The notes under the pieces were generated by a model that ran no database searches, was not told the origin of the DNA, and worked only from the letters and a program-made list of their open reading frames with translations. From Stylophora pistillata (Eukaryota), in the NCBI RefSeq assembly GCF_002571385.2, contig NW_019217860.1, forward strand, positions 390,856 to 454,855: a stretch of 64,000 nt of DNA, read 5' to 3'. The position numbers were made by a program, and so were the translations under genes. Each line of letters begins with the position of its first letter. Position 1 is the stretch's first letter. Shown piece after piece: positions 1-64,000 of this stretch.

Positions 1-527
1 CCACGGCCTAGTTTTAGCTGGAATAACAAATAGAAAGATAAAAAATCACTATAAACAAACCAACCGGTCTTCTCGTTAAAATGTCTGGGAGAAAGACAAT
101 TACAAGTTCAAAATCAATTTTCCATATTAGCTGAGAATGGGTGACGCTGAATCTCGACGATTTTACCATTTTTTGACATTCTCTAGTAGAGTTGAGAGAA
201 AATTAATTGCATTAAAACAAAGCTAAAATGTCTTTACAAACTAGTCGCCTTCTCTTCCACCTTAAACCTAAGATCATCTTAAAATACAGATTGTACCCTG
301 CAAAAATACAGGCGAAAAAATGTTATACTTGGTGATTATGGCTAAAAGAAAGCTGACGGGAAAATAAAAATAGAATAAAATGATACAAGATTAGAAGAAG
401 CTATCTCGAATAAAACTACGTACCTTGTCTAGAGCTTCTCTCCAGGTGGTACAAAATTAACATAAAATAAAATGTTTTACATTATATATACAAGGCTAAA
501 AAGATTAAGCAAAATGAAATGTTAAAA

Positions 528-563
528 CCAAACGTTTTCGGCTATTTGCCATCATCAGGGTTG
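528..563 (-). ncRNA. Degenerate minimal hammerhead ribozyme motif (Penelope-type remnant)
   Basis: Minus strand reads AACC-CTGATGA-T-GGC-AAATA-GCC-GAAA-ACGT-TT-GGTT: canonical core, 3-bp stem II, palindromic stem III, stem I AACC/GGTT. The cleavage triplet would be UUU, which is poor. Confidence 0.4.
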
Positions 564-747
564 AAGGTGTTGACCGTCTGTACATACATATATATCTTAT
601 GTGATTCCCGATGGGAAAAGTTTGGTATATATAATATCTTTTATTAAGTGAACATTATGGGCATAAAATGTTTTATTTGCGCAGTTCTACAATAATGGAA
701 AAAAAAAAAAGAAAAAAGAAACTTACTAGAAACTAGTTCAACCTTAC

Positions 748-3062
748 CTAAGTTGCTATATCTTGTTCAACTGGTTCATTGTCTTTAAACTCGTGCTCCT
801 CCCCAGCACGTGTTTCGCCGCCCTGAAACTAAAGAAAAGTAATTTTCAAAGTAGTTAACATTTTGTGTTGTTTACTCACAGCCACAGCACTTAGTGATAA
901 GCTCCAGGTGAGCAAGACTAGTGCCCGCGTGAAATATCCTTGCTTTACTTAAGGTAAGTGGAATAGGAGCTTAAAACACCTTTGAAAATTTGCGTGGTTA
1001 TTATTAATAATGATGTTACTATTGTAATTACGGTGAAGCAGTGGAAATCATTTAGAATTAGCCTAATTTAATCCTTTAATCCCTAAGAGTGATTACCAGC
1101 TAATTTCTCCTATCAGTATCACATCTGAAACAGACATTGAGGTCATGACAAGGAAGTGATCATCAACTAGAGAGTCTCTTGATTTTTAAACAAATTCACT
1201 TAATTAATACCATATGAAAGTTATAGAGAACAGTATGGAGAATATGCATATTGATGTTAGGGTGTAAAAGACTGATGATACATGATTATATAATCTCAAC
1301 CATCCAGCCTCATTTCACAACATTTTCCTGGAACATCTGCAGCATTCTTGATGCCTTCGTGTGGGTATTTTTCAAGCTTAATTTCTCTGGAAATACTTGG
1401 CTATTTAAAGTCACCATTCAGAATATTGAGGGGTAGCATTGGAATATCTGGCAGCTAGATACACATAGGGGCGAAATTCTTGAAACAAAATTGATTTCAA
1501 TGACAAAAACTCACTGTTAAGAGGTCCACGTGCATCTCTCCAATCTCCAAGATATTCTCTTCATCTTCATTCATTAACTTTATTTTAGCTTTCATCATCG
1601 AGGCGTCGCTGACTGGCAAGCTGCAAACGACATTTTCTGCCAGCTTCATATGGTCAACCTTCTTCCTTTCAAGCTGGAAAATAATGCGTGATTGGTTTCA
1701 CACTTTGTTGATTTATTACAAAATTAAACTAATACAATCGACGTTCTTTGTATGAAATTTACCAACCAATGTTCATGCCTTCAGAGCTACTAGACGAACA
1801 GATTTTGATCACAGCTTTAGAGCAACGTTTTTGAAGGAAATTACCGAGATACTAAAAGATAAATTGCGATGATGCACTGTCATTAACGTTTTCATTACAA
1901 GATGTAGCCGTCAACCGATTATTTGGTGGATCTAGATCTGAACTCTCCTGGGTCACTAATACGAGAAGAAAAAAAAGCATAGAAACAAAAAACAAAAAGA
2001 ATTCTGACTGCGAATAATTACCTCCTTCTTGGCGTGAAAGTCCTCCAAGGATAAACACGCAAAGAGTTTTTCCCCTTGCGTTTTCTTCCATCGGAAACTG
2101 TTTGAGTATATCCTCTTTACGTTTTGATCACCTTGGATCTCCTATAAACAGTTAATAATAAATGCAGAGTTGATATGGATGTATATTGTAGTTACAAGAA
2201 CCATCATGTACTATCAACGACTATCACCGAATACCTCAGCTGTCCTGTAGTTTGGAAATGTTGAAATTCGACAAGATAGTTAAACGAGCGAATGATTGTG
2301 AATGATACTTCTTGGGTGAGCAGTTATGCTTAAAACTCAAAGCGAAATTGCAAATGGTAAAATGACTTGGGCAACCGTTAAAAGTTCGGAGAATGTCTCG
2401 ATGATCGATAAGTATTGCCTAGTGACTGTCCGAGCTATATAGCATAAACTGAAGGAGGTGCCTATTTTTAGCGAACGAATGCCAAATATTTTGATCTACT
2501 GTTAAATCGCCATATTGGATTGCCGGGATCGAAGTAAGCCTGGAACGAGTGAAAAAGAAAACGATAGGGTGGGGGTGAAAATGATCGATTTTAAGGGGGT
2601 TGTAGTCGTGTCAGTCTGTTCCAGGCTGTACACAATCTTAACAAACCAATATGGCGGCTTCGACATTCGATGGGAATGACTGATGGATCGGACGAATGGA
2701 AAGTCAAGTTCGTTGCCTAGTTTCCGAACTTGTTGGCCCACTAGTTGCCTGACTCGCTGGCGGACTTGCTTACTAACTAACCAGCTAACTACTTAACAAT
2801 CAAAATGGCCAGCTCGGTGGCAGACTGGTTAGTGGAACCGATAGATTGTCTGACAGGCTGACTGTGCTAAAGTACCCGCTCTCACTTTAAGAACGTCTAA
2901 GCGGCCAGAATCCTCCAAGGCCCTGGTGACGTACATGACTAGTTGGTGTAGTGATCCTGTGCCCCCGTTTGTCGCTGGTCGTACATAACTGAAAATATCC
3001 ACCATGTAATGGTCGTCATCGACGCAAGTTTCTTGGATACGCTCTGGTACGTTATCGGACAT
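748..3062 (-). CDS. X1: divergent stand-alone UPA-like protein, 176 aa; exons 3062-2886, 2141-2022, 1673-1515, 822-748
   Basis: All introns GT-AG, phase 0. Exon 2 (120 nt) and exon 3 (159 nt) have the same lengths as in X2-X4. Spliced: MSDNVPERIQETCVDDDHYMVDIFSYVRP...DVLK|EIQGDQNVKRIYSNSFRWKKTQGEKLFACLSLEDFHAKKE|LERKKVDHMKLAENVVCSLPVSDASMMKAKIKLMNEDEENILEIGEMHVDLLT|GGETRAGEEHEFKDNEPVEQDIAT*. Last exon least certain. Confidence 0.8.
1068..1275. mobile_element. About 200-bp MITE (TTAACCCTTTA-type ends) in X1 intron 3
   Basis: Ends ttaatcctttaatccctaa ... ttagggtgtaaaagactga form degenerate TIRs. Internal sequence resembles an abundant coral MITE (recalled, not searched). Confidence 0.6.
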
Positions 3063-3770
3063 TATATCATAATTCTGCGCACAGGGGTAGGATGTTACTT
3101 CTTTGCTGTAAACTGCAGCATTAATAAAGAAAAAAATTGGATAAAAAAGATCGTAGAATAAATTTGAGGAGAAGCGTATATTTATATATATGGCGTATGC
3201 GTTTCCACGTTGCTTAGATCGTAGGCTTTAGTCTTGTTTTTGTTAACCTCTTGTGCAAACAAGTCATTTGCTTGTGGCAGAATTTATGCTACTGAATGAC
3301 AATTCTCGTCCACGCATTGACTTAAATAACGGCATAAAGATCGATATTACAAAGAATACTTGTGACTCTATTCGCTGAGATGTGTTAAACACGTGTGTTA
3401 GACACGCGTGTTAAACACGAAGTTACATATGTACCTTGATAAGCCTCGTATATGTGTGTAAAGACCGCCTCAGACGAATAGATTAGTTACCTTTGTATGT
3501 GTTCCAAAATCCAAAACGAAATCCCGTCAGCAGTTTTCAATCTGGTGCCAAACAGAAAACTTCTGTCATTATGGGTTAATACTGATAATCTTCCTTTTGT
3601 CACTTCAGTATGAGATGTGCACTCTACTTTGCCTCCTAGATAACCTTTGATCGGGATGGTAAGGGATCAGTCCTTCTTTTAATAGACAAGAAATGCAATG
3701 GACCCCTGCGAAGACTTTCGTCATGGAAAGGTTTTAATATATTCATAGAATACGCCGAAATCACTCAAAT

Positions 3771-5100
3771 GGGGCTTCCCCGAATAAAATGAAAACAAAG
3801 GCAAACATTTTACCTCCTAAAGTATTTTCGCTTTCGGGTCAATGAGTGGGAAAAAAATTAGTATTGTCTCAGAATCCATGCAGTTACATATCTGATATTC
3901 CTATCATAACAACAATTCAAATTGAACAAGATGCTTGTAAATGAATACCTCTAGTGACTCTTACCCCTTATTCGAAACCAAGATGATTCCTTGTTCGATT
4001 CTTTGTTGGCTGCGGTGAGTTATTCTCTTAAGCACCCAAAATTTCGAGCTAATTTGATTTGATATTTTCCGAGCCTCAGTATTAAACGACTGCTCAAATC
4101 CTGCTGCCCTTTTCACGCTAAAAAAAATTTAAGGATATGTTCGCTAGATGAAGACACGGCAAGCGAAATCCCTTACGGCGGTGACCTACTTTGCACTCTG
4201 CGCTCAAGACACAAACGTTTCACTGATGAATTTCTTTCTTTCTTTCCTATGGCAAGGGGGGTTTCCCTTTGCACTTTCGTTTTGAACACTACCAAACTTG
4301 CTTTCACATCAAAATTAAACGATCTTTTCTTTTGGGACGTTTGGGTTCTAAAAAGAGACTATTTTATTTGCTAAGACTGAGTGGTTGCGAAGGTTTTCCT
4401 TTTACTTCCTTTTTAGATTTTCGAATGTCCCGAAGGCTGTTACTTTGACGAAAGAGCCTGTCCTGTAAGAGATTTTGAAAGTGCAACAATAAAAAAAAAA
4501 TGTAAAAAGTGTGGTGCTTCCATCAGCGCTTCTCGATTAGACTTACAGTAATTAATTTAAAAGTGCTCTCTTAAGAGTTTTCTGGAATTCAGATGTTGTG
4601 GCTCTGATAATTATTTCAAGGTTAAAAATGTGCTTCATTGCAATTTTTTTGTTTATCGGGGAAAACCCCGGCCTTTTACTCTTATTTTCGATTTACTCAT
4701 GTAAGACCTGTTTCACAACATGTTCCTTACTTTGGCACTTTTGCAAGACTCGCTATTCGCAGCTCAATATGAAGAAAAAGTGTCAGTAAGAGGAACTATA
4801 ATCTTATGAGAAGTTTAGTTTTACCTTTTGATTATTTTTAAACTTTCGCAGACGCCGACGGTGACGGTTGATGACCTGCTCCTATCATATTCAATGAATC
4901 GGTGGTCTCTGTTTTCATTTGTTCTGAAGACATTTGCCTTTATCATTTAGCTAAATGTAATTCAGAGATCAAATGGACATCGAAAAGGGCTTTGATAAGC
5001 AAACTTGGCAACATTAGATGCTTCTCGAGCTTTGTTTAGGGCGCTAATTTTGGCTAGAATATAAACTTAACCTCTAAAATGTTCATTAGGGGAAAACCCC
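3771..5100. promoter_or_regulatory. Putative bidirectional promoter X1/Z1 with kappaB-like site cluster
   Basis: GGGGCTTCCC 3771-3780, GGGGTTTCCC 4258-4267, GGGGAAAACCCC 4658-4669 and 5089-5100. ISRE-like TTTTCGCTTTC near 3825 and ACTTTCGTTTT near 4273. Confidence 0.6.
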
Positions 5101-5805
5101 TTGTTTTGATTTCTTTCATTTTCATGGTTAAGTTGCATATTGGCGACACGCACCCGACAAAATCCACCCAGTCAGCACGAATCAAGCAGCGCAAAGAGGG
5201 AAAGAGATGTTTGTGATGTTGAAACCATGTAAAACTCAAGAAAAGGCAAAAATCTGGCCCAGCAGCAAGAATGCGTCCAGGTAAGGCAATACGCATGTGT
5301 CAATGAAAGCACAAGTCTACAGTCACTGGATCCCACAAAAATGTATTTTGATGCAAGAATGTATCTTGCAAATAACGAAAATGTTGCATATATTAAAATT
5401 CATCAGTGTATTACCCAGAATTTAAAATAAGCGGCTGTACTTATGGGATAACACATTGAAAATATCATTGAAAATAAAGATTGAGTTATTCCCTTTTCAC
5501 CTTTTCTGAACATATGAAATCATTTCAAATTTTATGAGGAAACTTTTTCTTAGTCAGCCGATCTTTGCAGCAAACACTTTCGATTTTTTTGTTTTGTTTG
5601 TTTTTTTACCTCTGATGTGGTGCAACATGGTTTTTAGTTGTTTTGGTCGTTCGTTCGTTCATTTGTTTAATTGTTTCGTTTTGTTTTATTTTTTAATTCA
5701 GAATGCCGGATGAGCTCCAATTTACTTCAGCACGTTAGTGCGGGTGAATTGTTTGTCAATAGGTTGTCATTTGATGTGGGGACTGTACTGAAGCACCTTT
5801 ACAGA

Positions 5806-5958
5806 CTCATCATCATCATCTTCATTATAACTTCAACTGTCACCATCTCCATCGTTAGCAGTCTCATCATCATCATTGTCATTATCACCTTCATCATCTC
5901 TATCAATATCAGTGCAATCATTATCATCATTATTGTTATTATCGTTATCATTATCATT
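5806..5958. repeat. Degenerate (ATC/ATT)n microsatellite
   Basis: Directly visible; explains the poly-Ile ORF 5671-6000. Confidence 0.9.
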
Positions 5959-5992
5959 AAGCAATCGATCGATTGGTTAGCTCAATTGCCCC

Positions 5993-6330
5993 CGGGTTAG
6001 CTCAATTGGTAGAGCGCCAGACTGTTGTGCGGGAGCTCGAGGGTTTTAGCCCCGGCCGGACCAACAATAACGGTCTTAAAATAACTGAGGGGAATTTGCT
6101 ACCTTTCTATAATAACAAGAAATGGATAGAAATTCTAGTCTTCTCGGATAAGGACGGATAAACCGTAGGCCCCGTCTCCTGCAAGGTTAGGGGTAGGAGA
6201 CGTTAATTTCCCACGCACAAGATTACTGTGTGGTGGATGTCCTCCCCTGGGGTGGGATGGGTGGGTTTACTGGGCCCGCATGTAATTGGCATATATTTAC
6301 ATATAGATTTATCGCTTTACTTGGTCATCT
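5993..6330 (+). mobile_element. tRNA-derived SINE
   Basis: A-box head TTAGCTCAATTGGTAGAGCG and degenerate B-box, then body GGCCGGACCAAC..GGTCTTAAAATAACTGAGG..TTCTCGGATAAGGAC.ATAAACCGTAGGCCC resembling cnidarian SINE2 families. 3' boundary approximate. Confidence 0.7.
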
Positions 6331-6437
6331 GGCTTTTTTAAGTCTAGTTCATTATTCATCTCCTTACCTTGTTTTTATGTCGTTTTTTAAAGGCGTGTAA
6401 CTCGACTGATATGTTATCTTTATCTTTAACAGCGGTG

Positions 6438-8114
6438 ATGGTCAGCGGCCGTTACATAATAAATCAAAATGGGCCCCTTCCTCCACAGCCCATTTTGATC
6501 GAACACTGCTGTTTGATGGTAAAGGGAAACGTATGGGATATCTCTATTAAATGCCGGCCACATTCCAATCAACGCAAGAAAAATGAAAACTGGATAAATA
6601 TCAAAGAAGTGTATCCTGATGCCAAAGTGGAGAGAAAACGTAACGACATCCAGCTAACCTTGCCTTTGCTGAGAGAAAATCTTGAATTGGCAGCCTTTGG
6701 AGTTCCAGGAAAAGATGACCAGAAGCGAATGCAAATGGCGATCTTTGGAAAGGACCCAACAAAAGGCTGCGACTGGAAGATTAGGATTTATCTGATAGAT
6801 GACTCCGAAATGGCGCTCAAGGTAACACATTTACTCATAATCACAATTTTTCTATAGGATTAAAGGTTAAGTTTAAACAAAAAAAAAAAAAAAGAAAAAA
6901 GGAGAGAAACAAAAGGAGTTGAAAATTAAGGTTATTGCCTCGATGATCTTAAATACTTCATCCTCATCCAGAATAAGTTTTTTGAATTCGGCCAGAATCT
7001 GGGTCTCCTAATTTGGTTTGCTCTTTGCTTTGATGAGTTATTTTTTTGTTGTTGTCTGTTTGTTCGGCATGTTGTTTTGTTTACTTGATCTGTTGAGCCT
7101 CTTCAGATGGTTCCTTTTATTCAATTTACAGCAGATTTGTAAGAAAGGAGAAGATTCAGGAATCAAATTGTTGACAACGCTGTCCAGCTTGTTTGTATCC
7201 AACAGTAAACAAGATATTAGCATGAAGTTTATTCACTTGGAAGCGGGATGGCAAATCGTTGGGGACGAAGTGAAAGTAAGCTCAGGCTACTCTATAGGGA
7301 GTGAGTGCGTTCTTAGATAGTATGACCTTAAGCGATAATTGACACTAGAAATGAGAGTTCGTTTTGATGCTAAAACACACATTAAACCAGTAGATAGCAC
7401 CTGAAAACGCAGGCATTTAAGGATTTTGATTCCCAGGTTCTAAACTTTTATGCAATCCTTTTGCCTAGACGATAGCATCAAGAGATGCCTGGAATTCTCC
7501 AGAAAATGCGACAGATTTTCCTTACTGTGATTTTGTTGTGAGACACGCTGATATGACTAAGCAGCAGTTCTTCTGTAGAATAAGAGCAACACACGAAAAC
7601 GACACGGCTGATAACGAGGTTGTGGCTTTTTTCCAAAAGGTAAATAAACTCATTATAACTTTTACCTTATTCATGTTATACCTCTACGGTTATATCAATG
7701 CTGCCGAAGTTACAAGACGCTTTACAACGAGGAAACCAAAGTAGAAATTACTCATCATTAAAGAAGAATTAATAAACACGACTAAAACATTGATTTCAAA
7801 AGATGTGGTTAAGCTACTAACAGTTTACTTTAAGGTGAAAACAAGTGGTTGGGGAAACAATTCAAATCGAAAACAAAACAAAACAAAAACAAAACAAAGA
7901 CAAAACAAAGTAAAACAAGAAAAAACAAGAGAAAAAGAGAGGAAGAAAAATTGATCAAGAACTCGTTTTAAAACGACAGAGGCTTGATATCAAGATAGTT
8001 GATGTATCAATTTCGTTTCCCTATTTCATTCCACAGGACAATGATAGCAAGATCAACAAACCAACTGAAAAGAAACACAAGAAAACTTTTCAGATGAACT
8101 GTTCGAAGGGTTAG
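6438..8114 (+). CDS. Z1 (type A): partial ZU5 + UNC5-type UPA protein, about 258 aa; exons 6438-6821, 7132-7275, 7469-7639, 8037-8114; possible extra first exon 5703-5733 (MPDELQFTSA, phase 1 into acceptor at 6433)
   Basis: GT-AG phase-0 introns give a continuous ORF. PILIEHCC..W resembles the ZU5 C-terminal part. KRMQMAIFG..DWKIRIYLIDDSEMALK..LL..L..W..DAW..YCDF..FFCRI resembles the UNC5 UPA domain (KRLQLAVF..LRVYCLEDTPVALK..IW..HCTF..LTCKI). Confidence 0.82.
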
Positions 8115-9916
8115 GCATATTTGTGCTTTTCAATGATTAGACTAAATTATGCTTCCTAGGTCAAATTTAGCTATGTTTCCCTCAATCAAATACACTCAAT
8201 GTCTTTTAGATGTCAATAGTGGATACGGAGAGACGAGGAAAATGCTCATTCAAATTTAACAATTCTCACCGAACTTTACGTGACCTGTGCTTATAAGAAA
8301 GATGAATACTACAATATTTCTTCTGTCTAAAAGACAAGGGTTGTTTGGCTGAAATCTCCCAGCAGTTAACTCGTGAGATGAAATTTGGATCATTTGGTTT
8401 TTTTCTAACGACAACAGGATGGGCCACGCTTATTCAAGAGGGTTCGTAACTCAGAAGTAAACATTATCCAGCTTTTAAAACCTTTGGTGGAGAATGTTCG
8501 ATCAAATTGAATAATCAATGCATTTAATCATTCACTAATCCATGATTTAATAATTTCATCAGAATCCAATGCTGCTGGATGACGTCCCGAAATGGATTGT
8601 CAGTGTTCAACTTCAGTACCAAGCCTTGCAGCTTTGTATAAGCGTTATGATTTTCGCCGTCCACTATAGACACGCTAAGGCTAATCAGAAGTCTCTAAAA
8701 ATAATTAAAAAAAGCCTCGAATCGAATGGCAACAGGGACGGATAGCGTTAAATTGATCTTTACTTAGTTGGAAACATAGCTAAAAAGACTAGAGTGTAAC
8801 AAGTCAAATTGATATGCAGGGGCCGAATTTTTTTGCCACTTGGACCAAGGTAAATGTCACTTTTCAATCTTTCAACACTTTAAGCAGTCAATTAAAAGGA
8901 AAATATGTCCGGCTGTTGGAGGTTTTCTTGTTTGATCCTTGTCTGATGACTCTTTTCTATATTTTTTTTATTCCTTTTCCTTTCTGTTTATATATATATA
9001 TATATTTAATTCACTCCTTCATCTTATCTTTACAAATTATTTATCTTAATTTTTTATTTGGAAGAAGTTTTATTTTTTTCTTCCATGTTTGAGTACTGCA
9101 TGCATGGTGCACACATTTCATTTTAAAAATTCGAGAGGAGCTGAACCAAGAAGATCATGATGGCGTTAAAAAAGCAGCGTGACACCCCTTCGCGACTTGA
9201 GCAATATCAGATTGAAAATTTAGCAAATAATCGAAAACTTTGCCCTTGTAACCATACGACCACATATATTGATTCGACTAATTGCCTTCAAGAAAGATCA
9301 TCCCAAACATCTATACATTCAAGTTCACTCCCAAACCCCCTCCCCCCCCCAAAAAAAAAGGGAAAGAAAAAGAAAAATGAGAAATAAATGAAACTTGATC
9401 TCGGCATTACTATCTTTATTTTACCATAGCGTACACATAGCATTAAAACTGTGCGGAAAATATTCTCGTTCTAATGCCTTACTAAAAACTGTTCACATGA
9501 TATAGACTACATCAAAGAGATATTACTTACATGTGATCAAAGCTGTTCGCTATAATACTATGTTAAGTTGCTGTATTTGTAGTCATTTTTCGCTAATCTA
9601 AAGAGCGTGGCTAAACAGTACACGTTGCACACTATGCACTATTATAGAGACTTATAACGATGTTTACATATTTACAGAGCGGATAAGAGTAGATCGGACG
9701 ATTTAGACGTATTCGGTCGCCGTCTGTGCCTTCAACATAGGGCTCCGTACTTGCATCAACCTTAAAACGTTGCGGGCTCAGGACCCTGGATAGACCTAAG
9801 CCAGGCGGCTACCTCAGGTGACTAATGTAGTGCATCCAACCGCAGCCTTTGGCGCGAGGCTCGACATCGGCGTCAAACGCCTCTCCGCCTCACCAATAGA
9901 ATCCCTTTCCTTTTCT

Positions 9917-12250
9917 TTACTCCGAGGTGTGGTCATGCTCAACCGCTGGTTTCGTCTCTTCCAAGTGAGTCTAGCGGGGAAAATGCAAGTAATCTGATTA
10001 CTCTTTTATCGATGAAACGTTTCATCGTACTAATATGGTAAAGATGTTAAACCTATGAAACCAACATACAGCAGCTAAATCACTGTCTTTTAATCCATGA
10101 ACATTTGATGTGATCGCGATCCTTTCAGCGAATATTTCAGCCTATCGCCTTACAGATTATGCATAAATCGATTGCATAGTCTAAAATATTTTTTTAGCCA
10201 AGCTTTCTCATTCACCTTCACTAATCAGTTTATCAAAGAAAGGTGTTTCTTAAGCATCTTCACTTATTCGTGACGTCGTTTGTTGCCCCAGCTCATTTTT
10301 GTCATTGTAAATAATTACAACGATACCTATTTCAGTTAATTGGTTAATTGATCATTATCCCATAGATCATTTATTTTGTTATTTTTTCGATCAATTTTTG
10401 AATTAGTCTTACACCACTTACCGAAGGAAGTTTCACCTCAAAGTGCTCTGTTTCAAGCAGACTCTCATTCCGTTCGTTCGTCAGCAATGCAGCGATCTTC
10501 AGAGAAGTTAAATTACCAAGCGGAAGAGTAAAACTGAGTTTCTCTGGTAGCTTGAACTGGTCAATCTTTGTTCTCTCCAACTGCGTCAATGCATGCAATA
10601 GCATTAAAAAATATTCAGCGAAAACAAAATTATCCTTCAAGCCACCAATCACACTCGATCGTCGAGGGGGCTCTCAAGGGCAATAATTAGATGACCGCTG
10701 ACTAGAGGACAACTACAAAACAATTTCAATCTCAAACCTTTTAAAGGTGGGATATAGCCTCAATTGAAACTCTATCTCGACAAAAAAACTTGATTATGTG
10801 CAGGTCCTATTATTCAATCTTACTGCATGAAATTATTTTTCTTCAAAATTTTTTTTTTGGCTTTTTATTTTTTAACTAGTACTTTAGCCGAGAAATCACA
10901 TGTTTCAGTTGCCATCTAACTCCCTTCCTGTTACGTTGGAATGTACTTCAAAGAAATCAGTTATTACCTTTTTAACTGCTTGAAAATCTCCCATTTTCAA
11001 ATGGGCAATGATTGACGTGGCTCCTCTCTCTCTTAAACAGAGTCGATCAGTGTATGCCTTGATCAGGCCAAGTCGAGTTTGTTCCTCCTTAAAATATTAC
11101 AACAATACCTCATTTTTTATTCACTCACACACTCATGATGAGTCATTTAAGTCCCAGATGTGACTTAAATTTAAATTTTCCTCAAACTGTTGCTACTTCA
11201 TACAGTAATCATGTGATGACAATCAAGAAATGCATCAGTACAAGGGTGTTTGCCTTGATTAACCCAACAGAACCCAACTAAGCTACATGGAATTATAGAA
11301 AAGCCGGATTGGGAAATTGCTCCTCAGGTGTAAAGTGATATAAAAAGTTAAACGCATTTTCCACAATGTTTTCTCCCAGTCACTATCGCTCTCTAAAAAA
11401 ACAAAAATTCTTATCTCATTCCGAAAGGTCGTGGCAGTAAAGCTTAAAATTCAAATGCTGATTAACTGAGAGNNNNNNNNNNNNNNNNNNNNNNNNNNNN
11501 NNNNNNNNNNNNNNNNNNNNNNNNNNNNNNNNNNNNNNNNNNNNNNNNNNNNNNNNNNNNNNNNNNNNNNNNNNNNNNNNNNNNNNNNNNNNNNNNNNNN
11601 NNNNNNNNNNNNNNNNNNNNNNNNNNNNNNNNNNNNNNNNNNNNNNNNNNNNNNNNNNNNNNNNNNNNNNNNNTACCCCACCCCCTGTAAGTGCTTTATT
11701 CGGTTTCTTACAGAACATTTCATCTTCGCAACCGATGTGGTCTGCTGAAGTTTCCATTTGGTTAAAAATTGATCAAGAGGTTCTTTAGATATTTGGAGAG
11801 AAGTGACCCATGATCCAACATCTCTCCTGGAAGGAAAGCATCACAGAACGTTATGTTTTACCACAATTGGCAGAAAATTCGCGATCTGATTGGCCAATTT
11901 GCCGTTGTCGATAAGGGTACAGATAACGCTGCTCGCAAAGTGTCAGCCACTGAAAGAATCGTTTCATTTGACGTCTATATCGTGGTAAAAGCCAAATTGA
12001 CTGTGGCTTAGCGTGGTCTGTTCTCTTATCGACAACGATATTCTTCATTACATTTCCTAAGAGATACCTGTAGAAAACTTTTTCTCTGCCGGCCTCCATC
12101 TTTGGTCATATAGAGGAAAAGCTGCTTGCGAAGCTTAGCGTTGTCATGCTGTCCCGGTTGTACAAGGCTGTACATATCTATGATATAACAATCGTCGCAG
12201 CTCTCACCCAAGCATGCTCGTTGTCTCACCAGCGGCACGTCATCAGACAT
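9917..12250 (-). CDS. X2: stand-alone UPA-like protein, 171 aa; exons 12250-12068, 11087-10968, 10580-10422, 9970-9917
   Basis: GT-AG phase-0 introns. MSDDVPLVRQRACLGESCDDCYIIDMYSLVQPG...SFLQ|EEQTRLGLIKAYTDRLCLRERGATSIIAHLKMGDFQAVKK|LERTKIDQFKLPEKLSFTLPLGNLTSLKIAALLTNERNESLLETEHFEVKLPS|THLEETKPAVEHDHTSE*. The 54-nt last exon is conserved in X3 and X4. Confidence 0.87.
11473..11673. other. Assembly gap (201 N) in X2 intron 1
   Basis: Run of N. Confidence 1.
11850..12052. repeat. Interspersed repeat/MITE remnant in intron 1 of X2, shared with X3 (about 27035-27235) and absent from X4
   Basis: Internal inverted motifs cgttgtcgataag/cttatcgacaacg and ttttaccac/gtggtaaaa. Confidence 0.55.
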
Positions 12251-12994
12251 CTTTCTGTTAGAAGAGGGAAGAAAACATATTCAGATAAGCGAAAGTGCCG
12301 AGCTAAGTAGGTAAACAGCTTAGTTTGTGCCTAATTGAAAGACTGAATTAATCGTGTGCTATTCTTGCCGATATTGCGCACCCTTAGTCAGCCATGTTGG
12401 TTTAGTCGACTGAGGAGGCCTGGGAATGAGTGATAGGAAGTAAATTATGTGTTGCGAGGGGGTAGGGGAGGGAGACAAAAATTCCGTCTCCTTTTCCTCC
12501 CAAGTTATCCCCGTATGTTCCCTTCACTGTTTTTTTTTTTTTTTTGTCCTTTTAAAGATGGCGCACGTCCTGTGGCTACCTACAATACAGGCTAAAGGGT
12601 AATATCTCTCTGTTTGGAACATAAACAAGCTGCGAGATAAGAATAACACCCTCCGATAGAGCTTGAAAGATCAGCCCGGTGAAACCACAAATCGCTATAT
12701 GCCTGAGATGAACTTGATAAAGAATAACATCACTAACGTGATATCAACAATTTTCGAATCTCATCGTAAGCAATTGGTTTAGATAGGATGGACCAACTGA
12801 TCAACAGATTCACTGAACTTACACGCCCTCGCGATGATTTGGTTTCTTCTTGGTCTTTTCCAATTTCTCTGGCTCACAGTTTTGGTATCTCGGCAGTTAA
12901 CACGCTCACTGAATTGTCGAGACGAGTTCCTTTTCTTTGCGTTATTTATTTGTTTTTTTTTTTATCGGTAGCTTTAGCTAGATGGGTCAAGATA

Positions 12995-14868
12995 GGGGTT
13001 TTTCCCTTTTGTATTTTGATAACACAGCACTTTCGATTTATTCACTCGTAAACTGGAACCAGGAGAAATACGTTTAAACATGTAGAAAGTAAAAACTCGA
13101 TTATTTTCTTGTCTCTCACTGAAACGAATCATGAAAGTCGTAGCCTGGGTATTCCCTGACAGATACTTTAAAATAGCGTGATTGTGTCCAAATCCCGTGA
13201 CGGTAAAATACGCATCATTGAATTCAATAACATCCTTTCAAAAGACAAACCGAAGCGTCTGCTCACGTGAAGTTTTAGTTTATTTATGACGAGAGTGCGG
13301 CCGGTCTTCTTCATTTCCGAATTTTCATTCCATCTGACGATTTCGAGACGGCAAACACACCGATCGAAATCAGAGGTAGTGCGCTACGGTAAAGAATATT
13401 TTACGAACTAATACGGCCATGAGTGGGTTGCGTATGATAGATTAAGTACGTTAGAGTGTAGATAATCACCTTTCACCACAGAGAGCCATTCCCTAATTGT
13501 ATTAGCCTTACACTTTCTTTTCTGAGATAGTTCTTTCCTATTCTGATGAGTTCACAGATATTCTATAACACACCTCCTCTCTCAGCTGAGACACAAATGA
13601 TCGGAATACGATTGAGGTTGTGTGATTTTATGCTAGGGCTTAGTCTTTATCTGCTTTTTGTGTTTCGGGGGAATCCCCTTGAGTTCCGCTTTGGACTTCC
13701 TAGAAGTCACGCATAAAAGCGTTTAATTTTACTCAGAAATTCATGAACTGGCAGGAAATAGCTAAATTTGCTAGATAAAAATTCCCTGACTAGGAAACAC
13801 TTCTCTTGCTTCATTTACAAACGTATTCCTTTAATGTTCCTCGTGCGCCACCGAAAGGGGTTTTCCCTTTTATTTTATTACACAGCACTTTTAACGCATC
13901 AGTTCCACTCTGACATTAAAGAAAGAGACTATAAGACGAAAATATAGTCGAAATCAAATTCAAATCGGTTCAAATAAATACAAACCACCAAAACAATCCT
14001 CAATGAATATTCAACCGGCTCTTTAACGAAGGGTGCGCTTTCAAACGACCCCAGAGGTAACCAATGCAAAGAACACAAATATTCTTAAATACATTCACCT
14101 ATTTCCATAAAGAACCTACCAATTAGCCAAAGGAGTTGACCTTCAAAACTTTCAAAACAAGTCTTTAGATCTCTAGCTGTCGGTCAACTTCAGTAGTGTT
14201 GCAATTCTCTTCGTATCTCTTCAATTCTCTTCCCTTATCTTCACAACTTATCAGGGTGGACGAATCGTTTTGAATAGACAGTATATAAGAAATTTTAACT
14301 CCTTTGCCTTCCTGTGAGTTATAAACCTAGCAAGTCTCCCTCTATTACTTTACCGCCTTACAATGCATAAATATGCTGATTTTTTTTTTTTTTTTTCAGA
14401 ATCGCGTGACTGTTCGTTTTCTCGTACGGTCCGAAAACTTTTGTTCTAAATAAGGAAAATGAAGTTTCATTTTCTAAATTAACTACTATTCTTAAGAATT
14501 TCTATTTTTTACCAGACTTCGTGACCGGGTAGAATCACGAAAGTTTATTGTTCAGAAGGGAAAATCCCTTTGAAAAACAAAAGATGAAAACATTTCAAGT
14601 ATTTTATAAGATTTTGTTGAAATACAAAGCTATTCCTGGTTTAACCTAATGTTTATAAGAGTGTGATCCAAAACCAATGTTAGGCTGTCATTTTTTTCAA
14701 TCTTAAAAGAAGCGCAATGTACATGTTTGATAATTCAGAAACATTTCTTTAGAAAACGAAAACCAAAGAGATGTGCTTAAGCAAGCAACTGTTTGTTTCT
14801 CAGGTGACAACCAAAGTACAAATGTTTTCAGTGCGTGGGATGTCACCTGAAACCAAGGGAAAAACCCC
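12995..14868. promoter_or_regulatory. Putative bidirectional promoter X2/Z2 with kappaB-like site cluster
   Basis: GGGGTTTTTCCC 12995-13006, GGGTATTCCC 13147-13156, GGGGAATCCCC 13668-13678, GGGGTTTTCCC 13857-13867, GGGAAAATCCC 14558-14568, GGGAAAAACCCC 14857-14868. ISRE-like AAGTTTCATTTTC near 14462 and GAAAACGAAAAC near 14752. Confidence 0.68.
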
Positions 14869-15748
14869 TTTTTATTTTCGGTTCTTTCAAATGCTAATAT
14901 CGAGTGTTATCGTCAAAGCGTATTAATATTAAATTCTGATCTAACAATGTGTACTTGTTCAAACGAAATTGACTTTGACCTTCCTGTTCTGATGTAATGT
15001 TTACACCATAAGGTCTATTTTGAGCACACCATCCGTATAAATGATATAAACTGGAGTTTGGCGTCAAATAGTTGCAGTACTTAAGGCGCGCAGACGACTC
15101 AAGCAACTAACTGCCACTCTGCGGAGTTAAAACAAACTATTTCTGTATGGGAAATGGTGAGATTAAACATTTTCCTTTTTATAGGGTGCACAATTTTAAT
15201 GAGTGTGAGACTAAAAAATTTAAATCAAGCTATTTTGACTACGGAAAGCAAATCCAAAATTATGTTTTAAGGGTAGATGTATAATTTTTCAACGACATTT
15301 GATCATCAGTGTCGATGAAAACTGAAGAAAAAGAGGAGAATATGACAGTGTGTTATGTATGCAAATGTTCACTTAAGAAAGACCGGATGTACAACGATGG
15401 ACTTCGAGGATGAAATATTTCAAGCGCTCAAATTGTCGGAGATGTTGGAAGAAAGAATCAAATTTAAAAGAAAAGGATTAATATGCTAATTTGTACTCAA
15501 ACTGTCGCGTTGGCTGATTTGAAATATCGAACGGAAGTGACCTCATCATATGAGGATCATCCAAGGTTCGATCAAGTAAGCCTCAAGAGTTTTTACGGCC
15601 TCAAAGTAAGTGCATTAGTTTAAGAACGAAGATAAAATAAAATAAAATAATAATAATAATGGAACAGAGTCCCACATTGAATATATATAGACTCTTATAA
15701 CATTTTGGTTTACTAGAATCAGCAAATAATGAGGTTTGGAAACCAGTC

Positions 15749-17715
15749 ATGTGCCAAGTCAGTGGCAAATACAAAGCCTTCAAAAGCAACACTGCTCCTC
15801 CTGTCGTTGTAATCGAGCACAGTTGTTTAGTAGTGCGTGGACACGAATGGAAACTTGTTGTCAAATGTCGAACACCATCAAGTTACCAAGAGAGAAATAC
15901 TACAAACTCGTGCGTTTGGAGAGAAGTGAATGAGGTTGTTCCAGATGCCAAAGTAGAGCAGAAACATAACGACATTCTTGTGACTCTTCCTCAACTGAAG
16001 GAGGACATTGAAATTGCAGCTTTTGGAATTCCAGGAACAGAAGACCAGAAACGAATGAAAATGGCAATCTTTGGAAAAAAGCCGACCCAAGGAAGGGACT
16101 GGAAATTAAAGGTTTATCTCATAGATGACTCGACTATAGCTTTTAAGGTAATACATATGGTACTTACACTTAAAATTTAAAACATCCCTAGACTTCAGCT
16201 TAAGGCCTAAATTTGAGTCCAATTTTGTTTATTTACAACAAACTTAACCTCCATGGAGCCCCTTTTTCTCTTGAAATATAGATAAGTTGTGGTTGGCAAT
16301 CACCAGGGAAACCATGCCGGATTAAACAATTTTTTGAAGGCTGAGGAAATAGATTTAGTAACAATTCCTGGTTGCAATGGCTGATGCCACGAGACTACTA
16401 AAGGGCTATTGTCTTCATTTTCGATACAAAATATTGCAGGTTATCTAAAGAGTTCTTTCTTTCCATCAAACAGAACGTCTGCGACAAAGAGGAGAGTTTT
16501 GGAAACAACTTGTTAACAACCCTTGCTGGTTTATTTGTGTCAAACAGTAACGAAGATATCAGAATTGAAATCAACCCCATTGAAACTGGATGGAAAGTCA
16601 AAGGAAACAAAGTCCAGGTATACACTTAGTTCGTTTTATAAGGGGGTGTTCTACATCTCGAAGCACTTGTGGGAAATGAATCATCTGGTTTTGGCCTCAG
16701 AATGAGGCTCGGTTCCTCTCGCTGATCATCGATTACCTCAGTGATCAGATGTGGAGGTGCTAACCCTCTTTTACCTTGACCTCAGTTGAGATTAAACATG
16801 GTAGGACTCTTAAGGCGTGTAATCTCTGCATCGTTCCCCTACAGCTAAGGCCCTCACGTTAATTAATTTTTTATATTTTTCGATTTACAGAAGATTACAG
16901 CAAGAGATGCCTGGCACTCGCTTGAAAATTCTACAGGCTTTCCTCATTGCCAATTTAACATCGAGCATGTCAGCAAATCGAAGCAAGCATTCTTTTGTGG
17001 AATAACAGCATCGCACGGAAGAGATCAGGCGAACACAGAACTAGTGGCATATTTTGAACAGGCAGGTCTACGATATGGAATTTTCTATGTATTTGTGGCG
17101 CTGGAGACAAAGGTTGTTAAAGGGAGAGGGTTAGAGAATTGGAGCGAGGAGTGTTAGGAGCTCGAACCATCCGATATACTATAGAACTTATAATTAATAA
17201 AGGTTTCCTTACGGTCAAACGGTCAAACTGTCATCACTCATTCGAATATATTTTTCACAAGCAGGCACCAATCCATAAACTATTTTTCTGCAAGGATGTG
17301 AAAAAATTCATGTGCTTGAAAAGGAACATTTTATCAGTTACCTCACTAACCAGCACAGTGTAAGTTAACTTCGGAACTATTTTGGTACGACAGAGGGAAG
17401 ATTAGGGTCAACGTTCCGAGCCGATGGCAAAAAGGAAACATAATGTCTTGAAATCAAGATTTTCAAGAAACTCGAAAGTATGTATCAAAATAAACAAATT
17501 TATTTACTATTTTTATCTTACAGAAGAGAAGCAGAGGAGAACTCAACCAACCTTCTAGAGCACTACAGACACTGAACAACACCACCCTCCATGCGAAAAA
17601 TGGTGATAAGATTTATTCCTGTTCTTTTCTATCAAAAAAAAAAGCAACAACAACAACAACAAAAACAATAACAGTAGCAACAACATCGCCAACAGCATTG
17701 GGTGCAAAGACATAA
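15749..17715 (+). CDS. Z2 (type B): partial ZU5 + UNC5-type UPA protein, about 301 aa; exons 15749-16147, 16474-16617, 16891-17061, 17524-17715
   Basis: Continuous ORF after splicing. Middle exons (144/171 nt) match Z1 and Z3. The third donor is GC (CAG|GCAGGT). Thr-rich tail arises from an (ACA)n tract. Confidence 0.8.
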
Positions 17716-20700
17716 AGTAAACCTCCATTAGCAATCAAATTCTGTTTGATTAATAAGGCCTTTGAAAAGGTTACACAGAAATTAGGTCACTTGGATATTT
17801 ACCACTTCCACCTCTTTACTCATGAGAGACGCATCCATGCTCTTGGACAATTTATGGCTTTGTGGCTAGGTTGAATTCAATGTTTTCAATCCACCAATTT
17901 ATTCTAATGTTCGATATTGAAAATTATGAAATTGATTGAACGAAAAAAAAAAAAAACTGAAAAAGTATAACAGCTCCAATCAGGCAAGTAAATTGCTAAT
18001 TATTTAAAATTTGTGTTATAGAGATAAACACCTTAGAACTGATGTTAATCTTAGTCACTGCTCCTGTGGCCCGAGAATGCAAAAGCACACGTTTAAAAGG
18101 TAGGAGCTCTTTACTCTAATGCATTCTGTTCTGTTTAATTCATGCTTACGTCTAATCTTGAAAACTATGATTAAAAAACGGAAAAAAGAGTTGAGAAAGG
18201 CGTACCAGTTGGAAAGAGGCTGCTGAATTGCTAATTAAATATGTAACAATTACATTACAGAGATGAGCTCCTTGGGAATGATGTTCATCTTGGTAACAGC
18301 TCTTGTGGCCCGTGAACTGCGCAAAAGTACACGTTTAAAAGGTATGCATTTTTTTTTATTGTATTCTGTTCTGTTTCTGTTTCTGTTCTGATAATGATAG
18401 GCAACTGATGTACCTGATGACAGAAAAACAAAGATAAAGAAAAATATGTTCACGTGTTTGTGGAAAGAATTCTAATTTTAAGAAATCTGAAACAACAAGC
18501 CTATACCTAATGACAAAATATCTGTTTCCAACCTATGTTTAGCTAAACTCTGTGAGATTATTTTTTATTGTGTTACTCAATTTTTTACCAATTTATTTTT
18601 GTTAACAGAATCAGCCGGCCTGCATGTCAACGTTTGTTGCGAAGAAAGACGGTCTATATTCTATAAAGCTGCCACCTAAACCTAATCAAGACATTCCGAG
18701 AAAACAAAGTGGAAATTAATAAATATCGGAACGAATTCCTTATCAGTTACAATATAGATACAAAATCATTTCGTTTTACAATTGTCTTAGTTGCCAGTCA
18801 AAACTTTTATTATAAATTTTTTGAACAAAAGATATAGTGAATAACTTATTACCAACGATTGGTATTTGTCTGAGACAATTTTACAAAAAAAAAAAAAAAA
18901 AAAAAAAATTGACAGAACTGACTGCTACCCTCTCTCGAGTTTTTCGGAACTAAAGAAATACTCTAACTCAGTTTTAAGACTCACTAAGTGAGAATGATAT
19001 ATTAAACGTAAACACGCAGTGGATTATGCGATAAACCAATGCATTCCAGTTGAGATTTTGACTTACAGGCGTTCACAATTCTTATCTTATTTTATTTGCA
19101 TTTACGTAGAGTGAAAGCAGTGTTAGGGACGTTTTTAATTTGTCTAAAATAAATAACAAGTCATCGACAGTGACATTGAGAAAAGCCATTACAAAATGAT
19201 CAATACCTTGTCTACGAGAGTTGGTCAGTTTTGAGTAGATTCATTGCCAAAGAGGAAGGGCAAAATGTCTTGCATTAACATCCGCACTGTTTCGTGACGT
19301 AATAATCTTTGTTTAACGTGGGTAGAAACACTAAGCTGAAGATAGCTTACAGGTTTTCCACAAAATTACAAGATTTAAGTAACTAAAAACGTAATGTTCC
19401 TCCCTGCCTCGAGCTCAGTTTAAGCGCAATTCATTTGGAATCCCATTCCATTGTTTTACGGGGAAAAACTTAAAAGAGTTCAATTCATGCTTTGTGGTAT
19501 TTACTTTTGGTAGCGATAGCATATTATTTCCCCTTAAATCAAAATTATTATTTCTTACTTTAACAAGTTCCTTGATGCATGTGGGGGCGCGCGTTGCCTT
19601 GGAAACAGGCGTTTATGGTTGTTAACATGTCCTGGACACGACTGTTTTCTTGCGTGGTTTTCTAAACTTACTCGCTTTAGCAGTTAATGATATGTTGATA
19701 TTTTTTCTTTGAAGCATGTCTTAATGCACGTTCATTTACTTTTTCTATTTTCTCTGTGTTTCTCGAGCCACAATGATGCCATATCTGACTGCAGTATTAA
19801 AAATGAGGCAGAGCAAACGCTCGATACAATAATTCCTTAACTCTGCACGGAAGAATGTTTTCAAGCCTGTTTAGCGCCTGAAGCTCTCGCACCTAAAAAG
19901 CTGACTGACATTTAAAGCAAGAACCAGGTCACCTGCCTGGAAGTTAATTTAGATCCCTCATTTGCAAAGGTAAAAACATTAAGAACTGAACAATTCTTAC
20001 GTTCTACTTTTTCTGACTAGTGAAGCGACTGACTAGTGCAAAATGAACTAAGAAAAAAAAATTTTGTTTTTAAAAGCCCTTTCAAGTGATCATTCTTAAC
20101 CCACTGGGGGGAGTTATGATACAACCAGAAGTAAATGTCTTTTGTGTCCACACTTTTTTGACGAATTGCAATTTCTCGATAAAAAAGGAAACAATTTAAG
20201 TTATATTGAAAGCAGGGATCCTCAGAGATTTCAGCTCTTCCCGTTAGGGGTAATAAAATATTTTCTCACTCAAATGTTTTCAACTCTTTCATCGGGTGGA
20301 AATTGACGGAAGAATTGCTTTATAGAATGTAAGCGAAACCTGTAAAAAGCCCGACTGAAACTTAAGAAGAGAGCAGAATATCTTAAAACTCTTACATGAA
20401 AAATTTAGTTTATGCAAACAGGATGAAAAATGTATATTGTGGTCGTCATGCATATCAGGAAACAAACTAAGTGGATTAATATGTTGCAGTGAAATATATA
20501 CCGTCTATTTGATTAATTTCATTTCTATTTCATCACCTTACTTAAGTATATAACGTATTTTTAAACTGTGGTGTAATCTATTTCCGGGAAACGTCAGTAA
20601 CAGTTAGGTTGTTACCATTGAAGGACCAAGATACAGGTAATATAAATGTTTAATTTGTTCGAATACACTTTCATTCCTTGAAATGGGCTCAGAATCTTCA

Positions 20701-21514
20701 ATATCGATTTCATCCTTAGATTCCTCTCGAAAAATGCGTTTGAGTTCCATTTAAATTCCATTTAAAGTTGTAGTTAACTAGGTAGTGTAGAACGCCTTTG
20801 CGACTTGAACAATTTTAGAGTGAAAAATTTGAAAATAATGAAACACTGTACCCTTGTAACCATACGACCACAAATATTGATTCATGATTCGACCCATTGC
20901 CTTCAAGCCTTAATAACCCATGCATCAGTACATTCACGTACACCCCACTCCCCTCCTCCCTCTATCCCTCCCCTCCCCCTCGGAAAAAAAAAACAAACAA
21001 AAAAGGAAAAAGAAGGAGAAATAAACGAAACTTGACCTCGGCATAACTATCTTTATTTTACTACAGCAAACACAGCATTAAAACTGTGCTGATATATAAC
21101 ATTCTGGTTACGATGCCTTACTAAAAAAAGTCTTCAGATGATGTAGATTACAATCGAAGAGATTTTGTTTACAGGTGATCAAAGCTCTTCTCGATAAAAC
21201 TATGTTGAGTCGCTATATTTACATCAGTTCTTACTAATCCGGAGAGCGTGGATAAACAATACACGCTGCAAATAATGATCTACCATAGAGACTTATAACG
21301 ATAAGACGTCTTCCACCGCCGTCTGTGCCGTCAACATAGGGCTTCGCACTTGCGTCATCTGCAAAACATTGCAGGCTCACGACCCTGGACAGTCCCCAGG
21401 CCGCCACCTCGGGCGACTAAAGTAGTGCGTCCAATCACGGCATTTGGCGCGAGTCGCGACCACAGCGTCGCGCGTCTCTCCACCCCTTCACTGATAGAAC
21501 CTCTGTTCTTTTAT

Positions 21515-24500
21515 TTACTGAGAGGTGTGGTCATGCTCAACCGCTGGTTTTGTCTCTTCCAGATGAGTCTAGCGGGAAAAATTTAAGTAAACTGATTATT
21601 CTTTATCGATGAAACACTTTTTCCTACTAGGGTGGTAAGGTTTTTGAGGCCCACAGAGTCATCAATGTCTTGGGGTTACTGTTAAGTGTTTTTACCCTCT
21701 CTAAATAAAAACCTATTACATGGCAGTAAAAACTTCTGGATGCCCAGATATCCTAAACAGTGATTGGGCGGCAAGCCGTAGCCAACCGATGGACCGACCA
21801 AAGTCCTTACAGTTAAAATTCCTTTAGCAATTCCTAGTCATAGCAATAAAAGTCTTAAACTTAATCGCTATGAAGTAAAAAACCTCAATACTTAAGGTTC
21901 CATATGTCACTATTGAAACGCTCAAACGTAACAAAACATCTAACATCCCTTAATTCAATCTTAAGAATGTGTCTGTAAGAATCAAACATCTTGGGAAATG
22001 AAAATTTTAAACCCCTCCCTCAAATTTTGCATGCAGTTAGGCACTCAGGGGGGATGCACAAAAATTCCCTTTTTAAAGTTTGCAACACTCTTGTTGTCAT
22101 GGTAACAATGTATTTTCCCTGGGAGTGAATGTGAACACACCAATAGATTTTTAATCTTGGTACAGTTTCGGTCATTTTTGCTGTAGGGTAAAACGGGGAA
22201 AATGTTTGTCTAAATTTCTCCAAAAGTACACCGATACTGAAACTACGCACTTAGTTCTTTATAACATTCTAGTTTTTAAATATGTAAAAATCTCTGCGGG
22301 TCGGCCCCTACTTTTCATAGTGGCAATTCGCGAACGAAGCTCAAAAATCAGATATTGCATAAATTGGCAATGTTTACATCTAATGTTCTCAACAACATAC
22401 GTTTCAGACAAATGAAAAGTACAAGACTTAGAAAGAATGTTATCTTCTGAGCAATATCCCGAAGAGAAATCTCGCCTCTAGCTTTAATATTTAATGTTTT
22501 AATATTTACCCGACGTAACTACAAACATGTACCTTAAATCGTGCGCAAATCATCCAGATTCCGAATACTGTACCTTCTTTCATGGGAATTTGAGCTATCC
22601 GAAATCCTCTGACGATACACCGTTATACTTGTCTGTCATTTGAAACATGTTAAAGTTGGTTGATCTACACGAATCTATCGCGACACCGGTCATTTGTCAT
22701 AAACATGTACGTTATCACGATGGCGTAACGCCGGATTTTTCAATGAAGTTTCCATCAGGTCGCTCAAAGAGGACGAGAAATGGAAATTTCTGGATATTGC
22801 AGCAGATTTCCGCGCATTTTGAAGTAAAAACAACCGAAAAAAAAGAGAGGAAAACCTTGATTGAACGCTCTTACACATTTAGAGTGAGGAGTGAGAGTAT
22901 AAATCACAACTTGTCAGCGGTGGTACTACATGTAAAACCTAGTTGCCGCAATAGCAATTTGTACGATGTATTACCTCTCCTTACAAAGAGAAGCTTCAGG
23001 CAGTTGTCATTTCCGGGTGACAGGAACTGAAATATTTCGAATCATCTGAAAACTGTTAGAAAACTGTCAGAAAATTTGCATAAGATCTGATAACGTGAGA
23101 CTTATCACTGCCGAAGTACAATCTTGTAAGTCAATGTTTCCTTCCATGTCTCGATCAAGAAAACATCAAAACAAAGTTCGAAATAAAAGGTTCAATAAAA
23201 TCATAATGTCATAATTCCACCTTTCAAAACTACTAATTATCCACATGCAAAGCTCAACTCATAACTGGAATGAAACTCCTCATGGTTAATATGTAATCTG
23301 GATTGCTTCAGGTCCTTCAAGAAAAAGAACAGTGATTTCATCACGATTATTTTCCACAATTTTTCTCCTGGATATCTTTTGTAAGCTTAAAGAAAGATGA
23401 ATATAACGCAATCTTCCGGTGATTTACACGACAGGAAGTCAAAGGTCTCTAACTTCTGCCTGAGGTGGCCGGCTCACCAGGAAGAAGGAGGAGATCGTTC
23501 GGTCCAATAACGTTAGTTTGTGGAGATTATCGTGCTAATAACTGAGGAGATTATGCCCGTTGGTTCATCAGTGACAAATCTGTACTCCTCGGTCTATGCG
23601 ACACCGATTTGTAATTTTGTAGGCACTTACTATAGCATTTTATTTCCAAGAAAAAGAAATCTCAAGGCTCAAAGCCAAAATATTGTTCAAGCATGTAAAA
23701 GATTCCTTGAAAAAAGCTGAATTTGTGGAAAATGATTATTATAAAATCCCTCTTCCATTTGCTGTAATAAGGGTATAGTTTTCGCGCGAGTGGTGGGTTT
23801 TACATGTAGTACTACCGCTGACAAGTTGTGATTTACACTCTCACTCTTGACAGAGCTGAATAATAAATTGCTAAGTCAGAGGCAATGCGGTCAAGAACGC
23901 GGGCTCAAATGTCCTAGGTCTAAAATTTAACGAAATTAGCGGAAAATAATGTGGGCTGACTTTTAAACTAAGGAACACTGTTTTCGTCGAAGGCATTTTC
24001 CTATTTCAAGAGGTTTTACGGGCAAAATTTATTTTTGAAAATCTTTAGCGGGTGTACAAAGTTTTTGGAGGTTGTTCTGTAAAAGAAAAGTGGCAAGGAA
24101 AACGACGCCTCGAAGCAACAGAATAGGAAATCAACCATGGGAACGACTCAAAATCCGTGTTTCCGCGGCAAAACCTGGCGCATGCGTATACGTTATTCAG
24201 CTCTGTCCTCACTCTCAATGTTTACGAACGTTTAATCAGGGTTTTCCTCTCTTATTTTTTTTTTTTTCGGTTGTTTTATTTCAGAATGCGCGGAAATCTG
24301 CTGCAATATCGAAAAATGTCCGTTTCTCGTCTTCTTTGGAGCGATCTTATGGAAACTTCATGGAGAAATCCAGCGTCATGCTATTAAGATAACATACATG
24401 TTTGTCACAAATGACTGGTGTTACGATAGTTTCGTGTAGATCAGCTAACTTTAACATGTTTCAAATGACAGACAAGTATAACGGTGTATCATCAGAGGAT

Positions 24501-27433
24501 TTCGGATAGCTCAAATTCCCATGAAAGAAGGTACAGTATTCGGAATCTGGATGATATGCGCACGTTTAAGGTACATGTTTGTAGTTACGTCGGGTAGTGC
24601 TCCATGAAGGTTGATCAAATTTTTTAAAAATATAAAAGCTAGAGGCGAAATTTCTCTTTGGGATATTGCTCAGAAGATAACATTCTTTCAAAGTCTTGTA
24701 CTTTTCATTTGTCTGAAACGTTTGTTGTTGAGAACATTTGATGTAAACATTGCCAATTTATGCAATATCTGATTTTTGAGTTTCGTTCGCGAATTGCCAC
24801 TATGAAAAGTAGGGGCCGACCCGCAGAGATTTTTCCATATTTAAAAACTAGAATGTTATAAAGAACTAAGTGCGTAGTTTCAGTTCCAGAATCGGTGTAC
24901 TTTTGGAGAAATTTAGACAAACATTTTCCCCGTTTTACCCTACAGCAAAAACGACCGAAACTGTACCAAGATGAATAAACTGCTGGTATGTTCACATTCA
25001 CTCCCAGGGAAAATAGAATGCATCAAAGTAGTTAAAGACAAATGATGTCACTATGTATGCTAGAAGTACCAATCTGTAATGTTGCATTTAGCTTGAGATA
25101 GAGAAATAAACATTTTACACTTTCTGCGATGTTTTTGTATGAAAATGAGGCCCCAGGCCTCGAACAAGCAGCCAAGAGTGTTGCAACCTTTAAAAAGGGC
25201 ATTTTTGTGCATCCCCCCTGAGTGCTTAACTGCATGCAAAATTTGAAGGGGAGTTGAAAATTTTCATTTCCCAAGATATTTGATTCTTCCAGATACTCGT
25301 TCTTAATACACTTCGCCATATTGAGCGAACTATGGCAATTCCTAAATTCCTTAACATAAAAATATTATTAAGCTATTATTATTATTATTATTATTATTAT
25401 TATGGTAGATAGAAGGTAAAGAAGGTGTTAACCTCATGAAATCAACACACAGCAGCTAATTTCACTGCACTTTAATCCATGAACATTCGATGTGATCGCG
25501 ATCCTTTTCTAACGTATATTTCAGCAGATAACCTTAAGAATATGAATATGTACCTTTTGCGCGGTCTGAAAATTTTCCATGTCACGCTTTCTCATTAATT
25601 TTCACTTATCAGTTTGTCAAAGAAAGGTGTTTCTCAAGCGTCGTTACTTATTCCTGACGTCATTTGTTCCCTCAATTCATTTTTGTCATTGTAAATAATC
25701 AAAACAATTCCACAAAAGGATAACCTGCAGGTTCAATTGATTGGTGAATTTATCATTATCCAATTGATTATATATTTTGTTATTTTGACGATCGATTGAT
25801 TTTACATCACTTACCACCGGCAGTTTCACCTCAAAGTGCTCTGTTTCAAGCAGACTCTTATTCTGTTCGTTCGTCAGTAATGCGGCGATCTTCAGAGAAG
25901 TTGCATTACCAAGCGGAAGAGTAAAGCTGAGTTTCTCTGGTAGCTTGAACTCGTCGATTTTTGTTCTCTCCAGCTGCGTCCGTCAGTGCATGCAATAACA
26001 ATATAAAAAAAAGTCTGTTAAACAAAATCCTTTAAGAGACCAGTCACACTCGTTGAAGGGGCCCCAAAGTGCAGTGATCAGATGACCGCTGTCTGCAGGA
26101 CAACTACAAAACAGTTTTAATCACAAACTTTTTAACGGAAGAATATAACCTCAGTTGAAACTCCATCTCTACACAAAACTTGATTACATACATGACCTTT
26201 TCTTCAATCTCACTGCATGAAATTCTTTCTTCAAAATTGCCTTCTTGGTATTATTTTTCACCCTAGTATTTTTAACTAGTACTTTAGCTGAGAAAGCACA
26301 TGTTTAAGTTGCTATCTAACTCCTTTACTGTTACGTTGTAATGGAGTTTACAGAAATCAGTTAATACCTTTTTTACGGCTTGAAAATCTCCCATTTTCAA
26401 ATGTGCAATAATTGTCTTGGCTCCTTTCTCTTTTAAACAGAGTCGATCAGTGTATGCCTTGATCAAGCCAAGTCGAGTTTGTTCCTCCTAAAAACAGCAT
26501 TACAACAATACCTCATTTGTTATTCAGTTCCAAACTCATGGTCAAGTCATTTCAGTCCCAGATGTGACTTGAATTCAAATTTTCCTCAAAATTTTACTAC
26601 TTCACACGGTAATCAAGTGATGAGAATCAAGAAATGCATAAGTAGGAGGGTGTTTGTCTTCATTAACCCAACAGTAGCCAACTAAGCTACATGGAATTAT
26701 GGAAAAGCCAGATTGGAAAATTACTCATCAGGTTTAGCCAATTTAAACGCATTTTGCACAATGTTTTTTCCCATTCATTATCACTCTCTAAAAAAAGCAA
26801 AAATTCTCAGCTCATTCCGAAGGTTGCATTGTGGCAATAAAAACTGAAATTCAAATGCTAAATAACTGACAGAACTCCCCCCCCCCAACCCTCTCGAAGT
26901 ACTTCTCGATTTCTTAAAGAAGACTTCATCTCCGCAATCGATGAATTCGGCTGAAGTTTCCATTTCTTTAGATATTTGGAGAGAAGTGAACTATGATCCA
27001 GCATCTCTCCTGGAAAGGAACCATCACAGCGTATTAATTTTTTCTACAATTGGCAGTAATGTCGTGATCTGATAGGCCAATTTGCCGTTGTCGATAAGAG
27101 TACAGACAACGCTGCTCGCATATTGTCAGGCACTAAACGAATCCTTATATTTGACGTCTATATTGTGGTTAAAAACAAATTAACAGTGGTTTAGCGTGGT
27201 CTTTACTCTTATCGACAACGATATTCTTCATCACATTTCTTATAAGATACCTGTAGAAAACGTTTTCTCTCCCGGCCTCCATCTTTGGTCAGATAGAGGA
27301 AAAGCTGCTTGCGAAGCTCAGAGTTGCTATGCTGTCCTGGTTGCACAAGACTGTACATGTCCATGACATAACAATCGTCGCAGCCCTCACCCAAGCATGC
27401 TCGTTGTCTCCTCAGCGACACGTCGTCAGACAT
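21515..27433 (-). CDS. X3: stand-alone UPA-like protein, 171 aa; exons 27433-27251, 26487-26368, 25973-25815, 21568-21515
   Basis: Close paralog of X2 with identical exon lengths (183/120/159/54). Last exon THLEETKPAVEHDHTSQ* follows a ttttcccgctag acceptor. Intron 3 is expanded to about 4.2 kb, mostly by a fold-back element. Confidence 0.85.
21961..25306. mobile_element. Non-autonomous fold-back DNA element with about 1-kb inverted arms, TTAA-bounded (Kolobok-like)
   Basis: 21961-~22950 is the reverse complement of ~23795-25306, with extra segments in the right arm. Mirror ORFs 22206-22415(+) and 24705-25001(-) translate alike. Ends are TTAA-GA...TC-TTAA. Absent from the homologous X2 intron. 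Confidence 0.8.
25374..25403. repeat. (TTA)n microsatellite
   Basis: Directly visible. Confidence 0.9.
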
Positions 27434-29838
27434 CTTTCTGTTAGAAGAGGGAAGAAAACACATTCATTTAAGAGAAAGCGTCGAGCTAAGTAGGTTAACC
27501 ACTTATTTTGTGCCGAATTAAGAGACATAACCGTGAGCTATTCTTGCCAATATCTTACACCCACTAGCGACTAAATGCAGGAATTGCACCGACCTGTGAT
27601 TGGGAGATATGAATAGCATTTCAATTCCAGTTAATATTTAAGAGCTACTGTAAACAAAGTCAAACAAAATACTGGTATGATATTAATAGAAAGATCCCAA
27701 ACGACGATAAGCATCTCATCAATAAGCTACGCTTGTGTGTCGCAACGATTTTATAAAAAGCTTATAGACAGCGTCGAATTTCGCAGAAATCATTTCGAAG
27801 CTTTACGCACAAGAGAATAACACTGAATCATTTGTCATATCATAGCAATTAAATTTCCCCCATTTACTGACGTACATTTCGAATGGTCAATGGAAGCAAT
27901 AAAATGTACAGAAAATAGTCGTTCGTAGAATTTCAAACGGGGGCTTGTGACACATCAAGAACACGAGACATGTTGTTCGGTTGGAGAGATTGGTGTACAC
28001 TGGTGCGATTCCTGTGAATGCCGCTGTACAGACTAAATGCTGGAATTGCACTCTGCTCTGATTGGCTACTGAAAACATTAAAAATAAGCGGGAAATTGCC
28101 GCGCTTTCTCTGCGTTCGCTTGAGAGGACAACACTCACGTACCTGTGAAATAGCAATTCATTCGGTTCTATTTGTTTCTTATTTGATAACTTTGATACAG
28201 CCCCCTGGTTAAAATGCAATCTTTGGTGAGTATGACGAATTTTACGTTCCATGTAGCCACAAGTGCAGATAAAATTATTTTTTGTGACCAAGAATACGAC
28301 ACGTGAAACGAAGCAAAAAAGGTTCAAAGTACAACAAAAATTACTCTAATTTCAAGGCCCATAGGAAGATAAGTTTTGTAAAATTTAAATCTGAGTGTGA
28401 AAATGATGGATGTAAGAAGAGCTATCCAGACCAGGCCTCTGGGCATGCAGATCAGTGGCAGCCAGAGTAGGTGTAAGGGGCATTAAAATTTTTATTGTGG
28501 GTTCCTCAAATTAATAACCTTTGATATCTTTCAGTTTCTGTAAAAACAAAAAAAAGTAGTCTTGCATGTAGCTGTTAATCAAAAGCATAGGAATCTTGCA
28601 TAGAACCTTACCTGCCATTCCCCTCCCCCTGAATACTTGACTAATGGCTACAACAGTTAGTGCTTCTAATTGGAAGCTACATGGATGACCCACTTTTTAC
28701 AATTTTTATAGAAACTGAAGGATATCAAACTCAAATTTAATCTACCTGTTTCTATCAGTCAGTTTATGCATCAAACTTAAGCAAAAACAATTAAAAAAAT
28801 AGGATAATTATAAATATAATGCCATTACATAATTTATTCACAATGTTAGATATGGCAATAATATAATTGCCTTTTTTTTTCTCTTAATTGTGTGGTTCCA
28901 AAAAATTATTTGTATTTTTGTGATACTTTGTAAAAGGGAAATAAAGGAAAATGCTATGAAAGCTGATAAATGAGAAATTTTGAATCAGCCCCTTCTATCT
29001 GTCTGGTTGTTGTAGATTGTAATCTAATCTTATTGTATCTTATCTTGTGCTTTCCTGAAAATATCACCTATATGTCAATTGGTAGGTTTGTCAATTTGTG
29101 TTAAGCTTATTCAAAAAGAACTTTAAGGTATCAAATTGCAACCGAAAGTTGATTATTATTCTTTCTAAAACATGTATCACTGAAACAGCATTTTTGGCTC
29201 AATTTGGGAACCAAGCTAACTGTTTCAAACTCAGAACTTTGCCTCACAGCTGTTGGCACCTGGACATCAGCTTTTCATAAGATTACCCATTGGGTGACAA
29301 GTTTTATTAACTTGTCTAGTTGAATAATAAAAATATGGTTAACTGTATCACAACATTTAAACTAAGATAGCCACCTAATATGTGCAAATACTGATGTGAT
29401 TTCAGTTGAAAACACCATTACCCATGTTTATGAGCACATGCCTTCATTGAAGCAACATATCCAAGCAGGTAACACTCAATACAATTGTAGATTTTCAGCA
29501 TTTTGGTTAAATTTGAATTCAGTGTGAAGGGCAATGTTTTGCTGACAAATGCTTTTCTAAGCAACAGCAAATACCCATTGAATTTTAAGTGTTTAAATTG
29601 TTACTCAGAAAGAGACGCACTGTCCTTGACTTCTGTTTGTTATTTTCCTTTTTGAATTAACAAAAAAATCTAGGAATTAAAAGGCATCCTTAGAGGTTTC
29701 ATTTATAGTTTCTAATGTCAATGTAAATTGGAATTTGCAGAGATTGGGGTGCACAACAGCATGGAGATGCAAAAGCAAGAACACATAGATGTTGCAGTGG
29801 ACAGTGAGATGGTTAAACAAGGACAGAATGGATTGGTG

Positions 29839-30399
29839 NNNNNNNNNNNNNNNNNNNNNNNNNNNNNNNNNNNNNNNNNNNNNNNNNNNNNNNNNNNNNN
29901 NNNNNNNNNNNNNNNNNNNNNNNNNNNNNNNNNNNNNNNNNNNNNNNNNNNNNNNNNNNNNNNNNNNNNNNNNNNNNNNNNNNNNNNNNNNNNNNNNNNN
30001 NNNNNNNNNNNNNNNNNNNNNNNNNNNNNNNNNNNNNNNNNNNNNNNNNNNNNNNNNNNNNNNNNNNNNNNNNNNNNNNNNNNNNNNNNNNNNNNNNNNN
30101 NNNNNNNNNNNNNNNNNNNNNNNNNNNNNNNNNNNNNNNNNNNNNNNNNNNNNNNNNNNNNNNNNNNNNNNNNNNNNNNNNNNNNNNNNNNNNNNNNNNN
30201 NNNNNNNNNNNNNNNNNNNNNNNNNNNNNNNNNNNNNNNNNNNNNNNNNNNNNNNNNNNNNNNNNNNNNNNNNNNNNNNNNNNNNNNNNNNNNNNNNNNN
30301 NNNNNNNNNNNNNNNNNNNNNNNNNNNNNNNNNNNNNNNNNNNNNNNNNNNNNNNNNNNNNNNNNNNNNNNNNNNNNNNNNNNNNNNNNNNNNNNNNNN
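29839..30399. other. Assembly gap (561 N)
   Basis: Run of N. Confidence 1.
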
Positions 30400-31320
30400 T
30401 GAACTGCTTAACCGTGCACCAAAGATTGAGAGTAAGGTCTACATCAAAAGAACCAACACGGGTCTCCTTCTGCATTTCCAGAGTCATGTTGACATTAAGT
30501 ACAAGCGCAGCCTAGTTAACACCATGGTGGATCGCGCTTATCGATTATCTTCTAACTGGTCTTTCTTCTCCGAGGAATGTGACCGCCTTAGAGGGGTTTT
30601 TCATAACTTGAAATACCCAAAGCCACTGGTTGAAACTACAATCAAGCGGTTCGTTGAGAGAAGGATTTCATCTGCAGAACCCTGTCCATCACCAGACGTA
30701 CCATCGGAGACTGTGAGATTAGTGTTACCCTTCAAGGACCAGTCGTCAGCTAATCATGTTAAACAACAACTGAACAGTCTAAGCTCGAAGTTAAGCGTGA
30801 CTGTCCAACCAGTGTTCGTTAGCCCTAAGCTCGATCAACAGCTTAAGCAACACGAAATTAAGCCCCCTATTGTTAACCAACAATGTATCGTTTATGAATT
30901 TAAATGTAACCTGTGTGATGCAGGGTATGTGGGCTATACTCGTGGTCACTTACACGAGCGCGTAGAAGGGCACAAAAGGAAATCATCTTCTATCTACAAA
31001 CACTACCACCTCCAGCACAATAGTGAAATGCCTGAACGCTTGATCGAGCAATTCAACGTCATCACGAAATGTAACGGCAAATTTGATTGCCTTATTAATG
31101 AAATGTTGTATATTCGCATGCGTAAGCCAACACTGAACGTGCAAACGGATTCCATCCGCGCCAAGGTGTTTGTTTAAGCCGTTCAGTCTAATTTATGCTA
31201 TTCTTGTACCTTTCCTTATTTGCATGTTTTTAAACTAGTCTCTTGAAAATGGAGTCACGATGACCCCGAAACGTCGAGTAATAAATCTTTCCTGGTTTTT
31301 TCTATATTTTATTCTTATTG
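30400..31320 (+). mobile_element. Penelope-like retroelement, 3' part (RT C-terminus + GIY-YIG endonuclease; ORF stops at 31177)
   Basis: KVYIKRTNTGLLLHFQSH..YKRSLVNTMVDRAYRL, CIVYEFKCNLCDAGYVGYTRGHLHERVEGH, SSIYKHYHLQH, EMLYIRMRKPTLN. Uninterrupted 258-codon stretch; 5' part lost in the gap. Confidence 0.92.
31238..31279 (+). ncRNA. Minimal hammerhead ribozyme variant (U3-A8) at the 3' end of the Penelope-like element
   Basis: CTC-TTGAAAA-T-GGAGTCA-CGA-TGACCCC-GAAA-CGTC-GAG: core UUGAAAA/GAAA, stem II with one mismatch, GUC triplet, short stem I CTC/GAG. Confidence 0.55.
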
Positions 31321-32614
31321 TTCCTAATCTAAACTTTGGCGAGATTTCAGAAATGTCGCTTTTTATTGCATCATAGCTTCTATTCGCTTCCTTTTTTAAC
31401 AAAAGATACCCAAAACATACACCAGTTTTCCCACTAAGTTTCGGTGCAATTCCTTCATTTAGTCAGCACAGCGGTTTTCCACAGGAATCACACCGGTAAC
31501 ACACTCGTGACACATCGATCCTATTGTCTGTTTGGCTAGTTTCGCTGTGAAGTTTATAGTTTTTACAGTCATTCAAAGAAATGTAAGTAAGTCAATTCCC
31601 AACGTCCAGATAGCAAAACTCACACGGCAGAGAACTTCGTAACTCTTTCGATATACGGTCTTTATATTTATATGGGTCGTCTGTCTAGTAAGGTACATGT
31701 AATAGTTAACTGGTATAAACTGTTAAATATTAACTGGAATTGAAATGCTATTTATATCTCCCAATCACAGGTCGGTGCATTTCCTACATTTGGTCGCTAG
31801 TGTGCACCCTTAGTCAGCCATGTTTGTTTAGCTGTCTGAGGAAGCCTGGGAATGAGTGATAAGAAGCAAATTATATGATGCGAGGGGGTAGGGGATGGGG
31901 ACAAAAATCCCGTCTCCTCTCACTCCCAAGTTATCCTCGAATGTTTCCTTTGCTGTTTTTTCATCCTTTTAAAGATGACACACGTCCTGTGAAAAGTACC
32001 TACAATACAGGCTAAAGGGTAATATATCCCTGTTTGAAACGTAAACAGGTTGCGAGTTAGGATAAACACCCTCCGATTGAACTTGAGAGATCAGCCATAA
32101 AACCGCAAGTCGCTGTATGTCTGAGATGAACTTGGTAAAGACTCATCACTAACGTGATATCAACAATCTTCGAATCTAATCGTAAGCAAATTTAAATAGC
32201 ATGGATTGAGTGATCAACAGACTCACTAGACTTATACGTTCTCGCGATGATTTTGTTTCGTCTCGATCTTTTCCGATTTCTCTGGCTCACAGTTTTGATA
32301 TCTCGGCGGTTAACACGCTCACTTAAATGTTGAGTTGAGTTGGCAATACCCTAGACTTCCCTCGAGTAAGTGACGCAAATAGATGGGCAAGGAGAACACG
32401 AACGACTTCTTCATAAACTGAAGACCTCGCCTTAACTACAGCGGTTTCATCTTAGTTCCTGTAAAATTGCCCTTGGATTCCCAAAAAACTGTACTTCCCC
32501 CAACAAAGTTAACTCATATCATTTTTATCTATTTTTATCTAATTTCTGTCCTTTTATTTGTGTTTCTGTTTAGTGTTTTTCTGATCTGTGGTTTTAGTTA
32601 CATGGGTCAAGAAA

Positions 32615-34844
32615 GGGGTTTTTTCCCATCTGTATTCTGAGAACACAGTGCATTCGATTTATTTACCGGTAAAATGGAATCCGGAGAAATACGTTTAAAC
32701 ATGTAGAAAGTAAAACTCGATTATTTTTTTCTCTCTTGCTGAAACGAATCGTGAAAGTAGCAACCTAGTATTCCCTGGCCGGCATTTTAAAATAGCGTGA
32801 TTGTGTCTAAATCCCGTGACGGTAAAATACGCATTACGATCACTGATTTCAAGAAAAATCCTTTAAAAAGAAAAACCGAAAGATCTACTCACGCGATGTT
32901 TTAGTCTGTTTATGACGATAGTGCGGCCGACCTTCTTCATTTTCGAATTTTCATTTCATTTGACGATTTCTAGACGGCAAATTCACCGAGCGAAATCAGA
33001 CGTAGTAGCACTTGCGTACAGGCGGAAGAAAGAGGGAAATAATAGGTCATAATACGGCAATCAGTACAAAGAGTCATTCTCTAATCGCTGAACGCGATGA
33101 TCCCAAGAGAAAGAAACTCTATTAAAAAGATTGCGACAAAGGATGTAAACATCGGTCTATGTAGCAGCCTTACCCTTTCTTTCGATGAGTTGGTTCTTTC
33201 CTATTCTTGATGACTTGACAGATATTCAATAACACTCCTCTCTTAGCCGAGGCACAAATGGCCGGGATGCGATTGAAGCTGTGGGATTTTATGCTAGGGC
33301 TCAGGGGAATCCCCTTGAGTTCCGCATTGGACTTCATAGAAGTCGCGCACAAAAGCGTTTTATTTTACTCAGAAATTCCTGAACTGGCAGAAAATAACTA
33401 AATTTGCTTGATAAAAACTCCCTGACTAGGAAACACTTCTGTTCTGTCGTTTACAAACGTATTCATTTAATGTTCCTCGTGGCCACCGAAAGGGTTTTTC
33501 CCTTATTATCTTGTAGATTACACAGCACCTTCGACTTCCGGTTCAGCAAGTTGTAACCAATTGCAAGCGATTAAGTTCGACAATTTAGAGCACGAAAACT
33601 CGTCATAACACTATTTCGTCACTTGCCCTAAAATATCGTGCAGCTCTAGATGTGAACTCTCTAACTGTGCTCTTAAAAAAAAATCAAAAGGGCAAAACAC
33701 AGTAAAATGTCTTGACTGGTTTACACGTAAACGACCGAACTTTTAGGGTTATTTAAATCGCGTGATTTAATGAAATATTCGCTGTTTGTTTGAAATGAAA
33801 TCCTTTTTTAACGCGAAGCAACGCACCGGCTCCGTTCTGGCATTAAAGGAAGAGATCATTAGACGGACAATATAGTCGGCATCGAATCCAAATCGGCTAA
33901 AAATTAATACAAACCCCAAAAACATTTAACCGGCTCGTTAACGAAGGCTGCGCTTTCAAATTATCTCAGAGGTAACCAAAAAACACAAATATGCTTAAAT
34001 ACACTCGCCTATTTCCATAAAAAACCTACTACTTGGCCAAAGGAGTTGTGCTTCAGAACTTTCAAAACAAGTCTTTAGATCTCTGTCAGTCAACTTCAAT
34101 GGTGTTTCAATTCTCTTCCTTATCTTCACAACTTATCAGAGTGGACGAATCGTTTGGAACAGATAGGCAGTCTATGGGAAATTTTCACTCCTTTGCCTTC
34201 CTGTGATTTATAAACTTAGCAAGTCACCCTCTATTACTTTACCGCCTTATAAAGCATATATTGATTTTTTTTTCTAGAATCTCGTGACTGTTCGTTTTCT
34301 CGAACGATCGTTTTGTAATCAAGAATAGCTTTAGTTAAAAGTAAGGGAAATGAAGTTTCGTTTTCGAAATTAGCTACTATTCTTAACAATTTCCATTTTT
34401 ACCAGATTTCGTGACCGGAAAGCGCCACGAATGAGGAAATAAGAAGTTTACCAGTTTCACAGCTCAGGGAATTTCCCAGCAGATTTGCATAACAAACCGT
34501 TATCAATATCGATATCCGCTAAAAGTACCTGATAAGCACATTATTCTTCAGAAGGGAAAATCCCTTTGAAAATCAAAAGATGATTTATAAGATTTTGTTG
34601 AAATACAAATCTTTTCCAGGTCTAATGTTGCTAATAGTACGATCCAGGACCAATGTTAGGCTGTCATTTGTTTCAATCTTGAACGAAGCGCAATGAACAT
34701 GTTTAATAATTCGGGGACATTTATTTTGAAACCGAAAACCAAAGAGACGTGTCTAGACAAGCAACTGTTTGTTTCTAGGGTGACAACCAAAGGACAAATG
34801 AGTGTAGTGCGTGGGATGTCAGTTGAAACCAAGGGAAAAACCCC
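32615..34844. promoter_or_regulatory. Putative bidirectional promoter X3/Z3 with kappaB-like site cluster
   Basis: Sites at 32615-32627, GGGGAATCCCC 33304-33314, 33492-33502, GGGAATTTCCC 34467-34477, GGGAAAATCCC 34554-34564, GGGAAAAACCCC 34833-34844; mostly positionally homologous to units B and D. Confidence 0.68.
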
Positions 34845-35722
34845 TTTTCATTTTCCGATTTTTTTCAAATGCTAATATCAAGTGTTTCCGTCAAAGCGCT
34901 TGATATATTAGGTTTCTGACTTAACAATAAAAAACCCGTTTAAACGAAACCGACTTTGACCTTCCTTTTGTAGTGTAATGTTTACACCGCAAGATTAATT
35001 TTGATCACATCCATACATTCGAATGATATAAATAGGATCGCTCGGACATATCGTCGCAGTACTCAGAGAGCGCAGACGACTCAAGCACAATCACTGCCAA
35101 TCTGCGGAGTTAAAACAAATTCGTTCTATATGGGAAATGGTGAGATTGAAATCTTCTCTTTTCATAGGGTTCACAATTTTTGTGAGTGTGAAAGTAAATT
35201 TTTTTTAACAAGCAATTTTGACTGTGAAAAACAAACGCAAAATTATGTTTTGCGGGCAGATATTTAATTTTTCAACTACATTTGATCATCGGTCTCCATG
35301 AAAATTGAAGGAAAAAATTAGAATATCACGATGTGTCAAGTAGGCATAATTTCACTCAGGAAAGACCGGATGTACAACTCAGAGGTAAACAAACTAGACC
35401 CACCCCTTACCTATAATTCATTTAGAGGCACTCAAATTGTCAGAGATGTTGGAAGAAAGAATTAAATTTCAAAGAGGAGAATGAATATGCTAATTTTGAA
35501 ATATCAAACGGAAGTGACCTCATCATATGAGTATCATCCAAGGTTCAATTAAGTCAGCCTTGAGAGTTTTTACGGCCTCAAAGTAAGTGCGTGAGTTTAG
35601 GAACAAAGATAAAATAAAACAAAATAAAAATAATGGAACAGAGTCCCACAGTGAATATCTATAGATTTGTATAACATTTCGGTTTACTAGAGTCAGCAAA
35701 TAATGAGGTTCGGAAACCATTC

Positions 35723-37581
35723 ATGTGCCAAGTCAGTGGCAAATACAAAGCCTTCAAAAGCAGCACTGCTCCTCCTGCCGTTGTAATCGAGCACAGTTGT
35801 TTAGTAGCGCATGGACACGACTGGAAATTTGTTGTCAAATGTCGAACACCATCAAGTCACCACGAGAGAAATACTACAAACTCGTGCGTTTGGCGAGAAG
35901 TCACTGATGTTTTTCCAGATGCCAGGGTAGAACAGAAACACAACGACTTTGTTGTGACTCTTCCTCAACTGAAGGAGGACATTGAAATTGCAGCTTTTGG
36001 AATTCCAGGAACAGAAGACCAGAAACGAATGAAAATGGCAATCTTTGGAAAAAAGCCGATCCAAGGAAGGGACTGGAAATTAAAGGTTTATCTCATAGAT
36101 GACTCGACTATAGCTTTTAAGGTAATACATATGGTACTTACACTTAAAATTTAAAACATCCCTAGACTTCAGCTTAAGGCCTAAATTTGAGTCCAATTTT
36201 GTTTATTTACAACAAACTTAACCTCCATGGAGCCCCTTTTTCTCTTGAAATATAGATAAGTTGTGGTTGGCAATCACCAGGGAAACCATGCCGGATTAAA
36301 CAATTTTTTGAAGGCTGAGGAAATAGATTTAGTAACAATTCCTGGTTGCAATGGCTGATGACACGAGACTACTAAAGGGCTATTGTCTTCATTTTCGATA
36401 CAAAATATTGCAGGTTATCTAAAGAGTTCTTTCTTTCCATCAAACAGAACGTCTGCGACAAAGAGGAGAGTTTTGGAAACAACTTGTTAACAACCCTTGC
36501 TGGTTTATTTGTGTCAAACAGTAAAGAAGATATCAGAATTGAAATCAACCCCATTGAAACTGGATGGAAAGTCAAAGGAAACAAAGTCCAGGTATGCACT
36601 TAGCACATATTGAGGACCTAAGGGGACACTGTTCTCTCGAGGCACTAATGAGTGGAGAATTATCTGATGTTAGTCTAAGAATGAGGCTTAGTTCCTCTCC
36701 CTCGTCATCCGAACTACCTTGATCAGATGTGGAGGTGCAAACCCTCTTTTTCCTCGACCTCAGTTGAGATTGAACCTCGTAGAACTCATAGAGCGTGTAA
36801 TTTCTGTATCGTTCCCTCGACGTTAAGGCCCTCCCGTTAATTTTTTTTATATTGTTTGATTTACAGAATATTACAGCAAAAGATGCCTGGCACTCACTTG
36901 AAAATTTCAAGGACTTTCCTCACTGCCAATTTAACATCGAGCCCGTCAGCAAATCGAAGCAAGCATTCTTTTGTGGAATAACAGCATCGCACGGAAGAGA
37001 TCAGGCTAACACGGAACTAGTGGCATATTTTGAACAGGTAGGTTTACGATATGGAACTTTGTATGTATTTGTGACGCTGGAAACGAAGGTTGTAAAAGAG
37101 AGAGGGTCAGGCAATAGGAGCGATGAGTGTTGGGAGCTTCAACCCTCCGATATGCTGTCCAATTCATTATCACTATACAAAGGTTTCCTTTTGGTCATAC
37201 TCTTGTCATCTAATACGGATAGAAATGTTAAAAACAGATACCAGTCCATAAAAAATATTTAACTGAATAAGATGCCAAAAAAAGCAAGGTCTTTAAAGGA
37301 ATCCGTTTAAAAGGAACATTTATCAGCTAAGTCACTAAACAACACAGTTTGGGTAAACTTCGAAACTATTTTGCAATGACTGAGTAAAAATTATGTCAAA
37401 CCTTTGGATGGGAAAAGAAAAAGAAAGTATGTATTAAGGCATGCATATTAATTCATTATATTGTATCGTACAGGAGAGAAGCATAGGAGAACTCAACCAA
37501 CCATCTAAAACGCTTCAGACACTGAACAACACCACCCCCTATGTGAGAAATGGTAACACACTTTGTTCCTGTTCTTTTTAA
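35723..37581 (+). CDS. Z3 (type B): partial ZU5 + UNC5-type UPA protein, about 273 aa; exons 35723-36121, 36448-36591, 36867-37037, 37474-37581
   Basis: All GT-AG phase-0 introns, open frame ending ...NGNTLCSCSF*. Paralog of Z2 and Z4. Confidence 0.87.
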
Positions 37582-39169
37582 TATAAAAATAGCAACATCG
37601 CCGACAGCATTGAGTACAAGAACTTAAACAGAACCTCCACTAACAAACGAGTTCTGTCTGATTAACAATGTCTTTGCAAAGGCTATACTGTAACAGTAAT
37701 TGGGTGACATGCGTTAATTGACCACTTCTCTGCTCATGAAAGACGGATCCATGCTCTTAAACAATTTATGGCTATATCGCTAGGCTGAATTAAATGTTTA
37801 CAAGTCGTCAATTCATACTAATGTCTAATGAAAATTATGTGATTGATTGAACAAAATAAAAATTGAAAAAAATCTAAAAGTTGCAACAAGTTGATAAATT
37901 GCTAATTATTTATCAATTACATTACAGAGATGAGCTTCTTAATCTTCCTAGCTGCTCTTGTGGCCCTAGGATGCAAAAGCACACGTTTAAAAGGTATGAG
38001 CTGTTTTATTCTATTTTATTCTGTTCTGTACCCACAGCAATAATGGAAGGGCACCTGATGACAGAAAAAACAAATATGAAAAAAAATTTTAATGTTGACG
38101 ACGGTATTTTGTGGAAAAAGTCAATTTTAAGAAATCTAAAGCGATAAGCCGATAGCCAATGACAAAATGACTGTTTCCAACTATGTTTAGTTAAGCTCCG
38201 TAAGATTTTTTGTTCGTTGTGTCACTTAAATTTGCCACCGATTTATTTTTGTCACTAGGATCAGCCCAGCACGTCAACATTTGTTGCGAAGCAAGAACGT
38301 CTTTAGTCTGGTCATGCTGAACACAACTGCCACCCAAACCTAATCAAGACCTTCCGAGAAAATAAAGCTTAAGTAGAAATCAAGAAATATTTGAAGGATC
38401 TCCGTATCAGTTGGCAAATAAACACAAATCCCTTTTACAACTTTTATTGATAAAAGAATTACATTCTGTTCGCTTTATATGTTGTAGTTGTCAATTGAAA
38501 ATCAGTTTACTATTGGTGTTTTAAATGATAAATATCCGGAGTAACTTATTACCAATGATTGTTGTTTAGAATAAGTTAAGGAAAAAAATTATAGAATTAT
38601 ATAGTGTCAACGTGCTTACTTCTACCTTCTCTCGAATTTTACGTATAGAAAGATACACTCTCAATAGCAAAACTCACTGAGTAAGAATGTAATATTAAAT
38701 GTACAACGTACAGTTGATAATGTCAAAAACCATTGCATTCCAGTTCAGATTTTGACTTACAGGCGTTCACGCACAATTTACATCTCATTCAATTTGCATT
38801 TTTGAAAAGTGAAAGTGATGTTAGGGTTGTTCTCCATTCGTCAAAATAGAGACCAGGTCATCGACAGCTTCACAGGATAGTTATAACTAAAATATCCTTG
38901 CTTGCTCGTGAGACCTGAGTTGTCTTTTGCGGATACATTGCCAAAGAATAATGGCAATGTTTTGCATTATCAAATTTCCAACACACATTTCACCGAAAAG
39001 CTAGCTGACTGACAGATATAAAGCGAGGTACAATTCGCTCATAAAGTTCATTAAGTTATCGAAGCTAAAGAAAGTAGGAGTTAGTCACTTAAGACTTCTT
39101 TGATTCTGTCTACTAAAAGACGTCCGATAAAAAATGCAAATTACCATCTTAGCTTTTAAAGGTAGGAGA

Positions 39170-39215
39170 AAATAATAATAATAATAATAATTATAATAAT
39201 AATAATAATAATAAT
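39170..39215. repeat. (AAT)n microsatellite
   Basis: Directly visible. Confidence 0.9.
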
Positions 39216-41289
39216 AGATTTCTGATATTTATGACAATTTCAAGAGACTTTTCATAACCTAATGGTGAATTCTCAAAAACCCCAAAAGCAGTGTTACTTC
39301 TTTGTCATAGTACGTTTTTTCAAAAAATATGTAGTTGTCTTTAAAAAAAGACAGGCTTTTGGCTGAGTCAATAGAAAGGAAACTGAACTTTAATCCAAAG
39401 CAAACAGCCTCAATTTACTCATGATCTGAATCCTGAATTACCATTCAAAGAGATAAAATTGATCAAAAAATTTGTTTGTTTTTGTCTACACATTAAAGAC
39501 CAAATAATATCTAATGGAAACGGTGTAAAAAGCCGGACTGAAACTTAAGTTGACAGAATATCAACACTCTTACAAGTATTTGGTTTATGCAAACATAATT
39601 GAAAATATATATTGTGGTCGTCATGCATAAAAGAAAGGAATCAAACTAAGTGAATTAAGATATTAAAGAGTAATATATATATGGTTTTCAGATAAATTTC
39701 AAAGGACAGTTAAGAAATGTATTTATATTTGAAGATGTAATTAATTACCGGAAAAGGCTAGGAATAGTTTGGTTGTTAACAGTAAGGACCAAGATACAGC
39801 CGGTAATGCAAAGGCTTAAATTTGTTGGAATAAATTGTTATTCCCCGGAATGGGTATTATTGTGTCGTGTACTTCCTAAGATTCCTAAGATTCTTCTTTA
39901 GGAATGTGCACAATCCAGAGTTCCATTAAGGGTTCGTTGATTTAGGATACTTTTAACTACAGCGCCGATCACTCCAATCCCTTTAGAGTTATCGATCGAG
40001 AGTCTACTGTCTCTCAAACGGGGTTTAAAAACAGTGAGAATTTGTTTGTTTGTTTTAATTTAACCAATTAATCGTTTCTCTGTTTGACCGTAAAACGGAG
40101 GTTGAAGGACGTTCTATTTTTGGGACAGCAAGGGACTTTTATAATGCATATTTGTCTCATTCTATTTCTTAGGTTTCTTAGGTAAGATGACGTGTAAAAC
40201 ATATCATGGTATTCACCATGGCCCTCTGGTAATCTTTTCTTTTATCTCCGGATTTTGCTTTTGAAGATGGGTTTATGAAATCATAACTCAAGGGACTTCC
40301 CGTACTGTTTGCTTATTGATGATTAAAAGAAAAGCTCAGCAGAAAGAGTAGAGGCAAAGACTAAACTTGTCGGCAATAAGAGAACAACATAGAATCAAAT
40401 TAAGAAGTTCCAGTTAACTACCAATGAATGATATTTCCACTTTGATTATTTACCATAAAAAATCGTAGAAAACAAATGAGAAAAAGGGAGAGAGCCGACG
40501 TTAACTAGAAGCGATTATAAGGTAATAATAATAATTAATAATAATCTATTTACTTAGATAGCGCCCTTTAACATTATAGGATCAAAGGCGCTGTAAAAGT
40601 ACTTAAAATTAACTCACTACTTGATACAGCAAACATTCACCTGTAGTAAATGTTTGGTATGTTTTTCATCTTTACGAAGCATTGATTTTAAAAAGTTATC
40701 CGCAGAATTTATATTTCTTTTTTAACCTTGTTTTCGAAATGAAGTTTAAATAAAGAAATCAAGTGCCCCACACTCCCCTTTATTGGTGGCAACAATGTTT
40801 ACGAGCAACGACTACGACAATTGGATTACTGTAAAATCAAAAAAAGGTCTTGGCTCTGCCTTTCTCGTTTAACGCTTTAAACTGGAGCTAGCTCCACATT
40901 CCTGTCGTCGTCGATGAGAAACTCAGTTTTTGGAGTATTATTAGATGGATTTAACATTAAAGTCGCATATATCTATTAAAAAATTGATGGTCAGGTTGTT
41001 GACTTCAAGTTGGCAATGTCGCACACGAAAAAAACCTAGAAAAGAACAAATCGTTAAAAAGAGGTACCTTCCGCAAAAAGACGCAGCTTGGCGTTTATGA
41101 TGGAGAATATTGGCGCTGTCTCATAATTTGATAATTTACAATGGACTGATTTTCCACGAATATCTAAACACAAGGCAAAACAAACATCTAACACAAGGCA
41201 ACAGGATAAGAATTCCGTATGTGATCTTCGAAAAGGAAAAATATAGGAAACAAGGAGAAGTATAAAACTATATTTTACTGAGAGCAAAT

Positions 41290-42760
41290 AAACTCAACTC
41301 CCACGATGCCCCTTTCTCTCTTGAGATATAGATAAGTTGTAGTTGACAATCGTCAGGTAAAACATGCCGGATCAAACACGTTTTTTGAAGGCTGAGGAAA
41401 TAGATGTAGTAACAATTGATGGTCAAAATAACTTATGCCTTAAGACTACTAAAGGATTATTTTCTTCATTTTCGAAACAAAATATTGCAGGTTTTCTGAT
41501 GAGTTCTTCCTTTACATCAAACAGAGAATCTGCGACGAAGAAGTAAAGTTTTGGAAACAACTTGCTAATTCATTTGTGTCGAACAGTAACGAAGATATCA
41601 GAATTGAAATCAACCCCATTGAAACTGGATGGAAAGTCAAAGGAAACAAAGTCCAGGTAATACACATTGTTCATTTTATAACGCTAATCTGTACATTGCA
41701 TGAGGACCTAAGGGGGAGCTCTTCTCCCGAGGCACTAATTGGAGGAGAGTCATCTGGTTTTGATCTCAGAATGAGGCTCAATTCCTCTCCCTGGTCATCA
41801 GTTACCTTGATTAGTTGTGGACGTGCAAACCCTCTTTTTCTTCGCCTTCAGTTCAGATTGAAAGTCGTAAGACTCTTAAGGAGTATACAAACTGTTTTTT
41901 TCACCCATTAGGCCCTTCCGCTGAGTGGCACGTTTTTGTCCTGAACTTAATTTTTTTTATCGTGCTCAAATTACAGAAGGTTATAGCAAAAGATGCCTGG
42001 CATTCGCTTGAAACTTTTACAGGCTTTAACATCGAGCACGTCAACAAGTCGAAGCAAGCACTCTTTTGTGGAATAACAGCATCGCACGGGAGAGATCAGG
42101 CTAACACAGAAGTAGTGGCAAATTGCTAGGATCAGGTCTACGATATGGAATTTTCTGTGTATTTGTGACGCTGGAGACGAAGGTTATTGAAGAGAGAGGA
42201 TCAGAGAATTGGAACGAGGAGTGGTAGGAGCTCGAGCTCTCCGATATACTTTCGAACTTGTAATTACTAAAGGTTTCCTTTTGGTCAAACTCTCATCACT
42301 TCACACGAATACATATTTCTCAAGCAGACGCCAATCCATTTTTATTTTGCCGCAAAGATGTGAAAAATGCATGCGCTTGTAAAGAAACATTTTATCAGTT
42401 ACCTCCCCAACCAACACAGAGTAGATGAACTATTTTGCTATGACAGAGAGAATATTAGGATCTACGCTTCGATGGCAAAAAGGAAAAATTGTGTCTTAAA
42501 ATCGAAATTTTCAAGAAACTCTAAAGTGTGTAACTATCAAAATAAATATACTAATTTATCAATTTCTATCATACAGGAGAGAAGCAAAGGAAAACTCAAC
42601 CAACCACCCTCTAAGCGAGAAATGGTAATAAGATTTATTCCTGTTCTTTTCTATTAAAAAAACCCAACAACAACAACAACAGCAGCGACAACATCGCTAA
42701 TAGCATAGAGTAAAAGGACATAAAGTGAAAATCCACTAGCAATCGAATTCTGTCTGATTA
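41290..42760 (+). pseudogene. psiZ5: 5'-truncated type B ZU5-UPA paralog
   Basis: Homology starts inside intron 1, so the first coding exon is absent. Exon remnants: 41525-41656 (compensating indels), 41977-42129 (15-nt deletion, premature TAG, donor lost) and about 42576-42660 (internal deletion). Confidence 0.85.
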
Positions 42761-42927
42761 AACCATTTTGAGAGATTATTCTTAACCTATTGGAGGAGTT
42801 ATGATACAACCAGAAGTAAATGTTTCTCTTCTGTATTCGTGCTTTTTTAACAAATCGCAATTTCTCGTTAAAAAAGGAACAATTTAAGTTCCATCCAAAT
42901 TGGGGATCCTGAGAGACTTCAGTTCTA

Positions 42928-44442
42928 GTGGAGAGAAAACGCAATGACGTTCAGGTAACCTTGCCTGTGCTAAGAAAAAATTTGAAGTGGCAGCCTTTGG
43001 AGTTACAGGAAAAGATGACTAGAAGCGAATGCAAGGCTTTGACTAGAAGATTAGGATTTAGCTGATAGATGACACCGAAATGGCACTCAAGGAAACACAC
43101 TCCTAGTCACAATTTTTTTTCTAGGCTTAAATGTTAAGTTAAAAAGAGGAAGAAAGAAAAAAAAAGGGAGAGAAAGAAAAGAAGAAAAGGAAGGATATTA
43201 CCTTAATGACCCTAAATATTTCATCCTCAGATTAATCTTTTAAATTCGGCCAGCATTTCTGTCTCATTTCTGTCTCATTTCTGTCTCCTAATTGAGTTTG
43301 CTCACAGTTGTTCTAATAAATTAGTTTATTGTTGCTGTTTTTTGCATGTTTGACTGACTTGTTTGTTTGTATGTTGGTTTGTTTACTTGATCTGTTAAGC
43401 CTCTTCACATTTTTCCTTTTATTCAATTTGCAGCGGATTTGTAAGGAAGGAGAAGATTCAGGAATCAAATTGTTAACAACACTTTCCAGCTTATTTGTAC
43501 CCAACAGTAAACAAGATATCAGCATAGAATTTATTGACTTGGAAGCGGGTTGGCAAATCGCTGGGGATAAAGTGGACGTAAGATACTCAATAGGGAGTGA
43601 GTGTGTTCTTGGATAGTGTGACTATCAGCGATAATTGAACCTATAGCTAGAAATGATAGTTCATTTTGATGTTAAAACACACATATTACCCGCAAATAGC
43701 GCGTGACACTGCAATCATTTAAGGGCTCTGATTCCCAGATCCTGAACTTTCATACAATACTCTTCCTTAGACGACAGTATCAAGAGATGCCTGGAATTCT
43801 CAAGAAAATACGACGGGTTTTCCTTGGTGTGATTTTGTTGTGAGTCACGTTGATACAACCAAGTAGCAGTTCTTCTTTAGAATAAGAGCAGTACACGGAA
43901 ACGACAGCGCTGGTAACGAGGTAGTGGCCTTTGTTCAGCAGGTAAATATTATCATCATAATCTTTATTTTTTTCGTTTTAAATCTTCATGAGTATCTTAA
44001 TGTAATCGTATTTTAGAGAATTCACAAAGACGAAGCAAAACTGAAATTACCATACGATGAAAGCAAAAGATGAATTAATAAATGGGCTTCATTAAGGGAA
44101 GTTAAGCTACCTATTACTGTAGTTTACGAGTGGAGGAAAGCAACTTGTTTGGAAGGACAGTGTTTAAAACAAAACGAAACAAAAAATTAAAAACAAAAAA
44201 ACAACACAGCAAAACAAAAACAAAGCGTAAAAAACAGAGGAAGAAAATTAATTAATAATTAGTTCTGTTGATAAACGTTTGCTAACATCATGAAAAGTGA
44301 TGAGTCAATCCTCCTTTTTTCTATTCTACAGAACAGCGATACCAAGATCAACAACCCACCTGAAAAGAAAATCAAGAACACTCATCAGACAAACTGTTCG
44401 AAAGATAAAACAATATTTGTCTCCTTTTACCTGTATAATTAA
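42928..44442 (+). pseudogene. psiZ6: 5'-truncated type A (Z1-like) ZU5-UPA paralog
   Basis: Starts mid-exon (VERKRNDVQVTLP). Has a frameshift, TAG at 43019-43021 and a donor mutated GT>GA at about 43092. Exon 43434-43577 is open, exon 43771-43941 has an in-frame TAG at 43864, last exon starts at 44332. Confidence 0.88.
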
Positions 44443-46016
44443 CTAAACTGGCCATTGGTTCCTCAATCATAAATACACAATGTCTTTTGAACATATCCTA
44501 AGGGTTTTAAGCGAGAGACGGCGGAATTACTACAAGATATAGTTCTCGCCGACTATTTTAGAGCCTACAATGTGTATTTATAAGATGTATAGAGACGAAG
44601 TTTACAGAGTTTCTGTCGTCTTATGGACGGGAGTCGTTTGGCTAAAACTCCCTCAGCACTTGGCCGTGCTAAGATAGGCATGCTTAATCAAGCAGCGTCA
44701 TTAAGTAAGAAATATAAACCTTATGGTGGTTAATCTTTAGTTCATCGAGTGAATAATCCATGCATTTATTCATTCATTTATTTGACCAACGAGTTATTCA
44801 TTTCATCAGAATCCAGTGCTACAGGATGACTTCTCTGAGAAAGATAGTCGGTGTGAAGCTTCTGTACAAGCCTACCTTGTAGCTTTATGTATCAATGTTA
44901 TGATTCCACAGTTCACTTTAGAGACGCGAAGAAACTCTAGAAACGATGTGAAATCCCCTAATCCAAGAGCAAATAAGGGTATCTAAACAGTTTTGACTTT
45001 GTTTTTACAACGCTAGCTAAAGTGCATGAATTGTAGAACACAAATTCATCAAATAAAAGTGTCAAAGGCGCGTTCCTTGGTCATGTTTTCTTTTCATCAC
45101 TGAAAAATTCGCTTGTATTTGAGTGCACGTTGCCATTTGCCAAATTTGAGAAGAGCTGATTCAAGTGTATGGAGCAATATGAAACGTTTTGGAACTTTTC
45201 AACTTGAGAAATTTTAACCCACCCCACCTCCAAACAAAAATAAATAAGCTAAAAGAATACATAATTGAAGCTTGAGTTCAGCATAATTTTGTTTTATTTA
45301 CCATGACATAGACAGCGCATATGATTTCCTTGTATCTACGTGTAGACTACAATCGAGGGCATACTACTTAAAGATGGTCAAAGCTCTTTACAAACCAATC
45401 CGCTAAGGAGACATCTCGAAAAACGATGTTTGTTTGCTTTATTTACATTCAGTTCTGACTAATCTAGGGAGCGTACTTTATGCAATGTTTAATCATTCAT
45501 GCAACATGAATCCACGGACATTGATAACGATCTTTACATATAATCCTAGGCACTAAGAAAACGACAATGATACGTAGTAGATTAAAATCATTATCATTGT
45601 TTGCCAGAACAAGCAAAGCTACATTAAGGGGGGAGGTAAAACCGATTCCGTTTTCGCCCTGGTTTATCCCACCCAAACCTCCAGACAACAAAGATGAGAG
45701 AAAAGAAAGGGAGTAAAAACAAAAATAAAAAGGTAAATGGTGAGGGGAGAAGTTATAGAGACAGCGAGAGCGGATCGGCGTAGTTCGGTCGATGTACAGT
45801 GAACGTCTTCTGCTATCTGTCACGGCTCACGGCTCACGGCTCGCGCCTCTCGGCTCGCGGCTCGCGGCACCCCGAAACATTGCTGGCTTAGGACACGAAA
45901 TGTCTCAGTCCTGCTCGCCATCGAGCGACTAATTTCGCGTGTTCAATCGCAGGAACGTCGCTCAGGTTTCGACCTCAGCTTTCCACGCCTCTCCGCCACT
46001 CCAAAGAACAGAGGTT

Positions 46017-48114
46017 CTACTCAGGGGTGTGGCCATGCTCCACTGGTTGTCTCGTCTCGTTCAGATGAGTCTGCTGAAGAAAAGTTAGGAAATTTATCAT
46101 TATTCATCGATCGATAAGACACGTAATCTTGTTGCGATGTCAAGATAGATACCAGAGTTCAAATACAGTTTCTTGTTGGCATTGCTTTGTTTAGCTTATT
46201 TATTAGCTCCTTTCCCAGCAAAATATGTTTCAAATTTATGTTGTTGTTTGAGCATATTCAGAGCGCCTTTCATTTAATTCCAGTGATCAGTTTGTCGCGG
46301 GAAGCCGCTTTTCTCGTCGAATTACCTCTTGTCATTCTTACAACACCCCAGGTCATTTGTGTTATACGTAGTAGGTAACACTATGCCACAAAAAGATTGA
46401 AGTCTGTACTTGATTACTGATTAATTACTTATATATAGATTTAGTATAATTTCAGAGCTGAGCAAAGAGTTTCCAGCAGTCTGATTGGTCGAGCGGTTCC
46501 TTATATGACGCTATATAAACCGCTCCACGCGGTTGATATAAAATGTTAAAATAAAATGTTAATAAATGTTACTAAAATGTTGTGATTTTAGAAATTTCTC
46601 TGAAACAATTATTCGCCTCAGGTTCGGTGAATATCGTCGAATAATCCCCGAGACGAGGTCGAGGGGATAATTCGACAATATTCACCGAAGCTGAGGCGAA
46701 TAACTGTTAAATATATATATTATCATTTTATTCTTGTTTTTGAAAGCCACATTACTCACCGAAGGTATTTTCACCTCCAACAGCTCTGTTTCGAGGAGAA
46801 GGTCGTTCCTCTCATTTGTCAGTTTTACACCGACCTTCAGAGAGGTTACGTTACCAAACGGAAGGGTGAAAGTTAACTTCTCTGGCAGTGTAAACTGGTC
46901 TATCTTTGTTCTTTCAATCTGAGTGAACATATGAAAAAACAAGTGAAAGTCAGATAAAGCACTATTCTCTAACTACAGCCAAGCTCTTTCAATGGATCAC
47001 CCATAAAGTGAACCAGTATTAATCGCAAAAACTGTATGATAGAATACAGTCTCCACTGAAACTCTAATCTTACAAAAGATTATTTTGTACATAGATGCAT
47101 ATAACTTTTAATTTTTTGCGCCTAAATTCAAACCTCGAAATTGATTCTTCTCCATAGTTTTCCGCAGAGTAAGTTCGTGTCTAAGTTGGGAGGCTAACTC
47201 CCTTCCATGTTAGTGGTAACTGACCCCCAGTCATATGTGGAATTTAGACTTTTGTGTTTATTTGGTTCTTACCTGTTTAACTGCTCCAAAATCACCCGTT
47301 TTCAACTCGGCTATTATCATCTGCGCTTCCTTTTCTTTCAAACAGAATCTGTCGATGTGAACCCTCGTCATACCAAGTTGAGATTGCTCCTCCTGAAAAC
47401 AAAACCACGACATCACTAACTTGTTATTTCTTCCTCGAGCTCAGATGTGACTTCAATTTAGAGCAAGTGACGAGAATTAATAATTGTCTCAGGAGAAGAA
47501 CGGTTATTTTTATGTAACGCTAAATTTTCCAAACTCATTCACAAATAATATTGAAATAGCCAGATGGGAGAATAATTTTTCTGGTCTGAGAACATTATTG
47601 GGCTGTTCATTCATTTTCTCTCTTCAAAAAAAAAAAACAAAACAAAACAGAAGCAAAGACAAAAAAAACAAAACAAAACTGCCAAACACACGAAAACTCG
47701 CAACTGCTCCTTCACTTGTGGTGATAAAGTTGGATTTGAAATCAGTTTAAAGATGGAAGGATATCAAGTGTTCTAAGATTTCTCAAAGAGGATGTCTTCT
47801 CACATCAAAGTTATGTCTGGCTAAAGTATTTGGTTTAAAACGGTCGAAAAGTTATTTAAAGTTAGAGAGAAGTGACTTGTAGCCACCATTTCTTCTGGAA
47901 CTACAATAACAGCACAGAACATACTTTTAACAAATACCTGTAAGTAAGCTTTTCTACTAAAGCCTCCATCTTTGGTTAGGTAGAGCCAAAGCTGCTTGCG
48001 TAGCTCACTTTGGCTTTGTTGCCCTGGTTGTACGAGGCTGTATGCATCCACGATGTAGTCATACCCACAACCCAAGCATACTTGTTTTGTTGCGACCCCA
48101 ACGTCGTCAGGCAT
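46017..48114 (-). CDS. X4: stand-alone UPA-like protein, 169 aa; exons 48114-47938, 47392-47273, 46918-46760, 46070-46017
   Basis: GT-AG phase-0 introns. MPDDVGVATKQVCLGCGYDYIVDAYSLVQPG...AYLQ|EEQSQLGMTRVHIDRFCLKEKEAQMIIAELKTGDFGAVKQ|IERTKIDQFTLPEKLTFTLPFGNVTSLKVGVKLTNERNDLLLETELLEVKIPS|THLNETRQPVEHGHTPE*. Confidence 0.87.
46440..46712. mobile_element. Hairpin-ended MITE in X4 intron 3
   Basis: Near-perfect palindrome 46604-46708 (AACAATTATTCGCCTCAGGTTCGGTGAATAT..ATATTCACCGAAGCTGAGGCGAATAACTGTT). Absent from X2 and X3. Left boundary approximate. Confidence 0.65.
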
Positions 48115-48741
48115 TTTTCTGCTAGAGGAGGGACGGATACACATTAATTCACAAAAACCGTAGACGCTTTTTTTAATAGGGCAGAGTTAAGAGTGTGTAC
48201 CGCTAATTTTGTGCCGATTAAATGAAACAATTGTTAAGTATTTGTTCTAATAATGTGCACCCCTCAGTAAGCCACGTTGGATCACTTGACCGAGGAAGCC
48301 TGGACTGAATGCAAGTAAGGAAACTTGGATGTGATGTATCCCGAGGGGGGAAGGGGAAGATGAAAATTGTTATGTTACGCTTCAACTCGCAGTGTTTTTT
48401 AGATTAACTTGATAAAGGCTCACCATTAGCGTGATATCAACTATCTTCGAATGTTATCCAAAGCAAATTTAGATAGAGTGGATCGACTGATCAACAGATC
48501 CACTGAACTTACGCGTCCTCGCGATGCGTTGGTTTCGTCTCGATCTTTTCTGATTTCGCTGGCTCACAGTTTTGGTATCTCGGTAGTTTACACGCTCACT
48601 TTAGTGTCGAGATAAGCTAGCAATACCTTAGTCTTTTCTCAGATAAATGACGCGAATGGATGAGCAAGGAGAGCTTCTCCATAAACTTCAAGGCTTCGCC
48701 ACAATTACAGTGGTTTCATTTCAGTTTCTGTCATGTTGCTT

Positions 48742-51235
48742 GGGGATTCCCCTAAAACTGCCCTTTGCTCTCACAAAGATGCCTTATATTATTTTCCATC
48801 TATTTCTATGGCATTCCTGTCCTTTTCGTTGCGTTTCTGTTTATTGTTTATGTGATCTTTGAAGTGTTTTTAGTCGAATGGATCACGAAAGGGGTTTGCC
48901 CTTTATATTTTGATAACACTGCACTTTCGATTTATTTTCTGGTAAAGTGAAACCAGAAGAAATACGTTTAGACGAGTACAAAGCAAAAACTTGATGAATT
49001 TTTTCGTCTCTTGTTGAAATGAATCGTGAAAGTCGCGTCCTGAACTTTCGTGAACAACATTTTCAAATGGCAATATTTTGTCAAAACAGCGTGAAGGTTA
49101 AATACGCATTATCGATTTCATTAAAACCCTTTCAAATGACAAACCGAATCTTCTGCTCACGCGATATTTTAGTTTGTTTATGACGATAGTACAACCGGCC
49201 TTTTTCATTTCTGCATTTTCACTCCATTTGACGATTTCTAGACGGCAAATGCACCAAACGAAATCAGAGGTAGTGCGCTACGGTAGAACTGTAATACTCG
49301 CAGGCGGAAGAACAAGGGAAATAATAATCAGTGGGTTACGTATGATAGATTAAGTACGTTAGAGTGTAAATAATCACCTGTCACTACAGAGGGTCATTCT
49401 CTAATCACTGAAAGTGATGATCCCTAGAGTAAGAAACCCTAATAAAAATATTGCGACAAAGGATGTTGAATGATCGATTGACCGTATTAGCCTTACACTT
49501 TCTTTTGCTGAGATAGTTCTTTGCTATTCTGATGAGCTGACAGATATTATATAAGACTCCTCCTCTCTCAGCCGAGGCACAAATGATCGGAATACGATTG
49601 AAGTCGCATGATTTTATGCTAAGGCTTAGTCTCCACATGCCTTTTGTGTTTTAGGGGAATCCCCTTGAGTTCCACCTAGTTGATTTTCACAGAAGTCACG
49701 CATAAAAACATCATATTTTACTCAGAAATTCATGAACTGGCAGAAAATAGCTAAATTTTCTTGATAAAAATCCCCCGACTAAGAAACACTTCTATTCCAT
49801 CGTTTACAACCGTATTCTTTTAATGTTTCTCGTGCGACACAGAAAGGGGTTTTCCCTTTTATTTTGTTGATTACGCAGCACTTTCGACTTCCGGTTCAAT
49901 AAGTTGTAATCAAGCGATTGAGTTCGACAATTCAAAACACGAAAACTCGTCATGCCACCACTTCGTCCCTTGCCCTGAAATATCATGCAGAGAATTAAAC
50001 TCTCCAATTGTGCTCTTAAAAGAAATAAAAAGGGCAAAACACTAGAAAAAAGTCTTCTTTGGTTTACGACCGAGCTTTCAGAGCTATTTAAATTGCGTGA
50101 TTGAATGAAATACTCTTTGTGTGTTTGAAATAAAATCCCTTTGTGATGCGAAGCAACACATCGGCTCAGTTCTGACATTAGAAGAAAGAGACTATTTGAT
50201 GGACAATATGGCGGCCGGCATCGACATAAATCAGTTAAAACGAATACAAACTAACTTGATCAATATTTAACCGGGTTGTTAACTAAGGCTGGGCTTTTAA
50301 ACAACGTCAGAGGGAACCAAAGAACAAGAATACTCCTAAATAAATTCGCCTATTTCCATAAAGAAACTACCACTTACCCAAAGGAGTTGTCCTTCAAAAC
50401 TTTTAAAATAAGCCTAGATCTCTGTCGATCAACTTCAACTGAGTGTTGCAATTCTCTTCGTATCTCTTCGATTCTCTTCCTTATCTTCACAACTTTCAGA
50501 GTGGACGAATCGTTTTGAAAAGATAGACAGCCTATGAGAAATTTTAACAGAGCAAGTTTTTCTTTATTGCCTTACCGCCTTACCAAACATGTGTTTGATG
50601 TTTTTCTTTTTTAAAAATCACGTGACAGCTTATTCTCTCGTACGATGCTTTTCTAATCAAGGTCATTCAAGGACAGCTTTTGTTCAAAGTAAGGGAAATG
50701 AAGTTTCGTTTTCTAAAATTGACTACCATTCTCAATTATTTCCTTTTTTCTTTTACCAGATCTCGTGAGCGGGTAACAACATAAATGAGGAAATCGAAAG
50801 TTTATCCACTTTGCAGCTCAGGGAATTTCCCAATAGATTTGCATAACAGACAGAGATCAAAATTAATATCCGCCGAAAGTGCTTGATAAGCACATCAATG
50901 TTCGGAAGGGAAATCCCTTTAAAAACAGCAGATGAAACAATTCTAGGTCTTTTTTAAAATTTTGTTGAAATACAAATTTATTCCAGGTTTAAACTTTAAA
51001 TATAATATTTCCTTATAGCGTCAGTGATCCAGTACCTATGTTGGGCTGTCATTTGTTTCAATCTTGAACGCAGCAAAATAGAAATGTCTGTTGATTCAAC
51101 AGAATTTCAATTGAAACCGAAAACCAAGAAGTGTCTAAACAAGCAACTGTTGTATTGTTTGGTATCTTTGGTGGCAACCAAAGGACAGCTGCGTACAATG
51201 TGTGGAATGCCACCTGAAACCAAGGGAAAAACCCC
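48742..51235. promoter_or_regulatory. Putative bidirectional promoter X4/Z4 with kappaB-like site cluster
   Basis: GGGGATTCCCC 48742-48752, GGGGTTTGCCC 48891-48901, GGGGAATCCCC 49654-49664, GGGGTTTTCCC 49846-49856, GGGAATTTCCC 50821-50831, GGGAAATCCC 50908-50917, GGGAAAAACCCC 51224-51235. Confidence 0.7.
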
Positions 51236-52167
51236 TTTTCATTTTCGGTTATTTGAAAATGCTAATATCAAGTGTTCCGTCCAAGCGCCTTTGCTATATT
51301 AGATTCTGATCTAACAATAGGTACCTGTTCAAGCGAAACTGAATTACACCGTCCTGTTGTTAACCAATGCTTACATCATCATCCGTTGGTAAATATTTAA
51401 GAGGGAGCGCGGTGTCAAATCGTTGCAGTGCCTAAAGAGGGCAGACGAATCTAGCAACTCACTGCCACTCTGCGGAGTTAAAACAAAGTCGTTCTCTATG
51501 GAAAATGGTGAGATTAAACTTCTTTTTATTGTTTATTTTATGGGATCACAACTTATATGAGGAAAAATTGGATATAAAGCAACTTTGTTCGTGGAAAAAA
51601 AAAATCTAAAATTATGTTTTCTGAGTGCATTTATAATTTTCCAACGGCATTTGATCATAAGTCTTGATGAAAACTGAAAGTAAAAAACCGAGAATATGAC
51701 AGCGTGTCAGGTATGCAAAAACTCTCTCAGAATACTAGGAGAGACCGGATGTACAACTCAGAGGTAAACAAACTTGAAGGCACGTAGTCCGCCAAAAAAT
51801 TACCTCATGCCACAGCTTTACTTTACTCAATATTTCAACTAGCTGAAAGGATGAAATATTTTAAGCGCTCTAATTGTCGGAGATGTTGGAAGAAAGAATT
51901 AGATTTAAAAGAAAATAGTTGATAAGCTAATTTCTACCTAAACTGTCGTGTTGGCGGATTAGAAATATCGAACGGAAGTGACCTCGTCCAAGGTTCAATT
52001 AAGCAAGCCTCAAGAGTTTTTACGGCCTCAAAGTAAGTGCGTGAGTTCAGGAACGAAGATAAGATAAAATAAAAATAATGGAATAGAGTCCCACATTGAA
52101 TATATATAATTCTTATAACATTTTGGTTTTACTAGAATCAGCAAAATATGAGGTTCAGAAACCGTTC

Positions 52168-54144
52168 ATGTGCCAAGTCAGTGACAAATACAAAGCCGTC
52201 AAAAGCAACACTGCTCCTCCTGCCGTTGTAATCGAGCACAGCTGTTTGGTAGCGCGTGGACACGACTGGAAATTTGTTGTCAAATGTCGAACACTATCAA
52301 GTCACCAAGAGAGAAATACTACAAACTCGTGCGGTTGGAGAGAAGTCACCGATGTTTTTCCAGATGCCAGGGTAGAACAGAAACATAACGACATTGTTGT
52401 GACCTTTCCTCAACTGAAGGAGGACATTGAAATTGCAGCTTTTGGAATTCCAGGAACAGAAGACCAGAAACGAATGAAAATGGCAATCTTTGGAGAGAAG
52501 CCGACTCAAGGAAGGGACTGGAAATTAAAGGTTTATCTCATAGATGACTCGACTATAGCTTTTAAGGTAATACACATGGTACTTACACTTAAAACATCCC
52601 TAGACTTCAGCTTGAGGCCGAAATCTGAGTCCAATTTTCTTTATTACAACAAACTCAACCTCCACGGTGCCCCCTTCGCTCTTGAAATATAGAGAAGTTG
52701 TGGTTTGCGATCGCCAGGGAAACCGTGCCGGATTAAACACGTTTTTTTGAAGGCTGAGGAATTAGTTTCAGTAACAATTCCTGGTTGCAATGGCTGATGC
52801 CACGAGACTACTAAAGGGCTATTGTCTTCATTTTCGAAACAAAATATTGCAAGTTATCTAATGAGTTCTTTCTTTCCATCAAACAGAACGTCTGCGACAA
52901 AGAGGAGAGTTTTGGAAACAACTTGTTAACAACCCTTGCTGGTTTATTTGTGTCAAACAGTAACGAAGATATCAGAATTGAAATCAACCCCATTGAAACT
53001 GGATGGAAAGTCAAAGGAAACAAAGTCCAGGTATACACTTAGTTCGTTTTATAAGGCTAATCTGCACATTGAGGACCTAAGGGGGAGCTCTACTCTTGTG
53101 GAGAAAGAATCATCTGGTTTTGGTCTCAGAATGAGGCTCAGTTCCTCTCCCTGGTCATCAATTACCTTGATCAGATGTGGAGGTGCAAACCCTCTTTTTC
53201 CTTGGCCTCAGTTGAGATTGAACCTCGTAGAACTCATAAGGCGAGTAATCTCTGTATCGTTCCCCTACAGCTAGGACCCTCCAGTTAACTTTTTTTATAT
53301 CGTTCGATTTACAGGGGATTAAAGCAAAAGATGCCTGGCACTCACTTGAACATGATTCTACAGGCTTTCCTCACTGCCAATTTAACATCGAGCACGTCGG
53401 CAAATCGAAGCAAGCATTCTTTTGTGGAATAACAGCATCGCACGGAAGAGATCAGGCTAACACAGAACTAGTGGCATATTTTGAACAGGTAGGTTTACGA
53501 TATGGAACTTTGTATGTATTTGTGACGCTGGAGACGAAGGTTTTAAAAGAGAGAGGGTCAGGCAATAGGAGCGATGAGTGTTGGGAGCTTGAACCCTCCG
53601 ATATACTGTCTAATTCATTATTACTGAATAAAGGTTTCCTTTCGGTCATACCCTTGTCATCTAATACGGTTACAAATTATAAAAACAGATACCAGTCCAT
53701 GAAATATTTAGCTGAATAGGATGTGAAAAAATACACGTTTAGATAACCGTTTAAAAGGAACCTTTATCAACTACGTCACTAAAACAACACAGATTGGGTA
53801 GAGCTCGAAACTATTTTGCAATGACCGAGTAAAGATTATGTCAAAGCTTTGGATGGGAAAAGGAAAAATTGTTTTGTGAAATGGAGATTTCCAAGAAACT
53901 GGAAAGTATGTATTAAGGCATGCATACTTATTCATTATTTTGTATCGTACAGGAGAGAAGCAGAGGAGAACTCAACCAACCATCTGAAACGCTTCAGACA
54001 CTGAACACCACCACCCCCTATGTGAAAAATGGTAACACACTTTGTTCCTGTTCTTTTCAATATAAAAACAGCAACATCGCCAACAGCATTGGGTACAAGG
54101 ACATAAAGAGAACCTCCACTAGCAATCGAGTTCTGTCTGATTAA
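52168..54144 (+). CDS. Z4 (type B): partial ZU5 + UNC5-type UPA protein, about 302 aa; exons 52168-52566, 52887-53030, 53315-53488, 53953-54144
   Basis: All GT-AG phase-0 introns and an open frame; exon 3 has one extra codon relative to Z2 and Z3. Confidence 0.87.
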
Positions 54145-56288
54145 CAAGGTCTTTGGAAAGGTTATATACAGAAATTGGGTCACATGCGTAAATATTTTAC
54201 CACTTCTCTTCTCTTGAAAGATGGATCCATACTCTTAACTGAATAATTTATGGCTCGGTGGCTAGGTTGAATTAAATGTTTACAAGCCTTCAATTTATAC
54301 TAATGTTTAAAGACAATTTAGTGATCGATTGAACAAAAAAAAAAGTTGATACAAATCTACAAATTGCAAACAAGTTGATAAATTGCTAATTATTTATCAA
54401 ATACATTGCAGAGATGAGCCCCTTAATCTTCCTAACTGTTCATGTGGCCCTAGGATGCAAAAGCACTCGTTTAAAAGGTATGACATTGGCTTTCTTATTC
54501 TATTTTATTCCGTTTTGTTCCCCGAGCAATAATGGAATTGCATCTGATGACAGAAAAAAACATAAGAAAAAAATATGTATGTTAACGTATTTTGTGGAAA
54601 AAGTCAATTTTAAGAAATCTAAAACGATAAGCCTATGGCTAATGACAAAACGACTGTTTCCAACCGATGTTTATTTAAGGTCCGTAAGATTATTTCCTCA
54701 CTGTGTCACTTAAATTTCCCACCAATTTATTTTTGTCAACAGGATCAGCCCAGCACGTCAACGTTTGTGGCGAAGAAAGACGGTCTTTAGTCTGGTCATG
54801 CTGAACACAACTGCCATCCAAACTTAATCAAGACATTCCGAGAAAACAAAGTGTGACAAGAAATTAAGAGATTTTTTTAACGATTTCCATAACAGTTGAA
54901 AAATAAAAACAAAATCAGTCCCTTTCTCAACTTGTAGTGATAAATGAGTTGTATTCTGGTCGTTTTATATGTTGTAGTTGCCTGTTGAATATCAGTTATT
55001 CCTGATATTTTAAATGATAAATATATTTAGTAACTTACTACCGATGATTGGTGTTTGGAATAACTTAAGGAAAAAATGTTAGAATTATATAATGTTCACG
55101 TACTTTCTGCTACTCTCTCTCGAGCTTTACGGATAGAAAGAAACACTATAAATATTAAGACTCGCTAAGTAAGAATTAAATATTAAATGTAAAACGCACA
55201 GTTTATAATGTGAAAAACCATTGCGTTCCAGTTAAGATTTTGACTTAAAAGCGTGCACATTGTCATTTCATTTAATTTTCATATTTGAAAAGTGAAAGCA
55301 ATGTTAGGGTTGCTTTCCATTTGTCCAAAATAAATACCAAGTCATCGACAGCTTCAGTTGTAGCTATACCTAAAATATCCTTAGCTTGCTCGTGAGACCT
55401 GAGTTGTTTTTTGTGGATTCATTGCCAAAGAAGAATGAGAATATGTCTTGCATTATTAAATTTCCAACACACATTTCATGTAAAAGCTAGAGTGACATAT
55501 ATAAAGTGAAGTACAATTCGCTCACAAAATTCATTAAGCTATCAAAGGTAAAGAATGTAGGAGTTGGTCACTTACAACTTCTATGATTTTGGCTAATGAA
55601 AGGCGTCCGCAAAAAAAAAAATGCAAATTACCCTCTTGGCTTTTAAAGGTAGGAGAAGAGAGTAACAATAAAAAAAATTAAAAATCTGATATTTATAACA
55701 ATCTCAGGAGACTTTTCATAACCTATCGGGGAATTCTAAAAAAACCCAAAAGTAGAGTTGCTTCTTTGTCATAGTACGTTTTTTTCAACAAGAACACAAT
55801 TGTTTTTAAAAAGAGACAGGCTTTTAGTTGTCTCAATTGAATAGAAGCTATACTTGACCCAAAGCAAACAGCCTCAATTTACTCCTTATCTGAATCCTAA
55901 ATTGCCATTCAGAGAGAGGAAATTGATCAAAAAATTGTTTTGGTCTACACATTAAAGACCAAATAATATCTAATGGAAACGGTGTACAAAGCCAGACCGA
56001 AACTTAAGTTAACATAATATCAACGCTCTTACAAGTATTTGGATCATGCAAACATAATTGAAAATAAATATTGTGGTCGTCAGGCATAAAAGAAGGGAAT
56101 CAAATTATGTGAATTAAGATATTAAAGAGTAATATACGGGGTATCAGATAAATTTCAAAGGCCAGTTAAGAAATGTATTTATATTTGAAGATGTAATAAT
56201 GACTGGGAAAGAGTAGCAATAGCAATATTAATAATAGCAATAGTAGGTTGTAAACATTAAGGGATCGAGATAAAAGAAATGTCAAGGC

Positions 56289-56319
<31 letters not shown>

Positions 56320-59140
56320 CATACCTACATACATACTTTATTTGGCCTCGCAGTCTAAAAAACTGGCAGCCGTTGGCTGATATGGACCTGCGTTACTAAT
56401 TTACAATGTTTACATCTAAAAGAAAACCGAATATACTATGTGCGAAAGAGAAAAAAAATTAAAAAAAATATCAGTAATAATAAAAGTGATCCGATTTGTT
56501 TGTGATCAAAGAGCTCTCCTTTTCAAAGGTGAAATAATTAATAAATTTGGAAAATTGTTTTAAGCGATTTATGAACGAAATGACATTATCATAGTCTTTA
56601 ACGCTACTGGGAATTGAGTTCCAGATCGTAGTTCCTCTGTGTCGAAAAGAAAGTCTGCCTAAATGATTTCTTTTTTGGGTCTGTCCAGTACCAGTTGTTT
56701 AGATCGTCGGGAGTTATACATTGTCGCTTTTGCAGAAAACAATTCCGTTATTTGTGCTGGGCCAGCGTGATAAAAAGCTTGGTGGACGTGGTTTAGTAGA
56801 GCTTTTTTGTACATGCATGATAATGGAAGCCAGTTAGCTCTTTTGTAAGATGTAGGTGTTGTCTTGGTCGCGTGGTAGGTCGTGAATAAGCCTGGCTGCT
56901 TTCATATGGATCTCCTCTAATTTATTAAATAGCGGTGCGGTGCATCCACCCCACACTGGAATGCAATAGGTGACTCCTGGTACGACTGTTTTCAAATAAA
57001 TTTCTTCGAGTGTTTTAGAGGAGAGGCGTGGCATTCTCCTCAGGGCTCCAAGCTTTTTCGTGTAGCTCTTACATAGTTTATCAATGAGAGATGACCAGGA
57101 CAATTTGTTATCAATTTCCACGCCTACGCAACGGGTGGAGTTTACGAAATCAGTACTATTTTCTTCATATCGGAGATCTTGATAGGGACCGAGTAAAGGT
57201 TTTGTGGACAGGAGCATAGCTTCACTTTTTCCGTTATGGATCGAGAGTCTGTTTTTTTTGTGACCATCTGTAAATTTATTTCAAGATTAAATTCAGACGC
57301 AGGGTGAGAGTATCAAAATTGTGGCCGATGGAGTAAGCAGTGCTGTCGTCTGCATACATCTCGACCTCACCTTCGGTAACAGCGTCAGGAAGGTCATTAC
57401 GTGGATTGAATTCAGTCTTGTTCTCAGTAAGGAACCTTGTGGAACTCCGTAATTTATAGGTTTTGTTGAGGAGGATGAGCCATTTACTGTAGTAAACTAA
57501 GATCTGTCTTTTAGATAGTCTAGTATCCAATAGTAAGAGTCGCCCATAATTCCAACTGCTTAGAGTTTAAGGGGAAGTAGCTCGTGCGAGATGGTGTCGA
57601 AGGCTTTTCTGAAGTCTTAAATTTCTTGGAATAAAATGTTATTCTCCAGAATGGGCTTTATTGTGTCGTGCACATCCTAAGATTCCTAAGATGTCTTTAA
57701 AAAATGTACACAATCCACAGTTCCAGTCAGGGTTCCACTCAGTGCCGATCACTCCAACCCCTTTTAATTTTCTTTGAACGTTCGAGTTATCTATCGAGAG
57801 TCTACTGTATATTAAACGGGGTTTAAAAGCGGTGAGAGTTTGTTTGTTTGTTTTAATTTAACCTATTAATCGCTTCTCTGTTTGACCGTAAAACGGAAGT
57901 CGAAGGAGGTTTTTTTTTTTAGACAGGAAGGGACTTTTATAATGCAGATTTGTCTACTTCTATTTCTTAGGTTTTTACCATATAATCAAAAAGGTTGAAA
58001 TGTTCAAATTCGACGGACATCGAAAAGGTGTCAAAACCAATTTTCTACATGCAAAGTAATTTGGAAGAGACTAAGTTGATTAAGTCAAATTACATGTATC
58101 TCATCTACTGGGTCCGTCTGTATGATGAAGATCTATGACGACGGACCAGCTTTTGTATCAGCATATGCTTGCAAACTTTATATAAAGGGGAGCATTTAAA
58201 ATTACTCTCAATCCCCTTTATGATGTCGCAGATGAGGCTAAGTTGACGTATACAACATATTATGATAATCCCTATGGCTCTCTGGTAACCTCATACAGTT
58301 GTTTTGTGTCTTTTCTTTTATCTCCTGATTTTGCTTTTGAAGATGTGTTTATACAACCACAACTCAAGGAACTCCCCGTTCTGTTTCCTGATTGATGAAT
58401 AAAAGAATGGCTCAGCAGAAAGAGGAAAGGGAAAGACTAAACTTGTCGGCAATAAGAGAACAGCATGTAATCAAAATAGAAAGTTCCCGTTAACTACCAG
58501 TGAATGATATTTCCACTTTAATAATTTACCACAAAAAATGGTGCAAAAACAAATAAGAAAAAGGGAGAAAGCTTACATTAAACTAGAAGTAATTACAAAG
58601 TACGTACTTTCACTTGACTCACCACTTGACACAGGAAACAATCACCTATGCCTTTCTCGCTGTAAACTGGAGCTAGCTCAACATTCATGTCGTCGTCGAT
58701 GAGAAACTAATTTTTTGGAATAGTTTTAGATGGACTTAACATGAAAGTCGCATGTATCTAATGAAAATCTGATGGAAAGGTTGTTGAATTCAATTTGGCA
58801 TTAACTTTGGACTTGAGCGTCACAGCCCTACGATTTATAAAACTTGAGAGAGAAAGTAGGTAATGACAATTTCGCAGAACAAATCGTTAAAGCGTGGTAC
58901 CTTCCACGAAAAAACGCAGCTTGGCGTTTTTGATGGAGTCATCATCGTCCATGCTAAAAATATAGGCGCTGTTTCATAAATTTGATCATTTACAATAGAC
59001 TGATTTCCCACGAATATCAAAACACAAGGCAAAAAAAAATATCTAACACAAGGCAGCAAAATAAGAATTTCCACTTGTGAAATTTAAAGAGGAAAAATAT
59101 TGGAAAAAAGAAGAGGTATAAAAGTATATTTTACTGGGAG
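54145..59140 (+). repeat. Segmental duplicate of the Z3 3' flank (37582-41285)
   Basis: Colinear similarity throughout apart from the LINE insertion and indels. Confidence 0.85.
56291..57616 (-). mobile_element. 5'-truncated degenerate LINE (CR1/L2-like RT fragment) with tetranucleotide tail
   Basis: Minus-strand DFRKAFDTISH (~57585-57616), NDLPD..VEMYADDST, GVEIDNKLSW, YCIPVWG. (ACAT)n tail at 56291-56336. Interrupts GGCTTA|AATTT, which is intact in the paralogous flank at about 39813. Confidence 0.88.
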
Positions 59141-60569
59141 TAAAAGGGGTGCTTCCTAGAGGCTGATTTGAAATTAGAATTTAGGTTAGCGTTGCAAATT
59201 TGTTGGTAGTTGTAGTTGAGGAAGCCACTCTGGCAAGTTTGTGAGAACTTTGAGAGTACGCTCGACATTAACTCTAAGTTACTTGCGGGCACATGCAATT
59301 GCAATACCATCTTAAGCCTTCAGAGGACCAAACTAATAATAACCATTTTAACTAATTCAATGTGGCGTAGAAATTTCAAATTTTCCCAAAGAAGAAAATA
59401 ATTAGATGTAGGAAGATTGAGAGTTAGAAGGCGTTTTGGGGATCAGGATGAGGAAAAAGACAGCTTATTGGACTATAGCTCAATTGAGTATATATAAATT
59501 ATATATATAAATAATACGTTAAAAGGCGTCGAGCCAACAGTGACGCCGCGCCAGAAGGATCCAAAAGGATTCACAGTCTAAACCTCGATAAATGGTAGGA
59601 GAAGTAGTGTGGCACACGAGGACGGACAACTTCGAGCGAAGGAAGACATATACTCAATAAAAAATCTAAAAAGGTTTAATGAAAACCGTTTCGCTCCGAG
59701 ACCTTCATCACCGTGGAGTGAAATAATGGATCAACTTGAACAGATGATTCACAGGCAGGATAAGAATATCTATATTTATATCTTATTCACCTGCCGGGAG
59801 TATTGGGGAAATCTGTGCCCGAAGTCTTGGTACTCAAGACAGAGGGTGCAAATTTTCCCAGTATTGACCTCCCAACGGGTGATTAAAAATTTCTTTTTTT
59901 TCCAACACTTGCAAAAGAACCCGAATAATTTAAGGCTACAACGAAAGTGAATAGGGGCCTGATGACAGAAAAACAAAAATGAAGAAAAATATGTTAACGT
60001 AATTTGTGGAAAACAAGATTAATTTTTAAGAAATCTGAAACGATAAGCCTATAGCTAATGACAAAATGACCGTTTCCAACCTTCGTTCTGTTAAACTCTG
60101 TGAGATTGTCTTTTGTTGTGGTACTCAAATTTTCCACAAATTTATTTTTGTCAACAGGATCAGCCCAGCACGTCAAAGTTTGTTGCTAAGAAAGACGGTC
60201 TCTAGTTTATACAGCTGCCGCCTAAACCTACTCAAGACAATCCGAGAAAACAAAGTGGAATTAACGAATATCTGAACGAATTCCGTGTCAGTCAGAAGAT
60301 TGATGCAAAATCATTTCGTTTTACAACTTGTATTGGTTTAGTTTCCTGTTCAAATTTTTACTATAAATGTTCTTAGCGATAAATATCGGGAATAACTTAT
60401 TACCAAAGGTTGGTATTTGAAATAACTTCACAACAAAAAAAAAAACAAAAAAAACAAAAAAAATGACAGAACCAAGTAATGTCCATACACTTACTGCTAC
60501 CCTCTCGCGAGTTTTTTTGGAAATAGAGAAATACTCTAACAGTCAGTTTTAAGAGTCACTGAGTGAGAA

Positions 60570-62372
60570 TGGATTTTATAACATGACCAAAGCAAAGCGC
60601 GCGCTCTGATTTTTCAATTCAGCGTCCACCTTTTGTCCTGGGTGTACGCTGCTGCAAAGTCTATTTTTCCGCACGCGCTTGTTTTTTTCTGGTCACCTAA
60701 GATTTGTTAAGGAGGCTAGTACCAGTTTCCTCACGCGGGGAACAGGTTACTCTTGCGTGACGCGCGACAGAAACGTGCGAAAGAAGCGCGAGATCAGAAG
60801 ATGAAAATTCAAAACAAAGATGGCGGCGCGTGGATTTTTTTTCTACTTTTGTGAGAAGTTTACCTAAGAGCGTGCATTTGATGTGTTGAGCGACCACTGT
60901 GAATGCAGGAGATAGAAACAAAGATAAAGAAGACGATTTTCGGAGAAGTAAAGGTTGCTTCACTTCACATCTAAAAGAAATATTCAACCGATATGAAATC
61001 TTGCGAAGGCGAAAAAAGAAGAACTCAAGTGAAGGATAATCTACCTGAAGTGGAAGAAGACTTTGAAACTTCAAGGAAAATAATATGAAGCCAGAAGTCG
61101 TGTGTAGGATTTTAGAGATGAGCCCGGGAGGCTGTCTTCGACAGCTGTTTAATGATTTTCTGAGCAGTAAACGAGAATTTACGTCTGTAAACATCAGATC
61201 GTAGACGCTCGCACGAGCACACGCAATTCTCAGCGGTAGCTATAATAGATCATGAGCAAATGTCGATCTTATGGACTCCAGATTTTGAGATGCGCGAGAA
61301 CGCGCGTGGAAATCGCTAAATTCACGAAAGCTACTGCATGAAAACAAGTCCGGTGACCACTTATTTTAATTGTTCCAATGTGATAATAACGTCGAAAGAA
61401 ATCATCAGAAAAAAAAATTGAAAATTCTACGGAAGGAAATTTGCGATGTGTGAAAACTGCCTTTTTTCTAGATTTTCTGAAATTCCGCTCCATGGAATTT
61501 TTTAAAAATCTTTGTGCCTTTTCCTTTTCAAGTGCCAAAAGCAATCGATGAAAAAAAGTACGGGGTCACCGGGTTAGTTTTCGAATTATTTAAGTCACAA
61601 GCTAAAAATAAGAGTCTGAATAAGCCTATGAAAGCCTTGCCATGGAAACTACTAGTGACGAAATGATAACCAATAATTATATAATTCAACCCCGTAAAAG
61701 TGTTCAACTGGCCTTGGTCAGTCTTTCTGTTGTATTCTTTCAAAGTTACAAACCATCAAAAAGATGAAAACTGGTACCAGCCACCTTAAATTAAATGGAA
61801 TTCTTGCTAAAATGTATCAATATTATGTTATAAAACAAATGGTAAGCACCACAGCGTACTCTATTAATAATCTTTATTTAGCAGTAATTTCCATAGAATC
61901 CTCTACAACACAAAATATTAACAGCGTAAAAAACCATTCAAAAATAACTCAATTTCGGCTCACATCTACTCCTTTTTTTACGTCAAAGCGTCTGGAAAAC
62001 TATAAATAACGGAGTTAAATCTGAACAGATTCAAAGTCTAATAATCTGAAAAGTAAAAGCATATCTAAAACTATACAGAAAAGAGAAAGGTGACTGGCAA
62101 ATCTAGAACCCTATATACAAGGCTGCTAAAAATCATTAAACAATGTCAATGGCTCCCTCGGCAGCTGCGATTTCAACGTCACAATTATTATAGTCATACG
62201 CAGCGCGGCGCCTCACCTGCGATCCTCCGTGTACACTATTTAATCATGGAAGAAGCTAGAGTACCTCTCGGCTATCGCCTCGTGCGACTCCTGCGCTTCT
62301 TTCGTGCTTAACAACCTCCCGCGTGCATCCATAACTCAGTAGTGTGCGCTGTGGTGTTTACCATTTGTTAAA
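60570..62372. mobile_element. About 1.8-kb non-coding insertion with hairpin-like end
   Basis: Splits a segment that is contiguous at about 18990-19010 (GTGAGAATG..ATTAAACGTAAA). Imperfect hairpin near 62250-62310. No credible ORF. Confidence 0.5.
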
Positions 62373-62612
62373 TTAAACGTAAAACACGCAGTGGATTATG
62401 TGATAAACCAATGCATTCCAATTAAGATTTCTGACTTACAAGCTTGCACATTTCTCACATAATTTAATTCGCACTCATGAAAAGTGAAATCGGTATTAGG
62501 GAATATTTAAATTTGTCTAAAGCAAATAACAGGTCATCGACAGTGTCAGTGAGAAAAGCCATTGTCAAATTATGATTATTGAAAACTGGATAATTGGATA
62601 ATGCAACTCAAA

Positions 62613-62646
<34 letters not shown>

Positions 62647-62663
62647 GCAAAACACCATAATCT

Positions 62664-62672
62664 ACAATCAAA

Positions 62673-62703
<31 letters not shown>

Positions 62704-63400
62704 CTTTATTGAAGGAGGGAAGCTCCTTAACCCAAGGAGTTATCTAACATGAGGCCCTCACACTACTGAAACATTGACATAAAATATGAACAAAATACAT
62801 AATGACAAAGTATAGATAATAAATGAACATATATATATATATGAGTGATAATTGAAAAAAACTCACAGAGTATCATGGAGCATTGTTGATTAAGATTAAC
62901 GATTGGAAAAACTAAAAACAAAAGACTATGATGTACAACTGCAACGAAGTTTGTAGCGTCAATTGGGACAAAGCAACGTTTCTAGGTGAGAAGCACGAGA
63001 GGTAAAGGTTTGAAAAAGAGAGAGAACTTTACCTTTGAAGGCAGGCAGATTAGTCGAAAAAGAGGTACAGGGGTTTGGGAAGCGTAGAAGTTCTTTAAGG
63101 TCGAAGTCAAGACAATTGAAAAGCGAGGCTACACTGAAAGCGAAAGTGCGTTAACCGCAGTTTGAGCGGGGATAAGGAAGTTGAAGGTCAAGGTTACAAA
63201 CTCTAATAATAGCACCAGTTATTCGTCTAGAAGACAAGAAATGGAAAGATTGTTTGAGACAGCTTGGTGCTTCGGGATTATTAAGAATATTAAAGAGGAG
63301 GAAAAACTTTCTAAGGTTAACTAAGAGTAATTGGGGAGCCATTTGAGTTTGGCAAAGAGACTGACTGAGGACTAATGCCAGTCGGCGTCAAGAATAAGGC
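62664..63400 (-). mobile_element. 3' fragment of a LINE with (CAAT)n tail
   Basis: (CAAT)n at 62665-62700. Minus-strand LQLPYPRSNCG*RTFAFSVASLFN resembles the C-terminus of CR1/L2-type ORF2. Confidence 0.6.
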
Positions 63401-63492
63401 GAGTAAATATGGTAAGCGTACGTGTCAGCTTGAAATTAAAAGGGAGCTAAAATATTTACTAAAATTTAATTATTTAATTTGACGTTTTTAAT

Positions 63493-63536
63493 AAAACAAT
63501 TATTCCACCCGCGCTTGTTGGCGATGTGAGATGATT

Positions 63537-63569
<33 letters not shown>

Positions 63570-63614
63570 ATCGATCATCTCATAGCCAACGCGCGCTCGT
63601 TGAATTATTGTTAA
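63493..63614. repeat. Palindromic MITE end
   Basis: AACAATTATTC..GTTGGC..TAGCCAAC..GTTGGCTAT..GCCAAC..GAATTATTGTT nested hairpin. Confidence 0.7.
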
Positions 63615-64000
63615 ATAGCTTGTATGTTAGAGTTGATCAGTCTTTAGTAGATTCCTTGCCAAAGAAGAATTCTAAGATGTCTTACATTAGAGTCTGCATT
63701 GTTTCGTGCTTAATACTCTCGCGCACATTTCACCTAAAAGCTGACTGACATACAAAGCAGGGACCAGTTCACCTGCCTTGAGGTTAAAAGTTAAATCTCT
63801 TAATTACGAATGTAAATGTAGTGTGGATAAGACTTTTCTGACGCTGTCCTGTTTATGGCTAATTAATGAAAAGCAACTCAGCAATGCAATTTAATTTTAA
63901 AAAAAAATTTCGAGTTAGTTACAAAAATTTAAAGAGAGTATTCGTAACCTTGGTGGAGGGGATTAATAAAACAACCCAAGTTAATCCTTCGCTTTTGTCA

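What the first reader, a model, noticed from the sequence alone, without database searches (positions are those of the whole stretch)
748..54144. Four-fold repeated head-to-head module: UPA-only gene plus half-ZU5/UPA gene sharing a kappaB-rich spacer
Seen: four divergent X/Z pairs with intact spliced ORFs. The pairing persists in the strongly diverged X1/Z1 unit, and every spacer has a kappaB-like cluster. Known: ZU5-UPA-death domain supramodules occur in UNC5, ankyrins, PIDD1 and UNC5CL, and the last two connect to NF-kappaB or caspase signalling. Inference: a co-induced two-component innate immune or stress module whose death-domain-less products act as decoys, feedback regulators or a heteromeric scaffold for ZU5-UPA-DD proteins. 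I know of no description of such a paired cassette.
Basis: partly seen in the sequence, partly recalled or inferred. Interest (0 to 1): 0.9.

Follow-up and report, generated by a model that had tools for sequence, protein, structure and literature searches.

The report
Coral paired ZU5-UPA gene cassette
A stony-coral genome carries repeated back-to-back gene pairs, one encoding a shortened, death-domain-less relative of the UNC5 receptor's inner part and one encoding a small protein with no detectable relatives outside stony corals, that share a promoter full of NF-kappaB-type sites, which makes them candidate immune or stress genes whose function has not been tested.

Summary
The observation largely holds. 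The window (Stylophora pistillata, contig C77) has four head-to-head X/Z gene pairs with open spliced frames. Two more pairs lie just outside it.

**Z:** RNA reads and a RefSeq model show it is a real, very highly expressed gene. It encodes a 268-320 aa protein. Its predicted fold matches the UNC5b ZU5-UPA module (Z 18, rmsd 2.9 Å). It lacks the first ~55 ZU5 residues and has no death domain.

translation starts in a 10-nt upstream exon part.

**X:** a ~170 aa protein under purifying selection, found here only in stony corals, and weakly expressed. No test supports calling it a UPA domain.

**Linkage:** the pairing is conserved in Pocillopora verrucosa, P. meandrina and Desmophyllum pertusum. 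The X and Z trees split into the same two pair types.

**Promoter:** GGGRNNYYCC sites are about 15-fold denser in the spacers (15 sites against 3 elsewhere). They are conserved in Pocillopora, next to an ISRE-like motif and a TATA box.

**Untested:** co-induction and X-Z binding. Steady-state RNA levels differ several-hundred-fold or more, and the complex prediction gave no verdict.

The parts
748..3062 (-). X1 (type B X gene). Coding exons 3062-2886, about 2081-2022, 1673-1515 and 822-748.
   Evidence: Exons were found by tblastn and blastp to X2-X4 and to the X1-like genes of P. meandrina and of this genome. Donors are canonical. The acceptor of the short middle exon is unresolved. No RNA was laid on this copy.
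3063..5270 (.). Spacer 1, with four kappaB-type sites at 3771, 4257, 4660 and 5091.
   Evidence: This spacer has no DNA similarity to spacers 2-4, so its sites are an independent retention.
5271..8582 (+). Z1 (type B, 268 aa). Exons 5271-5280, 6433-6821, 7132-7275, 7469-7639, 8037-8109 and 8563-8582. It has no hydrophobic tail.
   Evidence: The spliced frame is open with canonical sites, and the protein resembles database protein P0009, with 90% identity over exon A.
9917..12250 (-). X2 (171 aa). Coding exons 12250-12068, 11087-10968, 10580-10422 and 9970-9917. Assembly gap 11473-11673 lies in its first coding intron.
   Evidence: A match to X4's 5' exon lies at 14126-14200. The gap flanks are collinear with unit 3.
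12251..15146 (.). Spacer 2, with kappaB-type sites at 13668, 13857 and 14559 and an ISRE-like motif at 14463-14474.
15147..18679 (+). Z2 (type A). Exons 15147-15156, 15717-16147, 16474-16617, 16891-17061 (GC donor) and 17524-17602. Exon E is duplicated (18037-18099 and about 18260-18338). The last exon is 18609-18679.
   Evidence: GenBank model P0059 reads through the GC donor.
21518..27433 (-). X3 (about 170 aa). Coding exons 27433-27251, 26487-26368, 25973-25815 and 21568-21518. The last intron is enlarged by a 3.8 kb insert with inverted repeats.
27434..35129 (.). Spacer 3, with kappaB-type sites at 33304, 34467 and 34555 and an ISRE-like motif at 34354-34365. It contains a 4.2 kb transposable-element insertion (27553-31795) that holds gap 29839-30399.
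35130..38320 (+). Z3 (type A, 320 aa, identical to RefSeq protein P0058). Exons 35130-35139, 35691-36121, 36448-36591, 36867-37037, 37474-37552, 37928-37993 and 38259-38320.
   Evidence: The spliced translation is identical to P0058.
41287..44440 (+). Degraded Z copies. A type-A fragment holds exons B-C only (41453-42221). A type-B-like copy follows, with a frame shift in exon A (42928-43100) and a stop within exon C.
46017..50782 (-). X4 (170 aa). Coding exons 48114-47938, 47392-47273, 46918-46760 and 46073-46017. A 5' untranslated exon at 50378 to about 50782 is spliced to 48121/48118.
   Evidence: Transcript-derived protein P0001 and its contig L001. Splice joints were seen in all four RNA runs.
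50783..51433 (.). Shared bidirectional promoter of unit 4, 651 bp between the outermost transcribed bases. It holds kappaB-type sites at 50821 and 50908, an octamer at 50837 and a TATA-like box about 30 bp before the Z4 start. An ISRE-like motif lies just inside X4's 5' exon at 50702-50713.
51434..54804 (+). Z4 (type A, 321 aa). Transcription start 51434-51444. Exons to 51507 (ATG at 51498), 52136-52566, 52887-53030, 53315-53488, 53953-54031, 54412-54477 and 54743-54804.
   Evidence: Raw-read joints have hundreds of reads each. The loose end at 54031 matches 54412 onward. The last two exons were placed by homology to Z3/P0058.
59958..60571 (+). Isolated copy of the Z 3' end (last-exon region).

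Best explanation
This is a tandemly amplified divergent gene pair, found here only in stony corals.

**Z.** Z encodes a cytosolic protein made of the C-terminal two thirds of a ZU5 domain packed against a complete UPA domain, as in the UNC5 cytoplasmic supramodule. It has no ectodomain and no death domain. In the type-A copies (Z2-Z4) a short linker and a C-terminal hydrophobic helix followed by basic residues probably tether it to a membrane.

**X.** X encodes a ~170 aa protein under purifying selection whose fold could not be determined.

**Promoter.** The two genes are transcribed outward from a shared promoter region. In unit 4 the outermost transcribed bases are 651 bp apart. This region carries conserved kappaB-type sites, an ISRE-like site and a TATA box.

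**Shown here.** The gene structures, Z expression, the Z fold, the lack of a death domain, the conserved pairing and congruent pair types, and the motif enrichment and its conservation.

**Inferred.** Rel/NF-kappaB, and perhaps IRF factors, drive the pair. The kappaB sites lie 40-130 bp from the X start and about 530-615 bp from the Z start, so X may be the inducible member and Z the constitutive one. Z would then act as a membrane-tethered adaptor or decoy that engages death-fold partners of full ZU5-UPA-DD proteins, with X as a regulator made in far smaller amounts.
For: Z structure and expression:
- RNA joints and the transcription start of Z4.
- RefSeq model P0058 is identical to spliced Z3.
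- Pfam UPA at E 6e-16.
- AlphaFold model with pLDDT 81.
- Fit to UNC5b (3g5b): Foldseek E 9e-15; VIA Z 18.0, rmsd 2.9 Å over 218 residues; model 14-250 aligned to chain 597-828.
- No Death domain among the families matched in 31 family members.
- Hydrophobic C-terminal segments recur in Z3, Z4, the P. verrucosa protein and several family members of unrecorded source.

X:
- Complete 197-codon frame on a transcript contig.
- Orthologues annotated in two Pocillopora species.
- dN/dS of 0.25-0.29.

Pairing:
- Head-to-head in P. verrucosa, P. meandrina (two pairs) and D. pertusum.
- Six of the eight Z genes on contig C77 have an X partner.
- The X and Z trees both split into the same type A and type B sets.

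Motifs.
Against: - No stimulus-response data were examined, so NF-kappaB control and co-induction are inferences from motifs.
- Z4 RNA exceeds X4 RNA several-hundred-fold in raw reads and over a thousand-fold in contig depth, in all four runs. The shared promoter therefore does not give similar output.
- The D. pertusum spacer has no canonical kappaB site.
- Two Z genes of this genome have no detectable X or kappaB site upstream.
- Type-B Z1 lacks the hydrophobic tail.
- The hydrophobic segment is only about 15 residues long, and Z4's contains Pro and His.
- No partner of Z is known.
- The X-Z complex prediction gave no verdict.
Confidence: 0.45

Rival explanations
1. Passive linkage. X and Z are unrelated in function. 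They stay adjacent only because a bidirectional promoter is hard to split and because segmental duplications of 10-18 kb copy both genes together.
For: - Units 2-4 are one tandem segmental duplication at 73-85% DNA identity.
- Expression levels differ several-hundred-fold or more.
- Two Z genes have no detectable X upstream.
- The complex prediction gave no support for binding.
Against: - The pairing has outlasted saturated synonymous divergence: dS is 1.5-1.9 between type A and type B Z.
- It has also outlasted the split of Pocilloporidae from Desmophyllum.
- The pair types are congruent in both trees.
Confidence: 0.3
2. X is a free-standing UPA domain and pairs with the half-ZU5/UPA protein Z in a heteromeric scaffold or decoy.
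For: - One weak hhalign alignment places the X N-terminal hairpin on the first two UPA strands of Z, with E 0.39 and probability 0.15%.
- The pairing is conserved.
Against: - No Pfam UPA hit at E up to 10.
- The richer 23-row X profile loses even the weak alignment.
- No match in the PDB sequence search with the X profile.
- The X model has pLDDT 40 and contains predicted helices.
- The RNA levels are very unequal.
Confidence: 0.1
3. The GGGRNNYYCC sites are not NF-kappaB elements. They could serve another factor, or none, and the pair could be a housekeeping or developmental unit rather than an immune one.
For: - Z4 is already extremely abundant in unstimulated libraries.
- D. pertusum keeps the pair without canonical sites in the spacer.
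Against: - The enrichment is specific to this motif: permuted controls average 0.78 sites against 15.
- Sites are retained in the non-homologous spacer 1 and in three Pocillopora spacers.
- Two sites align across genera beside an ISRE-like motif.
- From my own knowledge, not tested here: cnidarian NF-kappaB proteins bind canonical kappaB sites.
Confidence: 0.2
4. X is a non-coding divergent promoter transcript and its reading frame is a chance product.
For: X has very low RNA abundance and variable 5' exons.
Against: - dN/dS is 0.25-0.29 over 170 codons while dS is up to 1.0.
- All exons are phase 0 with conserved junctions.
- The protein is conserved at 35-47% identity in D. pertusum.
- Both Pocillopora genome annotations carry protein models for it.
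Confidence: 0.03

Closest known systems
UNC5 netrin receptors, cytoplasmic ZU5-UPA-DD supramodule (rat UNC5b, PDB 3g5b)
   Same: It is the best structural match (Z 18.0, rmsd 2.9 Å, 218 residues, 22% identity). The UPA region is also detectable by sequence (Pfam 58.7 bits; PDB profile E 4e-7). NCBI names the Z genes 'netrin receptor UNC5C(-like)'.
   Different: Z has no signal peptide, no Ig or thrombospondin ectodomain, and no transmembrane segment before ZU5. The first ~55 ZU5 residues are missing and there is no death domain. The only hydrophobic segment is at the C-terminus. Z is a 268-320 aa protein, so it is not a netrin receptor.
Ankyrin ZU5-ZU5-UPA-DD tandem (PDB 4d8o, 6m3q)
   Same: The same ZU5-UPA packing (Z 10.5-11.4).
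   Different: Z has no ankyrin repeats, no spectrin-binding first ZU5 and no death domain. The fit is much poorer (rmsd about 5 Å, 9% identity).
FIIND modules of NLRP1/CARD8, and the PIDD1 and UNC5CL autoprocessing ZU5-UPA proteins
   Same: They have a ZU5-UPA fold (rat NLRP1 FIIND Z 10.2-11.1) and links to innate immunity and NF-kappaB or caspase signalling.
   Different: The conserved ZU5-UPA junction in Z reads A-F-G-x-P-G, with no H-F-S or S-F-S nucleophile, so autoproteolysis is not expected. Z has no CARD or death-domain effector.
Bidirectional (head-to-head) promoter gene pairs
   Same: The transcription starts are divergent and less than 1 kb apart (651 bp in unit 4). The two genes stay linked across long evolutionary distances.
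   Different: Here the pair is amplified in tandem at least six times. It couples an orphan protein to a ZU5-UPA protein, and the output of the two sides differs by two to three orders of magnitude.

Membership tests
ZU5-UPA(-DD) supramodule proteins | UPA domain | tested here: met
   P0058 (Z3) matches Pfam PF17217 at E 6.3e-16 and 58.7 bits (cut-off 27), over residues 114-236. Nineteen of 31 family members match. The UNC5B UPA region aligns at E 4e-7.
ZU5-UPA(-DD) supramodule proteins | Complete ZU5 domain | tested here: not met
   No Pfam ZU5 hit. The structural alignment begins at UNC5b residue 597, about 55 residues into the crystallised ZU5. The mapped transcription start and ATG leave no room for the missing part.
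ZU5-UPA(-DD) supramodule proteins | C-terminal death domain | tested here: not met
   The RNA-supported and RefSeq models end at 320 aa with a hydrophobic helix and a 26-residue tail. No Death domain is among the families matched in 31 members.
UNC5 netrin receptors | Type I receptor with Ig and TSP1 ectodomain and a transmembrane segment before ZU5 | tested here: not met
The transcript starts at 51434-51444 and the ATG is at 51498.
Autoprocessing ZU5-UPA (PIDD1, UNC5CL, FIIND) | H-F-S or S-F-S cleavage motif at the ZU5-UPA junction | tested here: not met
   The junction is the nearly invariant A-F-G-x-P-G (alignments A2 and A4). That this is the equivalent position is inferred from the domain boundary at residue ~113, not from a residue-level superposition.
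UPA domain (claimed for X) | Detectable UPA homology or fold | tested here: not met
   No Pfam hit at E up to 10. hhalign probability against the Z family is 0.15% and 0.06%. The PDB profile search gave only Troponin T at E 0.1. The X model is too poor to judge its fold (pLDDT 40).
NF-kappaB target promoters | Clustered consensus kappaB sites near the start site, conserved in relatives | tested here: met
   Fifteen of 18 sites lie in the spacers, against a permuted-motif mean of 0.78. Three sites lie in each of three Pocillopora spacers. Two sites align across genera.
NF-kappaB target promoters | Binding by, and dependence on, a Rel-homology factor | not testable with these tools
   This needs EMSA, ChIP, DAP-seq or reporter assays.
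Tail-anchored membrane proteins | Single hydrophobic helix within ~30 residues of the C-terminus and no signal peptide | tested here: inconclusive
   Z3 has a ~15-residue hydrophobic run followed by K-S-T-R-L-K, 26 residues from the end. AlphaFold predicts a helix at 274-291 with low confidence. The run is short, is interrupted by Pro and His in Z4, and is absent in type-B Z1.
Bidirectional promoter pairs | Divergent transcription starts less than 1 kb apart | tested here: met
   In unit 4 the X4 5' exon reaches 50782 in a transcript contig, and Z4 molecules start at 51434-51444. This was not tested for the other units.

The most novel reading that the evidence does not exclude
X and Z form an NF-kappaB/IRF-driven two-component immune module specific to stony corals. 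In this reading, an abundant membrane-tethered ZU5-UPA platform without its own death-fold effector is switched by a scarce, inducible small partner (X). The module would gate death-domain or caspase signalling. It would be a trans-acting counterpart of the intramolecular ZU5-UPA-DD autoinhibition seen in UNC5, and of the two-chain FIIND of NLRP1.
Probability: 0.15. Interest if true: 0.8.

Novelty: new variant of a known kind. Interest (0 to 1): 0.55.

Why it matters
Corals have greatly expanded death-fold and innate-immune gene sets, yet few direct NF-kappaB targets are defined and no role is known for ZU5-UPA modules outside UNC5, ankyrin, PIDD and FIIND proteins.

This locus offers four useful things:
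- A compact promoter with mapped transcription starts and conserved kappaB and ISRE-type sites. It could serve as a reporter of coral immune activation.
- A very abundant, death-domain-less ZU5-UPA protein whose partners could show how this module signals without its usual effector.
- A conserved orphan partner gene.
- A correction to current annotation: the name 'netrin receptor UNC5C' is misleading in transcriptome studies, and two GenBank models have intron-derived C-termini.

Tried and rejected
- **Complex prediction of Z4 (residues 1-245) with X4 (28-197):** no verdict (score 0.00; the tool did not use the alignments). It counts neither for nor against binding.
- **AlphaFold of X with a 4-row alignment:** pLDDT 40, unusable, so no fold search was run on it.
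- **ESM Atlas for X:** no usable hit.
- **Pfam on single exons of X, and on other large open frames in the window:** nothing.
- **Searches for exons conserved between unit 1 and units 2-4:** only the X exons (the short middle exon of X1 was not detected) and Z exons A-C were found. This argues against a hidden upstream ZU5 exon.
- **Literature searches:** no description of this family or pairing. 'Netrin receptor UNC5C' appears only as an item in coral expression lists (PMC8590396, PMC7579821), and it cannot be tied to this family.
- **Montipora Z protein P0065:** no encoding contig on record, so pairing in the complex-coral clade is untested.
- **Weak Tctex-1 resemblance of the Z N-terminal domain:** judged marginal. 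One tandem Tctex-1 protein (P0056) had been included in alignment A2 and explains the PDB Tctex hits. It was left out of A4.
- **My first automatic splice refinement:** it misplaced exon B of Z2 and Z4. I corrected this from the RNA joints and the sequence ruler.
- **Spliced models:** these were never typed into a search tool. Searches used single exons by reference or database proteins (P0001, P0005, P0058). Exons were joined only inside local scripts, for frame checks, dN/dS and trees.
- **Only one reads call was available.** It covered the spacer and Z4, so X1-X3 and Z1-Z3 have no direct read evidence here beyond cross-mapping hints.

Full report
**Layout of the window**

The window has 37% G+C and two N runs, at 11473-11673 and 29839-30399. 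A self-comparison shows three tandem units at 73-85% DNA identity, roughly 9.2-20.7 kb, 20.8-39.8 kb and 46.0-56.2 kb. A much more diverged unit lies at 0.7-8.6 kb, and partial copies lie at 39.8-44.9 kb and 57.6-62.6 kb.

Six-frame comparison between the diverged unit and the rest finds conservation only in a few short blocks. These are three plus-strand blocks (Z exons A-C) and two minus-strand blocks (X). No further conserved block sits between or upstream of them.

Database proteins identify the organism as Stylophora pistillata. The Z genes are annotated there as 'netrin receptor UNC5C' or 'UNC5C-like'. The window is contig C77:390856-454855 of the assembly.

**Assembly gaps**

Gap 11473-11673 lies in the first coding intron of X2. 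The sequences on either side align to positions 26872 and 26884 of unit 3, which is continuous there. The flanking exons are both phase 0.

Gap 29839-30399 lies inside a 4.2 kb insertion that unit 3 has relative to unit 2 (27553-31795). The open frame that runs out of the gap has at least 148 copies in the genome, many 98-100% identical, so it belongs to a transposable element.

Neither gap touches an exon. Neither was filled or looked up.

**Z gene structure from RNA**

RNA runs hold 31-39% of the words of 46500-54500. I laid two contig sets and two raw-read sets on 48050-54049. The results for Z4 are:
- Z4 is very strongly expressed. Depth is about 1000 with only 2-6% of each raw run read.
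- Molecules start at 51434-51444.
- Splice joints link 51507 to 52136, 52566 to 52887, 53030 to 53315, and 53488 to 53953. Each is supported by hundreds of reads.

The first exon ends in ATG plus seven bases (51498-51507).

At 54031, 438 and 944 reads continue into sequence that matches 54412 onward.

RefSeq protein P0058 (320 aa) is identical to spliced Z3. It gives the two remaining exons, and Z4 has the same exons at 54412-54477 and 54743-54804.

GenBank models P0005 (Z4) and P0059 (Z2) end in intron read-through.

The individual copies differ as follows:
- Z2 is open throughout, but it uses a GC donor after exon C and has a duplicated exon E.
- Z1 has the same plan, including a 10-nt ATG-bearing first coding exon part at 5271-5280. 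It gives 268 aa and ends without a hydrophobic segment.

**What Z is**

Single exons give only weak UPA hits. The full Z3 protein matches Pfam UPA at 58.7 bits, and it has no ZU5 or Death hit.

An exhaustive search with exon A finds only 53 relatives, all 553 aa or shorter. The named ones come from Stylophora, Pocillopora, Desmophyllum and Montipora.

An AlphaFold model built on a 31-row alignment has pLDDT 81, and above 90 for most of residues 10-255. Its matches are:

| Structure | Result |
|---|---|
| UNC5b cytoplasmic domain (3g5b) | Foldseek E 9e-15; VIA Z 18.0, rmsd 2.9 Å, 218 residues, model 14-250 on chain 597-828 |
| Ankyrin-B ZU5-ZU5-UPA-DD | Z 10.5-11.4 |
| Rat NLRP1 FIIND | Z 10.2-11.1 |

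Z is therefore the C-terminal two thirds of a ZU5 domain plus a full UPA domain. The ESM Atlas neighbours are also ZU5, UPA and FIIND clusters.

The ZU5-UPA junction is a nearly invariant A-F-G-x-P-G, not H-F-S.

After the UPA domain come about 25 polar residues. A ~15-residue hydrophobic run follows, then K-S-T-R-L-K and a 26-residue Cys-containing tail. This region is predicted as a helix at low confidence. Similar hydrophobic C-termini recur in the P. verrucosa protein and in several family members of unrecorded source.

**What X is**

A transcript-derived protein, P0001 (197 aa), is 97% identical to X4. It maps to five exons, and its contig carries a complete frame.

In the window the upstream ATG of that frame is TTG. 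Translation therefore starts at the Met used by the annotated Pocillopora orthologues of 162-165 aa.

X2, X3 and X4 are open, with four phase-0 coding exons. X1 has clear first, fourth and last exons and a short middle exon whose acceptor I could not fix.

X4 is spliced in all four RNA runs from a 5' exon at 50378 to about 50782, but its depth is only 1-4.

X shows no similarity to any known family:
- No Pfam family.
- No ESM Atlas neighbour.
- No PDB relative.
- No profile similarity to Z.
- An unusable structure model.

Its dN/dS of 0.25-0.29 shows that it codes for a protein. For Z, dN/dS is 0.18-0.26 between types and about 0.5 among Z2-Z4.

**Linkage and history**

X and Z lie head-to-head in three other species:
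- P. verrucosa: one pair.
- P. meandrina: two pairs, one of each type.
- D. pertusum: one pair.

In this genome all eight Z genes sit on C77 between 321 and 484 kb. Six of them have an X upstream on the other strand, and two do not.

The X tree and the Z tree both split into type A (units 2-4 and Pocillopora A) and type B (unit 1, two further local pairs and Pocillopora B), with SH-aLRT support of 86-100. The pair was therefore duplicated as a unit before Stylophora and Pocillopora split.

The three type-A Z genes of Stylophora cluster together, while X4 groups with the Pocillopora X. A Z2/Z3 intron is also 99.7% identical. Both points suggest gene conversion among the Z copies.

**The spacer**

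GGGRNNYYCC is strongly enriched. Fifteen of the 18 distinct sites fall in the four spacers. Composition-matched permuted motifs average 0.78 there.

Spacer 1 shares no DNA similarity with the others yet has four sites. The three Pocillopora spacers have three sites each, and D. pertusum has none in its spacer. The two further local pairs have one or two spacer sites. The two unpaired Z genes have none upstream.

An alignment of 800 bp upstream of the Z start codon from units 2-4 and P. meandrina shows several conserved features:
- two aligned kappaB sites;
- an ISRE-like GAAAACGAAACT;
- an octamer;
- a further IRF-like block;
- a TATA-like box about 30 bp before the mapped start.

The octamer motif by itself is not significantly enriched.

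In unit 4 the kappaB sites lie 40-130 bp from the outermost X4 transcript base and about 530-615 bp from the Z4 start.

**Reading**

The structures, the expression, the linkage and the motif enrichment are shown. Regulation by NF-kappaB or IRF, membrane tethering, and an adaptor or decoy role are inferred.

The very unequal RNA levels argue against a stoichiometric heteromer. They fit a constitutive Z and a scarce, possibly inducible X. The complex prediction gave no verdict.

No paper describing the family or the cassette was found.

**Procedural notes**

Spliced models were searched exon by exon, by reference or through database proteins. The step of searching with joined models was left out.

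Noticed in passing
window 27553-31795 (open frame 30401-31174, plus strand): A high-copy transposable element has inserted in the unit-3 spacer. At least 148 genomic matches were scored of 2636 candidates, many 98-100% identical and several in head-to-head pairs. Pfam finds no family. From memory, the C-terminal motif resembles a GIY-YIG nuclease of Penelope-like elements. The second assembly gap lies inside this element.
   Followed up: partly
window 22111-22890 and 24206-25015: An 89% identical inverted repeat of about 800 bp flanks a 3.8 kb insert in the last intron of X3. It is probably a foldback or terminal-inverted-repeat element.
   Followed up: no
window 17062 and 17991-18376: Z2 has a GC rather than GT donor after exon C. 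It also has a local 150-bp duplication that gives two alternative copies of the exon encoding the hydrophobic segment.
   Followed up: partly
window 16148-16473 versus 36122-36447: The intron between Z exons A and B is 99.7% identical between Z2 and Z3 but about 90% identical to Z4. The neighbouring exons differ more than this. It looks like a recent gene-conversion tract.
   Followed up: no
window 50451: The upstream start codon that gives the 197-aa frame in the public transcript (P0001, contig L001) is TTG in this assembly. This is a polymorphism that adds or removes a 27-residue N-terminal extension of X4.
   Followed up: partly
window 14463-14474, 34354-34365, 50702-50713, and the aligned block in L003: A consensus ISRE-type motif (GAAAAYGAAACT) sits at the same position in units 2-4 and in P. 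meandrina. A second IRF-like block (GAAACCGAAAACC) and an octamer lie beside a kappaB site. Together they resemble an interferon-type enhancer.
   Followed up: partly
window 52087-52689 (Z4 exon A); protein P0056: The truncated ZU5 region gives a marginal Tctex-1 match (Pfam E 0.018). It also hits a tandem Tctex-1 protein at E 8e-4 in the exhaustive search. This is probably a chance pattern of strands, because the model superposes on the UNC5b ZU5 domain.
   Followed up: partly
G000:C77 321.7 kb, 339.8/344.1 kb, 378.7/381.8 kb and 482.8 kb (loci L005-L012): The cluster extends beyond the window. There are two more X/Z pairs, with kappaB-type sites in their spacers. There are also two Z genes with no detectable X and no kappaB-type site upstream.
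   Followed up: partly
window 40292 and 58368: Two of the three kappaB-type sites outside the spacers lie at homologous positions of a duplicated 1.5 kb segment (39.8-41.3 kb and 57.6-59.1 kb). This segment precedes Z fragments and may be a remnant spacer.
   Followed up: no
window 52564-52959 and 53027-53361: Z4 has minor alternative acceptors, seen in 5-17 reads against about 1000 for the main joints. Reads with the exon-C starts of Z2 or Z3 also cross-map here, which hints that those copies are expressed too.
   Followed up: no
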